From Octopus sinensis (lineage: Eukaryota), in the NCBI RefSeq assembly GCF_006345805.1, contig NC_043001.1, positions 52,638,001 through 52,702,000 of the forward strand: a stretch of DNA of 64,000 bases, given 5' to 3'. The translations under genes and the position numbers were made by a program. Below, piece after piece: positions 1 through 64,000 of this stretch; position 1 is the stretch's first letter; each line of letters begins with the position of its first letter. The notes beneath the pieces were generated by a model. It did no database searches. It saw only the letters and a list, made by a program, of their open reading frames with translations, and was not told the DNA's origin.

Positions 1-129
1 ATACATATATACACACATACATACACACACCTACATACATATACACACAAACACATACATACGTAAACATACATACATACATCCATACATCCATACTTAC
101 ATGCACTTATACGCATACACACACCCCCA

Positions 130-180
<51 letters not shown>

Positions 181-748
181 CCACACTCACACATACATAT
201 ACAAATATACGCCACACATACATACATACATACACGTATACGCATACACGCACATACACATATACATGCGTACCCATACACGTGCCCACACGCACATGCA
301 TCCATATGTATACACAACACACACATATATACACGTGTGCAAGCATACATACATACTCATACACGCACACATACTTACATATACATATATGCACACACTT
401 ACACACATATATACATACACATATACATGCATACATACATATATGCATACATACACATACACGCACATACACATATACACATGCGTACCCATACACGTGC
501 ACGCACGCACGCGCATCCATATATATACACACGTACACATATATATACACGTGTGCAAGCATACATACATACTCATACACGCGCACATACTTACATATAC
601 ATATATGCACACACTTCCACACATATATACATACACATATACATGCATACATACATATATGCATACATACACACACGCGCACTCATATATACATATATAT
701 ATATACACACACATACACATATATACATATACATATATATACATATAT

Positions 749-782
<34 letters not shown>

Positions 783-869
783 TACACACATATACATACA
801 TATACACATACATATATATACACATATACACATACACATACATGCACACATACACACACATACACATAC

Positions 870-910
<41 letters not shown>

Positions 911-1002
911 TACACACACATACACATATACACATACATATATACATACATACATACATATACATACACACACACATACATATATACACGGATACACATA
1001 CC

Positions 1003-1048
<46 letters not shown>

Positions 1049-2149
1049 TATACACATGCATATACTTATATCTCTACATACTCACATATAAACATATATA
1101 TATATATACACACACACATATATATACAGGTACACACACATACACATATACATACATATATACACATACACACATACATATATATATATATATACATATA
1201 CATATACATATTATACATAAATATAATACATATATATATATATACATATACCCCCAAATATATACATATATATATATATACACACATATACACACCACAC
1301 CACACATACATATACACATATACATGTATACATACGCAATAATGATACACATATATACACATACACACACACAGACAGATGCATATACATACATATAATA
1401 TATAAATTACATATCTATATAATACATACATAATACACATATACACACACATATATACATACATATACATACATATTATATATTATATATGTATATACAT
1501 ATATATACATACATACATAATAATATACATATATACATACACATGCACATACATATACAAATATACATACACATGCTACACACACCGCGCGCACATACAT
1601 ATACACCACACACATATACAAATACATACATACCACACACACCAACCACACTATATATACATACATGTACACATAACATATATATATATATCAACAAGGG
1701 AGGGTAAAGTTAATTAGTTATTAATCAAATTCACCAAGAATTCATTATGTATGGGTACGCATGTATATGTGTATGTGCGTGTATGCGTATACGTGTATGT
1801 ATGTATGTATGTGTGGGCGTATATTTGTATATGTATGTGTGAGTGGTGTATATTATATATATAATATATATATATATATTATATTATAATATATATATAG
1901 ATGGGGGTGTGTGTATGCGTATAAGTGCATGTAAGTATGGATGTATGGATGTATGTATGTATGTTTACGTATGTATGTGTTTGTGTGTATATGTATGTAG
2001 GTGTGTGTATGTATGTGTGTATATATGTATATGTATATATAGTGTGTATATATGTTTGTGTATGTATATATATGTGTATGTATGTGTGGTGTATATATAT
2101 GGGTGTGTGTGTATGTATGTATGTATGTATATATGTGTATATATGTATA

Positions 2150-2203
<54 letters not shown>

Positions 2204-2390
2204 GTATATGTATGTATATGTATATATATTATGTACAGTATGTGTGGGTATATATTATATATATATATAGTATGTATCTGTATGTAGGAGTATATATGTG
2301 TGTGTGTGTGTGTTATGTGTATATGTGTATATATTATATATGTATATTATATATATATAATGTATATTTATTGGTGTATATATATAGACT
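1..2390. repeat. Compound (TA)n/(CA)n/(TACA)n low-complexity region with internal ~215-bp tandem duplication and an inverted copy
   Basis: Direct reading: ~268-482 is repeated at ~483-680, and 1-280 is the reverse complement of 1748-2030. The H/T/Y/I ORFs here are microsatellite artefacts. Confidence 0.95.
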
Positions 2391-3054
2391 AGCCTCCTAA
2401 AGTGTAGACATGAATCTGTAGGTACGAGTACGTATGTGTATATACGTGAACGTATGTAGATGTTTGTATGTATGAATATAACGCGTGCGTACGTGTATGT
2501 GTATGAGTGTACGAATGGGTGTATGTACGTGCTAATGAGTGTGCGTGCGGAACGAGTACTTGCCTTCTAGTAGACAGACAATTTGGACATGCTGCCATCG
2601 CCAGGATCCTTAGCTCTAGCGATCAAAGATAACAAAAGTAATAAATGAAGATAATAAAATTAAAATTAGGAATGGGCCTGTATTGGATTGTGTATATATA
2701 ATATATTGTATATTATATATATATATATATATATATAGATATTATATATATATATATATATATGTGTATGTGTGTATGTGTAGGTATGTATAGGCACACA
2801 TGTGTACGTATGTGTGTGTGTATGTATATGTGTTTATGTATGTATGTGCACACATTTTATTTTTTTATTTTTTTATTTTTTTATTTTTTATCTTTTTTTT
2901 TTATTTATCTATTCTTTCACCTAACTTACCACTGACTCCTTGACCACTCCCCCAAGTATGATATTTTGCGCTATGCCTCCCCCAAAAAAGTCCCCCACCA
3001 CCACTCCTTTAAACCTGCCTAAATGTATAAATGCTAATACAATTCTTGTTAAAT

Positions 3055-3105
3055 AGCTTCCTGAAGATTTCTCTTGAATGAAACAGTACTAGTCCTGTAG
3101 AAGCT
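3055..3105 (+). ncRNA. Type I hammerhead ribozyme motif
   Basis: agcttc-CTGAAGA-t ttc tctt gaa t-GAAA-cag tactagtc ctg-TA-gaagct: 6-bp stem I, weak stem II (U.U at 10.1/11.1), 4-bp stem III, GUA triplet; followed by (TA)n. Confidence 0.7.
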
Positions 3106-3147
3106 CCTTCTATATAATAAATATATATATATATATATATGTATATT

Positions 3148-3290
<143 letters not shown>

Positions 3291-3859
3291 TCACGAACAA
3301 TGCTTTTGTATGAGACAATAGACAACTGCACTGATAATATTGTTAATATTCGTGATCTTCCCCAGCGGGCACCAGTGAGAGTTTCACAACCACTGCCATG
3401 TGAAGTTTGAACATCTGCACGTTGAAAACTGCTACTATGAAAGGTTAATTTGATTCAATATTCAATTTATTTCCCGTCCTCTTGTTGCAAAACACTATTT
3501 ACACCCCTACTGAAACCGGTAACAGTGTTTTCCTAAACATGCGACTATTTTCTTCTTTGCAAAGCTTTTTCTCCATATATTCTTAACATAAACTGACTTG
3601 TGTGAAACAGTTTTCTATTTTCAGTAGCACATACCATATGTGGAACACAAAATATCGCCAAAAACGGACACATCAATCTTAATTACGACGACATGTTGAC
3701 GGAGTAATAGAAAATAAATGTATATGTAGCTACGATAATCATCAAGCTCGATATGAGACACGGAGATGGCTGACAAAATGATAGCAAGAAATAATAAGTC
3801 AGCGAAAACTGTGAATATTATGCGAAACTATAGAAACTTATTTTTGAACAAATGTAAGT

Positions 3860-4900
3860 AATGACCAAAACAACACAAACACCCGTAATGAAATATATCA
3901 AGAACAACCTGCCTTATGCAAAAACACCTTTTCCTCTAATAGAAAAAAAAATCCTTTCGGGTAGGAAATTTACTTTTTGTAAAATGATTCACAAGAATAA
4001 CAAAGGCAATATATCCGAGAAATGGCTAAACCCACCACCAGAAATGCTACACAAAGGAAACTAGCAGTAAAACGTCTCTAGATAAGTGAGGTTTGAAACT
4101 GTACTCCTAAAAGAAAGAGCACAAAGCAAAAAGAAGATTATAAACCCTTTTATCAAGAAATCCACATAGAATGCAGTAAACACCGATTAGTTTGCAAAAT
4201 GCGAAACCAAAGAAAACTTTTTCCGCAACGGTTTCTGAAAAGAAAAACAGTTAAGGTGAAATCATTCACAGAACTGGATGTACGGCCATTAAGAAAACTA
4301 AATTAGTATCGATCGGAGCAATAAGTGAAAAGATTAACCTCACACTTTATAAATTCCATTCAAATCTGCAATAGGAATGATCAACAGAATAAGAAAAAAA
4401 ATGCTTTCAGGATGAACATCATAACCTTTCATACCCAATGAGAAACAAACTGCAAAACCTGTCCGAAATTCGAAAACACATCCAGTGATCCTCAATAGCA
4501 AATTCACGCGGTGAACGAAGATTATCAAAGATATACTTGGAACTTAAAGCAACATATTATTAATGATAGTTTTAGACCCTGTCCACACGAACGAAAATAC
4601 TCGGTGGCACATAGCAAACAAAAGAAACCAAAGCTAATTAAAACATTTCAAGATTATCAATTAAAAATTTAACGGTACCTAAATTTACGCGAAAGCCTCG
4701 AAGATCTAATTACCATGAAATTATAGACGACAGAAAATTACAAGAATAGCTAAGATGAATTAATGGCAGTATACTACAGCCACATACTCCGTCATACTTT
4801 AGGAATTGAAATTCAAATTCGAGAATACATACTACATCTAGTCGTAATCTGTGAACATATAAAGACAGGTTGCGCTAAGAATCTGCTACGAAGAACAAGC
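3860..4900 (+). pseudogene. Possible highly decayed retroelement (PLE-like RT) coding relic
   Basis: A-rich coding-like composition with many frameshifts; only faint resemblance to the PLE RT SLYTNIP-type motif near 4341-4380. Confidence 0.25.
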
Positions 4901-5139
4901 TAAACTTTACTCTCTTCCCTATGGTACATAGGCACAGTAACGCATCAACAACAACAATACCGAATACAGCTACTACTGTTACAGTCACCACATCCGCTCT
5001 TGCTACTGGAGGAAGGAAAGAATCGATTCGTACTACACTTACCGGTTCAACCATTTGCTCCACCACTATATAAGCTGCTATTTCTGACCACTGCTATTTC
5101 CACTAGAATGGTCGACACAGCCATTAATAATAAGACCAA

Positions 5140-5223
<84 letters not shown>

Positions 5224-5240
5224 CGCCACCACTGCTACTA

Positions 5241-5280
<40 letters not shown>

Positions 5281-5290
5281 GTCATCATCA
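5140..5290. repeat. (ACT)n-(GCT)n-(ACT)n trinucleotide repeat
   Basis: Direct reading; explains the poly-T/A/L and poly-S/V ORFs. Confidence 0.95.
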
Positions 5291-5343
5291 CCTTCGACAT
5301 CTCCCTTCATTACAAATTCATCTTTTATATTAACATTGCCAAT

Positions 5344-5968
5344 GCGGTGAGTTGACAGAATCTTTAGCATACCCGGCGAAATGTTTAGCGGTATTTCGTC
5401 TGCCACTACGTTCTGAGTCCAAATTCCTCCGAGGTCGACTTTGCCTTTCATCCTTTAGGGGTGGATTGAATAAGTACCAGCTACACACTGGGGTCGATGT
5501 AATCGACTTAATCCGTTTGACTGCCCTTGTTTGTCCTCCCTGTGTTTAGCCCCTTGTGGGTAGTAAAGAAATAGGTATTCGTCTCTCTTCACGTACTGAG
5601 TTGAAAACCCGCCGAGGTCCACTTTGCTTTCCATCAATTAGGGGTCTATAAAATAAGTACCAATTGAGTACTTGGGTCGATGCAATTGAATTTCTGTCTC
5701 CCCGTAAACTGCTGGCCTTGTGCCAAAATTTGAAATCAATATTAATATTGCCGAGACAGCATTTTGGCAGAATCTTTACCGTGCTGGGAAAATGCTCAGC
5801 GGCATTTCTTCCGACTGTGCGTTACGAGTTTAAATGGAACTGAGTTCGACTTTGTCTTTCATCTTTCCGGAGTCAATATAATATGTATCAGTTGAGCTCT
5901 GGAATTTTCTAATCGACTTAGCCCCTATCTCTGAAATTGCGGGACTTGTGATGAAATATGAAACCGAT
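5344..5968 (+). mobile_element. Cluster of three tRNA-derived SINEs (family A)
   Basis: Box A-like tggcagaatc, box B-like gagttcaaatt, core ccgaggtcgactttgcctttcatcctttcggggtcgataaaataagtacc; the first copy has the tail tttagccccttgtgggtagtaaagaaata. The family recurs at least 8 times in the window. Confidence 0.85.
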
Positions 5969-6394
5969 ATAAACATTGACAATAATGAAGAATTATCGTA
6001 CAATAAAGAGCAATATACAACTGCAACGTATAACATTGCTACAACTACTGTACGATCTATCAATTATCAGACAGAAACACAAAACTACTGGTTTGGAAAT
6101 TTAAAAAAAAAATCTTATGAGCGATCAAATCTGGTATCACAAAAGATTAAGTGAACTTATTTTTGCCATTACTTGTTACAGCAGCACATTTTGTTAAACG
6201 TGTAAAATTCCTTTTTCACGTTAAAATTCTAAAAGCATATTCTTTCGTTTGCAGTAAATATAGCAGTGATATAATATATCACTTAGCAACCACGTAGTTT
6301 CAGGTAAAGTGTTTTCTGCCGTAGTTCCGATCATTTCAGTACCTTCCATTGACGTAAATTCTGTGCAAGCCTGTTGTATATATATATATATATT

Positions 6395-6475
<81 letters not shown>

Positions 6476-6559
6476 GATACTTGGAGTCAGATTTAAGTTT
6501 ATAAAAAACATATATAATAAGAGATAATAACTTTATCAAAAACTGCAATGAGGATAAAA

Positions 6560-8097
6560 ATAAACCTTTTTATAATATTATTCAATAAAACTACCTTCAG
6601 CTTCAACAACTGCTTCTGTATGAGATCTAAATCGCCTTCATGCTCGAATCAAGTATCCCTAGTTCATTTTGGACATTACTCTGACCATGGTAGCTTTCAA
6701 AGAATCTTTGGTGTTATGGGCTTGTTCATTGACCTCTCTCTCAACAACGCTCCACATGTAATAGTCCAATAGATTGAGATCTAGGAAATTATGAGGTAAA
6801 ATACTAGGGGTTATGTGATCATGAAGAATTTCAGCCATCCATTCCTGTGTGATAGTGTAGAGTCTTATTGAAACACATATGACGTTCCATTGCATACACT
6901 GGCTATCCGTGGCTTAACAGTTATTTCCAGGATATCAATGTAGGTGGCAGAGTTAACTTCTGTGATCACTTGTATCCTCTACGAATTTTGAACAAAGAGC
7001 CAACGTGAAGTTTCACGTTCAAGTTGAGAAGTATGCTACAGAGATATGGAACATCAGTCGGCAAGCTTATGGCGATAAGGCAAAGGGTCGTATGCAAAGT
7101 TTCGAGTTGCACGGGCTCTTCAAATAGTACGACATAGCTGCAGCTTAATTAAGAGCATGCTTATTATCGTTTTCGGCATCCGCTGTATTGTGCATCAAGA
7201 ATATATTCCTCAGGACCCGACCTTCAATCTAGAGTGCTACTGCGATGTTTTGAAGCCATTGAGGTAGAACATTCGGCGAAGGTGGCAATGGCTGGTGTGG
7301 GCTTTGCGTATCTGAGGCATTCCATATTAGAAAAATTAAATCGAATATTAATAATCATCGTAACCAGTTAATTGCATGATGCCACCACCCTAAATATAAA
7401 TCATTCCTATAATCTCACTATACGTATCCTATTATTAATTCTTGTATCTACACCTTGTCGAAAGATGTAAGGAGGCATTACATAGGCATCATTGCTGACA
7501 ACCCCTAAACAGATGCAGGAAATTTTGTATGCGTAACACTTGAAAGTTCAGAAGGTTTGCACATAAACGTCTGTCATTTCTTCTGTTAACCTCTTGATCC
7601 TGGCCGAAGTTTTTCTCATTTGAGAAAATCCAAATCAAATCTTCTACTGGAGTTTTCAGTTTGTTTAAGAGCCATTTATATCTGATATAGTAATTTGTTT
7701 TTGATTTTTCGGACAAATTGACCTTTCCTTATATAATTCTTATATCTGATGTCTTCGTAGACGACATTTCTGACTGTTCCTTCTGACACATGGACATTCT
7801 GGGATTTAATCGAGGGCCTGTTGAACATGCTGGATAAATTCAGGTGTTCTGATAATTCGGAGCTTTTAGAATGCTTTTTTCCATCTTCACTCTCTAGCTC
7901 CTTAAAAATTTTTAAAAGTCGAGATATTTCTAAATCACTATGCTCAGGCTTTATAACCACAATAAGAGTATTCCTCTTCCTTTCTTGAGTAAGCTGAGGG
8001 TCTGCCATTATTATTTTCTGAATCAAAGATTATACAGAGTTAGCAAAAATTGCAGCAATGACACAAAAAAGCTATGTCCTCAAATACCTTACGCACC

Positions 8098-8100
<3 letters not shown>
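6560..8100 (-). mobile_element. Decayed Tc1/mariner-superfamily transposon, interrupted at 6957-7454
   Basis: Fragments IFSNEKNF..DQEVNRRNDR (first catalytic-D region) and LPHNFLDLNLLDYYMWSVVE (WPPNSPDLNPLDY-like motif); terminus cagggtgcgtaagg next to (TA)n at ~8100. Confidence 0.8.
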
Positions 8101-8155
<55 letters not shown>

Positions 8156-8156
8156 C

Positions 8157-8228
<72 letters not shown>

Positions 8229-8230
8229 AG

Positions 8231-9016
8231 TATCAAAACGTCCCCGAGCTTATGTTAATAAAAATTAATTTATTGACCGAAGTTTTAAAATTCTCCTTCC
8301 AGATAGTCACCTTGTGCAGCAATACATCTGCCCCAGCGTTCATGCCGCTTTTGGAATCCACCCTGTAAATCGCTTTCGTAAGCCAGTCAAGTACATTCTG
8401 CATTTCGCTCTTGATCTCGAGAACGGTGTTAAAACGACGTTCTTTGAGCTGCATTTTCACATTGTAGTAAGAGATGGTACTTCGGCAGGTATTAAATCTC
8501 ATGAATAGAGCTGGTTCTTTAAAAGAAACTCACGGGTGAAGGGAGCTCTGCGAAGAATCAAATTCTTCGCGCTCCCAAAATCCTGTCGCTTTCGCCGAAT
8601 GTCCTACTTCAAACGTTTCAAATCGTTGCAGTAGAACTCTCGATTGACTGTCTTGTCCTAAGGAATAAATTCTCGATGCACAATACCTTGGATGTAGAAG
8701 CTCTGTCATACATTTTGAAGCGCCCGCGCTACTCGAAAGACTGCATTCGACCCATTGCCTTATCGCCACAAGCTTGCCGAAGGATGCTCAACATCTCTGT
8801 AGCAGACTTCTCAATTGTAACGCAAAATTGGCTCGTTGTTCCAACTTCCTACAGGATACAAGTCATCATAAAAGCACAAATTTAACAACTTACGAAGCAA
8901 ACACAGCGATGTCAGTCGACACACAACTTAAATGAAGACCACTGCTTGCTCTCAATGCGGACGCAGCCATATCCCGCTATCTGTCGGCCTGGAACGAGTC
9001 CGGGAACTTGTTGATA
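8231..9016 (-). mobile_element. Internally deleted mariner element with TIRs
   Basis: TIRs tatcaaaacgtccccga / tccgggaacttgttgata; C-terminal transposase KMQLKERRFNTVLEIK...RWGRCIAAQGDYLEG. Confidence 0.8.
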
Positions 9017-9644
9017 TCATTTTCGTGTATATATGTATGTCTGTGTGTATGTGTTTACGCATATATGTATGTATGTATATATATATATTCAAATATCTAT
9101 AAGTAGTTGCGCTTATTTCATAAAAATTATCGAGCACATATACCCAAAATATGCGCATTTTTTGTTCGAAGCGAGGTTGCTAGATCGTGCAGTAGGCTTG
9201 ACTCTCTAAAATCGCTGGATGTTTAATCATTTGAAAATCATAGAACAGCGATACGACTGATATTTGGGGCGAGTAAAGTTAGTTTTAGTTATCATATAGG
9301 GTCTAGTTATATTTACAGGGCTAGCATTTTAGGGAGATTAGTAGTTTCATTGATAACAAAATGTTTAATTATGTCCTAATAACTTTTTTTGCTATCCGTA
9401 AAAAAAGTTTACAAAGGTGGGACAAAATTATACTTAACCAGGCTAGGCAATTATCCAAAAGTGTTGATTTAGGTTACAAAGTTTATTGGTGTAGATACAA
9501 GAATTAATAATAGGATACGTATAGTGAGATTATAGGAATGATTTATATTTAGGGTGGTGGCATCATGCAATTAACTGGTTACGATGATATTAATATTCGA
9601 TTTAATTTTTCTAATATGGAATGCCTCAGATACGCAAAGCCCAC

Positions 9645-10113
9645 ACCAGCCATTGCCACCTTCGCCGAATGTTCTACCTCAATGGCTTCAAAATCGCAGT
9701 AGCACTCTAGATTGAAGGTCGGGTCCTGAGGAATATATTCTGATGCACAATACAGCGGATGCCGAAAACGATAATAAGCATGCTTAATTAAGCTGCAGCT
9801 ATGTCGTACTATTTGAAGAGCCCGTGCAACTCGAAACTTTGCATACGACCCTTTGCTTATCGCCATAAGCTTGCCGACTGATGTTCCATATCTCTGTAGC
9901 ATACTTCTCAACTTGAACGTGAAACTTCACGTTGGCTCTTTGTTCAAAATTCGTAGAGGATACAAGTGATCACAGAAGCAAACACAGCGATGCCACTCAG
10001 AACACAACCTCATAAAAACGACTGCTAATTATCACTAGGCACGCAACCATATCTAGCCATCTGTTGGGCTGGATACAAGACTAACCCGGGAACTTGTTGA
10101 TAACATCTTCTTG
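9645..10113 (-). mobile_element. Second, 5' fragment of the same mariner family
   Basis: Similar to 8590-9016 (gatacaagt.atca..aagca, aaacacagcgatg, cccgggaacttgttgata TIR). Confidence 0.75.
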
Positions 10114-10158
10114 TATACATAATATATATATATATGTGTGTGTGTGTGTGAGTGTGTG

Positions 10159-10204
<46 letters not shown>

Positions 10205-10220
10205 CGTATATATATAAATG

Positions 10221-10261
<41 letters not shown>

Positions 10262-10883
10262 GGATGCATGAATTATCTTTATTTAGCGTTAATAGGGAAA
10301 ATTCAATAAACGGTTACCAGGGTAGCAACATTCACGCAAGTAACACGGATGAAGCGACCTATTCAAAGGTAGAAAACTCGGGTTAATGTACAGTAATTTG
10401 TATACTATAAGTATATATATTCAAATATCAATAAGAAGTAAAATTAATGTTGTGAAGATTATCGAGCACATATACCCAAAGTATGCGCATTTGTTGTCCG
10501 AAGGTAGGCTGCTAAATCGTGCAGTTGGTTTGGCTCTCTGAAATCGTTGGATGTTAAAACATTTGGAAGTCATAAAAAGGCGATATGACCAGGATTAGGG
10601 GCGAGTTAGGTTTTTATATTTATCATATAAGTCCTAATTATATTTAAGGGGCTAGCATTTATATATATATACATATAATTAATAATATCAAGGTAATAAA
10701 GATTTTAGAAATTTTTACTACCTATCGCCTAGCATGTAGAAAAATTAGTCAATAGACTATATATTATTCATATAAATATAAATAATGTACACTGTATTTA
10801 TATATAAATGTATGTGTGTGTGTGTGACTGTGTGTGTAAATATGTATATATATATATATATATATTTATTTTTTACACATACA

Positions 10884-10949
<66 letters not shown>

Positions 10950-12648
10950 ATGATTGTGTGAATGTGTGTGTGTATAAGGACTTGTATGAAACTCTCAGAG
11001 CTTGAGTCTCATATAACTTGCTGATAATAGAATAATCTAAGCTTTTACCATAACAAGCCATCGAAGAATGTGCGCGTGTATACATACACACACACACGCA
11101 TATATATAATATATATACCTCTTAACTGTACATGTGGAATACCGTTTTAGAATATTTTGGAATATTTGAATACGTGTTACCTAAAGAACTTGGTAAATAT
11201 AAGTGTGTTACCTAAATTTCCAATCATATACCATGTCTTTCTAGTGTCAACTATATTTCGTCGTTGCGTGTGAGTGTGCTTGCGTGCGCATGTATCCGCT
11301 TTAAAGCCGTAAGCGAGATAACGTGTGCTACTGAGTAATCCCTCTCATTCTCTTACTTGAGTGGGTTACACAATTATATGTATTTCTTTGTAAATTCCTC
11401 TTCTATGTAAATTCCTCCCCTTCACTTAAACGTGGTAATGACCATGTTATTATTCAGTTTCTTTTCTTTCTCTTTACCATTATATATGTATGTATGAAAA
11501 TGTTATTTTTTAATAAAATTAATATTAAATATTTCGTATTAATTCCGTTTGTGTAAGGTTTTAACGTGGAATAATGAAGAAGCAGGTAGTAATCTAATCA
11601 ATTATACTTCCATGTTATTTTGTTCGCTATTAATCAGAAAGATGCGAAGAGGTTAGATAAGCAAAATAAAAGAAAAATTAAAACTTGTGTTTAAACGCAC
11701 GATCTAACAACTTTTTTATATTTGCAAGAAAATTAAATGAATTTGGAAATTGCAAATTATTTCTCTCCATTATCTAATCTATCATCAAGTGACTACTTTT
11801 CTGTAATTACTCAATGTTAATGACTGGCAAAATGATATAGAAAGAGACTTGTCCATATACATGGAACACATCAGGCGTTATATAAATTTGAAAGAATGAT
11901 AATTTCGAATGAAAAAAAAAAATTAAAAACAGAAACCTCTGAATTAATTGCTTTCCTCCAGAGTGAACTCATAAATAATTTGGTTATACAGTGATAAATC
12001 GTAAGAAACATACAGAAAGTGACTCTTTATATCACTCAATTCGTGTAATAGAATATGATTGAATTTAATTAAGAGATTTTGATAAATTGGCTTAGAAATA
12101 AACAAAAAGTAGTTATAGGTAATAGAGTAAGGGAAACCAAGTTATAGTTTCACATTTTTTATTGCATATGAAAACATAAATCGCTAGTTTTTTTAATAAT
12201 TATGATAAATGAATTAAAACAATGCATTGCACTTTAAAACTCAAGCGTAATAGACACATGCTGCCGTAATACTTTCATAAAACACACACGCACATATGTT
12301 TATACATATACATAAATACATAGAATCATACGCACATTCATCATCTCTCATACACTTAGACTTATAACTATACTGTGGTAAATTTTACTTGATTTTTTTT
12401 AGATATTTTCTGCGAAACATAACATCTCTCTATATACTTTGCTTCTGGTAGTTATTTCTGTCACATTTTCAATGACCTACACAATAGACTGCGTGCTTCT
12501 CTTTATAATCAGAAACTGCTCAGTGCCGCAGAATAATATTGTATATCATAATTTGTTAGTAATGCATCAAAGGGCCTAGTACTTTGGAACAAGCGTATAA
12601 TGTTGAATATATTCATACATTCCGACACAATAATTATTGGGACATTAC

Positions 12649-12711
12649 CATATAGAACTTTCCAGAGTTTGAACACACGTGTTTGCACTTTTCTACCCAG
12701 TAGAATTCAGT
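12649..12711 (-). CDS. Candidate isolated coding exon (TEFYWVEKCKHVCSNSGKFYM)
   Basis: Strong acceptor attttcttctattttcag, 63 nt with only frame 0 open, donor gtaatg; product unrecognised. Confidence 0.35.
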
Positions 12712-12976
12712 CTGAAAATAGAAGAAAATATTTACGGATTAAATATCTGAAATATTTTAGATCTGAACACACAGTATAATATAATTCCAAATATAAACAT
12801 CAGCTCATGTAATAATGTTGGTGTTTAATTAATATCAAAAACAAAAAACTAAAACTAAAATTTAAAAAACAATGAGAGTGTCAGCAAAATAAAGATAGCT
12901 TCTAACTTGTATTTTGTCAATACAAATTAACAAAACAAGATTATCAAATAGTTGAGTAAGTAACTTAATATTTCTG

Positions 12977-13183
12977 AGGCGAGCTGGCAAAAACCTTAGC
13001 ACATCGGGCGAAATGCTGAATGGTATTTCGTTAGACTTTACGTTCTGAGTTCAAATTCCGCTGAGGTCGACTTTGCCTTACATCCTTTCGGGGTCGATAA
13101 ATTAACAATTGCGTACCGGGGTCGATCTAATCGACTGACCCGCTCCCCCCAAATTTCGGGCCTTATGCCTACAGCAGAAAAGA
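12977..13183 (+). mobile_element. tRNA-derived SINE family A
   Basis: ggcgagctggcaaaaaccttagc...gagttcaaattccgctgaggtcgactttgcc...ggggtcgataaa. Confidence 0.85.
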
Positions 13184-14560
13184 ATATTTCTGCAGATAAC
13201 TAAACTTTAGTGATGAAATTCTGCATATTATTTGGACACCAATTCATTCTCAAGAGGGCTAAGTTAACATTACGATATAAAGTTGACTGAGCCAAAACAT
13301 GCACATACATATACTGACACACTCGCGGACATAGATATATGATTTATTTAGATTTAAAGTTCATAAAGATAACTGTTACTTAACGCTTTGAAATGGCCGT
13401 ACATTATTCAAATGCTATTCTCTTCAGTTGTCTGCAGATTCCGATTATTTGTAGTAAATAATCATTATTGGACAATCACGCACATAAAAATATTTTGAAA
13501 GATAAACAGATAGTAAGTGATATATATTTTCACAGTCCACGTTAGATTCAGATGTGTAAATCATATTGCAAAAATAGAGATCTATTTATTAACATCTAAC
13601 CGCATGTGGTGTATTGAAATATCATGAACACTTTAAATACATAGTACTGAACTTTAAACTTTGGCTATATCAGATATTTTTACTTTAAGTATGTGTGGAT
13701 ATAGAAACCGGCTATTCATATTGTGATTTCTAATTTTTCACTGCACAAAATGCAATATACATCCACATTTATATTCTCTGACTATGTACATACATATGTA
13801 TATATACATATGTATCCATATATATATATATAAGTATATATATTTATGTATGTATATGTATGTATATATGTATATATATATATTTATATATATATAGGTT
13901 ATATATATATATATATATGTTTACATATATGTATGTATATATATGCATGTATAGGTTAAGGTATGGTTGCTGAATACCTACTAAAATGTAATTCAGTGAA
14001 ATACCTTGTCAGTAGATTTGATATTTTCGCTTCTTTTCAAGGTATAACTTATATAACTTCTTTTCCTATGTTACAATCTCACAAAAGTTAGATTTTCCTT
14101 TCTTTAGATAGAAGTTGAGGAAATACCATCAATATATTAAACCTATCCTTCAGATTCTTACTTTGTATCTCTTTCCAAACATTATTTCTTACTATCGATG
14201 CTTATACGTCTGTGCAGCGTAGTGAGAATGTGGGAAAAAAGGTGTGGATGACCACGAGAAGCCTTCTTTTATTCCATAAATTAATAAGTGAAAAGCATTA
14301 AGATTGGATAAGTTCTCGCTAATAGATATGTTCTCGTGTGTGAGAAGGAGAAAAATATATATGAACATATGTATGTATATATTTTGGGAGAATTCACAAA
14401 AATTAAACAAAAGACGAAGACAGCTGGTGTTGACAACAAACAGATATATTAGTTTAACGCTCGGGAAGAGAAAAAGTCTTTAAAGTTTCGATACTACGCT
14501 GCTCCACACAAAGGAACACAGAAAGAAACAAGAAGAGAATAAATATGTATGTATTTGTAA

Positions 14561-14640
<80 letters not shown>

Positions 14641-14718
14641 TTGTGTGTATGCCTTTGTATGGTATTTATTCCATGCTGGCCACTTGATAGTATCGATATT
14701 TAAATATCGATATTATCC

Positions 14719-14776
<58 letters not shown>

Positions 14777-14789
14777 TTTTCCACTTTAA

Positions 14790-14990
14790 CTATTATATTG
14801 TTTCAATCATTTGACAACGGCTATTCTGGAGCACCGACTTTAGTCAAGCTAATTGACTCCAGGACTTATTTCTTGCTAGCCTAGTACTTATCCTATCGGC
14901 CCCCGTTGCCGAACCGCTAAGTTACGGGGGCATAAACACACCACCATCGCTCGTGAATCAATGGTGGATGGGAAGCACAGGCAAAAAATA
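14790..14990 (-). mobile_element. SINE-related repeat fragment
   Basis: gccgaaccgctaagttacggggg..aaacacaccaccatcg resembles 34235-34310, which adjoins a family B SINE. Confidence 0.5.
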
Positions 14991-15476
14991 CATACACACA
15001 TACATGTGTGTATATGTGTATATATATATATGTATATATATTGCAAAAAAAAAACGAAAAGGCTTTTTATGAAAGGTAATGACAGATATATACATTTAGA
15101 TGAACTGAGGTTGTAATAATAGTCATAAAATCATTATTATGAGATAATTAAAGAGATTCAGTATACCACGGTTTCGTCATGAGCTATTCATTGCTTTGAA
15201 TGAACACCGGCTAATGAACGGTGTCAGGTCTAATAGTTCCGGAGTAAAAATATTATTTGTAAGGGAGGTAAGTAGTACTGGATTTTGTGCGGTTAGGTTA
15301 GATATAGAATTTTAATGTGAATAGTGTAAGGGATGTATGGGGGATAGTGGTATTAATTGAAGGGTTAGTAGTGTTCTGTGAACATTGATAGAAGGGGAAG
15401 ATTTGTAAATTAGGATTAAGTTTCCTAGTATACCTTTCTATGTGTTCATTAACATATATGTATATGTGTTCACTAA

Positions 15477-15534
<58 letters not shown>

Positions 15535-15570
15535 GTATACATATATGCACATATATATATATATATATAT

Positions 15571-15686
<116 letters not shown>

Positions 15687-15715
15687 CATACATATATACA
15701 TATATATGTTTACGA

Positions 15716-15800
15716 GAGGCTGTAGGAGACATTTTCCCAAGGTACCGCGCAGTGTGGCTGAACCCGGTACTATGTTGTTGCGAAGCAATCTTCTTACCAT
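15716..15800 (-). mobile_element. SINE family B (CORE-like) fragment
   Basis: Reverse complement of the gggttcag.c.cactgcg..accttggg motif seen at 34410-34573 and 38031-38185. Confidence 0.7.
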
Positions 15801-15914
15801 ACATATATATATATAATTATTTGATACTTTTCTTTTTTTTTGTAAGCATAGTACCTCTGTAAGTTACAGGACATAAACACAATAGCATCGGTTGTCAAAC
15901 GACATACACACTCT

Positions 15915-15996
<82 letters not shown>

Positions 15997-16558
15997 CGGG
16001 GAGAGATTGAGTGACAGAAATGGAGAAAAGGAAAAAGAGAATGAGAGGATGTGCCTTCATGACATATTGACCTCAAGTGGGATGCGCTAATGCATACATA
16101 ATTTATTGATAAACAGATTCAGAAATTTTGTTAGCTGAAGAAAATATGTCCGGAGAGCCAGTGAGGTATTAGTAAACAACGGTCTAGAGTATTAAAAATG
16201 TACCTGAAGCTATTTTTGCAGCTATTATTCAATAAAATAAATGCGCAGTTAATAATAGACTAACTGAAATATTCCTGTTTGCATGTTGTTACGATATATA
16301 TGAAAAGCATAATTATATAAATATGTGCAAATATGTATACATACATATATAAATATGTATACACACAAGTATGTAAATACATACGTACATACACACACAC
16401 GCACACACACATACAGACACACACACACAGATATATATATACAAGCACATATACATACATATATAAATATAAAGGTATGCATGTATCTAAATTTTTCTCT
16501 ATATATAGATAGATGGATGTAAATTTATGCATTATATATATTATATATATATATGTAC

Positions 16559-16632
<74 letters not shown>

Positions 16633-17774
16633 GAAAGAAGGTTTGAAAATGCAATTTAAAAGATGTTTATTTACTTTACCGGTTTCACTCTTTGGAAAAA
16701 GATTGTCAAAAGTAACATGTGGAAGTTTGGTTGCGTTAATTATTGGTTGTTGCAAATTGCTACATTACACACATATATATATATATACAGTCTTTGGTAA
16801 CAGGGACATGTTAAGGACATAAAAAAGTTCAACAAGTTCCTTAAAATATTGGGCACAAAAGATTACATAAATAATCGTTCTCAAGGACATACTTAGAAGA
16901 TGAAGAAAAAGAAGAAGACGAAGAAGTGGAGGAGGAAGAGAAGGAGGAGGGTAAGAAGAAAAGGGTAAACAAAAATTAAATGAAATAAAACCCAAAATAA
17001 TGATGATAGAATAAAGATTATAATGAAAATGAGATTAACAGTAATTGAGAACAGAAGGAGAAGGAGAGTTAATTACATCAAAGATAAAGGAACGGAACAA
17101 TTTTGGAGTGGTCAATATTGCTGTGAGTCGTCAAAATATAGCCAGTGGGGTGTCTAATGATTTGAGGTCGCCTGTTAGGTACTAGCATATGGTATCTTGT
17201 ATTATGTGTGTGTATATATATAATATATATATATATATATTATATATATATAATATCTATATATATATATAATATATATATATATATATTTAATCAAAAT
17301 AAGTAATAGGATATCGTGTAGTGATGCAGTACGACTGCTTCAAGCGGCTTCTTTTAATTGAGCAATTAAATGCAGGGCAATCCCCAGCTGCATTAATAAG
17401 TAAATATAATTTTTAATCAATTGGACATGTAAATATAATTTTACTGAATTGTCCTAATGGAGCAAGAAGACGGAAAGAGTCCATGTTTCCAGTAATTTAG
17501 ATAAGAGTTCTACGGATAATAACGCACTGATTTGGTGCTTCAACTTAAGTACCTAATTCATCTCAATCTGAATTGTATATATATATAGATATATATATAT
17601 ATATATTATATATATATATATTCAGCAAAAACAATTAAGATCCAAGTGAATTCCAATGAATTCAAATGAATATGGTACTTAAATTAGATGCATCAGAATT
17701 CATTTATGGTATTATCCATAAAATAATGTGGGGTGATTATAACCAAGAATAAAGCAACAAGAATGGATTAGTTG

Positions 17775-17863
17775 TTTGGTACAATTGTTTCATACTAAGA
17801 ACAATTTTATTTGAGTCTGCAAATATTGCAGCAAATACAAATGTCCAGTATTCATCAGCTAAA
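17775..17863 (-). ncRNA. Type I hammerhead ribozyme motif (minus-strand arm)
   Basis: tttag-CTGATGA-atact...agtat-GAAA-caattg-TA-ccaaa; one mismatch in stem I. Confidence 0.7.
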
Positions 17864-17955
17864 TCACATATATGTTTTCCAGACATCCTAGAGAGTTTGA
17901 TTATCCTCATGAGGATGATCAAACTCTCTAGGATGTCTGGAAAACATATATGTGA

Positions 17956-18043
17956 TTTAGCTGATGAATACTGGACATTTGTATTTGCTGCAAATTTGCA
18001 GCTTCAAATAAAATTGTTCTTAGTATGAAACAATTGTACTAAA
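17956..18043 (+). ncRNA. Type I hammerhead ribozyme motif (plus-strand arm)
   Basis: tttag-CTGATGA-atact ggaca...tgttct tagtat-GAAA-caattg-TA-ctaaa: perfect 5-bp stem I, long stem II, palindromic stem III ACAATTGT, GUA triplet. Confidence 0.85.
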
Positions 18044-18107
18044 CTACTAATCCATTCTTGTTACTTTTTTCTTGGTTATATATATATATATATATAATAT
18101 ATATATA

Positions 18108-18292
18108 GTGGAGGCGCAATGGCCTAGTGGTTAGAGCAGCGGATCACGGTTTCGATTCCCAGACCGGGCGTCGTGAGTGTTTATTGAGCTAAAACACCTT
18201 AAGCTCCACGAGAGCTTAAGGCAAGTGGTGGTGGCGATCCCTGCTGTACTCTTTCGCCACAACTTTCTCTCACTCTTTCTTCTGTTGGCCTT
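18108..18292 (+). mobile_element. tRNA-derived SINE family C
   Basis: ggcgcaatggcctagtggttagagc (box A) ...ggtttcgattccc (box B), followed by a non-tRNA body. Confidence 0.75.
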
Positions 18293-21163
18293 CTCGTGCT
18301 GGTTGCTCTGTATTTTTTACGCTATGGGCTTTTTGGGAGATGCGTGAAAGTTGTGCGGTATCTATTAAGTATCAGAGCTTTTATCCCTCTTTGTGATATA
18401 TGCTGTATAAGTGGCTTGGTCAGTAATCTTGCTACATCTACAACAAATGCAATCAAATTTATTTGTGATCTAGCAGTGTTTGGTACGAGGATTAGGACTG
18501 AATTAAAGTACACGCAAATGTTTATAGCTAATTTTCTCATAAAACACTGTGGTGATATCAACTATTTCTGAAATATTATGTATAAAGTTAGAGGATGGCA
18601 TCTTGCTTCGTCTGTGTGTTTGATAGTGAAATCAATGTGTTTATTAATATTATTGACTGTATCAAAAATACATTTAGAATAAGTATGTCACGTTCCTAAA
18701 TGTACACCGTATAATAGACAGTATGTTATTATGTACAAATGTAATTCTATTTATTAGAAATATTAAGAAAAGCGCTTTGAATCAAATGGTCTTGAATACT
18801 ATAGTTGAATACTATCATTTCTGATAACGTAACAAAAGTATTTCAAGAATAGTTTGCAAAGAATTTAAGAAACATTACAGCGATATGCACGTAAATAATC
18901 TGTAAAGAAACTAGCCGATATAATGAAGTTTTAGAATGCAATTTTAACGATATTATTTCTTGCAGATTTACAACGTGATTTTTATGACCTTTTAGAGTAT
19001 AAATTAATACGTAGGTAGTTACTAGCTGTAAATCTATGTCTATACATGAACAAAGTTTACAGTTATGAACTACAGTGTACTCTGAAAATGTAATTTATAT
19101 GACATTAATCTATGTAATTTTGATGACGGCATAATATGAAGATTCAAATGCAACTTTCGTATAATTAGAACTTTTAAAACAATACATTCTAAGTTATATA
19201 TCTATACGCCAATATTTGTGCAAGGAGACTTCATTAAACTTAGATATTTATTCGCAATACGAAGAAAAACATATAAAAGTGCATTCGTATGGGACTTGAG
19301 CATTAAGAGCAAATAATTGCATGCCAAATTCTATAATTATACGATAATATAGCGAACCAATTTCTAGGAAAGCATATAAATAACATACTGGGATACTTAC
19401 AGAAAATAATATAACGTCTGTATACGTCGACAATTCAACCGTAGAAAAAAATGTCTGATTTGATATTTAGTTACCGAATATGTTATCAGTTTATAAAAAT
19501 ATGATTAAGAAAAATATTGGAATATAAATTATCAAGTGATATGAAATATTCTGAAAATTATCTTCGAACGAGACAATAGCACACTGGTAAATCAAGTTAA
19601 TTACACAGCGATAGATATACAGTTGCGGCTACATAAATATATATTTATTCGTTTAGGTATCATTTTGACTAAACACCAACACAAATAAAATAGAAAGAAA
19701 TAATAATGAATACATTAACTGATATATATATATAAATTATCTAACAGATCTATAGCAGAAAATATGAAAAAATTAGATTATTTTTGAGATAATTGGTGTA
19801 AAAGTTGCAAAATACGAATCTAAATTAATTTGAGCGTAAAAACCTTATGTATATATATATTGAAGAGAAATATTCAAACAAAAACTAGTACAAAATACAC
19901 TAGAGTCACTTATAAGAGAACAAATATAGTTCATGTATGACTAAGTTTAGCATCTAAACTGCCTAGCATATCCTAATGGTGGTCTACCCTTGTGCACCTT
20001 CTTCACCACTCTGTATACGACCTGGGGGGTGATCCGTACCCTCTCATACCGCCGTTAAGTACATTACTGGAACTTCGTCCAACTTGGCCAGACATGAGAT
20101 AAATGGTTTCTTGTTGTCTTCTCCAGGAAGGTGGGATTTGAGTTTAGAATATTCAGAGCAGGAAGATATAACGGAAAGCACTTCTGCCTACACGGTAACC
20201 ATTTTGTCGCTCTCCCACCCGCAGAACAGTGTGAAAGGATATGTTTTGCTAACGAATTCAACTCAGTCGACTCTTCGAATCGAACCTACAATCTAGAGAT
20301 CGTGAGTGCAATGATATATCAACTAGGTCATGTGTTTTCACATCTAACCCGGAGACCAAAACTGGCAAGCGCATTGAAAAATTTTAATCGTTTTAATACC
20401 TATCTGCATTCACGTACAAGAGCTCAGTGTTATTTACAATTATATATGCATACATTATCTACTAGCATCATCTCAAGGAATGTATTTACCCTAAATATAT
20501 GTAGACATAAAAAGGAAACCAAATATTACAATGCTATATTAGAAGAATCTATGAAAAAATGATTACAAAAACTAATATTAATGCAAATATCTTAAGGTAA
20601 CGGGGGGAGGACTACTGTATTCAGAAAATAGCAATACCAAATTTATAGCGACTAGAGTGCTCAAGAGCTCTAAAACAAAAGACTGATACATAATATGGTA
20701 ATTTTTATTACAACATAGAATATGTGTAATTAGTCAAGTGTTTAAGTTAATAATTTTACAATCAAATGAAACTGGTCACTTTCGTAACATTGCCATGTTG
20801 ATCGCTTGTCTGATATAGCTAATGCGAAAGAAAACTTGCAAAGAATAGTTATTTGCGTAAGTCATTTATAAATTAATTCAAACCTTCGATCTTTCACTGC
20901 TGATATATTTGCTACAATCATATTTTCAGTTTTACTTATATATTGGAGCATATCGATTACAAGTGACACATGATCTAACCTTGATTATCATTTTTCATAC
21001 ATTTTAACTTTCTTCTATAAAGAAGATGGCTGCTCTACAGAGGTAACTGTAGAAGGAATTGTCAGCACCTCATTCCAACACTGTACTAGTTTAGCATATC
21101 ATGAATATTACTAGATATAAAATTACATACCTATGATTTTAATGTCTTTCATCGAATATTCGA

Positions 21164-21194
<31 letters not shown>

Positions 21195-21335
21195 ATTTAC
21201 TAATTATATATTATTTAGTACTTTATTTAGTTCTAGGTAAATGTTTTATCGTATCTTGAATTTTTTTTCTATATCGTATGATTTAAGTATATCATTGTTG
21301 AATTGCTTCATTGTGGTTCATCTCTAATTTTCTAT

Positions 21336-21426
<91 letters not shown>

Positions 21427-21543
21427 TATATATAATATATATATATATAATATGTATAAGGGTTAAAAGGAACACACGAGTTGATATATATGAAAAAACA
21501 AGTCAAAGTAGAAAATGCTAAAATAATTTTATAAAGAACATTT

Positions 21544-21581
21544 CAGTACCGGTTTCGGTCATTTTGAGACCTTTTCAACTG
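21544..21581 (-). ncRNA. Minimal type I hammerhead, U3-A8 core variant
   Basis: cag-TTGAAAA-ggtc tcaaaat gacc-GAAA-ccgg-TA-ctg; palindromic stem III ACCGGT; ~100 nt downstream the sequence runs into (TA)n. Confidence 0.65.
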
Positions 21582-22004
21582 TAACGATTAAATAATTAAA
21601 TTTAGAAAAATTAAAAGAAAAGTTTGTTTAAAGGAATATTTGTATAGTGTTCAAATATAAGTGGCATTCTGCCTTTCTCTGTCTCCCTTGTTTGCACTTG
21701 TGTGTTCAAGGCCGTTGTGAGGAGAGGGGGTGGAAAAATTTGGGAGTGCCTTGATGGTCGTACTTTAAATGGTCAGTGGCGGCTAGCAGTTGCAGTTCAA
21801 TTCAGGAGAATATTTCTATTGAAAGGTTTGTTTATGGAATTTGCGTAGGTGTTATACTAAAAAGCATTGTGTGTTCGAGGCCGTTGTAAATTTGTAAATG
21901 AAATCTGAGTAGTAACGAAACCGAACAGTAAAGTTTATTTGCCAATATACGGTGGCCGTCCCATGCAAAACTACGTAAATCTAATTCAGAGATTCAAAAC
22001 TAGT

Positions 22005-25000
22005 TGTTTTACTCGTTACGAGACATATAACTGTCAGACGCTTCTCTGTTTATACATTGTGAGTAAGGTCGAGTAACTGCTATCTCTAGCCGGCAGTTAT
22101 CCAGTACTGGTCTCAGTAAAGTATAAATAGTCACGATCCGAGTGAGTTCAGGGGTCGGAGTCAAGTGAAGTTTCACTGTCTTTTTGGGGGGTATTTTTTG
22201 TCTCTTGAATTGCTTTTGTGAAATTTCGATCGTTGTGTACTGCTTTGCAGCAATTTGATCGTGCCTTCTCTCACCGAGAGATAGCGATGGTTGGATAAAT
22301 GAATTTATTTTACTCAGCGAATTTGAGTTATCAACGTCAGAGAAGGAGCTGTTAAACATAGTCAAGGGAATGGATGAACAACAGGAGACTAGGAAAAGGA
22401 CTTTTCCAGATGTTGCAAAAGCTTCGGAGGATAATGTGGAAATTAAAATAGGTAAATATAAAAATCTTTTAAGCCTGGATGGCTTCAACGTTCATGTATC
22501 CCACCTCGCAAGAAATGATTAGTAAAATGAAGGAAAAAACCGTGATACAAAAAAAAACCCACACTCCATGAAGGTCGGAAATTGGGACGTTATGACGTTT
22601 GAACAAGTAGAGAGGACTCTGAGGCCAATCCGGCAAGAGACAGTGGGGACCATAATGGTGAACGACACAATAATGAGTGTCAGGGAGGAGGGCAGAATCG
22701 CTCGCTTTTTTAAAATGTAGTCTAAAGAGCCACATAAGAGCGAAATGCCCTCCACCGTACAAAGAGACAGAGCGACCACAAGAGAGAGAAGACCAAGAGG
22801 ACGCCCAGGAGGAACCACAACAAGAAGAAAAAGGGAAAAACAATGTTACCAGCAGAGGTAGAAGAAGAAGAGGCGGAGAAAGAATGGGAAACAACAGGGA
22901 AAAGAAAAAGACAAAAATGAAGAAATTAAATTTAACACACACAGAACCCCACCCACAATTACTCAATACCCACCCACACCCTCTTAGTCCCACCCTCTCC
23001 CAGGAGACATCACACATTCCCCTCCAAAACTAAAACAGAAAAGTAAAGCATAAACACACAGGAACCCAGAAACTTTCCCTGACACTGTTTGTTTTGCGTG
23101 TGTGTTGTACGAGGAAGCAGAAGACGAACTGGTTAAAAAGGTAATGGAATGTAAGAATACAGTGTTTGTTGGGGCAGAGGATGTGGCGAGTATTGGAGGG
23201 TGCAATACATGCTTACTAATAACAGAAGAACAGAAAAATGGGATTTAAAAATACAAAGGATAGTCTGAAGTTTGAAAGATGGAGTATGATAAGAAGAGAC
23301 TACCAGAGAATATAGAATATGAGGAACTGAAAGAAGGCTACGGACACGGTATAACGGAATGTTGCTTGGAGTGGTAGGTAGCACCACTCTCATTTTTCAA
23401 TTTCATATGTTTTGATTTTCTTTTATTTGTTGCATGTCCCCACATGAATTTATCGTCCCCTCTTCATTGGCCCCTTGTGGACAAGAGAGAAACCAGTTCG
23501 GAGTCGAGGGAAGTTGGTGTTATTTCGCAGTGAAGTCGGCAGGTGTTAATTGGTTATTTCCCAAGGAATATTAATTGTGGGTTCTTAAAGAGATCTTTTA
23601 GTTCGTTACATTGTTACTGTTGCCTGGTTATCTTATTCATTGTACGTAACAAATCACATTACATCACCTGGAGACGAGTAACCACATTACTGAATCTGGC
23701 GATGAGGTTTTCGAAGATCATGTAGGTTATTTAATATTTTGTTCGTGATCCAATTTGTTAAATAATGGAAAACCTATTAACCTCCATAGTACAGTTCCAG
23801 TAGCAACAAGAGCAGTATCAGGAGTTGCAGAAGCAATTGTTACAGCAACAACTGCAACAACAATAATTATTGAAGCTAAATTGAAAGAGGTCCAAAAATG
23901 TGGTAAGTTTGTTTTTGCCAGACGTTGCTTCGAACTCGATTAATGAATTCAGTTATAACCCAGAGAGGACATAACTTTTGCACCGTACCACGGAAGGCAT
24001 GAGGCGATTTTTAAGCAAGATTGCAAAACATGGTTGAACGAACAACAAGTGAGAGTGTTATTGCGAAAATTAGCTCCGTTGGAGCATGAACGTTACTGTA
24101 ATTTCACACTGCCACCCACCACTAAAAAAAACAAAACAATGAAATTGCTTTTACAGAAGCAATAGAATTGCTGTCTTACGTATTCAGTGATAAAATTCCT
24201 CAATTTAACACTCGAATTGTGTGTTTCAATATAATGAAAAAAGAGAATGATGACTTTATCGTGATCGTAGGAACAGTCCACTGGATGTGTGAAAGTATTA
24301 AATTCAAAGAACTTACACTTGAGATGTTCAAGTGTCTTACTTTCGTACAGGCGAAGATACAGAAATTCGTGCAAGAATTCTTTCTAAATTTGAACATGCG
24401 AACCAAGATCTAACCGTACAATCCGTGGCAGAAGAATGCCAAAGGATGGTAAACCTGAAACACAATGTAGAAAAAATTCAAGGAAAGGATTCCTCAAAAA
24501 TACAAATATGCCGACCAGAAAAGTACAACCAAACAAGAGTCCTTCGTTCAAGTTCATGTTATGGTGTGGGGTTCTACATTTCAGAAAAGATTGTTTAGTT
24601 AAACAAAAAAATGTTACAAGAGTTCTCACTGCAGAAAAAAGTTACGAATTTCAAAAGTTAAAAATCCTAGTGCTCTCAGCAGAAACAAAAATCGACGCAA
24701 AAAAAAAAATTGTACACGAGGAAATAAATGGAATACATATTAAACTTCAATTGGTTACAGGGAGTGATATTTCAATAATATATATGGACACATTTGAAGA
24801 AAATGGGGAAACTTATGTTGAGAAAAACAACGAAATCTGCTCTTAGCGTGACGGGCGACAAATTACATTTCATAGGTGAAATGTGGACAGATGTCACATT
24901 TGGAGGTAAAATATACAAGGCGAAAGTCTTCGTCGTTAAACATGCGACCGATCTGTTTCGTACCGATTGGTTACAATTATTCGATTTATATCTATTTATA

Positions 25001-26403
25001 TCTATTGTAAAAATGTAAATTGTTGTCCCTCTAAAAATAATTCGTCTGAAGAGTTAATGAGAAAAATTTTTAATTCTGTTTCCTCAAGTACTCTCGGACA
25101 AACTAGGTCTATGCACAAAAACTGAGAGCCCATGATCCAGGATACATATCTACTACGCTGGACCAGTTGACGACACATACTATCTTATCGTTGTGTATAG
25201 CTATACAAAGTGGCCAGAGGTATGCAGATGTAATAAACTCACAGTAAAGACAAAAGTTAAGTTCCTACTCGAGGTATTTGCTCGATACAGTGTTCCAGAC
25301 ACGTTAGTTTCAGATAATGGAACACAATTTGCGGAATATGTATTAAAAAATTCCTGCAAAATACATACTATAAAGCATATATTTACACCGCCCTAGCACC
25401 CGAGGTCAAATGGGCAAGTGAAAAGATTTTCCGACACGTTCAAAAGAGTTCTAAGAACAGCTAGGAACGAGCTAGGTAATGACGAGGCACTAACGAAACA
25501 TTCGAGAGTGTATAGAATAACGCCAAAGCCAAATACTAATTCACGAAAATCACTAGCAGAGTTCACGCGCAAAATTTGATCTACGATAAATTATTGCGAG
25601 GAAAAAATACGTATAAAGGAAAGACAAAAGTTTCATTTGAGAAAAATACATGAAATATTACAAAACATTTCGAAGTTCATTTTAAAAACTACAAAATTGG
25701 TAAAGAGGGTTGGGAGGATGGCTGTGTAATCACAAGATTAGATAACATGACGTATTTAATTAAAGTACAACGTTCGGAATATAAAAGATAACATAACCAG
25801 TTAAAGATGAGACACAGAAGAACGAAGTACAATAACGATAGGAATCTTCTATGATATGTTTGTAGTGTCAGCACTGAGAGATATTGAACAGCATAGAACT
25901 AGCTTCAGAAAACGAAAGCAAACTGAATATCTGGAAGTAATAACTAAACAAAAAGATTAATTTTTCAGAAAACAAAACGAAAAACAAGAGTGCTTAGTAC
26001 AGGGAAACGAAAAAAGAAGTGCTGTATGCAATGAACAATACTACTTTTAAAAGTTGGGCAACAATTAAGATACAACAGCTAAAACAGGGGAAAGAAAGAG
26101 AAAATAAAAGAAATTCCACTTTCTCACAGTAGTCGAAATTTCTAAAAGGGAGATGTTTTGATGAGAACTACGACACCTTCGTGCGAGAGATAGGCTGGTC
26201 CGAGTAAAGTATAAATAGTAGAAGTTCGTATTAGTTCGCAGTGAAATCGGAAGGTGTCGTTTGGTTAGTTCGTGAGGAATATTGATTGTGGGTTTCTAAA
26301 GAGATTTGTTACTTCCTTACACTCTTTGTTACTGTTGTTAGGTTATTTTATTTATTGTACGTAACAAAATAATTTACATCTGGCGAGTAACCTCGTTATA
26401 ACA
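22005..26403 (+). mobile_element. Decayed Gypsy/Ty3 LTR retrotransposon (K02A2.6/Mag-like)
   Basis: 5' LTR 22005-22172 + 23498-~23695, PBS-like tggcgatgag at ~23697, gag (LLRKLAPLEHERYCNF), protease (INGIHIKLQLVTGSDISII), integrase (YTKWPEV..FARYSVPDTLVSDNGTQF..HPRSNGQ), PPT aaaagggaga, 3' LTR TG..CA 26154-26403. Confidence 0.85.
22173..23497 (+). mobile_element. ORF1-only non-LTR retroelement derivative inserted in the Gypsy 5' LTR
   Basis: 18-bp TSD tcggagtc(a/g)ag(t/g)gaagtt at 22155-22172 and 23498-23515; decayed ORF1 with EEGR..FLKCSLKSHIRAKCP zinc knuckle; 3' end resembles the SINE A tail. Confidence 0.7.
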
Positions 26404-27348
26404 CATTTCCCTTTGAATTTCACAATGTAAAACTTTTAATCTAAAACATGCTAAATACACCATCTGTGAAGGAATGTATACATGACTAAATACTTCTAAT
26501 AAGCATAACAAATCGTGATTTATAAACTGTCGTAGAATTCAGTGACCCGATCTATGATATGTCTATCACATAGCTTAGAACTTCCCCAAGTTGTTTTTAA
26601 GCAGCCGATTTTACTTGTAGTAAAAATTTAGTTGTAATTACATTTTGTTGCATTAATTACTCGTAAATTCCTCTAAATGCAGTAGCTTTGGAACATTTCT
26701 TAAATAATATTCACCGACACCATAATCACTTTCGGGTGACATCATAATGTAAAAGTTTACAGTGATTGTTTACAGCGGAAAAAATAGAACAGGCGTACAG
26801 AGAGAGAGAGAGAGAGAGAAAGAAAGAAAAGAGAGAGGGGGCAGATGAAAATAAGATACGTTCATGAATCTTCTTTATACGAGAATTGCATGTTAATACA
26901 CTATTTATCGGAAAGTAAATGGCCTCACTAAGGCGGTTTCTTCTATAGAATCACTAAGGCAAATATGCTTGCTGTATCTGCAAGAAAATGACCATCAATG
27001 AATTATAGAATCGAAGATAGTTTTAAAGCATTCTTCTCTCAATCCAATTCCACTTTCGAACGTGGATGGTTTTGCCTCTTATCATATTGGCGTCGTTAAA
27101 ATAATTACCAGTTGGACACTGAGGTCGATATAATCGACTTCCCAACCCCTCGAAACTGTTGGCTTTCTGCCAAAATTTGAAACCAATCTGATTACACTTT
27201 CAGCACGACATTCACTACTTTGCAATGATGAATTGCTTTTTTCAGTTTATTTCTGGAATTATGAAAAGCAAATATCCCTGAAATGAATGACATGCATGCC
27301 TTGAATACACATCATTGATATACATACATACAAAAATTTATATCATAG

Positions 27349-27386
<38 letters not shown>

Positions 27387-30127
27387 TATATATATATACA
27401 TTAACATCATAAGAGTTTAGAAACTTTGTGAGAGAATGTAAACTAAAATACTCCATTACAACACTACTTTCATATTTTGAAATACAGCTTTTAGGAAGGT
27501 ACATAATATCTTTTACATATCCTGTGCTAGCTAAGACCTAGTTGTAGTATGAAGCCTTCCCACTAAATATTACCCCTTTAAACGAATGCATCTGTATCCA
27601 GAGTAGAAACACTGTGTACCACTGATTACAGCTCGAGTGAAATTTGAGAGGTGATTTACATATATTGTATGCTAGTGGGGTTTATACTAATGGCCGCTGT
27701 GAAGTTCCAACTTAACATCCAGGCAATTGTCTGTTGTACGATTAGTAAGATATGTGACGGACATAGCTACACATTTGAAGAATTTAAACATTCGTTCCCT
27801 AAAATACTCATTGCTCGCATAGTTACACTTTTGGACTGTGAACAGTGTGTCGCCCCTATATCGATCCCTGTCCAGGCCGGGAAATTCTTTCTTAATGCAG
27901 TATCATGTGCATATTTGCTGAAGATCGGTGACCGGCACTTCCGGCATTCAACTTCTATAGAAATATACTTGTTCGATAACTATGATAGTAATGCTAGCAT
28001 GCACCACAACACTTAATACTATTCAATACTTAACAAGATTCAACCGTACGAAATTGAACTACCTATCTAATGGTTATATAACCTCTGATGGTTCTAGTCT
28101 TACACGTACGTCTAAGTATTTATGCAACCACATAATTGCACCAATGTAAAATAACCAGAGTAGTAACGCACTAATTATTAATAATAGTACTACACCTAAG
28201 AATATCCCCATACTGAAGATAAAGAACGATGATTCTTCTATCTAAAGAATTTTTACCCCGGTGAAAAATGTGTAAAAAAATCAAATGTTAAACAAATGTT
28301 AAAAGATATCAAATGTTAAATCTACCTTCAATCACAAAACAGGTTTATAGTTATACATGAGAATAATTCTACTTTATTAACTTGGTATCCATGTTGCTGA
28401 TAGAAATATTGAATATGAAATTGCTTGGTCGATTGCTTGGATACCACGTTACACTATGGGGATTGAAATGCTAAGTGTGAGTTGTGCATATCTGAAATTT
28501 ATGAATCCATTAGTTGTAAATCGAATCTTATTCGCCAAGGTGATAATATAATAGTTAGATGTCCGCTCATGTACAGTATGTCTTTCCAGCACACTACGTG
28601 TAACTAACCTATTAGCTATTGCGTGGGTTACACCAGCGTTTTGTTTGTTGTGTAACATTAAGCGCTCTAGATTTTTCTCACTTTTGTTGCTTTTATTTTT
28701 ACGTTATATATTTATTATTCTTTTATCCTTTCTTTCTACCATGATTGAATTCTCCCTGCTCTGCGGTTGCATAATTGATGTTAGTCTGACTCTTAAATTT
28801 TAAATTTTAACTCACTTATCTTAATTACCTTAATTGCTTTGAGTACTATAAATAACTCCAACTTAGAATACTGATGTCCTGTCCGATCACTATATTTACT
28901 AAAATTATCAATACTTGTTAATTATTAATAAAAGTCTTCCCCACAAACATCGCCTGTATTTTCACTCTTTGGTCATATACTAGTGCGTTTGAGTTGCTGC
29001 CTAATACTGTTATTGTTATACTCTGGAAGTCTAATCGATATGATAAATAACCTTGATTTCTATAGAATATAGTCTATATATTCTTCCATTCGGCTATTCA
29101 TATTAATATGAGTATAATGCCCAGAACTTATTAACCTGATCAAATTATATGTTCAAACTACTTTCTAGGTCTACATTCTTAGTTATCACTCAATAATGTG
29201 TGACCGAAATCTATAAGCTTGGTCTAATGTAATTTTCTCCTTATTCGCTTTAATCTTTGCTTTTTAATCGTTATATAGATTATACGTAGGCATGGTTATC
29301 ACATATAATAGAAACTTTATAATTGGTTATATACATTTGTTGGGCAGAAGTAATCGTATACGCATGTCTGAATGTATTCTTGTGGTCGGCAAATTTATTA
29401 TAGTGCTCCGCATGTTTCGACTATACGTGTTTATGTTTATCAATATATGCGTATATGTGTGTACATGTGTATATATCTACAACACATGTAAGTATATAAA
29501 CAGATGTGTCTTCTTATATGAAAGTATATTGATTTTGGCTAGATTCGTTATGTGAATATGTGTATGTATGAGTGCATATGCTTGCGTAAATGTACGTGTG
29601 TGTGAATATCACAGGAGTGTTTTTTGAACCACTCTTGTGTGGCGGTTCTTGGCGGCGAAAGAACCAGAAGCGCGGTGACAGACAATCCGATAGCGATCAA
29701 CGCTGGGCAGACATTAAGTTCTTACACGTTTTTCTATAAGAGGAATTTTTTTCTTTATGGTAACTGCAGTGAATTTGCCTTTAGGAGTTGAAATATGTCA
29801 CAAACACATTTTAACTAACCTTGGCTCTGATGCAGGTGTGTGTGTGTGTGTATGCGCACGCGCTTGTGTGCGTGCATGTGTGTGTGTGTGTGGGGGGGTG
29901 TTTATGTGTTCGTGTATGTACAAATTCATAAAGTTGTCAAAACCAAAACGATATACTGTTGACAGTTAATGAATTAAGATTTCAATTCATGTATATGCTT
30001 TGCGCGCTCTTTGTTTTGTGCAGATATTGTTTTATGCTTTGAATTTCTTAAAAGTAATAGGAAATACAGCAAAAATTTTATCAGTGTGTTCTATGCACCC
30101 AAAACCTTTACAATTGACACATGCAAG

Positions 30128-30128
30128 G

Positions 30129-30198
<70 letters not shown>

Positions 30199-30210
30199 CA
30201 ACAATAATAA
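30128..30210. repeat. (AAT)n microsatellite
   Basis: Direct reading; a second (AAT)n/(AAG)n tract lies at 30655-30740. Confidence 0.95.
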
Positions 30211-30211
30211 T

Positions 30212-30650
30212 CCTTTGTATTATAGGCTCAAGGCCTGAAATTTGGGGGAGGAGGATAGTCGATTACATTGATCTCAGTACTTAACTGGTACTTAATTTAT
30301 CGACCCCGAAATGTTGAAAGGCAAAGTCGACCTCGGCGGAATTTGAACTCAGAATGTCAAGACAGTCGAAATACGGCCAAGTATTTGATCCGGCGTGCTA
30401 AGGATTGTATCAGCTCAACGTCTGAATAATAATGATAATTATTTCAATTTTTGCCACAAGGGCAGTTTGGGGGATGTGGGAATGAGTTGATTACATCAAC
30501 CTCAGTGTTCAACTAGTACTTATTTTATCGACCCCGAAAGGATGAATGGTAAAGTGAACATCGGCGGAATTTGAACTCAGAACGTGAAGACGGACAAAAT
30601 ACCGCCAAGCATTTCCTCCGGCGTGCTAAGGATTCTACTAGCATGCAGCC
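30212..30650 (-). mobile_element. Two SINE family A copies
   Basis: tttatcgaccccgaaa...ggcaaagtcgacctcggcggaatttgaactcagaa occurs twice. Confidence 0.85.
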
Positions 30651-30741
30651 CCAATAATAACAACAACAATCATATAAATAATAATAATAATAATAATAAT
30701 AATCATAACAATAATAATAATAAGAAGAAGAAGAAGAAGAG

Positions 30742-31500
30742 CGTTGGGAAGCGGTCAAAAGAGGTGAGAATCTGACGGCACCAAGCCTGGGGAGTTTCGA
30801 GAAGCAGCACTTCCTATTCGAGTTCTTGAGCCGTGGCATTGGTCATATTGAGATGTGAGGACATGTGGAGTCGTGTTGCAGAAGAACACCATTTTACCTA
30901 TTCGGTATTTTTTGCTGAATTGCTTCGATTAATCGGTGCATTTCTTCAACGTACGTAGTGCTTCACATCGAATGTTTGGTTGCGCTCTAGCAGTTCGTAA
31001 TGAGATATTCCTTCCCGGTCCTACCATACTCACAACATGGTTTTTCGAGGATGAAAATCTTGCTTTGCTCGCGAAGTCGCATGTTCGTCGGGGCTAAGCC
31101 ATTCTTTTCGTAAAGACACCATTTTTCATTGCTCAGTGACAATGCAGTAACGAAAACGTTGTTTGTGACCATGTGTGGAGTGATGACGAGCGAGCAAACT
31201 AGCGGTGATTATGGAGCATTTATTTGTTACTTTCGCAAGATTCAGAGATTCTGAACCTTGTCCATTGAGTGAATGTGGTTATCCATGGGTTTTTTATAAC
31301 AATATATCTACTACGCTAATTCTCTGGTCGTTTAACGTAGATTTTCGGGAAGAATTCGATTCAACCGCTCTTCATCGAACTCAATTGGTCGACCGGCGTG
31401 TGATCTATCTTTAAGATAAAAATTGCCATTTTTTAAGCACAAAAATCGCTATGTTTAGTTTAGACATTTACTTAACGCCCGAAAGTGAAACACAAACAAA
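30742..31500 (-). mobile_element. Decayed mariner transposase
   Basis: CIVT..NEKWCLY (IVTGDEKW-like) at ~31110-31160 and SPGLVPSDSHLF (YSPDLAPSD-like) at ~30755-30800. Confidence 0.7.
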
Positions 31501-32109
31501 ATGGTATGATTATTTCCATATTCAATTTTCCCCTTTTTCGTTTCTATGCTCTTCTTCTTCTTTATTTATTTTTCACTCTGATGAAGTTCCATGCTTCAGA
31601 TCGGTTTTATTACCAAATATGATAAATATCTTTAGCATATAAATGGCAATACCATACAACATTGGAATCAGAAACAACTGTTAATTGGGATCCAGTCTAT
31701 TTGAATTAAATTAATAAATAATAATTGATGTAAGTCAATTGTTTTTCATCAATATTTCTTCATTTTCTGTTTTCACTATATAAAAGTATATATATGTCTA
31801 TATTAACAAAAACGTGGTGTAAATAAACATACGGATATATACTAAATGCACAGACGACCGTGAAACACATTAAGTCACCAACATCTCTGTAGTTGTTGGT
31901 CAGGTTTTATGAAATGATACAGGATCACACCTGCGCCAGTCCACCGAACGCACACACCATCAGCTTCTTTTGATGAATTTTGCTTTTAGGACTGTGTTTT
32001 GGTCGCCCATATTTGTCCATTCATTGTGCGGAATGTTTACGGTTGTTCCATTGGTAAGTCAACTGTTGTTCATCAATATTTCTTCATTTTCTGATTTCAC
32101 TATATAAAA

Positions 32110-32151
<42 letters not shown>

Positions 32152-32152
32152 T

Positions 32153-32790
32153 ATATACCAATTAAGGACTGAACACGAAAAGTGGACAGTCAACATGCTA
32201 GATATAGACGTCAAATCGCCATTCACCACAAAAGATTATGTTCTCAGATCAAACTCAACACAAAACCATAGCAATAAACAAGTGAAAAATATACGAAATA
32301 AAATAATTACCCATGTACTAAATTAGTTTCAGCTGTTATTTTCCGCAAGGAAAACTGCAGCCATCATCAGCATGGTCCGTTATAAATGTAATTTGATGGA
32401 CTAGATGCAAACACGATACCGAAATATCGCGTGCATGGAGTTCAGCCTATTACATTAGAATATATCTTTCAAATGCCTCTACTTTGGCGCGTTGCAGTTT
32501 TCCTTGCGGAAAATAACAGCTGAAACTAATTTAGTACATGGGTAATTATTTTATTTCGTATATTTTTCACTTGTTTATTGCTATGGTTTTGTGTTGAGTT
32601 TGATCTGAGAACATAATCTTTTGTGGTGAATGGCGATTTGACGTCTATATCTAGCATGTTGACTGTCCACTTTTCGTGTTCAGTCCTTAATTGGTATATA
32701 TAAATATTTTAATCTTCGGATTCTTTTTTAATATGCTAGACCACTGGTCTTAATTGATAAATATCAATTTCTACCCTTAATTAATTTTAT
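32153..32790. mobile_element. Fold-back PLE-terminus element, copy 1
   Basis: ~205-bp perfect inverted arms 32153-32359 / 32493-32699, 133-bp spacer, ~90-bp tail ending atcaatttctacccttaattaattttat(at)n; flanked by (TA)n. Confidence 0.85.
32311..32375 (-). ncRNA. Type I hammerhead ribozyme motif
   Basis: ccatg-CTGATGA-t ggctg cagttttcc ttgc ggaaaataa cagct-GAAA-cta att tag-TA-catgg. Confidence 0.8.
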
Positions 32791-32828
32791 ATATATATAT
32801 ATATATAATATAATATATATAATATATT

Positions 32829-33463
32829 ATATACCAATTAAGGACTGAACACGAAAAGTGGACAGTCAACATGCTAGATATAGACGTCAAATCGCCATTC
32901 ACCACAAAAGATTATGTTCTCAGATCAAACTCAACACAAAACCATAGCAATAAACAAGTGAAAAATATACGAAATAAAATAATTACCCATGTACTAAATT
33001 AGTTTCAGCTGTTATTTTCCGCAAGGAAAACTGCAGCCATCATCAGCATGGTCCGTTATAAATGTAATTTGATGGACTAGATGCAAACACGATACCGAAA
33101 TATCGCGTGCATGGAGTTCAGCCTATTACATTAGAATATATCTTTCAAATGCCTCTACTTTGGCGCGTTGCAGTTTTCCTTGCGGAAAATAACAGCTGAA
33201 ACTAATTTAGTACATGGGTAATTATTTTATTTCGTATATTTTTCACTTGTTTATTGCTATGGTTTTGTGTTGAGTTTGATCTGAGAACATAATCTTTTGT
33301 GGTGAATGGCGATTTGACGTCTATATCTAGCATGTTGACTGTCCACTTTTCGTGTTCAGTCCTTAATTGGTATATATAAATATTTTAATCTTCGGATTCT
33401 TTTTTAATATGCTAGACCACTGGTCTTAATTGATAAATATCAATTTCTACCCTTAATTAATTT

Positions 33464-33466
<3 letters not shown>
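32829..33466. mobile_element. Fold-back PLE-terminus element, copy 2 (tandem, period 676)
   Basis: Appears identical to 32153-32790. Confidence 0.85.
32987..33051 (-). ncRNA. Type I hammerhead ribozyme motif (second tandem copy)
   Basis: Identical to 32311-32375. Confidence 0.8.
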
Positions 33467-33494
<28 letters not shown>

Positions 33495-33543
33495 GATAAT
33501 ATATATATATATATATATATATATACATTATATATATATATAC

Positions 33544-33628
<85 letters not shown>

Positions 33629-34203
33629 AAACATGTTGTAAATAAACATACGAATATTTACTAAATGCAAAGACGAGCGTGAAACACAGTAAGTCACCAA
33701 CTTCTCTGCAGTTATTGGTCAGAGTATCGAGGGCAATTTCGGCTATTATCGATAATTCTGCTTCCATTCTGGAGGTACCGGCAAACCACTTGCAGGAACT
33801 GGGACCAAAACGTAACAAAACGGTACGGGCTGAAGACGAGACCCTTAGTAGACGTGCGAGGGACAAGATAATAAACAAAAAAAAACGGCTTAGGGCGACA
33901 TGGAGGCAGCAATTAAAATGATAATAATACACATACAGCAGGAAAACATTAGGGATGCAAGACAAGACAGAAATGGGTAACACGAAGCAGTCCTAAAAGA
34001 CTGTAGAGAGTATTGGGGCGGGTATTAGAGAGAGGAGGTCAGAAAATCGTGACCAGTCCGGTCAAAGGCAAAGCGAAAAAGAATGACACTGCCTTAAGTC
34101 GTCACGGATCCCGTGATAGTGGAACATTAAGAGATGCGAGGAGCTCAGAAAGTCGTTACCAGTCCGACTGTCTATACTCGCTTCTCTGTATGTATGTCTG
34201 TGT

Positions 34204-34234
<31 letters not shown>

Positions 34235-34361
34235 GCCAAATAATTTAATTACACAGAGACGTAATCAAACCAACATCGATTGTCAAGCGATGGTGGGGGG
34301 GACAAACGCACACAAACATACACAGACACGTATATCTATCTAACTATATATATATATCTAT

Positions 34362-34408
<47 letters not shown>

Positions 34409-34409
34409 C

Positions 34410-34571
34410 ACAACGGGATTCTTTCACTTTCCGTCTACCAACTCTCCTCACAAGGGTTTGGTAGGCCCGAGGCTATAGTAGAAGACACTTGCCGAAGGTG
34501 CTACGCAGTGGGACTAAACCCGGACCTATGAGGTTGGTAAACAAGCTACTTACCAAGCAGCCACGCTACTC

Positions 34572-34573
<2 letters not shown>
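34410..34573 (-). mobile_element. SINE family B (tRNA-derived, CORE-like)
   Basis: Reverse complement reads gtggctgcttggtaagtagcttg...gggtttagtcccactgcgtagcaccttcggcaagtgtcttctactatagcctcggg. Confidence 0.85.
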
Positions 34574-34618
<45 letters not shown>

Positions 34619-35419
34619 ATGTAAGTATGACAAAAATCCAAGCCGTGTTCTCTTGGAGCACCTCTGCTTATTCCCGTACACCAATCTGATATGTGGTGGC
34701 TGCCGTTGTTGCAAAGATGTAACCTACACATTACAACTGAAAATTCTGGAAATATTTGTTACAGAAGTATTATATATCAAACAGGAATCTGGAAAATGTT
34801 GGTATTAATTATTCATCATTGCACATGTTTTTTTATGTTAGATAAACATGTGATTTGCTGTTAGAAAACCTTGAGATAAATCAAATGAACCCTGGTACAG
34901 ATTTTTAAATTCTGTTCCTTATTTCCTTATTCTATTACTTTCTGTTGTCGAACCATCCCAACTAGAATTAAGGCGTTTTTGAAAAACCAAATGTTATGAA
35001 CTAGATTGTGGCTAGATGATAAAATTTTACTCAAAATAATAACCTCAGATTCCACCACAATCTCAAGACGAAAGAAATTATATATTTTCTGTTATTTTGA
35101 CCTAAACCTGTTGTATTTAATGAACTTTCTTTAATGAGGGAGGACAAGGATCGTAATTCTTGAATTTGTTTCTTTTTGCTCGTTCCGTTTTTTGCACCAA
35201 CTTCTTCACGTTTTTCCTTTTTTCTTGTTTTTCTTACTCTCTAGCGTCCTCGTTTTTAAAGAATATATATAACGCATTGACAGAGCCTAAATGATTAATT
35301 TAAGATACATGTCGTATTTTATAAATATGCTTGTTCAAGTATCATAATAAAATGAAACTATTAGTGGTCCTTTCGGCTGTATATTTAATTTTAACAGTTG
35401 CTGTCTGCTAGACGGAAAC

Positions 35420-35885
35420 TCAATCTAGTGTCGGCGGGGGTCCTCCAATTTGATAAAAGAAACCTGTCCATGTGTCTGCAGCTGCTAAACTTTCAGATCT
35501 CGAATTAAGTAGTGTTTTAGAATTACTGGATCGAAAAAGAATATGTGATCTTTCTGCTCCACATAAGTTGCATTTCTTAGATCCATTAACACATGACTTG
35601 GATCTATACACTATTCTCCACTTAATTGTATGTGGTGCGGAGCTGCTTTTCACATTCCATACAGGGCTAGCCAAATTAGTTGCATTGGGTTTACCGATGT
35701 GGCTGAAAGAAGTTGTTTTGCATAACGTCGCTTGAAATAATCATCACATAGCCCGATGTAACACTTCTTTTCAACTGATTTGTCTTGGAGCGTAGCTATC
35801 ACTTCAACCTCATATAAGATGACGTTTATCATACATGCCTGGGTGAGTGGGAAAACCTTAGGTTCTCGACAGTTATAATTTTCTT
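35420..35885 (-). pseudogene. PLE GIY-YIG endonuclease remnant
   Basis: VILYEVEV...CYIGLCDDYFKRRY, then IKWRIV...KKCNLCGAE..HIL...LLNSRSE; same architecture as the EN at 57640-58048. Confidence 0.8.
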
Positions 35886-37446
35886 CATGTCAGTGCATCA
35901 ACTGTATAACTTTATTGAGCGTCTCTTAAAAATCTTCCTGTATTTATCGACAAACGTTTATCTATAAGATACAGATATTGTAGGAAATTAAAGAAGTAAT
36001 GTTGATAAATAAAAACTGATTGGACAGACAGGTGACAGACACATAAAGGCCGAGAAAATAAGATATTGCCATTATATCCGTGTTTTGTTGTGTTTTGCTT
36101 TGCTTTTTTCTAATTCACACTTCTCAAAACCTTTCTTGTAGTGATTTAGGTTTCTTGTGATGTTGTATTAACGGTTTTCGTTAGTGGAATCGAATAAAGC
36201 GGTCTTGTGTGTCTGAATGGACATTTGTTGCTATAAAGGTCTTGCACTTAACATTTAGTGTTATGCCTGAATTACAGTAGAGACGCAAACATCTTACAAT
36301 TTATTGCAAATATGGCAAATATGTTAAACCCAAGCTAGCTATAGAGGAATCCTAGATGCTGTCATTACAAGAGCTAGAACTAACAACCATTCTCATTCGT
36401 GTCATTCCCAGACTTCCCCTAAATACAATGATGCGTTAAATAAACAGAACGAGCTATTAACTGAACGTGATTGACACTAATTCACATAAAGAGAAATACG
36501 CACATACACAAACTCACACGCACACAAGCAGGCACACACACACACATACACACAGGGAGAATAAAACGTAAACGTACAGGTCCTTATAAGATTTTAACTA
36601 AGGACCTGTACCTTCATGGAAGTACCGACCTACATCCATACCCTCTGGAAAAAGATGAGCTGTGAACATAATTCTCCCGCCCGTATTCTACTTTACTATT
36701 TATTCTTCTATATACTCCTTTATTCTTCTATGTTGTTCCTTATAAACTGTGAATATATTTTATTCCTTGTAAACTGTAAATTTTCCTTATCTAAAATATT
36801 CATACCTTGTCTCTGATGACGGAACACCAAGTGGACATACTAACATACCACTTGGGTTAACCCAGAAACAGTTGAAAAGCTTCAAATTCCCCTTACCCTA
36901 ATAAAATTGTTTACATCATTTGAGATACTCGTTCTGCCTTGATATTGCCTTTTCCTCTAATGTAATATATACCCGCTATAACGGAACCCTAATACGGATT
37001 CCTAGATCCAATCTCAACTGTGAACTTGGAACCTAACGGACGACCAACTTTAGCACTTACTCAGCGTACCTTTACGTTTAGACAACAAGTCAACTAAACC
37101 CGCATATTTTTACACACACACACACACACACACACATACACACGCATACACACACAAACACAAACATACTCACAAACAAGCACACACACATACATATAAA
37201 TATGTAAATGTATGGCTATACATGTAAGCGCGTGTGCATGAGTGTATAAATGTGTGTGTGTGTATTTGCATACAGATGTCATAGAAGAATTTTCATCGCT
37301 GTTTGTACAGGACGATATGGTAAGATAAAATAATCTTACTTAACCTAACATAAACTTGTTTTAGGTTGATCCTTGATTTCATATCTCTACAATTAATAAT
37401 ATGAATAATAGTGGTTTAAATGAAAATAAAATAGTTGTAGCATATA

Positions 37447-37846
37447 TTCTTTTGTACTCTAGGTACAAGGCCCGAAATTTTGGGGGAGGGGTCCAGTTGA
37501 TTATATCGACACCAGTACGCAACTGGTACTTAATTTATCAAACCCGAAAGGTTGAAAGGCAAAGTCGATCTCGGCGGAATTTGAACTCAGAACGTAATGA
37601 CAGACGAAATACCTATTTCTTTACTACCCACAAGGGGCTAAACACAGAGCGGACAAACACGGACAGACAAACGGATTAAGTCGATTATATCGACCTCAGT
37701 GCGCAACTGGTATCTACTTAATCGACCCCGAAAGTACGAAAGGCAAAGTCGACCTCGGCGGAATTTGAACTCACAACGTAATGGCTGACGCAATACCGCT
37801 AAGCATTTCGCCCGGCGTGCTAACGTTTCTGCTAGTTCGCCGCCTT
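37447..37846 (-). mobile_element. Dimeric SINE family A
   Basis: Two cores, ending ccttagttg; includes the tail tttctttactacccacaaggggctaaacac. Confidence 0.85.
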
Positions 37847-38030
37847 AGTTGTAGAATATATTATACCATCTACACACACTTTAGTTATTTTATTAATGAT
37901 ATATAAAACCATATATTTTCTCTCTCTCAGAGAAAAACAGCAGGAATACATAAATATGTAAATTTACTTCTATAACACATTTCATGTTATTATAAATTTA
38001 TTATGATAAAATTTATATATGATATATATA

Positions 38031-38185
38031 GTGGAGCAAGCGTGGCAGTGTAGTAAGAAGCTTGCTTCACAACCACATGGTTCCGGGTACTGTCCTACTG
38101 TGTAACACCTTCGGCAAGTGTCTCCTACTGTAGCCTCGGACCTACCAAAGCCCTCTGAGGGGATTTGGTAGACAGAAAGTGAAAG
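38031..38185 (+). mobile_element. SINE family B
   Basis: gtggcagtgtagtaagaagcttgcttcacaaccacatggttccggg...accttcggcaagtgtc. Confidence 0.85.
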
Positions 38186-38190
38186 GTGGT

Positions 38191-38421
38191 GACTACATTG
38201 GCCAAACTAGCTTAACTTTGAGGGATTGACTTATGTCGCACAGGCAACAAATCCGGGACCCCACTACTAGGAAAATTCCCGTAAGCAAGCACGTAGACAT
38301 AAACCCTAAATACCAAATCTTCTCCCTCTATCAATGCACTGGAAACATTTCAACCCATTTCCGTTTAAATAAGGAAAACATGCTGATTAAAAAATATAAA
38401 CCACAGTTGAATATCCTTTAG
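38191..38421 (+). pseudogene. PLE GIY-YIG C-terminal remnant (different PLE clade)
   Basis: DYIGQTSLTLRD*LMSHRQQIR...VSKH...RLNKENMLIKKYKPQLN. Confidence 0.75.
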
Positions 38422-39909
38422 AAAGAAGTAAAAGAAGTAAAAAGAAAAGAAAAAAGACTCAATTTCAACAACCGAATGCCAGATTGAACATCCATCATAT
38501 CGATGTATTTACAAGTAAATAAATAGCCAGTGATGTCGCAAAAAGCTCTTAGGTTGTGTTGAAATTAGTTATTACCGATGGAATCAGCCTTTGTAACGGC
38601 TATTAACTTGTACATCCAACTCAACTTGAATGAGTTATTTTGAAGACCGAAGACAACAGTAATTGCCCTCAAAGATCATAACGTATAGACGTTCTGAGGC
38701 GATTTACATATAGTAAATGCTCGTTGAGCTTATGATACTACCTATAATAGCCAGTGTGAAATTCCAATATAACATACAAGCAGTTGAATATTTTATGATT
38801 ACTAATAAATATTGTGGACATATCTGCACTTTTGATATATCTAAACAATTATTTCCTATAACTCTATTTAATATACTTTGAGACTACAAACAGTGCGTCA
38901 CTCCTATATAGACTATATAGACATATCACCATGCAATCTTTTTTCTATAATAAGAAACGCGAAATTCTACCTGTCTGTCCGTCTGTCCTTTCGTCTGTCT
39001 CTCCCTTCGTCCGTCCGAGACCTCTGTATCTCAATCTACATTTGTTCTACATATACATATTACCCTATTATGAAATCAAGACGATCCCAGAATTAAAAAT
39101 CTGCCCTTCATTTGGATCGAGAACTTTTAGCATTTGGATCAGGTCTAGAAGAGGATTTGTTATATGCTAACATTTAAAAATTCAAATTTTAAAAGAACTC
39201 CAAAAATATGTGAATTTATAAGTTTTTTTTCATTTAAACTGAATTTATAGTGATACCATATTAGTAGGTATTTAATGCCAAATTGGTATGGTAACAATGA
39301 ATGCTTTATTAATTTTGTTCTTTCCATTTTTGACCCACAGGTTCAATCAGCCCTCCACTAATAGACAAATCAATTTACATTAGAATTCCATATACTCGTA
39401 CCAACATTATATCAATAAGAGGCAAAACACGTCGCAGATATGGAGAAAAGATACTGAGTGCATATACCATCTGAATTGAACTTCAAATGTCCGCCTTAGT
39501 CTTCTCAGAAGGAGAATGATGGATAATTTTAATATTTCTATTTCGTTTTTCCCCTTCTTCATTATATTTTACTGACGTATCTTATAATGAACACACTAAT
39601 CTGCGTATACTAATTTGAAATAAGATAAAGACTTGTCTGGTGTACATAAACATAAGAAATCTATTTATGGTCAATTTATATCAGAAAATATGAAATATTA
39701 AATATATTTAATTAAAGATATTAAGTTACTGCGTTGGTATGGATTAACAGTTAGAGAGTTCAATATTTTATTACTAAGTAGTCTATTCAGATTATTGCTT
39801 TCATTCTAATTTAAGGAAAGAAAGGTAAGGAAGAAAGCAAAATTTCGGAGAGAATAAAGATAATGATAGGATATAATGCAATTCAAGAAATTATACAAAG
39901 CAAAATAAA

Positions 39910-40760
39910 TCACCCGTCTTGAAAGTAATGGAAAAGTGGACGTGATTTTTTTTTATCAACTCACAGATATCGGTTATATTGCCTATGTTGGGGGAATAAT
40001 ACTTCCTCTATACGACAGAGAAATACTTTTCGATGCAGTTTCCATCAGGAAAGTGAAGCCGTTATCAACTCACAAAATCGGCCATCATAACTTTCTGGTT
40101 CTGTTATTTAAGTTTTGGAGAAGAAATGTAATACCATTCCAAGGACTGAACCGTTTAGATACATCCATATTTCATTCCCGACCGAGAAATCACCAACAAG
40201 CGTAACTGTCATGGCATCAAATGCCTCCATCAGTTCAACGCAAACTTTTGCCCCTTCTCCTTTCAAATTGGACATAAAATGCGGAGGTACCTACTTTGCG
40301 AACACATTTTGTTACCCAAAGTTTTCCACAATCTTTTATAAGTTGTTGGTATCATAGCAAAGTTATCCTGCAAGCTCGCGGATTGTGAGTCGTCTATCCG
40401 TGTGTGTCTGTTAGTGGAATGCTTGAGGATTTGTTTCAGTAGCAGGCCATTTGTGGCAGATTTCCTGGTCTCGCACCAAATGGTTTGTCTTCATTGGTGG
40501 ATTTCACTTCTTTAAACTCCTTCCTCATCTGTGCACATCGTTCTTCTCGCTCCTGTCATCTGAGTACGCAACATATCCTTTTCTGGATGTGGGAGAGCCA
40601 GCATTCCCTTCTTTGTCAATAGCCCAATGACAAGACATTGCTTTCACTTTGAATCCATTAATTCTCTGCAATGTAGAACTGGAAGAATATTAGGAGAGAT
40701 GAAGAGTTACCTTACCAACATGTGTAATTTGAACTAGCGTTGAGAACTAATAAAACAAAT
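39910..40760 (-). mobile_element. Decayed mariner-like relic
   Basis: EFKE....EDKP..RP-like N-terminal motif at ~40470-40520 and a decayed SPDL..YHLF-like region at ~40110-40155. Confidence 0.45.
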
Positions 40761-40789
40761 AAGCCAAGATTAACATCGTATGATGTTGC

Positions 40790-41400
40790 TATCATATTCT
40801 TCGCACAATTTGCGACTTCTTTTGAATATCGTGTAAAGTCGATATTGCTTGTGGAGCGCACATCGCGAAGTAAGTGTTTGCTTCTTCTCTTATAAATACT
40901 ATGACTATAATGTCATCACTAAACGCATGCAATGCTGAGATAAATGCATTCTGATCTTCACTCAATCGGAGCATCATTTTACACCGCTCAATGACTATTC
41001 TATGACCATTGCAACCATGTGGAGAAATGGTAACCCACCCTCATGATATCTATCAGAAACATCATAATCTCTTTTACGATCATTCTATTAAGGATCTCTG
41101 CTTTCTTAGTTTATGGAACGAATCCCCCGAAGCTCATAGAATGATAACGTCCTCTCTTTCTTATGCTCCTTCAAACCCTTACATCTTTACCTGTTCTGTA
41201 CAGCAGTTCTTTCACTTCACAATTAATCGGACAGTATTTGTACATCACATAGGATATACTTTTGTTACCTGGGGCACATTTGAATGTCACTTTCTTCACA
41301 AACACGTTCACGTCTAAGACCCGAATATTCGACCTTGACGACACTTACAAGTGGGAGCAATTCAGCAGTAGTCTGGAGAGAGATGTCAAGACGGAGGACC
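40790..41400 (-). pseudogene. Decayed non-LTR RT fragment
   Basis: SALHAFSDDIIVIV (F/YADD-like) and KCAPG...YKYCP (RT domain 0-like). Confidence 0.45.
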
Positions 41401-42653
41401 GATCACTTATTAGGAAATGCGGGATTAAATTCTTTAGATAATTTTAATATAGCGTATCTACTTTATCAATTGAGTTTTTTTTTCAAGAACATAAATAGGA
41501 TGCGAGTTAGAAGATTAATAACTCTTCGTTTTCAGTTTCCCTTATGCGTTATTGATAAAAGTAAAATTTTCCACACGCAAAAGAAAACTATCTTACTTTC
41601 TTGCTCAACATACACATTTACAATATGAATGAATCATTCAAAATACAGCCAAAATACCGCCTAGATTTACCTTGGATTTCAACTAAGGACCTGTTTTATT
41701 TTATTTAAATAACAAACTTTGTCTAGCTCCAGCTTTGCTTATTTCTTTGTAAATTACATGTACATGTATATGTTATAAATAGACAGACAATTTTCTATAT
41801 GCAACCTATATCTTATTTGCTTTCCTACTCACAAGGTATTTTTATTCTATACAGTTAGCATAGCAGAAGGTTGAATCTGTGCCCCTGTTGTAAATGGGGT
41901 CAATAACAACCTGGCAACATGAGGTGTCTTGGTTGAATTTATATTCATCAAGTACAGAAACAGTAAAACAGACACAGAAACAAAAAGTCGAAAAGCACGA
42001 AATATACTACAAAGTCACTGCTTAACGAAAGACGTTCAACTGCAAAAGCAAAAGTAAAAAAAAATGTAATTCAGTATCAACAGAGAAACTGAAGGTGTGA
42101 TGCTGATAATGTTAAAAGGAAATGTCTTTGATCAGATAACAGGTATTTCGTCGTGTAACTGTATGAGTAAAGCAAAATTAATTTTATATACATAAAAATA
42201 TATTGCTTATCTCTGTGCGAAAATATAATACACATTCCTAAATACACACATGGTAGTCAGATATTTCTCCAGACATATAATTTATTTATGCATGGAATCA
42301 ACTTAATCATTTTCTCAAGATTACCTTGTAGTATTATTTTACTAGGACTAAGTTATTTCTACAAGCTTACGTTTGCAAGATTTTTTACCTCGGGAAGTAG
42401 CGTTAAAGCGATTACTGATGAACTTTTAATACGAGACGAAACAAGGTACTAAATAACCTATAATTGTATAATGATGCCAATTATCGCAATGGGGCTAAAT
42501 ATCTTTTCTGTTAATTATATGATTCTATATGATCTTTGGTGTCGCTGTCTTATTCTCTGACTGCCAACCAGTCTCTATCTCCCCCTCTCTCTATATATAA
42601 ATTTATTATTTTTATCAATCCTCCGATCTCTTTCTGTCTCTCTCTGTATATCT

Positions 42654-42733
<80 letters not shown>

Positions 42734-42759
42734 GCATCCCTGTATTGACTAGTCATCGT

Positions 42760-42977
42760 GTATCAATATGCACCACAGCTCACATTGTGCTTCCTCGAAT
42801 GGTACCGGCACTGTGGAATGTTGGGAAAACCAATATTCTCCGTAAAGGAAAACAAGTCGGTTATAGGTTTACAAATTCATACCTGAGTAGATTGAAGTAC
42901 TACCTGTCTGGGAATCAAAACCAGAATCTAGCGATCGTGAGTGCAACACTCTAACCTACTGGACACAAGGATTTGCC

Positions 42978-42978
<1 letters not shown>
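42760..42978 (-). mobile_element. tRNA-derived SINE relic
   Basis: Reverse complement has tagggtt/agagtgttgcactcacgatcgctagattctggttttgattccc; a similar piece lies at 20275-20330. Confidence 0.6.
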
Positions 42979-43008
<30 letters not shown>

Positions 43009-43235
43009 ATATATAAATACATATACATATATATATATATGTGTGTGTGTGTGTTTTTGAGTGTGTGTATGTGCGTGCGTGCGTACGTGTGTGTGTGCAT
43101 ATATATAATGTTTTAATATTTGCGTTTTTGAATACTTAAGATCCTTGTTTGCCACTGTAATATAAACACACATATATATATATATATATATAAATACATA
43201 TACATATATATATATACACATACACAACACACACA

Positions 43236-43267
<32 letters not shown>

Positions 43268-43281
43268 ACACACACACACAC

Positions 43282-43352
<71 letters not shown>

Positions 43353-44790
43353 CAACATATACACACACGCACACACACACGCATGTACATATGTTGGTGG
43401 GCAGCAGAGAAATTGCGTTTTGAAGAAATTATTGTTTACTTCATAATCAAATTCTATGTTTACTTCATAATCTTAAGTATAATGCTTTGGAATTTGAAGA
43501 ATTTTCAAATGCGTTGCATATACATGGGTAATTGGAGTATTTCCAATTTCGATTTTGCCTCATGAGGTTTCACTAGTCTGCAAACGTTACCCAGGTTATG
43601 AAAAATTATTATGGAATGCACACATAAGCTAATGTAAACATTTAGGAAGGTTGGCAATTTCTATTTCCCTTACATCAGTATACGAAGGTATATTAGTGCA
43701 AGGTCTGCAGTGCAGATCGTGCATATATTTGGATAACAAATGTGCGTGCATGTGCTAAAAGAATATCGAAAAAACTCGTTTATATATGTGAAAATGTTAC
43801 ATGTGTATGTGTAGGGGAACGAACTATACTAAATTTAAAAGTAAACGTCTTGAACACATGGAAAGAAACTTTATCTCCTTGCCAACTCACACATCAGTTT
43901 AAATTGCAAAACATATTTTCACCAACCCATATATATGCAGCTCATATAATCTAATCTTTATTCTATTCGTACCAACATATTGCCATAAATGAAAGGCTTA
44001 ACTTGGGAGTAATAACATAAAATGTGGTTCACGGAAATTCCAGTTGTAATTAATTCAATAGCTAATAATGTGCCCGCGCCAATATATAGGCTTCTTCATA
44101 AGGCACTAAATTGGGTCGACACTTTTGAAGTTAAAACCCGAAGGTTATTAATTCATAACAGGAATTTCCGCTTCCACAGTAATACAGATACCCTTTACAT
44201 AAAGCAAAAACAAAACGACAGAGTCTAAACTTCAGCACAGTCAGTCTTTCCATGGAAACCTTAGAAAATATCTACTAAGCGTTAAATGTTGAAACGCTGC
44301 CGTGCATTACAGCCGCATATGTAAGAGAGAAGACGTCATTAAAATTGTAAAAAAACCCAACTCATTTCAGAGGATTCGCTGACTGTTAACCACATGTATA
44401 CAAGCAGAGAACAACACGTCATTAAAATATAAGCATTATACTTATAAGAAAAATCTCTCTGCATTGCGACATTGGTAGAAATATTCAAGATGCCCACAAC
44501 ATATATATTCAGCCACTCATAGTGAGACTGGTTGTATATAATGACTGCAAGTGCATATTCATTCAAATATATTTGGGTCTGTATGTACGTACGTATGAAT
44601 GTGTGTGTATTTATGAGTATGTATATATTGATATATTCTCTCTCTCCCTCTTTCACTCTCTCTCTCTCTCTCACTATATATATTCAATATATATAAACAC
44701 AATATTATGTTATTTATATATATATATATTTATATACCCAATATAAATATATGTATATATACACACACACACATACACACACACACACAC

Positions 44791-44868
<78 letters not shown>

Positions 44869-45871
44869 GCATACATATATAAATACATAAAAAGTCATTT
44901 AAAATTATTTAATTAGGGTAAGGTGAATCTTACAGCCTTTTCTGGGATAACACAAGTGGTAGGTTAGTATGTCCACGCCCTGGGTATTCTGTCATCAGAG
45001 ACATGGTGATGAATATTCTCGACATGGAAGTTTACAGTTTACAAGGAATAAAATTCACAGTTTATAAGGAATGAAATAAAAGTATAAAGGAGTGAATTGA
45101 AGAACAAAATGTTCTGGTAGCCAGACGAATATAGGCAAGAGAATAATGTTCAGTACTCATCTTTTTCCAGAAGATATGGATGTTGGTCAGTACTTCCATG
45201 AAAAATCAGGTCCTTAGTTTAAAACCAAGGTAAATCGAGGTGGTATTGTGGCAGCATTTTAAATGATTTATTCATTTGTAAATGTGTATGTTGAGCGAGA
45301 AAGTAAGATAGACATAAATGGGTTTTGTGAGTGGGTGTAAATAGAAGAGAAAGGAGGAAGACAGGAAAGAGAGAGAGAGAGAGAGGAGAAAGTGAGAGAG
45401 GAGAGGGAGAGGAGAAAGAGAGACAGGAGAGAGGAGAAAGGAATTAAGGTAACAGTAGAATGTGGGGTAAAGGGGCAAAATAAGAATAAAATTAAAAATA
45501 AAAGTAAAGTAAAGGTAACTATCGAAATACGTCTGTATAGCATTGGGCTAAGAGGTCAAACGTTAAAGTTTCAGTAAAGAGGGAGTAGAAGGCCACTCTA
45601 GCTAAGGTTGCAAAGAGCAATAGTATAGTGGTTTGTACGGATATTTAAAATTATATTTCATGCTTAATAGCAATTAAACGATACGAGATAAAGGATTAAG
45701 GATTAAAGTGAAAACCTAAAATTCCCAACGCAGAAAAATAAAACCTAAAGTTACAAAAACTAAAAATTATCCAATTGAAACTAGCTAGCTTCTAAGATAC
45801 TTATGTTGATAGAGAGGTAGAGGAAAAAGAAAGCGTACACATACGCACACACACACACAAACATATATATA

Positions 45872-46957
45872 TATTAAAGATTAAAGGTTGAATGTTTTAT
45901 ATATATACATATATGGATGTATGTGTCTATCAACATCTATATTAATATATATATGAGGGGATCAATTATTTAATACATATTTTCCTTAGCTTAAATTCGT
46001 TGTACACTGGAAATACACTTGGTACTTTACAGTATTCTCCGATATAATGATTCAGTGATAATGTTTACCTTGCTAAAGCATTGGACTCAGTTGTGTTATT
46101 AAGAGTTTAAGGCAGTCACATCTGATTGTCGTTGCTTGTGTCTTATATTAATCATGTTCATTGAGATGGTTTTTAAAGCATTCCAAAATTCCTTTAAAAT
46201 ATCATGATTTTGACCCACACTTGAGATATATGCAAGAACGTTCGGAGGATTTGAAAATGACGATCATCCCTTATGGATATATATATATATATATATACAT
46301 ACATAGATACACGTACATATACACATATACATGAATATATACATATATATATATATATACATATATATTTGTATGTATGTATGAATGTATGTATGTATGT
46401 ATGTATGTATGTATGTATGTATGTATGTATATTGCAACGACCATGGATGGAAGTTATTATGCGTGTTGAATTTGTTTGCATTTGGATATATGGAAGAATG
46501 TAAAGGTGTGATAGAACCTATCACATGTAGAAAAATCTTCTTGTTTATTTAGTAATTGTGGTGAATTATGCATTAATATATAGAAGGTTTCTTTTAGGCA
46601 TAATCTACAAGTGGATCGTTAGCGTTGGTATGGGAACAGGAATCTATTATGGCCTAAGATATCCTTTCATTTTATTAGATGATTTACCTAGAGAGGCAGA
46701 TTTGCTATACTACTCGTACTTAAATGAGTTTATATGCGCCAAATATCTCCGTTTAACATTAACAGTAGAACCGATATAATAGTTAGTAGAATTATGCAAT
46801 ATGTTGTGGACCGTGTATTTTTATACTACGTTAAACCTTCTGCAGTGGGCTCTCAATAGGCGTTCGAGTGTTATTAGTGGAAAGGTAAGATGTAGTACTA
46901 TTTATAGAGAAATTAAAATTAAAGGTGTTATTAGGGATTGGCTCTTATTATTATTGA

Positions 46958-46997
<40 letters not shown>

Positions 46998-47728
46998 AGT
47001 TCTAGTAGTGATGATACTATTATTTTTAATCATATTATTATTAGCATTAGTGGTGGTAGAGGTCGCATGAGGGTTATTAATATTAGTGTTTGTGGTGGTG
47101 TTATAAGTATCAACATTCGCCTCAGCTACATTTCGGCCTTCATAGGAAGCGTGTGTCTAGCGCTAGGATTGCAGGTGAAGTATATGCCATCGATATCGGT
47201 ATTTGTGCTTTCGTGACTTTGGCATATGATTATATATATTCAGGTAGTAGAAAAAAGTTTACGTTTATTGGAAGAGGGAACAATAGATTATATATTGGGC
47301 GGAGAAGAGTAGAATATTTTAAGGTCATGTCTATTAAAGATTAAAGGTTGAATGTTTTATATATATATACATATATGGATGTATGTGTCTATCAATATCT
47401 ATATTAATATATATATGAGGGGATCAATTATTTAATACATATTTTCCTTAGCTTAAATTCGTTGTACACTGGAAATACAGTTGGTACTTTACAGTATTCT
47501 CCGATATAATGATTCAGTGATAATGTTTACCTTGCTAAAGCATTAGACTCAGTTGTGTTATTAAGAGTTTAAGGCAGTCACATCTGATTGTCGTTGCTTG
47601 TGTCTTATATTAATCATGTTCATTGAGATGGTTTTTAAAGCATTCCAAAATTCCTTTAAAATATCATGATTTTGACCCACACTTGAGATATATGCAAGAA
47701 CGTTCGAAGGATTTGAAAATGACGATCA
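45872..47728 (+). repeat. ~395-bp direct duplication (45872-46266 / 47332-47728)
   Basis: About 4 substitutions and one TA-unit difference by eye. Confidence 0.9.
46432..47345 (-). pseudogene. Decayed PLE linker/EN fragment
   Basis: FNRHDLKIFYSSPPNI matches the FNR..K.SYS..PN motif (cf. 57080-57135), followed by an (AAT)-rich linker and TCDRFY...YPNANKFNT (EN-like). Confidence 0.55.
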
Positions 47729-47828
47729 AAATTATAATTTCGGAGAAACTATGTACAGCTGAGTCAATTTAATAAATACTGTTTTTCATGTGCATAGTGT
47801 TTTATATATTTTCGAGCTAACACGGTCA

Positions 47829-47896
47829 TTCAAGTTGTGTAACCTTAGTTACTAAAGACATCGATGTCTTTAGTAACTAGGGTTACACAACTTGAA
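47829..47896. repeat. 68-bp spacerless palindrome
   Basis: ttcaagttgtgtaaccttagttactaaagacatc|gatgtctttagtaactagggttacacaacttgaa, one mismatch. Confidence 0.95.
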
Positions 47897-49589
47897 AATT
47901 TAACGGTTCATTGTATACTATTACTCAAGAAACGGAAAACCTGCGTAGAAAATTCTATAATCTCTATATAATTTTCCTCCAGATTTTTGCAGGTTACAGT
48001 TACTTGTGTACACGAGGAGGAGCATTTTGAGGCGCTAAACTCCCAAAGACTGATTTTTAATAAAAAATGAAATAATATAAAGTATGCAGATGTCGTATGA
48101 ACGGCTCAATGCATTTTTAACGTGATAGCCGAAATTAATCTATGTTCACTTATATGTCAAACGTTTATTACATTTTAAATTGAAGATTTAGGAAGCTAAA
48201 ACTCGTGCGAGTTCGAGCTACAGAACTTAAATTTGCTAGAGTGTCTGTATGTTTCCTATGCAGGTGGATTTCTCTTTAATAAGAACTATATAATTAGTGT
48301 TAAGATACCAATGAAAATTCTAATATGTTTCATTGGATCCAATTCGGTTTCACAATGACAAAACTGCATAACAAACTGTTAATGTTATATAATATTTCGA
48401 AATATCATTAGTATCAAAAGTGGCAACATGACTAATGCCTGTAGAGATATTGAATGGGATGTTAATAATCGTTTGTAGACTTACAAGTTTTGTTGGGTAG
48501 TAAGGAAACTGGATGATGTAATTATATTCATATTAAGTAAAGATTACTCCAAATGTAACACAGAAGCAGACAAAACACATTATTTCTTACAAACATTATT
48601 TCTAATAAATACCTTGTTTCTTATAAAATTTTATTTCTAATAAACCGTTAACAAAACAGTGCTACTGACGAAGAAAATGGGGAACAAATTGTAGATGCGT
48701 TCTATTGTATTTTATTTCGGAATTACCTCTTTCGATATGAATTTGTTTATGAAACAGTGGCATTTAGATGCATGAATATGTTGCTTAAAAGTATTGTTGA
48801 AAACAGTCTCATTGCAGGAAAGGATCAAGATATGCAACATTATTTTAAATAGCCTGGTAAAATATTTTCGTGGCACGAATTCGGCTATTTTAGTAGTTTA
48901 TGAAGAATTCTTGGAAACTTTACATAAATTTTAAATGTTACCTTAATATAATTGATTTCCTAGAATAAAACGTTACGTGCTTTAAAAGAATCATGTAAAT
49001 ATTTTCTAAATTTTCAGTTGCTTCGCCTGTCATAATTTTTAGTGTGTAAATAATTAAGGGACAAAACAGATTCATGAGTGAGAGTTTATGTGTGTGTGTG
49101 TGTGTGTGTTTTTGTGTGTGTGTGTGTGTGTGTGTCTAGGGGCGCCTTCTCTGAAAATCTGCTGTGCAGCACTGTCTAGGATGTCTTTACTACCATGTGC
49201 ATACATATACACATATACTCGCGTGCGCGCACATGCAGATGCATATACACACATACAGACACACACACACATATATAAATACATACATACACACATACAT
49301 ATACATATATACAAACATTTGTCAACATACAAATACACGTTCGCCATACTTCTGAAGAGGATCATTTAACATGCCTTAACAATTCCACTGGAACATATTG
49401 TGTTACACTCAGCTATGACGTCATCCACAAATAATGCATGAATGTGGTTACGAACAAGTTATGGTACGCTAGAAACAGCTGTAGATATAAGGCCGTTTGT
49501 TTTAATTTTTTCTTTTATTCTTTTATCCTCTATCACTATTTTGTATTCTATGTACATACGGCTACACGTGTTTGTTTCTACTTGTCATT

Positions 49590-49644
<55 letters not shown>

Positions 49645-50046
49645 TATATGAGTGGTGTAATTTACCATCTAGAAATAGAAATGAATGGATCAATTAGGAA
49701 TAAACTGAGATTTAAAATGCGTCAGATACATTACATGGCGCATATGCCGCTACGAAATTACAAACGCTTGAATGTCGAGGAGAAAATTACAAAGAATGAT
49801 GGTTTATAGATAGTGACATATCTATTCATCTCAATACTTTGTGAAAGATACGAACATGAATATCTGATCCCAGTTTTTTCCCCACCGGAGGAAGCTTCCT
49901 TCCTATGTGCAATATGGAGGCATAACATACGTCATTCATTGATTTTTATCTGTTTGGCTGATATCTGCACGCCTCAGCAAATAATCTGTATGCTGAGTTC
50001 CCAAAACAATATATACATATATACAGATACACACACACACACACAC

Positions 50047-50079
<33 letters not shown>

Positions 50080-50492
50080 CACACACAACACACACACACA
50101 CACAGAAACACAACATATATATAGTTAAACCAAACATGAAAACACAAAGAGAAAACACAACAACGCGAGGACGTGGAACAAGTATAGTATTATTGGACAC
50201 TCAGGAAAGAAGGAAAGATGTTTCAAGCGGAGCGCTTCGTCAGAAACATAGGAAAAGGAAAGATCCAAAGAAGAGAAGACGGAGGAAAAAAATCGCCAAC
50301 GGTACACACGCGGTCACATTTTGAAAATATATATATATATATATAAACATATATAAAGTACGTGGGTTTATTTCACAGGTGGGCTAAACAACTACGTACG
50401 CTAATACATTCTGTAACGAATTGCAAGGGTTCCAAGGCTATAGCCGCGACAGTAGTTTTAAAGCCAGTGTAGATTTCCGATGTAGCGGATAT

Positions 50493-51789
50493 ATAATTGT
50501 TAAAGAGGTCAAGAAATGTTAAGGCAAGTAAATATCTCAAGTAATATACGTTGCTATTATTGGAAAATTTCAGTTTTACACCTCTCTCTGGGATATGGCA
50601 GGTGTATGGGTTATTCCGTCATCGGAGACAAAAAGGGAGAAGGAGAATGGTAAAGAGTAATGAAATGACGACACAGAGGGCAGGAGAAAAGGAATAAGGA
50701 GAAGAAGAAAGAGAAGATAAAAGAAGCTTAAAAAGTACACACATCTCAACTTCCCGATCATGTAGAAGTAGGACTTATGTGCAGTAATCCTGTGTAAATC
50801 CACGTAGGATGAAGTCCTAATAGTGTAACTTTCCAGAAATAGACACGAACGTATCAACTTTCAGTAGCAGAATGGCAGAGGATGTGGCTATTAAATTGCA
50901 AGAAGAAAGAAAAATATATAAATAGAAAGTGACATAGAGAGAGTGAGGGAGGAAATTAAGAACTAGCACTAAGAATAAAATAAGGTATATAAGGTCGTAG
51001 TCTATCAGAATAACCAAGAAGATAAATAAAGAAATAAATATATAAGGGTAAATAAGAAGGGAGGAGAAGAAGTTAAAGGAATATAATTTTTTAAAATGGT
51101 AAAAGAAAGGAATTCAAAGCGAATAGTGGGTACAGACTAGAAGAATTCCGCCGGCACCCAGTATTCTCTTTGAATACCTTTCATTTTACTATTTTGTAGT
51201 TTTTTAAAAAATTATCTCCCTTTAACTTCTCCTCCTCTCACCTTATTTACCCTTCTATATCTATTTTTATATATACTATATTCTTATACACTATATCCTT
51301 ATTTTCTCCTTAGTACCAATCCTTGATTTCCTCCCTCACTCTCTCTGCCTCTCATTTCATATATTTATTTTTCTTTCTTCTTTCCATTTAATAACCACCG
51401 CCGATACCATTCTGTTATTGAACGTTGATACGTTCGCATCCATTTCTGGATATTTACACTATTAGGAATTTAACCGACATGCATTTATACAGGATTGCAC
51501 CTAAGGAGTTACGGACTTACTTCTACATGATCAGAAAGTTGAAGTGTGAACATTTATGTCTTTTTTCTTTCTTTCTCCATCTCCTAATTCAATTTCTTCT
51601 GTCCTATGTATCGTAATTTCATTACTCTATACTCTTTTCATTTTCCTTATTTTTCCCCAATAACGGAATATCCCATTCTCTGGGATATCCCAGAGAGAGC
51701 TGTAGGACTGAATTTTTCCAATAATAATAACGTATATGACTTGAGATATTTGTCTTGACTTAACGTTTGTTGTCATCTTTAACAATTAT
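50493..51789. mobile_element. Old ~650-bp-arm inverted repeat, PLE-terminus-like
   Basis: Arms 50493-51132 / 51153-51789 are clearly homologous but diverged (both translate IRSxxFL..YTIR..LxRI..YFYMI.KL.C); each arm has a decayed HHR-like tract near its outer end. Confidence 0.75.
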
Positions 51790-51935
51790 GTACATACACA
51801 CATACTCACACACATATATATATATATATATAAATACACATACATTCACACACACACACATATATATATATACATATATACATATATACATATATATGTA
51901 TACGTATATATGTGTATATATATGTATGTATATAT

Positions 51936-51992
<57 letters not shown>

Positions 51993-53951
51993 ATATATGT
52001 ATGTATGCATGTATGTATATAAATTTAATAAAGTATTATTACCATTACTAACATAAAAATAATGATAAGGTGGGTGCAGCATGGGCGCAGTCTAATGACT
52101 GAAACAAGTAAAAGATAAGAGGTACAAAAACAACATTACTCACATAGAAAAAACATAAATTAAAATGTCTTTAATAGTTATCCCCACTGTGTATGACTCA
52201 GGCAACACAATGACATTCTGTCCACATTTTCATTTTTTATATTCTTTTTCTTTCCTGACTGTAATATATATGTCCTGGATTTCCAAATCTATGAGTCACG
52301 TGATATAATTACAAATTTCGCATCGTGTTCTTTAACTATTAAAAATGTTACTACATACAACTTTAGAATTTCTGCAATATAAATATAACATAACATTATT
52401 TATATTTCACCACATTCTCTTTATTCCTAACAATTTTGTCAACATTGTACGTTATACTCTTAAATCGACATATTCCTGCCTTGAAAAGAAAGCAATATGA
52501 CTCATAAAAATTTTAATGCACTGTTTTTGAAAGTCGAGGAATTTGCTATGAGGTCACGATTGATATTTCCGAGAAATTTACAGATAAAATGGGAAAGAAA
52601 TATATTTGTATGGACATAGTTATGCATTTGTTACGAATTTCTTCTCTATAAATCAGTCAAAATACTTCTTCTGATGCTATGAATATTCTATTTACAGTTT
52701 AATATTCACGTTTATGATGGTATGTTGCTGTATAAAAATATCTATCACTGCATTTATATTAATATATCAGGTTACGAAATTTTGACATTTGGATGGGTGA
52801 AACATACTAAAGTTTTTTCCAGTAGCTCTTGTAAAGTTTTGAAATTCTAAGTTCAATGAATTTTTTTTCGATGAGAAAACATCCTGGAACTATATGTGTT
52901 GCATTTAGAAGATGAGATGTTTATCTCCAGTAACAAAATTTACATTTATCTTCCTTTTGTTTGGGTACATGCCTTCAATACACATAAGTATTATATTGCA
53001 ATTCTTCATAACAAGTATCTTCTAAACCACATATATATAGTATGAATTTCTTTAATAATCCAGAAGCAACACCTAACGTTACTGATGAATTATTGAGAAA
53101 ATATGTACAACGATGAATAAAAAAGTATTTGAATTCATTTACAACGAATTGAACTATTATTCTTGTTCGTAGCTGACTGTATTTTATAATCCTCTAGATT
53201 ATGCAACATGTGAACAGTATGAAGTGTATCAATTTTGCATCAAAATCTATCACATATAAAATAAGTAGCATATATTAATAATCTTTAACTGAATACATAC
53301 ATACATACACACATATATATATATACAGAGCGAGAGAGAGAGAGAGAGAGAAAGAAAGAGAGAGAGAGGGAGGGAGTGATGCGTGCGTGCATATACTTAA
53401 GTGTGTATTGATTTTTAATTATTGATTTTATCCGTTTCATCAATGAATATCTGCAAGCAAACATGTTTATCGATAACCAATTAATTGAATATCACCATTA
53501 TTATTGAGTTTTGATTACAACTGCTTTTGAGCTAACATATTTTACATTAATGAAGTAATCTCTCGTAAATTTACGAAAAGTTCATATTTCTCGATTTCAC
53601 CCACTGGTCATCAAGTCATAGAATTTATGAGATTAATATACACATAAATCCTGAAAAACACGCGCACACACAAACACACTTCTACATGCGTGTATCCGAA
53701 ATTTTTACCAATAAAAATTTATATACATGAAGATACTGTGCATATTCTATATATTATGTGAGCAAATGTACCTTCACCCTAAAACATAAAGTGGTTAAGG
53801 AAGCTAAATATATTCCACGGCAAAGTAAATTTGCGTAATCTAATTTCTGCTTGAAAAATTAAGCATTATACAATCAACAGATAACATTCTAGAAATGAAG
53901 CCTTCTCTCACTGCATATACAAGCAAATATTTTAAAGAAGAGCCACTATCT

Positions 53952-54078
53952 CTTCTTTTGTATTCTAGGCACATGGCCCGAAATTTTGGAGGAGGGTGCC
54001 AGTCGATGTGATCGACCCCAGTAAGCAACTGGTACTTAATTCATCGACCCCGAAAAGATGAAAGACACAGTCGACCTT
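53952..54078 (-). mobile_element. SINE family A 3' fragment
   Basis: ggcccgaaatttt...aactggtacttaattcatcgaccccgaaaagatgaaag. Confidence 0.8.
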
Positions 54079-55500
54079 GACCAATATCTACGACAGTAAT
54101 TCCTATCAGGACAAACTATCGCAGCACACAAGTATAAGAACTCCATGCCCAGAACAAAAACAAAATAATGCAAACAAATTGACCACTCAGCGATTTGCCC
54201 AAATGACAGATGGAAGGGAGAAAAACATCCAAAAGATGCCACTGAAGAGTAACGTCCCTTGATTCATTGCTTTATTCACTGGAATTCACGAAGATACCCT
54301 ACGAACGAAACGAAGCTCTGTTTCCAAATTGTAGGTGAACACCTTTCTCCATATCTTGTATAGTGAAACTGTATACACCTCTGGTAAAAAGTGATAGGAA
54401 TCAGCCATTATAAATAGAGCAGTAGCCGGTTGTCAAGAGAGGATCAAGAATCGAAGAGTTGAGAGTCGATAGTTATAGTGGTTGTGGAGCTATCAGTGAT
54501 ACTAAGACGGAAGAAATTAGTGTATTATTATTCCGGTACGGAGCGATACAACGGTATCCGATTCTTAATGATCTAGGGGAAATCTTGCATGGTGCACTGG
54601 ATTTTATTCTGTTTTCAACAGTTCCCAATTTCTTATATATTTGAATAAATGAAGATATGGAATACAAAGGGTCTCTGATATTTTCCTGTAACTTTTTCCT
54701 GCTTTCAATTGTTCAATATTTAAGTTTTTCACTGTATTTATGAGTTCTTTACTTTTCGCCATTATTACAATACTACTTTATGGTGTCTCAGTGCTGAATG
54801 AAGAAGCTAGCGTTTTGACACTTAGAAATGACAACTGATAAGATTATTGGAACAAACGAGAAGGTTCTAGTAAAAAAAAATTATTTTAACAGTGCTTTGT
54901 GGCATAGAAAATCATAAATTTATTCTGTATGAATACTCCCACCCCTAAATATTTATGATTGTATATAAATTCCTTAATTACTATAATTTATTAGTTTCTT
55001 TTGCATATTCTTAGTTTATGCATCTGTCTGCAAATATAGTACAGATGTATCCAATTTATGTTCATTAGAAATTAAATAAATAAAGAATTTTGTCTTTTAC
55101 GAATATTTATTTCCCTCCACTGTATATGTAGGTATGTACATATATATATGTATATATGTATATATGCATATATTCATATATTATTTATATTATCATATGA
55201 TCGAACGCCACGCATCCTTTTCCAAGTAAGTTTTATATTAATAATTACGATGCGCACTCTTGTATCTCTACTATCTCTTCTCTGTCAATCTCCCTCCCTC
55301 TCTTGTTCTTCCTTTCTGTTTTTTTCTCCCACCCTTCACTATTCTTCTCCTCCCCTGTTCATCGTACTATCTCTCTCTCTCACTCTTCCTCCTTGACTCT
55401 GTCGTAACGAAAGGGAACCAATCTCTCTCTCTCTCTCTCTTCTCTATATATATATATATATATATATATACGAGAAAAAAGCAACAAGAATGGATTAGTT

Positions 55501-55591
55501 TTTCAGTACGATTGTTTCATACGAAGACAAGCTTTATTAAAAGCTGCAAATATTGCAGCAAATACAAGTGTCCCGTACTCATCAGCCAAAA
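55501..55591 (-). ncRNA. Type I hammerhead motif in the inverted 5' pLTR
   Basis: ttttgg-CTGATGA-gtacg...cgtat-GAAA-caatcg-TA-ctgaaa. Confidence 0.7.
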
Positions 55592-55670
55592 CACATATGA
55601 GTTCTCCAAGCATTCTAGTGGGTGAGGCTACACTCATGAAATATCGGAGATAGCTCTATAAAAAGCAAAC

Positions 55671-58049
55671 CCACTCCTAGAGAATTTCGAAAAAGATTTA
55701 CTGAATCTTATAGAAGATATTAAATTCAAGGAACACCCGTTAAGATACAACCCTCACCTCAAACATCTCAGTAACTTTATTCATTCAACCCGGAATAAAC
55801 AAGGAATCTTAGTACCAGCGGATAAAACTGGTAATCTGTATAGAGTAGATTACACTCTTTATAGCAAGAAGGAACTCAACTCCAAATATAAAATTACTAC
55901 TAAGAAAAATTTGAAAAAAATATGGAAAGATACAATTTAACAGATAGAACGGAGCCGCTAAAACTGTGTAAACCTAGAATCAACCTTAAAGACCACAAAA
56001 GGAATTTCATGGAAAACCCTTCGGTAAGGCTTATTTGTCCAATTAAGTCAGACATTGGCCGGCTTAGTAAATCTATCCTTGATACTGTTCTACCCCAAAT
56101 AACCCCTTTTCTTCCCTTAAGTCTATGGCTAAATACCGATGAGGTATTAAAATGGTTTAACTCTCTAACTAATACTAGTAGTCTGTCCTTTATTCAGTTC
56201 GACATAAATAATTATTACTCTAGTATTTCCCCTATTTTGCTAAATAAATCACTTATATTTGCTAAGAATCGCTCCCTCATATCTAGAGAGGAAATCGACA
56301 TTGTGCTATTAGATAGAAAACATTTATTGAATTTGAAGAAAAGTTATGGACTAATACACCTAATAATTTCGATATACCCATGGGTTCCGGTGATTCAGCT
56401 GAGGTGACTAACTTGGTAGGCGCGTATCTATTAAAATGCATAAATAAGGAGATCCCAGAATTACAAGGTGGTCTATATAGGGATGATGCTCTGTTTGTTA
56501 TCCCTAGTAATAATAAATCTAGCATTGAAAGGATTAGAAAGAAAATTAATAAGTTCTTTAAGGATTTCAACCTTAGCATAGCGTATGAACCTGGCACTAA
56601 AATAGTCAATTTCCTAGATATTACATTATACCTTAACTCTAAGCTGCATTACCCATTTAGAAAGGAAGGTGAAATCACGAGATACGTAAATAAATTATTC
56701 AATCATCCCCCAAATATAATTAAATCTTTGGTCGGAAATATTTCCTTAAGAATCTCTAAATTATCATCCAATAATGATATATTTAACTCTAATTTTGAGC
56801 ATTATAATGCGGCGTTATCTAATGCAGGATACAACCAAAAGATTACCTTTATTGATTAGGAGAGCTTACATATTCCTAATAAAGAAGGTATTAGTAACCA
56901 CGTAAACAACAATATAGACCACGCCCGAAATAAAAGTAGAAATAGATTTACGGTCACTACAAATCTAACGTACAAGCCTAATCATACAAATAAAAACATA
57001 GACCAGAGCGATTCTATCGGATATACAAAGCAAATTCAAAGTAATTCGAGAAAAAATTTCCCAGCCTCTCATAGATATCATAGAATTATTTCTAAGAAAG
57101 CGGTTAGTATTTCTTTTTCAACCCTCCCAAATATGTCCACTTTAATATTAATAGCTAAGATTAATAATAATAACATTAAGCTAGCCAGGAAAGATAAAAA
57201 TAATACCAACATGAATACCAATAACAATTGTAATAATACTATAAAAAATAAAAGCAATAACCGCAACAATAGTAACTATCAAAACATAGGTAGAATCAAT
57301 AACCATGGAATAACTAATAATAATATTAATATTAATAGGAGTAATAATGTTAATAATATGAGTAATGCTAATAGAGAAAATACCGTGAATGAAGACAACA
57401 TTGATATCTATAACAACAATATACGTTCGGATACAAATAATAGCAATAATAGTAACAATACCAATAATGTAGGTAATCATGGTAGGACTATATAACTAAA
57501 TGATAGTGTAAAAGGATCGATAAATGATAACACTGCTTTAGATAACAACATTAACTATAATAACGATAAATATACTCATGATAATCAGAATAGCAAGAAC
57601 ATGGGACATCTATCCATAAATAATTCAACATCTGAAGATGTTCCCCCTAGGTGTAATTGCAGCATTAGGTCAAAATGCCCGGCAACTGGTCTGTGCGGGG
57701 TAAATAACGTAATCTATAAATGTACCATAACTATTGAGAATAGCAAATTTCTTTATTTAGGTTGTACTATAAATTTTAGGAAAAGAGTTAGCAATCATAT
57801 CTCCTCTTTTAAATTACGTCATAAAGCTGGTACCACCACACTTTCAAGTAAGATCTGGGAACTCAAAAATAATAATATTAAATATAACATTAATTGGGAA
57901 ATATTTAGAAGAGCGATGCCTTATAGAAATAACAGGGTTGGTTGCCAGCTCTGCTCCATGGAGACGTATGAAATTCTAATGCATACAAAAATAGGAATTT
58001 GTTAAATAACCGTATAGAACTGGGTCAATCTTGTATTCATGCAAAATGA
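55671..58049 (+). pseudogene. PLE polyprotein: reverse transcriptase, Asn-rich linker, Cys-rich GIY-YIG endonuclease (frameshifts and stops)
   Basis: LENFEKDL, VPADKTGNLY, FIQFDINNYYSSI, MGSGDSAEV, GGLYRDDAL, VNFLDITL, NHPPNIIK; EN CNCSIRSKCPATGLC..NVIYKC...YLGCT..FRKRVSNH...CQLC..E....LN.R.E...SCIH. Confidence 0.92.
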
Positions 58050-59169
58050 AGACTCTAAAATATTTTAAATAAAAATAGTATAGAATAATCGTATGGAGAT
58101 AGATCTATCTTGCTTTTACTAATAAAACAAAACTCTAATATTTTTAAATAGATAACTGCGAGCTCTTACACTATGGTTATTTCTTTCTTTCTAACTGCAC
58201 CTGATTTGGAACATAAAGAAATTTATAGTATTTGTACGTTGCCTAATTGACTATGTAGTTATTTTAATTTAATCTAATTTTAATCTAATTTAGGTAATAC
58301 AACTTAAATCAAATAAGTTACTAATACTTCATAATTCTATTATAAAGTTAAATAAGTAATGCTACTCCCTTAAAAGTAGTATAAGAAAGTTCAATATGAT
58401 AAGCAATTCTCTCACAACTTGTAATTGACCTCTAAGTATAGACCTACAGACTGTCATTGTATAAACAGTAACAATAATAAATAAATTAATTAAATGACCT
58501 CCTTTCTAGTATTGCACTTAATTCTCTTAATGTATTTTCCTCTAGTGATAGCCTTTGACCCCTTTATCCCTTCCCTTGTTCTCTTTAGATTCTTATATCT
58601 GCTTTAGCTCCGTGGGATTGGCAATTAACAGCTGTATACTGGTCAAAAGTAATGTTCTCCTTTATAAATCTTAGATTCCTGCAAATTCTAAGCCAGACTG
58701 TCTGTCTCCACAGAAAGAGACCTTTCTGTGTAGGTGGGTACCTGCGACCCCTTCCCTCTCAGTTATCCCAGAATACTCTATCTGGGCGGTTTTTCTATGC
58801 TCCACAAAATTCCCTCAGCCATTATAATTCTAACATAGCAGTTTTGTGAAATGAACAGAAGTGTGACAATTATCTTATCATATATCAGGAAATTATACCT
58901 ACCTTATTGTGGATTAATCATGGATAGATTCATCGTCTGTGAGTATGAAATATCTCCTCATATCTCCGGTAATTTGCATCTACATTATGGATGGATTCAT
59001 CTTCTCTGTGAAGCTAACAAGCTTTTTTAAAAACTGTTATTAGACTGTGCAACATCATTAGAGAACTTTGGAAGTCTGCTTACAACCTAAATTTGCTTTT
59101 TATAGAAATATCTCCGATACTTCATGAGTGTAGCCTCACCCACTAGGATGCTTGGAAAACTCATATGTG

Positions 59170-59260
59170 TTTTGGCTGATGAGTACGGGACACTTGTATT
59201 TGCTGCAATATTTGCAGCTTTTAATAAAGCTTGTCTTCGTATGAAACAATTGTACTGAAA
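59170..59260 (+). ncRNA. Type I hammerhead ribozyme in the 3' pLTR
   Basis: ttttgg-CTGATGA-gtacg ggaca...tgtctt cgtat-GAAA-caattg-TA-ctgaaa. Confidence 0.8.
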
Positions 59261-59430
59261 AACTAATCCATTCTTGTTGCTTTTTTCTCGTTTATAATCA
59301 CCCCACATTATTGAATGGTTAATACCATATAGTTTTTCTGGTGCATCTAAGTTAAGTACAGCATTCAAGTGAATTCAATAGAACTCACTTGAATCTTATT
59401 GCTTTTACTATATATATATATATATATATA

Positions 59431-59760
59431 TACAAAATTTAGTGGATTGACCACTAAAATTGGACAGCCTAGATATAGACGTCAAAATCGCCATTTTCCA
59501 CAGAGAATGTATTCTCAAGAAAACAATTCAGCGGAAACCAAAGCGTATTTTTACGCTTTGGTTTTTTGCTGAATTGTTTTCTTGAGAATACATTCTCTGT
59601 GGAAACTGGCGATTTAGACGTCTATATCTAGCATACAGGCTGTCCAATTTTAGTGGTCAATCCTCTAAATTTTGTATGTAAAAAGTCTTAATCTTCGGAT
59701 TTTTTAAATATGCTAGGCCACTGGTTTTAATTATCAATTTCTACCCTTATTTAATTTTAT
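59431..59760. mobile_element. Short fold-back element of the 32.2-kb family (no HHR retained)
   Basis: Hairpin arms 59431-59547 / 59552-59676; shares ctagatatagacgtcaaa.tcgccat and the tail aatcttcggatt..atgctag.ccactggt..atcaatttctaccctta with 32153-32790. Confidence 0.85.
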
Positions 59761-62410
59761 ATATATATAAACACATACATATACGAAACACACTGATAAC
59801 CCTTTGTAGCACAGGTCGAGAGATACACGGGTAACAAAAGTGTAATATGAAATTAGGTTTTAACACAACAATAATAAAATAAATATTTTGTGATATTCTG
59901 TCTCGAAATCCGGTACGAATTTCTCGAACGACGAATCCAGCACATAATTAATTGACCACCGATGAAAGGATTTGGAAGTTTTAAACAAATTTCAGATGAT
60001 CAGTCGTGCTAAAGTTACATACACGGGCGCATACATACATACATACATACATACATACATACATACATACATACATACATACATACATACACACACACAT
60101 ACATGATGGCTGCAAACTTGTGTTTGTGTATTGACAACGCCTGATCGAAAGTCCCACACATGCGATGGCTAAGATCAGCCATTTTTGTGATAAGTGTCAG
60201 TTTTTCATGCGATGTCTGTACATGATTTTTGATAGTAAAGAAAGGGATTGCACTAATCCAGTCCCACCTTCTGAACCTGGACAACATAAACTCGAAAAGA
60301 AGAACTAGTTTACATCAACGAATATTTTCATTGTCGCAGGTTTTCCGTCAGAGTTTCACCCTCCTATAGAGATGTTGTGGTAATAACAGAGGAGACTCCC
60401 CCTCTCAGTGGGCGAACTGCGCGCCTGCACCCCAACTCAAGTATTTCCACGTCCCCGCGCATACATACATGCATACATATGTATACATATTGTTAGATGG
60501 CCGTTGGCTGCTCATGATCTCCGCTCTTTCACAGGTTTTTTTTTTGTCCTGGAGGGTGTCCAACAATCACCCTCTTCATCAAGTAAGCTTGGTAGGTTTG
60601 TCAAGGTTACATGTTGCGTAAGCTACAGGTTGTGCTGCGTTACATATTACGAGTAACACCCAAGTTTGACCTGGCATAACATACATACGTAGATACATAC
60701 ATACATACACACATGCGAAAATATATACATGTATAAATCCTTATGCATATGCATATGCATATGCACATATAAATGTTTGTGTGTCTGCGTGTTTTTTTGA
60801 AGCATTGAACAGTACGAAAGGGACAAAGTCTCACAAACACGTTATTATTACCTAGTCGTAATATTTTGCGTGTTCATACTTAACCAAGAGAATAAGAGAA
60901 AGAAATTCGACGGTTGGTTAAGGAATGTGGTTGGAATGCGGTTGTATGAATGAGTTAAGAAGGTAGGTGTAACGGTTCTGTATACACGTGCACAGGAGCG
61001 TATCCCTGTCTAACATTGGGAATAGGAGTATGATGTCTTTTGTATCCTTCTTTTTTTGTATTTGGAGGTGGGATTAATGTGTCTAAAATTATGCACGTAC
61101 GGAAGTATTGTGGCGTTTGTTAGTGAGAATATCAGACGTTAATGTGTGTTTCAAGAAAGCGTGGATCGAGAAAAGTACAGACAAAAAGTACAGAGAAAAG
61201 TGAGACAATGTAGAAGGGTAAGCAATAGGAAGCATAAGGATTTTGTTCAAGGATACATAAGTAAGACACCTGTACATGGAACAAAGTTTGAATAAATAAT
61301 TACCTGACCTAAAATACGCAATACTGAGAGAAATTGTGGGAATTATTTTGGAGAAGAAAATTCAATTATAATTTCAAAAATTAAGGAAAAAGTGAGAGAA
61401 AATTTATGAAAATAAATATATATAATGCTTATTTTCTTGGGTAAATTTTAATTTACTAGAAATCGTGACCCCCACACTGTAATTCATATAAAAATGTGGA
61501 ATTCTTCCAAATATGATTTTGTTCTATAAAGAAAAATTAAGCAGATATTTGTCTTCGAAATTGAATTATATATGGAACAATTCAATTCATAGGATGAATA
61601 TATATTTAAACCATAATTTTAAGATATCACTCGTTACGCAACGTATATCACCGCCTCGTTTGTTTCTGTCTGAAATGTTGATCGTTATGTATGATATAAT
61701 TGCTATATGTTTCTCTCATTGATATATCGTTATTTAATATCCATATCTTAAATTGCCTGAACTAAGCGTTTTACATTAAGTATTGCTAAAGATAAGACAG
61801 CTGTTAAACGGAATATCAAATATCATTACTAAAGTGAAATTCTTGTTTCCCAATTAATAAATATCTACAGCAATCCTACAAGCTCTCTCAGTCATACAGA
61901 CGCACACAAAAGCATCCCTGCACACGCACGCCCGCACAATCAGAGACTCACGTTCACACACACAACGCATACACAACAACATGCATACACGCATATTAGT
62001 GAATATATCTATTTTACACGGTTTTATTTCACTAACGCGTTGTATCATTAAATCATAAGATATTGAATATTAATCGATATATTTGCCATGAGTAAAACTA
62101 TAATCATTCAGTCAATAAATCTTTCTAACAGAAGCTAAAGGTTCTTACGACTAGGGCGAAAAATAAATTTCAACAAATTATTAACAGATTCTTAGTCGGG
62201 AAGAAATTTTTCTTATGAGATAGAGGTATCTGTAGGTATATCAAGCTGCTATTTTAGTATGCAAGAATGAATGCGCAAGTTTTACTGCACCGTATTCCAA
62301 AAGATAATGATAAACAGTAATCATAACATGCTACAAGTTATATTTTATTTTTAGTTTCACACACACACATACATATGGGCATAAATACCTGAGTTATCAA
62401 AACTTCTGTG

Positions 62411-62473
<63 letters not shown>

Positions 62474-62564
62474 TGTGTGTGTGCGTGCGTGTCTATGTGT
62501 GCCTGCATCTGTACACATATCTATATGTACCTATACAAACACATACATATACACATGTCGTATG

Positions 62565-62640
<76 letters not shown>

Positions 62641-62644
<4 letters not shown>

Positions 62645-62980
62645 AAAGGCACTTGCCCAAGGTGCAACGCAGTGGGACTGAGCCCGGAACCATGTGGCTC
62701 CTAAGCAAGCAACTTATCACACAGCCTCTCCTACGCCTATTTATTCATTTTATTTTATTTTCATCAATTAATGTGTTTGTCCAGTCCGCAAAGCTACCCA
62801 ATCTTTGTACTGTCTATATGAGAAATTTTATGAAATAAAGTAGCTTGCTTAGCAAACGCGTGGTTCCGGATTGTGTCCCACTGCGTGGTACCTTAGCCAA
62901 CTGTCTTCTGCTATAGCTTCGGTCCGACAAAAGCCCTGCTAGTGGATTTGGTAGACAGAAACTGAACTGAAAGAAGCCCG
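62641..62980. mobile_element. Two SINE family B copies, head-to-head (62641-62740 minus; 62839-62980 plus)
   Basis: acttgcccaaggtgcaacgcagtgggactgagccc and gtcccactgcgtggtaccttagcc...ggatttggtagacagaaactgaa. Confidence 0.8.
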
Positions 62981-63009
62981 GTGGCAAGAATATTCATCGA
63001 AAAATTCTT

Positions 63010-64000
63010 AGTTACCAGTGGTCTAGCGAGAAAGAAAAAAATTAGTCAATAGACTATATATTATTCAGAGAAGAATACAGTGTATCTTCAAGCACGAAAG
63101 GAATACCCGAAGAAGAGGATATCTGACTCGCTAGAAAGAGCAGTTAAAACTCCAAGCCACCCATCGCTGTAGTTCCGAAAGTGATTGAAAAATAAAAAAA
63201 CTTTTACCTTAATTCTAGGCCCTGCAATATTTCTGCAGACTGAAACAAGATCATTTCAGTCTATATCTGGCGCTGCGTCCTCAGTAGGTTGCCAAGACTA
63301 AATCCATAGACATGGAGCTATAAGTAATCAGCCACGTGTCTATAGGTTCTAATTTTTCGAATTTACCGTGCAGATGCGGAAATCAACCAGCACTAAATAC
63401 ATAAATTGCCGATTTTCTTCCAGAATTTAATTAATGGTAAAATGTTTTTTGGCTAATTCTGGAAGAAAATCGGCAATTTATTTCAGTCTGTATTTAAGTT
63501 TGCAGAAACCTTGCACGGTCTAGGATTAAGGTAATTACAACAATTGGTGGCTTGGAGTTTTAACTGCTCTTACTAACGAGTCAGATATCCTATTCTTCGG
63601 GTATAGAAAAAAATTAGTCAATAGACTATATATTATTCAGAGAAGAATACAGTGTATCTTCAAGCACGAAAGGGATACCCGAAGAAGAGGATATCTGACT
63701 CGCTAGAAAGAGCAGTTAAAACTCCAAGCCACCCATCGCTGTAGTTCCGAAAGTGATTGAAAAATAAAAAAACTTTTACCTTAATTCTAGGCCCTGCAAT
63801 ATTTCTGCAGACTGAAACAAGATCATTTCAGTCTATATCTGGCGCTGCGTCCTCAGTAGGTTGCCAAGACTAATCCATAGACATGGAGCTATAAGTAATC
63901 AGCCACGTGTCTATAGGTTCTAATTTTTCGAATTTACCGTGCAGATGCGGAATCAACCAGCACTAAATACATAAATTGCCGATTTTCTTCCAGAATTTAA
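63010..64000. repeat. 572-bp tandem unit with nested internal inverted repeats
   Basis: Unit starts agaaaaaaattagtc at 63033 and 63605; internal IRs 63103-63160/63545-63604, 63204-63245/63480-63535 and 63402-63428/63455-63480. Confidence 0.85.

Follow-up and report, generated by a model that had tools for sequence, protein, structure and literature searches.

Fold-back insertions flanked by (TA)n in an Octopus sinensis locus and their probable origin from Penelope-like elements

Insertions of Penelope-like elements (PLEs) typically carry an inverted copy and a one-sided tail (PMC8557442 Fig. 2, PMC3846280, PMC11167929). For a PLE other than those described here, cleavage of two strands and two internal reverse transcriptase (RT) start sites bounding the tail were observed in vitro, and RT initiation proceeded without homology to the target (PMC11167929); how PLEs form inverted repeats and tails is regarded as an open question (PMC8557442 section 15). 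The Hydra clade is defined by DKT, CxCX5C and CxxC/CxH motifs without CCHH (PMC8557442 section 11), and its member Hydra-1_Obim, from Octopus bimaculoides, is listed with a (TA)n preference and a hammerhead (PMC8557442 supplement). The architecture considered here has been described before, as have Hydra PLEs from octopus (PMC8557442, PMC3846280, PMC11167929).

The window described here, a stretch of 64 kb of Octopus sinensis DNA, contains several hairpin elements. These are likely one-off, dead-on-arrival, 5′-truncated insertions of several (TA)n-targeting PLE families, each formed at its own insertion. Modestly new are the tail lengths (73–151 bp), the 60-nt stem II of the hammerhead and, where the arm meets the tail internally, TATA-like motifs.

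Elements and their shared architecture

Five elements, at 17.6, 32–33, 50–52, 55–59 and 59.4 kb (E17, E32, E50, E55 and E59), follow a common plan: (TA)n, inverted arm, interior, direct arm, tail and (TA)n. A sequence-only reading had proposed that unrelated families share this fold-back architecture, and the 64-kb window bears this out, with E17 and E55 forming family A, E32 and E59 forming family B, and a best alignment between the two at E = 0.83. Interior lengths are as it claimed, about 3.4 kb in E55, 133 bp in E32, 4 nt in E59 and 0 in E17; the tails, put at 90–120 bp, measure 73–151 bp. Of the older members it suggested, E50 has the plan, with a decayed TA/CA run flanking its inverted arm, and E63 lacks long (TA)n and any hammerhead match. 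An inverted, 5′-truncated copy at the 5′ end and a one-sided tail are found in 6/6 elements. The components are as follows.

17576–17620, (TA)n target, tail side of E17
17621–17742, minus strand, E17 tail, family A, 122 bp, starting TTATAA
17743–17909, minus strand, E17 direct arm (3′ part of the pLTR), hammerhead core at 17858 with a stem I mismatch
17910–18075, plus strand, E17 inverted arm, hairpin centre TCA/TGA, interior 0
18076–18106, (TA)n target, inverted-arm side of E17
31727–31903, plus strand, paralogous empty site for E32, same flanks, short TA run, insert absent
32111–32157, (TA)n target, inverted-arm side of E32a
32158–32359, minus strand, E32a inverted arm, family B, 202 bp, 100% complementary to the direct arm
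32360–32492, minus strand, E32a interior, 133 bp, continuous with the inverted arm and carrying the 5′ half of the hammerhead
32493–32694, plus strand, E32a direct arm, cut within hammerhead stem II at TGCA
32695–32789, plus strand, E32a tail, 95 bp, starting TATATATA
32834–33465, plus strand, E32b, adjoining tandem copy of E32a, 632/632 bases identical
33466–33618, long interrupted (TA)n 3′ of E32b
50345–51786, minus strand, E50, old hairpin of a third family, without a hammerhead match
50345–50495, minus strand, E50 tail, 151 bp, starting TATATA
50496–51786, minus strand, E50 arms, about 650 bp each, ~76% alike
55445–55470, (TA)13 target, inverted-arm side of E55
55471–55669, minus strand, E55 inverted arm, 199 bp, hammerhead inside
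59092–59290, plus strand, E55 direct arm (3′ pLTR), hammerhead inside
59291–59408, plus strand, E55 tail, 118 bp, starting TTTATAA
59409–59432, (TA)12 common to the E55 end and the E59 start
59433–59674, plus strand, E59 hairpin, family B, arms 59433–59547 and 59552–59674, 4-nt loop, without hammerhead
59675–59757, plus strand, E59 tail, 83 bp, starting TATGTA, then (TA)6 at 59758–59769
63033–64000, minus strand, E63, another family, arm-plus-tail in tandem (63033–63604 and 63605 to the window end), membership uncertain

Random segments of the same lengths have (TA)≥5 on both sides at a frequency of only 3e-5 to 2e-4, which upholds the claim of (TA)n flanks. The inverted pair at 7.0–7.5 and 9.5–10.0 kb was excluded from the system, its arm end having no TA flank or TATA boundary.

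The interior of E55 contains a coding region.

55670–56859, plus strand, Penelope-like RT, Hydra type, 5′-truncated and frameshifted, with DKT and YRDD motifs
56860–57650, plus strand, Asn-rich linker from RT to endonuclease
57652–58050, plus strand, CxCX5C linker and GIY-YIG endonuclease with CxxC and CxH, frameshift near the end

E55 is a broken RT and GIY-YIG gene with the motifs diagnostic of the Hydra clade, as compared by eye with published sequences. A Penelope-type RT precedes a C-terminal GIY-YIG domain; DKG is changed to DKT (LVPADKTGNLY), the CxCX5C linker reads CNCSIRSKC, and the 5′ truncation point lies downstream of the N-terminal RWK motif. By eye, the endonuclease lacks CCHH, with a lone C between IY and YLG, and has CQLC before E and, in a shifted frame, CIH after N, corresponding to CxxC and CxH. 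Pfam matches were weak and below cut-off (RVT_1, E = 0.0092; GIY-YIG, E = 0.0032), identity to P0004 over RT and endonuclease is 32–41%, and the closest named protein, from Octopus sinensis, is 84% identical. E55 sits in (TA)n and has a hammerhead in its pLTR. The protein motifs of the family at 17.6 and 55–59 kb are those by which the Hydra clade was defined. The proposed origin from a (TA)n-targeting PLE with hammerhead-bearing pLTR arms stands for family A, and we infer it for family B.

No attached RT and GIY-YIG open reading frame (ORF) or autonomous partner of family B, E50 or E63 was found in the window. Other PLE ORF remnants lie at 27.5–28.0, 35.5–35.9 and 38.7–38.9 kb, with no link to the hairpins seen. 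The family A DNA pattern gave 0 matches against metagenome contigs, and none of 73 Hydra-like metagenome loci has an inverted pLTR around its ORF, a repeat that short-read contigs are likely to lose, which leaves this result uninformative; the inverted repeats seen at these loci are other elements or fold-backs at contig ends.

Hammerhead ribozymes within the arms

A first custom descriptor for type I hammerheads, with a 60-nt stem II window and no bulge allowed, gave 0 matches in the window. Widened beyond the 60-nt window, it gave 5, whereas 100 shuffles averaged 0.16 and never exceeded 2.

17961–18038, plus strand, type I hammerhead of E17, core to cleavage site, 59-nt stem II, palindromic CAATTG stem III
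32370–32316, minus strand, type I hammerhead of E32a, one unpaired U before stem II, spanning interior and inverted arm
33046–32992, minus strand, type I hammerhead of E32b
55585–55507, minus strand, type I hammerhead of the E55 inverted arm
59176–59254, plus strand, type I hammerhead of the E55 direct arm

This is the distribution previously read from the sequence, with hammerheads in the copies at 17.6, 32–33 and 55–59 kb and none at 59.4 kb. The left arm of E17 misses the descriptor through its stem I mismatch, and a relaxed core scan gave 0 matches in E50, in E63 and at 6.9–7.5, 9.4–10.0, 36.5–37.0 and 44.9–45.3 kb. Rfam returned no hammerhead among the 150 of 184 matches listed. The unpaired base before stem II in family B is a feature of PLE-type hammerheads (PMC4209133). 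Covariation was not above that of shuffles (1 two-sided change, 463/500).

On the tail strand of E32 the hammerhead is cut; an intact one is present only on the other strand. Forcing the hammerhead fold is predicted to cost 0.7–12.8 kcal/mol in isolated arms versus 67–113 kcal/mol in whole hairpins; for whole E32, computation gives a hammerhead stem probability of 0.0 and a penalty of 67 kcal/mol. The hammerhead would be a passenger from the pLTR, predicted to be unfoldable within the hairpin. An independent ribozyme class fares poorly on this count: the hairpins have lost the hammerhead, interrupt it or, by prediction, prevent it from folding.

These results bear on the proposal that the hairpins are a non-autonomous unit moving through RNA, MITE- or retrozyme-like and possibly circular, with PLE enzymes acting in trans. 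E32a/b is a head-to-tail dimer with two minus-strand hammerheads 676 nt apart, formally a published mark of a retrozyme; pLTRs suffice in cis for mobilisation in trans, and non-autonomous PLE derivatives exist. Set against this, E59 has no hammerhead, that of E32 is cut on the tail strand, and either hairpin transcript would make the antisense arm first, at the penalty given above. Tandem units with a type I hammerhead in each are confined to E32a/b, possibly a local duplication, the other copies being single. The proposal is improbable, and we consider quite improbable its narrower form, a hairpin class of animal retrozyme. In it, units such as the 676-nt E32 repeat, with its 202-bp perfect duplex and one hammerhead per unit, would yield tandem transcripts; cleavage would release rod-like monomers or circles of viroid shape, which a TA-targeting PLE would insert again as whole hairpins.

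Junctions and a possible route of formation

A unique inversion breakpoint in every copy had been named beforehand as the sign of one-off products, and this is the pattern in the window: in 2/2 family pairs (two members each) the outer ends are fixed and the inner junctions differ, all four junctions of the four dispersed elements being distinct, which speaks against both a MITE-like and an independent non-autonomous ribozyme class. The sole repeated junction is that of E32a/b, the adjoining identical tandem copy. Arms are 95.7–100% alike within an element versus 79.5–83% between elements, and each element's arms are closest to one another. With two members per family, about 80% alike, unique junctions and this clustering are expected under either model, because such members may be different subfamilies.

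Public-run contigs extend the comparison. At least 30 in X3 and at least 9 in X7 turn into (TA)n behind the arm end (59296), and E59 hairpin contigs are present in all four runs (X1, X2, X3 and X7). In X1, one contig changes strand at 59093, a single base away from where the E55 inverted arm ends internally (59092); this may point to a favoured stop. Further points against unit transposition are that, among the matches listed, no site is one where many contigs start or stop; that at the four listed pLTR loose ends checked the forward strand fits as well as or better than the reverse; and, weakly, that depths at the E59 centre, in bins not taken as copy numbers, are near the lowest listed (39–52 in X1 and X3, about 8 in X2 and X7). 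This contig test is a weak one, as contigs are likely to break at perfect palindromes, and a further 623 loose ends and 5887 pieces lie beyond the matches listed. Joints at 59523–59524 and 59572–59575 were rejected as new junctions; they mirror the reference cut through E59.

An assembly artefact or later DNA rearrangement, through break palindromes or unequal exchange between TA runs, is highly improbable as a source of the hairpins and tandem copies together. Both exact tandem pairs (E32a/b and E63) sit on hairpins, and the 1 mismatch and 2 single-base gaps between the E63 copies (395/398 alike) resemble long-read error; this reading is plausible only for the tandem duplications. The arms of E17, E59 and E50 have diverged by 4–24% and are old, and independent public runs again show the arm end at (TA)n, with E59 hairpin contigs in all four.

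The tail begins with TAT[AG] at the internal arm/tail boundary in 5/6 elements versus a 5% background. The exception, E63, also lacks long (TA)n flanks; this counts against the explanation preferred here, as do the missing autonomous partners, tails longer than those published and the RT initiation without target homology in PMC11167929. In metagenome Hydra-like loci in which an upstream tandem copy reveals the sequence under the 3′ end, TATA lies within 0–3 nt in 3/3. The motifs suggest two TATA sites in the element RNA at which the two target strands are primed.

One-off insertion could proceed as follows. As inferred from PMC11167929, the GIY-YIG endonuclease would cleave a (TA)n run on both strands, and because (TA)n is self-complementary both 3′ ends would read ...TATA. 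Each could then start a cDNA on the element RNA, the first from the end of the tail and the second from the TATA-like site 73–151 nt upstream. Both cDNAs would copy the same pLTR, halt at variable points and be linked by microhomology or a short palindrome (TCATGA in E17, CGTA/TACG in E59, TGCA in E32). The outer ends would then be fixed, the tail would lie on one side, the two arms would start out identical, and the interior could have any length and either orientation; the elements show these features or are consistent with them. It is about as likely as not that, in Hydra PLEs, TATA homology at two fixed sites of the RNA primes both strands, which would account for tails and inverted pLTRs together.

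Alternatively, a single cDNA from the tail could fold at a palindrome in its 3′ end, copy itself to the internal TATA and anneal to the upstream (TA)n, which also accounts for the TATA boundary. The E17 hairpin is centred on TCATGA, a palindrome present at 59122 in the related E55 pLTR, where centres of this kind occupy 5/199 positions, and the E59 centre is a 4-bp stem with a 4-nt loop (CGTA/TACG). This route predicts an interior in direct orientation, yet that of E32 is continuous with the inverted arm; the inverted copy of E32 is longer than the direct copy, so a single fold-back cannot give it directly, and a later one-sided deletion would be needed in an element whose arms remain 100% alike. 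The joint 59093/59127 in X1, its direction not given, may match the E32 kind. We regard this route as doubtful.

Comparison with known systems

The locus is a worked example of PLEs littering a cephalopod genome with perfect hairpins, which annotation may mistake for MITEs or microRNA precursors; E32 itself scores, below cut-off, as a MIR family in Rfam. Such hairpins could feed siRNA production, as PMC3681739 describes for Drosophila with its inverted Penelope copies. The long-stem-II form escapes both Rfam and the 60-nt descriptor limit, so counts of PLE hammerheads may be too low. A testable rule from these loci is two TATA-like priming sites downstream of the hammerhead, with joins at short palindromes.

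The canonical PLE complex insertion has the same inverted 5′ copy, one-sided tail, heavy 5′ truncation, microsatellite bias and two RT start sites bounding the tail. The tail, 30–40 bp as given in the literature (typical, not required), is 73–151 bp here (2–5 times as long), and truncation is so deep that only the pLTR remains. The anole element starts without homology, whereas the internal site here resembles the (TA)n target. Relative to the C-terminal EN+ PLEs of the Hydra clade, E55 exceeds the usual length of <3 kb because of its Asn-rich linker and 1-kb 3′ region, and its stem II encloses 59–60 nt where that of Hydra-1_oBim has 7 bp and an 8-nt loop.

In LINE-1 twin priming, internal priming by the second target strand leaves a 5′ inversion with microhomology at its joint. 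Here both cDNAs would cover the same stretch, giving an inverted duplication with a fixed outer end. MITEs (PMC8969392) are likewise short and non-coding, with long inverted repeats and TA-rich sites; the arms here are not terminal, a 73–151-bp tail lying outside one of them, copies in the window are non-uniform (4 junctions in 4 elements), and the enzyme is an RT with GIY-YIG rather than a DDE transposase. Non-LTR retrozymes (PMC7229834; bioRxiv 10.64898/2026.07.22.740005) are similarly short, non-coding, derived from PLE pLTRs and equipped with a type I hammerhead, but their units are direct tandem repeats with a foldable ribozyme, whereas the long inverted repeat here is predicted to trap it.

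Anatomy of the fold-back elements

The feature is real: several families of Penelope-like elements (PLEs), one of them of the Hydra type, probably left deeply truncated insertions of an inverted copy plus a tail in (TA)n. The plan of these elements, which are named by their position in kb, was established by self-comparison of the window and direct reading of the sequence.

Fold-back elements of the window
17621–18075, minus strand: E17 (family A), interior 0 bp, tail 122 bp
32158–32789: E32a (family B), interior 133 bp, tail 95 bp
32834–33465: E32b (family B), same plan as E32a
50345–51786: E50, older element, tail 151 bp
55471–59408: E55 (family A), interior ~3420 bp, tail 118 bp
59433–59757: E59 (family B), interior 4 bp, tail 83 bp
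About 63 kb: E63, arm and 73-bp tail, long (TA)n flank absent

The sequence-only reading had proposed the order (TA)n, inverted arm, interior, direct arm, unpaired tail and (TA)n, which was borne out for E17, E32a, E32b, E55, E59 and E50; its interior sizes of ~3.4 kb, 133, 4 and 0 bp match those measured. It had also placed probable older copies at 50 and 63 kb, where E50 has the full plan but E63 lacks a long (TA)n flank. Runs of at least five TA units occur on both sides of random segments of such lengths at a frequency of 3e-5 to 2e-4. A paralogous empty site for E32 (31727–31903) contains a short TA run only. The two families are unrelated, as claimed, with a best blastn E value of 0.83 between them.

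A degenerate stretch that resembles a hammerhead, its stem II being long, lies directly upstream of the duplicated 175-bp unit that forms the E32 insertion site (31578–31690), and an isolated 31-bp exact match to the end of the E63 tail occurs at 10740–10770. Other repeats include an inverted pair, 98.6% identical and enclosing ~2 kb (6957–7454 and 9488–9978), with an older copy at 8591–9054 (68%); one frame of this region reads IVHQEYIPQDPTFNLECY, which we take to resemble a mariner transposase motif. Around the centre ATCGAT, 47829–47896 form a palindrome of 68 bp that is nearly perfect (97%), and a direct repeat of ~397 bp, 98.5% identical, is located at 45872–46266 and 47332–47728, 1.46 kb apart.

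Coding region and hammerhead ribozymes

E55 codes for a reverse transcriptase (RT) that is frameshifted and 5′-truncated and for a GIY-YIG domain, with an Asn-rich linker between the two. Of 895 candidates, a homologue search with its protein retrieved 4 proteins; the top two, at 84% and 52% identity, are named from Octopus sinensis, which makes an octopus the likely host. By eye, the motifs of the protein agree with the definition of the Hydra clade in including DKT, CxCX5C, CxxC and CxH and no CCHH; (TA)n insertion and hammerheads are also stated for this clade (PMC8557442). In the supplement of that paper, Hydra-1_Obim of Octopus bimaculoides is entered as preferring (TA)n and carrying a hammerhead, and for one family an inverted 5′-truncated copy is recorded at the 5′ end. 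The Asn-rich open stretch separating RT and endonuclease (56860–57650) is common to the Octopus sinensis homologues P0001 and P0002; Asn-rich inserts at this place are known from rotifer Penelope elements (PMC3846280). No ORF link was found for family B, E50 or E63; architecture and hammerhead point to a PLE origin of family B, and architecture to that of E50 and E63. Minus-strand coding remnants of Penelope-like RT and GIY-YIG occur at 27487–28016, 35486–35886 and 38702–38914.

Among 73 related metagenome loci, a run of at least four TA units lies no more than 650 bp from the ORF end in 30 of the 58 with at least 150 bp downstream, preceded by a hammerhead core in 17 of the 30, and the full hammerhead descriptor was passed by 10/73. 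Hairpin repeats near Hydra-like ORFs on marine metagenome contigs (L039:2862–3047, L044:3–176, L072:1–126 and L073:3907–5160) look like DNA-type MITEs with TTAA or TA ends; in L073 a PLE fragment is located between both arms.

Rfam gave no hammerhead in the window among the 150 of 184 matches listed. The type I hammerheads of the sequence-only reading were recovered with a descriptor in which stem II may be long and one base may stay unpaired (5 matches, whereas 100 shuffles averaged 0.16), and E59, as that reading had it, is without one. The family A hammerhead has a stem II of 59–60 nt and the palindrome CAATTG as stem III; across 4 arms of 2 elements, pairing holds in 95% of cells versus 28–47% for slid partners, with covariation no higher than in shuffles. 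In family B an unpaired base precedes stem II, as described for PLE hammerheads in PMC4209133. The complete ribozyme of E32 is found solely on the strand opposite the tail, and the first base of the direct arm falls inside stem II. With this head-to-head junction of the arms, transcription of either strand produces the antisense arm before the sense arm. The predicted cost of forcing the hammerhead fold is 0.7–12.8 kcal/mol in 4 isolated arms versus 67–113 kcal/mol in 3 whole-hairpin transcripts, and the ribozyme would be inactive in the hairpins.

Near the 3′ end, each of two copies of another repeat, 77% alike (36592–36907 and 44907–45223), carries a CTGATGA core with GAAA at a distance; one of the copies stops at a (TA)n run. 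Both fail the hammerhead descriptor, and they are likely to be decayed terminal repeats (pLTRs) of a further PLE family.

A proposed route of insertion

TATA occurs within the first six tail bases in 4/6 elements, compared with 3.5% of positions in the same sequences, and TAT[AG] does so in 5/6, compared with 5.1%. In three metagenome loci (L002, L010 and L020) an upstream tandem copy reveals which sequence underlies the 3′ end, and in all three TATA is at or no more than 3 nt from that end. According to PMC11167929, both strands of the target are cut and extended by a PLE protein in purified form, which initiates reverse transcription at two sites inside the RNA; the distance between these sites corresponds to the tail, and hammerhead cleavage is dispensable.

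Cleavage of (TA)n would yield ...TATA-3′ on both strands, so that both ends could start cDNA synthesis on the RNA, the first at the tail end, the second at the arm end. Joining of the two same-sense cDNAs, which could pair at self-complementary words only, would then form the hairpin. The centre of E17 is TCATGA, a word that the related pLTR also has at 59122 and in which palindrome centres of this type occupy 5/199 positions of that pLTR; the centre of E59 is CGTA/TACG, and TGCA opens the direct arm of E32. A single cDNA folding back on itself is compatible with E17, E59 and E50, but not directly with E32, in which the inverted copy is the longer one.

Proposed hairpin mobility and relation to known elements

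Outer ends occupy homologous positions among the members of a family, but inner junctions vary. Arms are 95.7–100% identical within an element versus 79.5–83% between elements, as expected if both are copied from one template per insertion. This pattern speaks, suggestively only, against the proposal that hairpins move as units, with four junctions in four dispersed elements forming a small sample whose members may be different subfamilies.

Public contigs were matched to 57600–59575 at 80% identity in 4 of 24 listed runs, all of them contig sets, covering at most 0.43 of sampled words. Among the matches listed, contigs run into (TA)n past 59296 (30 in run X3 and 9 in run X7), confirming that the arm has a fixed end at other TA targets as well; no site with many contig ends was found in the four runs, four pLTR-internal loose ends fit the forward strand equally well or better than the reverse, and depths at the E59 centre are close to the lowest. 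The test is weak, as contigs are likely to be interrupted at palindromes and the matches listed leave out 623 loose ends and 5887 pieces. One contig of run X1 switches strand at 59093/59127, adjoining the E55 inner end at 59092; 59092–59093, where both the E55 inverted arm and this contig end, is possibly a preferred cDNA stop or RNA end. A pyrimidine tract followed by AG, splice-acceptor-like, directly follows (59092–59105).

The sole repeated junction is that of the adjacent E32a and E32b (identical at 632/632); the most plausible source is duplication on the spot between TA runs, or else the assembly. The pair formally has the two units by which retrozymes are recognized in bioRxiv 10.64898/2026.07.22.740005; we consider a unit-transposing hairpin retrozyme very improbable. 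In a search of mainly open-access literature, no published account was found of unit-transposing PLE hairpins or of TATA-homology priming at two sites, and the consulted passages of PMC7229834 leave cephalopods unmentioned. Inverted Penelope copies give rise to siRNAs (PMC3681739). The elements are of a known kind, to which the long tails, the long-stem hammerhead and the TATA boundary rule are modest additions: they share with typical PLE insertions, as described in PMC8557442, PMC3846280 and PMC8969392, a one-sided tail and, at the 5′ end, a copy that is inverted and 5′-truncated.

Follow-up and report, generated by a model that had tools for sequence, protein, structure and literature searches.

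A palindrome of 343 bp with no spacer and with a hammerhead ribozyme motif on each strand lies in the genome of Octopus sinensis, which raises two questions: by what route was such a structure formed, and could its ribozymes act where they stand? The window, i.e., the whole stretch of DNA analyzed here, comprises 64,000 nucleotides of contig NC_043001.1 (RefSeq assembly GCF_006345805.1; forward strand, positions 52,638,001 to 52,702,000). Our reading, held with high confidence, is that the palindrome consists of two 5′-truncated, hammerhead-bearing pLTR copies of a Penelope-like element (PLE), Hydra-type by its protein motifs, which are arranged head to head within a (TA)n tract; they likely stem from one insertion event, and the ribozyme is predicted to be inactive. 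The locus itself is regarded as a dead insertion scar and provides one data point for a family-wide rule.

Structure of the Palindrome

The two arms are reverse complements of each other with a spacer of 0 nt (Table 1), and 164 of 171 aligned bases were identical, the remainder comprising seven mismatches, with one gap in addition. A previous sequence-only reading had described the locus as a spacerless palindrome of 343 bp; the arms were confirmed, but the extent was not, as the element runs 116 nt further to the left. Because the tail of the left copy reaches the long end of the element at 17622, the true insertion spans 17622–18080, and the symmetry over 343 bp is apparent only. Both arms stop at TCATGA, which corresponds to element position -174 from the short end and is one of nine natural six-base palindromes within the last 380 nt of the element. 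No target-site duplication is readable because the flanks are TA repeats.

Table 1. Features of the palindrome locus and of its long relative in the window.
Feature	Position	Strand	Remark
(TA)n tract	17576..17621	.	left half, inferred target site
One-sided tail, ~116 nt	17622..17737	-	left copy only; fills the interval from the short to the long fixed 3′ end
Left arm	17738..17909	-	5′-truncated pLTR copy, runs into the tail (long end)
Type I hammerhead motif	17775..17863	-	core intact; private stem I mismatch at 17778
TCATGA	17907..17912	.	self-complementary hexamer natural to the element, common to both arms; inversion junction
Right arm	17910..18080	+	5′-truncated pLTR copy, ends at the short fixed end
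Type I hammerhead motif	17956..18043	+	long stem II; palindromic loop III (18031-18036); predicted cut after 18038
(TA)n tract	18077..18107	.	right half, inferred target site
Decayed long relative	55465..59410	+	near full length, Hydra-type; TA at both ends

The arms differ at eight places, five in the left arm and three in the right. Each difference was absent from, or present in at most two of, approximately 46 other aligned pieces, and none was compensatory. Differences that are private or nearly so, with no compensation, look like neutral decay. An A-to-G bias of the ADAR type was not seen among them (1/8).

Spacerless palindromes are a known artefact of long reads, and an assembly artefact arising from an inverted chimeric read was considered for this locus. 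Contigs from five sequencing runs, which show presence only, came mostly from other copies, and the centre of the palindrome was spanned by none of them. However, the arms match the family in turn at the eight places where they differ, the outer ends fall on the two fixed ends of the family with a tail on one side only, and the same layout was found at 30 other loci. The arm differences and the location of the ends at fixed sites argue against an artefact, which we consider very improbable.

Hammerhead Motifs

Both hammerheads reported by the sequence-only reading were found, with a type I core and stems. In the plus-strand copy, stem I is formed by 17956–17960 and 18039–18043, the CUGAUGA core starts at 17961, stem II spans 59 nt, and GAAA (18027–18030) is followed by the palindromic CAAUUG (18031–18036) and the cleavage triplet GUA (18036–18038). 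The minus-strand copy has the same core and 9 of 10 pairs, and it was left unlisted by a strict motif scan because of its private A-C mismatch in stem I. Judged from the sequence, the motifs are consistent with type I, having CUGANGA and GAAA cores, an NUH site, and stems I and II with covariation. An Rfam search of the window returned no hammerhead at the gathering score or at E values up to 10, the matches being miRNA hairpins and chance matches only; the hammerhead call therefore relies on core motifs and on covariation among relatives.

When the hammerhead fold was applied to 18 relatives that represent several subfamilies, pairing was seen in 91.7% of cells. Covariation was seen in 6 pairs and in 14 cells altered on both sides (19/500 and 0/500 shuffles), compared with 6 such cells in shuffles, and these counts are inflated by the relatedness of the 18 sequences. 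Stem I varies among relatives from UUUAG/CUAAA to UUCGG/CCGAA and stem II from AUAC/GUAU to GUAC/GUAC. Loop III, CAAUUG in the palindrome, reads CGAUCG in one subfamily; its self-complementarity is kept across subfamilies, which backs the dimer model for these ribozymes. A gapped-pattern search for further back-to-back hammerheads gave no match with an allowed gap shorter than the 59-nt stem II.

The Parent Element

The arm is a dispersed repeat: its own genome holds 1443 candidates, of which 40 were scored and gave 45 matches, and a 26-nt hammerhead probe had 68 exact matches there (control, 0). One copy (L032), 95–96.5% identical to the window arm and belonging to the same subfamily as the palindrome arms, lies approximately 1 kb downstream of reverse transcriptase (RT) and endonuclease frames on the same strand; these frames are broken and 5′-truncated, and the RWK/DKT region is missing. 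In L032 and L060, RT followed by a C-terminal GIY-YIG domain was recognized by motifs in one ORF upstream of the pLTR. Direct or inverted pLTRs, a hammerhead inside them, and a one-sided tail were found as well, and this is the arrangement of an EN+ PLE.

The motifs of the long frame are RWK, ADKTG, YRDD, a CxCX5C linker, VIY...YIG without the cysteine pair, CxxC, and CxH. In the available text of Craig et al. (2021; PMC8557442), the Hydra clade is defined by RWK, DKT, CxCX5C, CxxC, CxH, (TA)n targets, and hammerheads. RWK and DKT, the latter instead of DKG, were present in L058–L060 and L065, while the CxCX5C linker and CxxC plus CxH around E and N, with no CCHH cysteine pair, were found in L032 and L060. 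A preference for insertion into (TA)n was evident, as 87 of 99 3′ ends had TA repeats within 16 nt. In a by-eye comparison, the frames also follow the Hydra alignment contained in the supplement of PMC8557442. By its protein motifs and this alignment, the element fits a Hydra-clade PLE. The Neptune clade was rejected, since the CX2-5CxxC linker, the CCHH motif, and DKG were not found.

Profile matches to the ORF were all below the curated Pfam cut-offs (RVT_1, E value 0.0092; GIY-YIG, E values 0.0032 and 0.011), and the whole 947-aa frame of L060 gave no Pfam match. No relative of the element protein was found by a PDB search. The RT half matched 32 database proteins, 31 of them at 32–39% identity, and the RT of the superfamily had 10871 candidates in the octopus genome. 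Several copies have open frames of 800–1100 aa and arms more than 99% identical, which suggests that sister subfamilies moved recently. Literature searches on octopus hammerheads and on octopus Penelope or Neptune elements returned nothing beyond PMC8557442.

Ends, Tail, and Start of the Element

The family has two fixed 3′ ends approximately 116 nt apart, the short and the long end, and the start of the ORF follows on from the tail in intact relatives, L065 among them. A similar motif follows both ends, consisting of CCC-ACA, a hairpin, and TTTCTGGT (L065 2390–2560, L059, and window 59296–59355). The ATG of the ORF lies approximately 50 nt past the long end, and the sequence behind this end folds weakly (-3 to -4 kcal/mol).

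A 5′ boundary at approximately -376 recurs in L002, L013, L016, L027, L030, L066, L071, L072, L076, and others, and 12 of the 21 pieces that reach this boundary stop just upstream of it. The TTAGTT at the boundary resembles an initiator. The position is likely the RNA 5′ end, or transcription start, of the element, which implies that copying ran through an uncut hammerhead. As for templates cut by the ribozyme, only 1 of 64 5′ ends fell within -45 to -37, and no pile-up was seen. Both palindrome arms end approximately 200 nt short of -376.

Head-to-Head Pairs Across the Family

A sample of 63 loci was analyzed, comprising 43 distinct loci, left after removal of 17 duplicates from 60 fetched, and 20 held-out stretches. 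Head-to-head pairs occurred at 31 of the 63 loci (20/43 in the first set and 11/20 in the held-out set). All 20 pairs of the first set combined one long end with one short end; this pairing was predicted beforehand for the held-out set and was seen in 11 of its 12 pairs. The total of 31 of 32 pairs has a p value of ~8e-9 against one half. The exception, L113 in the held-out set, has two short ends, and its second end abuts another repeat instead of TA. In 7 of the 32 pairs the arms share no sequence, so that neither arm is a fold-back copy of the other. This family-wide rule is the sole part of specialist value, as it bears on the formation of inverted pLTRs and one-sided tails, an open question in the PLE literature.

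Most junctions were flush or nearly so, and they differed at every locus. The distance between the two 5′ ends was at most 6 nt in 2 of the 32 pairs, where shuffling gave an expectation of 1.1, indicating that symmetric palindromes are not enriched. The arms of several spaced pairs were 98–100% identical, and identities across spacerless and spaced pairs were too mixed to rank the two by divergence. Microhomology was scored at 26 junctions, of which 7 were not anchorable and 7 of the other 19 had inserted bases. At the 12 insert-free junctions, microhomology of at least 3 nt was present in 5, compared with a null of 7.6%, and the value scored here for L011 is unreliable owing to an anchoring artefact, the mapping of that locus having given 3. 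Microhomology at junctions is only partly supported.

Two further loci were of note. L063 (1033–9028; G000:C4:79116500-79126400) carries a 7.9-kb near-perfect palindrome of the same superfamily, with 3887-bp arms 99.9% identical, a 112-bp spacer, and one long and one short end. At L003, the inter-arm spacer (1305–1485) is the ORF start, antisense to the long arm, which suggests that inverted-pLTR loci can be templates in either direction.

The palindrome might instead be a non-autonomous element, either a retrozyme or a viroid-like circular RNA, that spreads as a unit. Its hammerheads in both polarities are compatible with this, and non-LTR retrozymes derive from PLE pLTRs according to the accessible part of a preprint (bioRxiv 10.64898/2026.07.22.740005), which defines them by tandem direct repeats that each contain a hammerhead and have no ORF link. 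However, no tandem direct repeats were found at the palindrome, so that this definition does not apply, and each strand carries a single hammerhead copy, leaving no second one on the same strand for monomer release. Moreover, the junction sequence occurred once in the 2.7-Gb genome, and the variation of junctions from locus to locus also speaks against a mobile unit. Because of the single genomic junction, the palindrome as a mobile unit and a viroid-like circular RNA propagated as a unit were both rejected; spread as a unit is largely refuted and has next to no probability.

Origin of the Palindrome

A published model for inverted pLTRs invokes self-priming, in which the same element folds back at a palindromic hexamer and uses an antisense template (Arkhipova et al., 2013; PMC3846280, available text). 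Several observations agree with this model: the junction lies exactly on the natural palindrome TCATGA, the arms in the window overlap fully, several spaced pairs have nearly or fully identical arms, and this locus taken alone is compatible with it. On the other hand, one long and one short end were combined in nearly every pair, the arms of the seven non-overlapping pairs have nothing in common to fold back on, and both outer ends abut TA. Furthermore, by established chemistry, a hairpin with a zero-nucleotide loop cannot form within one strand. Priming from both cut ends is therefore favored over fold-back by the 31 long and short combinations and the 7 non-overlapping pairs, and inversion by self-priming appears unlikely.

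We lean toward obligate two-site priming in Hydra-type elements. The GIY-YIG endonuclease of the element would cut both strands of a (TA)n tract, and each free 3′ end would prime reverse transcription of uncleaved element RNA at its own fixed site. One of these sites would lie at the short end and the other at the long end; both show TATA/ATAT homology to the target and are followed by a similar motif of CCC-ACA, hairpin, and TTTCTGGT. The two cDNAs would subsequently be joined. The template could be one RNA in twin priming or two pLTR copies in dual priming. At the locus in the window, both cDNAs may have stopped at -174, whereupon their self-complementary ends would have annealed via TCATGA before fill-in. 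A symmetric spacerless palindrome would simply result when the two cDNAs end at one position, and overlapping arms such as those of the palindrome would need strand displacement or a second template. The hammerhead is part of the parent element and likely acts as a same-strand dimer between two direct pLTRs.

Related behavior has been described in other systems. The PAc element of the anole cleaves both strands of AT-rich DNA and extends each of them; synthesis begins at two internal sites of the RNA, one at either border of the tail, and the template RNA is uncleaved (Frangieh et al., 2024; PMC11167929, available text). Twin or dual priming by L1 gives inverted two-piece products (PMC2837659, available text). 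If two-site priming is true, self-priming, the published model for head-to-head pLTRs, would have to give way to it, and the one-sided tail would be accounted for. Approximately half of the insertions would then also leave behind hairpins that form dsRNA and silence the ribozymes they contain.

Predicted Folding and Ribozyme Activity

The sequence-only reading had stated that a read-through transcript of either strand would contain one ribozyme preceded by its own antisense copy and would form a ~170-bp rod. The folds bear this out, with energies of -259.6 kcal/mol for the plus strand and -255.4 kcal/mol for the minus strand of the full palindrome. The co-transcriptional competition between ribozyme and dsRNA that it had proposed was not borne out. 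On both strands the antisense arm is transcribed first, and the 5′ strand of stem I and the core were already paired in all tested prefixes from 17960–17970 onward, leaving no kinetic window; no switch is expected. The hammerhead fold of an isolated arm lies 2–5 kcal/mol above the minimum, and within the palindrome it lies approximately 110 kcal/mol above the rod. In folding predictions, the hammerhead was lost as soon as the antisense copy overlapped stem I by a few bases. Both hammerheads are predicted to be inactive within the palindrome, each buried by its own mirror copy. The earlier reading was thus sound on arms, hammerheads, and rod, missed the transposon, the tail, and the relative at 55465–59410, and rightly called the likeness to viroid-like RNAs superficial, as the locus is a retrotransposon insertion product.

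Provided that the locus is transcribed, the rod is a plausible substrate for ADAR or Dicer; host read-through would yield long dsRNA, as with any inverted repeat. A step further, the palindrome might function as a ribozyme/dsRNA switch, or it might have been co-opted to supply edited or small RNAs. The plus-strand hammerhead is intact, the 170-bp rod would form on read-through, and rotifer Penelope copies yield small RNAs (PMC3846280, available text). Nevertheless, the prefix folding leaves no kinetic window, and metazoan PLE hammerheads showed no cleavage as monomers and weak cleavage as dimers in vitro (PMC4209133, available text). The minus-strand copy has a mismatch in stem I and no arm change is compensatory, symmetric pairs are not enriched in the family, and both arms stop before the likely transcription start. 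A function of this kind is highly unlikely.

Neighboring Elements in the Window

The long relative at 55465–59410 is composed of an inverted short-end pLTR (55465–55669, minus strand), a broken RT and GIY-YIG ORF with an Asn-rich insert, and a 3′ pLTR with a hammerhead (59168–59262) and tail. Its pLTR and the palindrome arms share approximately 82% identity.

A second, older head-to-head insertion is located at 17292–17575 between TA tracts and belongs to a different hammerhead-bearing repeat family with 2039 candidates. In this insertion, a short-end arm on the minus strand (17506–17292) is joined to a non-overlapping plus-strand tail piece (17506–17575), and the hammerhead core has decayed to CUGGGGA/GAAG from the CUGAGGA/GAAA of its family. 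The two insertions have one TA tract in common, into which the palindrome was inserted.

Directly to the right of the TA tract, a very abundant repeat (18108–18290) has tRNA-like A and B boxes by eye and a contig depth in the millions. From these sequence features it is probably a SINE; ARAGORN found no tRNA in it. On the minus strand, 24394–24846 contains a 150-aa frame with no Pfam match, whose fragments resemble by eye a zinc knuckle and an aspartic protease site, perhaps of a decayed LTR retrotransposon. Four other ORFs of the window and two homologues gave no Pfam match (0/6).

Comparison with Known Systems

Palindromes of this type are already known in kind, as opposite-strand hammerhead pairs, junction palindromes, and one-sided tails have all been published. 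Viroid-like RNAs carry two distinct ribozyme sequences that process rolling-circle multimers. As in the palindrome, each strand carries a hammerhead and the fold is rod-like, whereas the ribozymes of the palindrome are one sequence duplicated in genomic DNA, in a single-copy unit known from DNA alone.

Hydra-clade elements described in the available text of PMC8557442 have, as here, an inverted 5′-truncated copy, a one-sided tail, TA targets, and a hammerhead in the pLTR. Their typical unit is shorter than 3 kb and their tail is 30–40 nt, whereas the element studied here is approximately 4.3 kb long, with an ORF of approximately 950 aa containing an Asn-rich insert, a tail of approximately 116 nt, and a hammerhead with a 59-nt stem II. 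The supplement of that paper includes an octopus family, Hydra-1_Obim. Six exact probes of the element were not found in the supplement, where line breaks could hide matches; judged by sequence, the element is a different family from Hydra-1_Obim.

Truncated PLEs of Schistosoma contain dual minimal hammerheads 100–700 bp apart on opposite strands (Cervera and De la Pena, 2014; PMC4209133, available text). These pairs resemble the present one in the short stem I, long stem II, palindromic loop III, and dimer requirement, while stem II is much longer here and the pair is perfectly symmetric. Among the systems that inform the proposed mechanism, PAc belongs to the Poseidon clade and its ORF begins inside the hammerhead; one site per cut end is not shown in the available text of PMC11167929. 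In L1 twin priming, the poly(A) tail is combined with a variable internal site (PMC2837659, available text), in contrast to the two fixed sites found here. In the literature searched, mostly without subscription papers, neither twin priming nor one site per cut end was proposed for PLEs.

The inverted pLTRs of Adineta vaga share with the octopus palindrome the head-to-head arrangement, the palindrome at the junction, and the tail on one copy, and the pLTR elements of this rotifer likewise have Asn-rich ORF inserts and AT-rich targets (Arkhipova et al., 2013; PMC3846280, available text). That study favors self-priming for their formation, whereas the counts obtained here favor two priming events.
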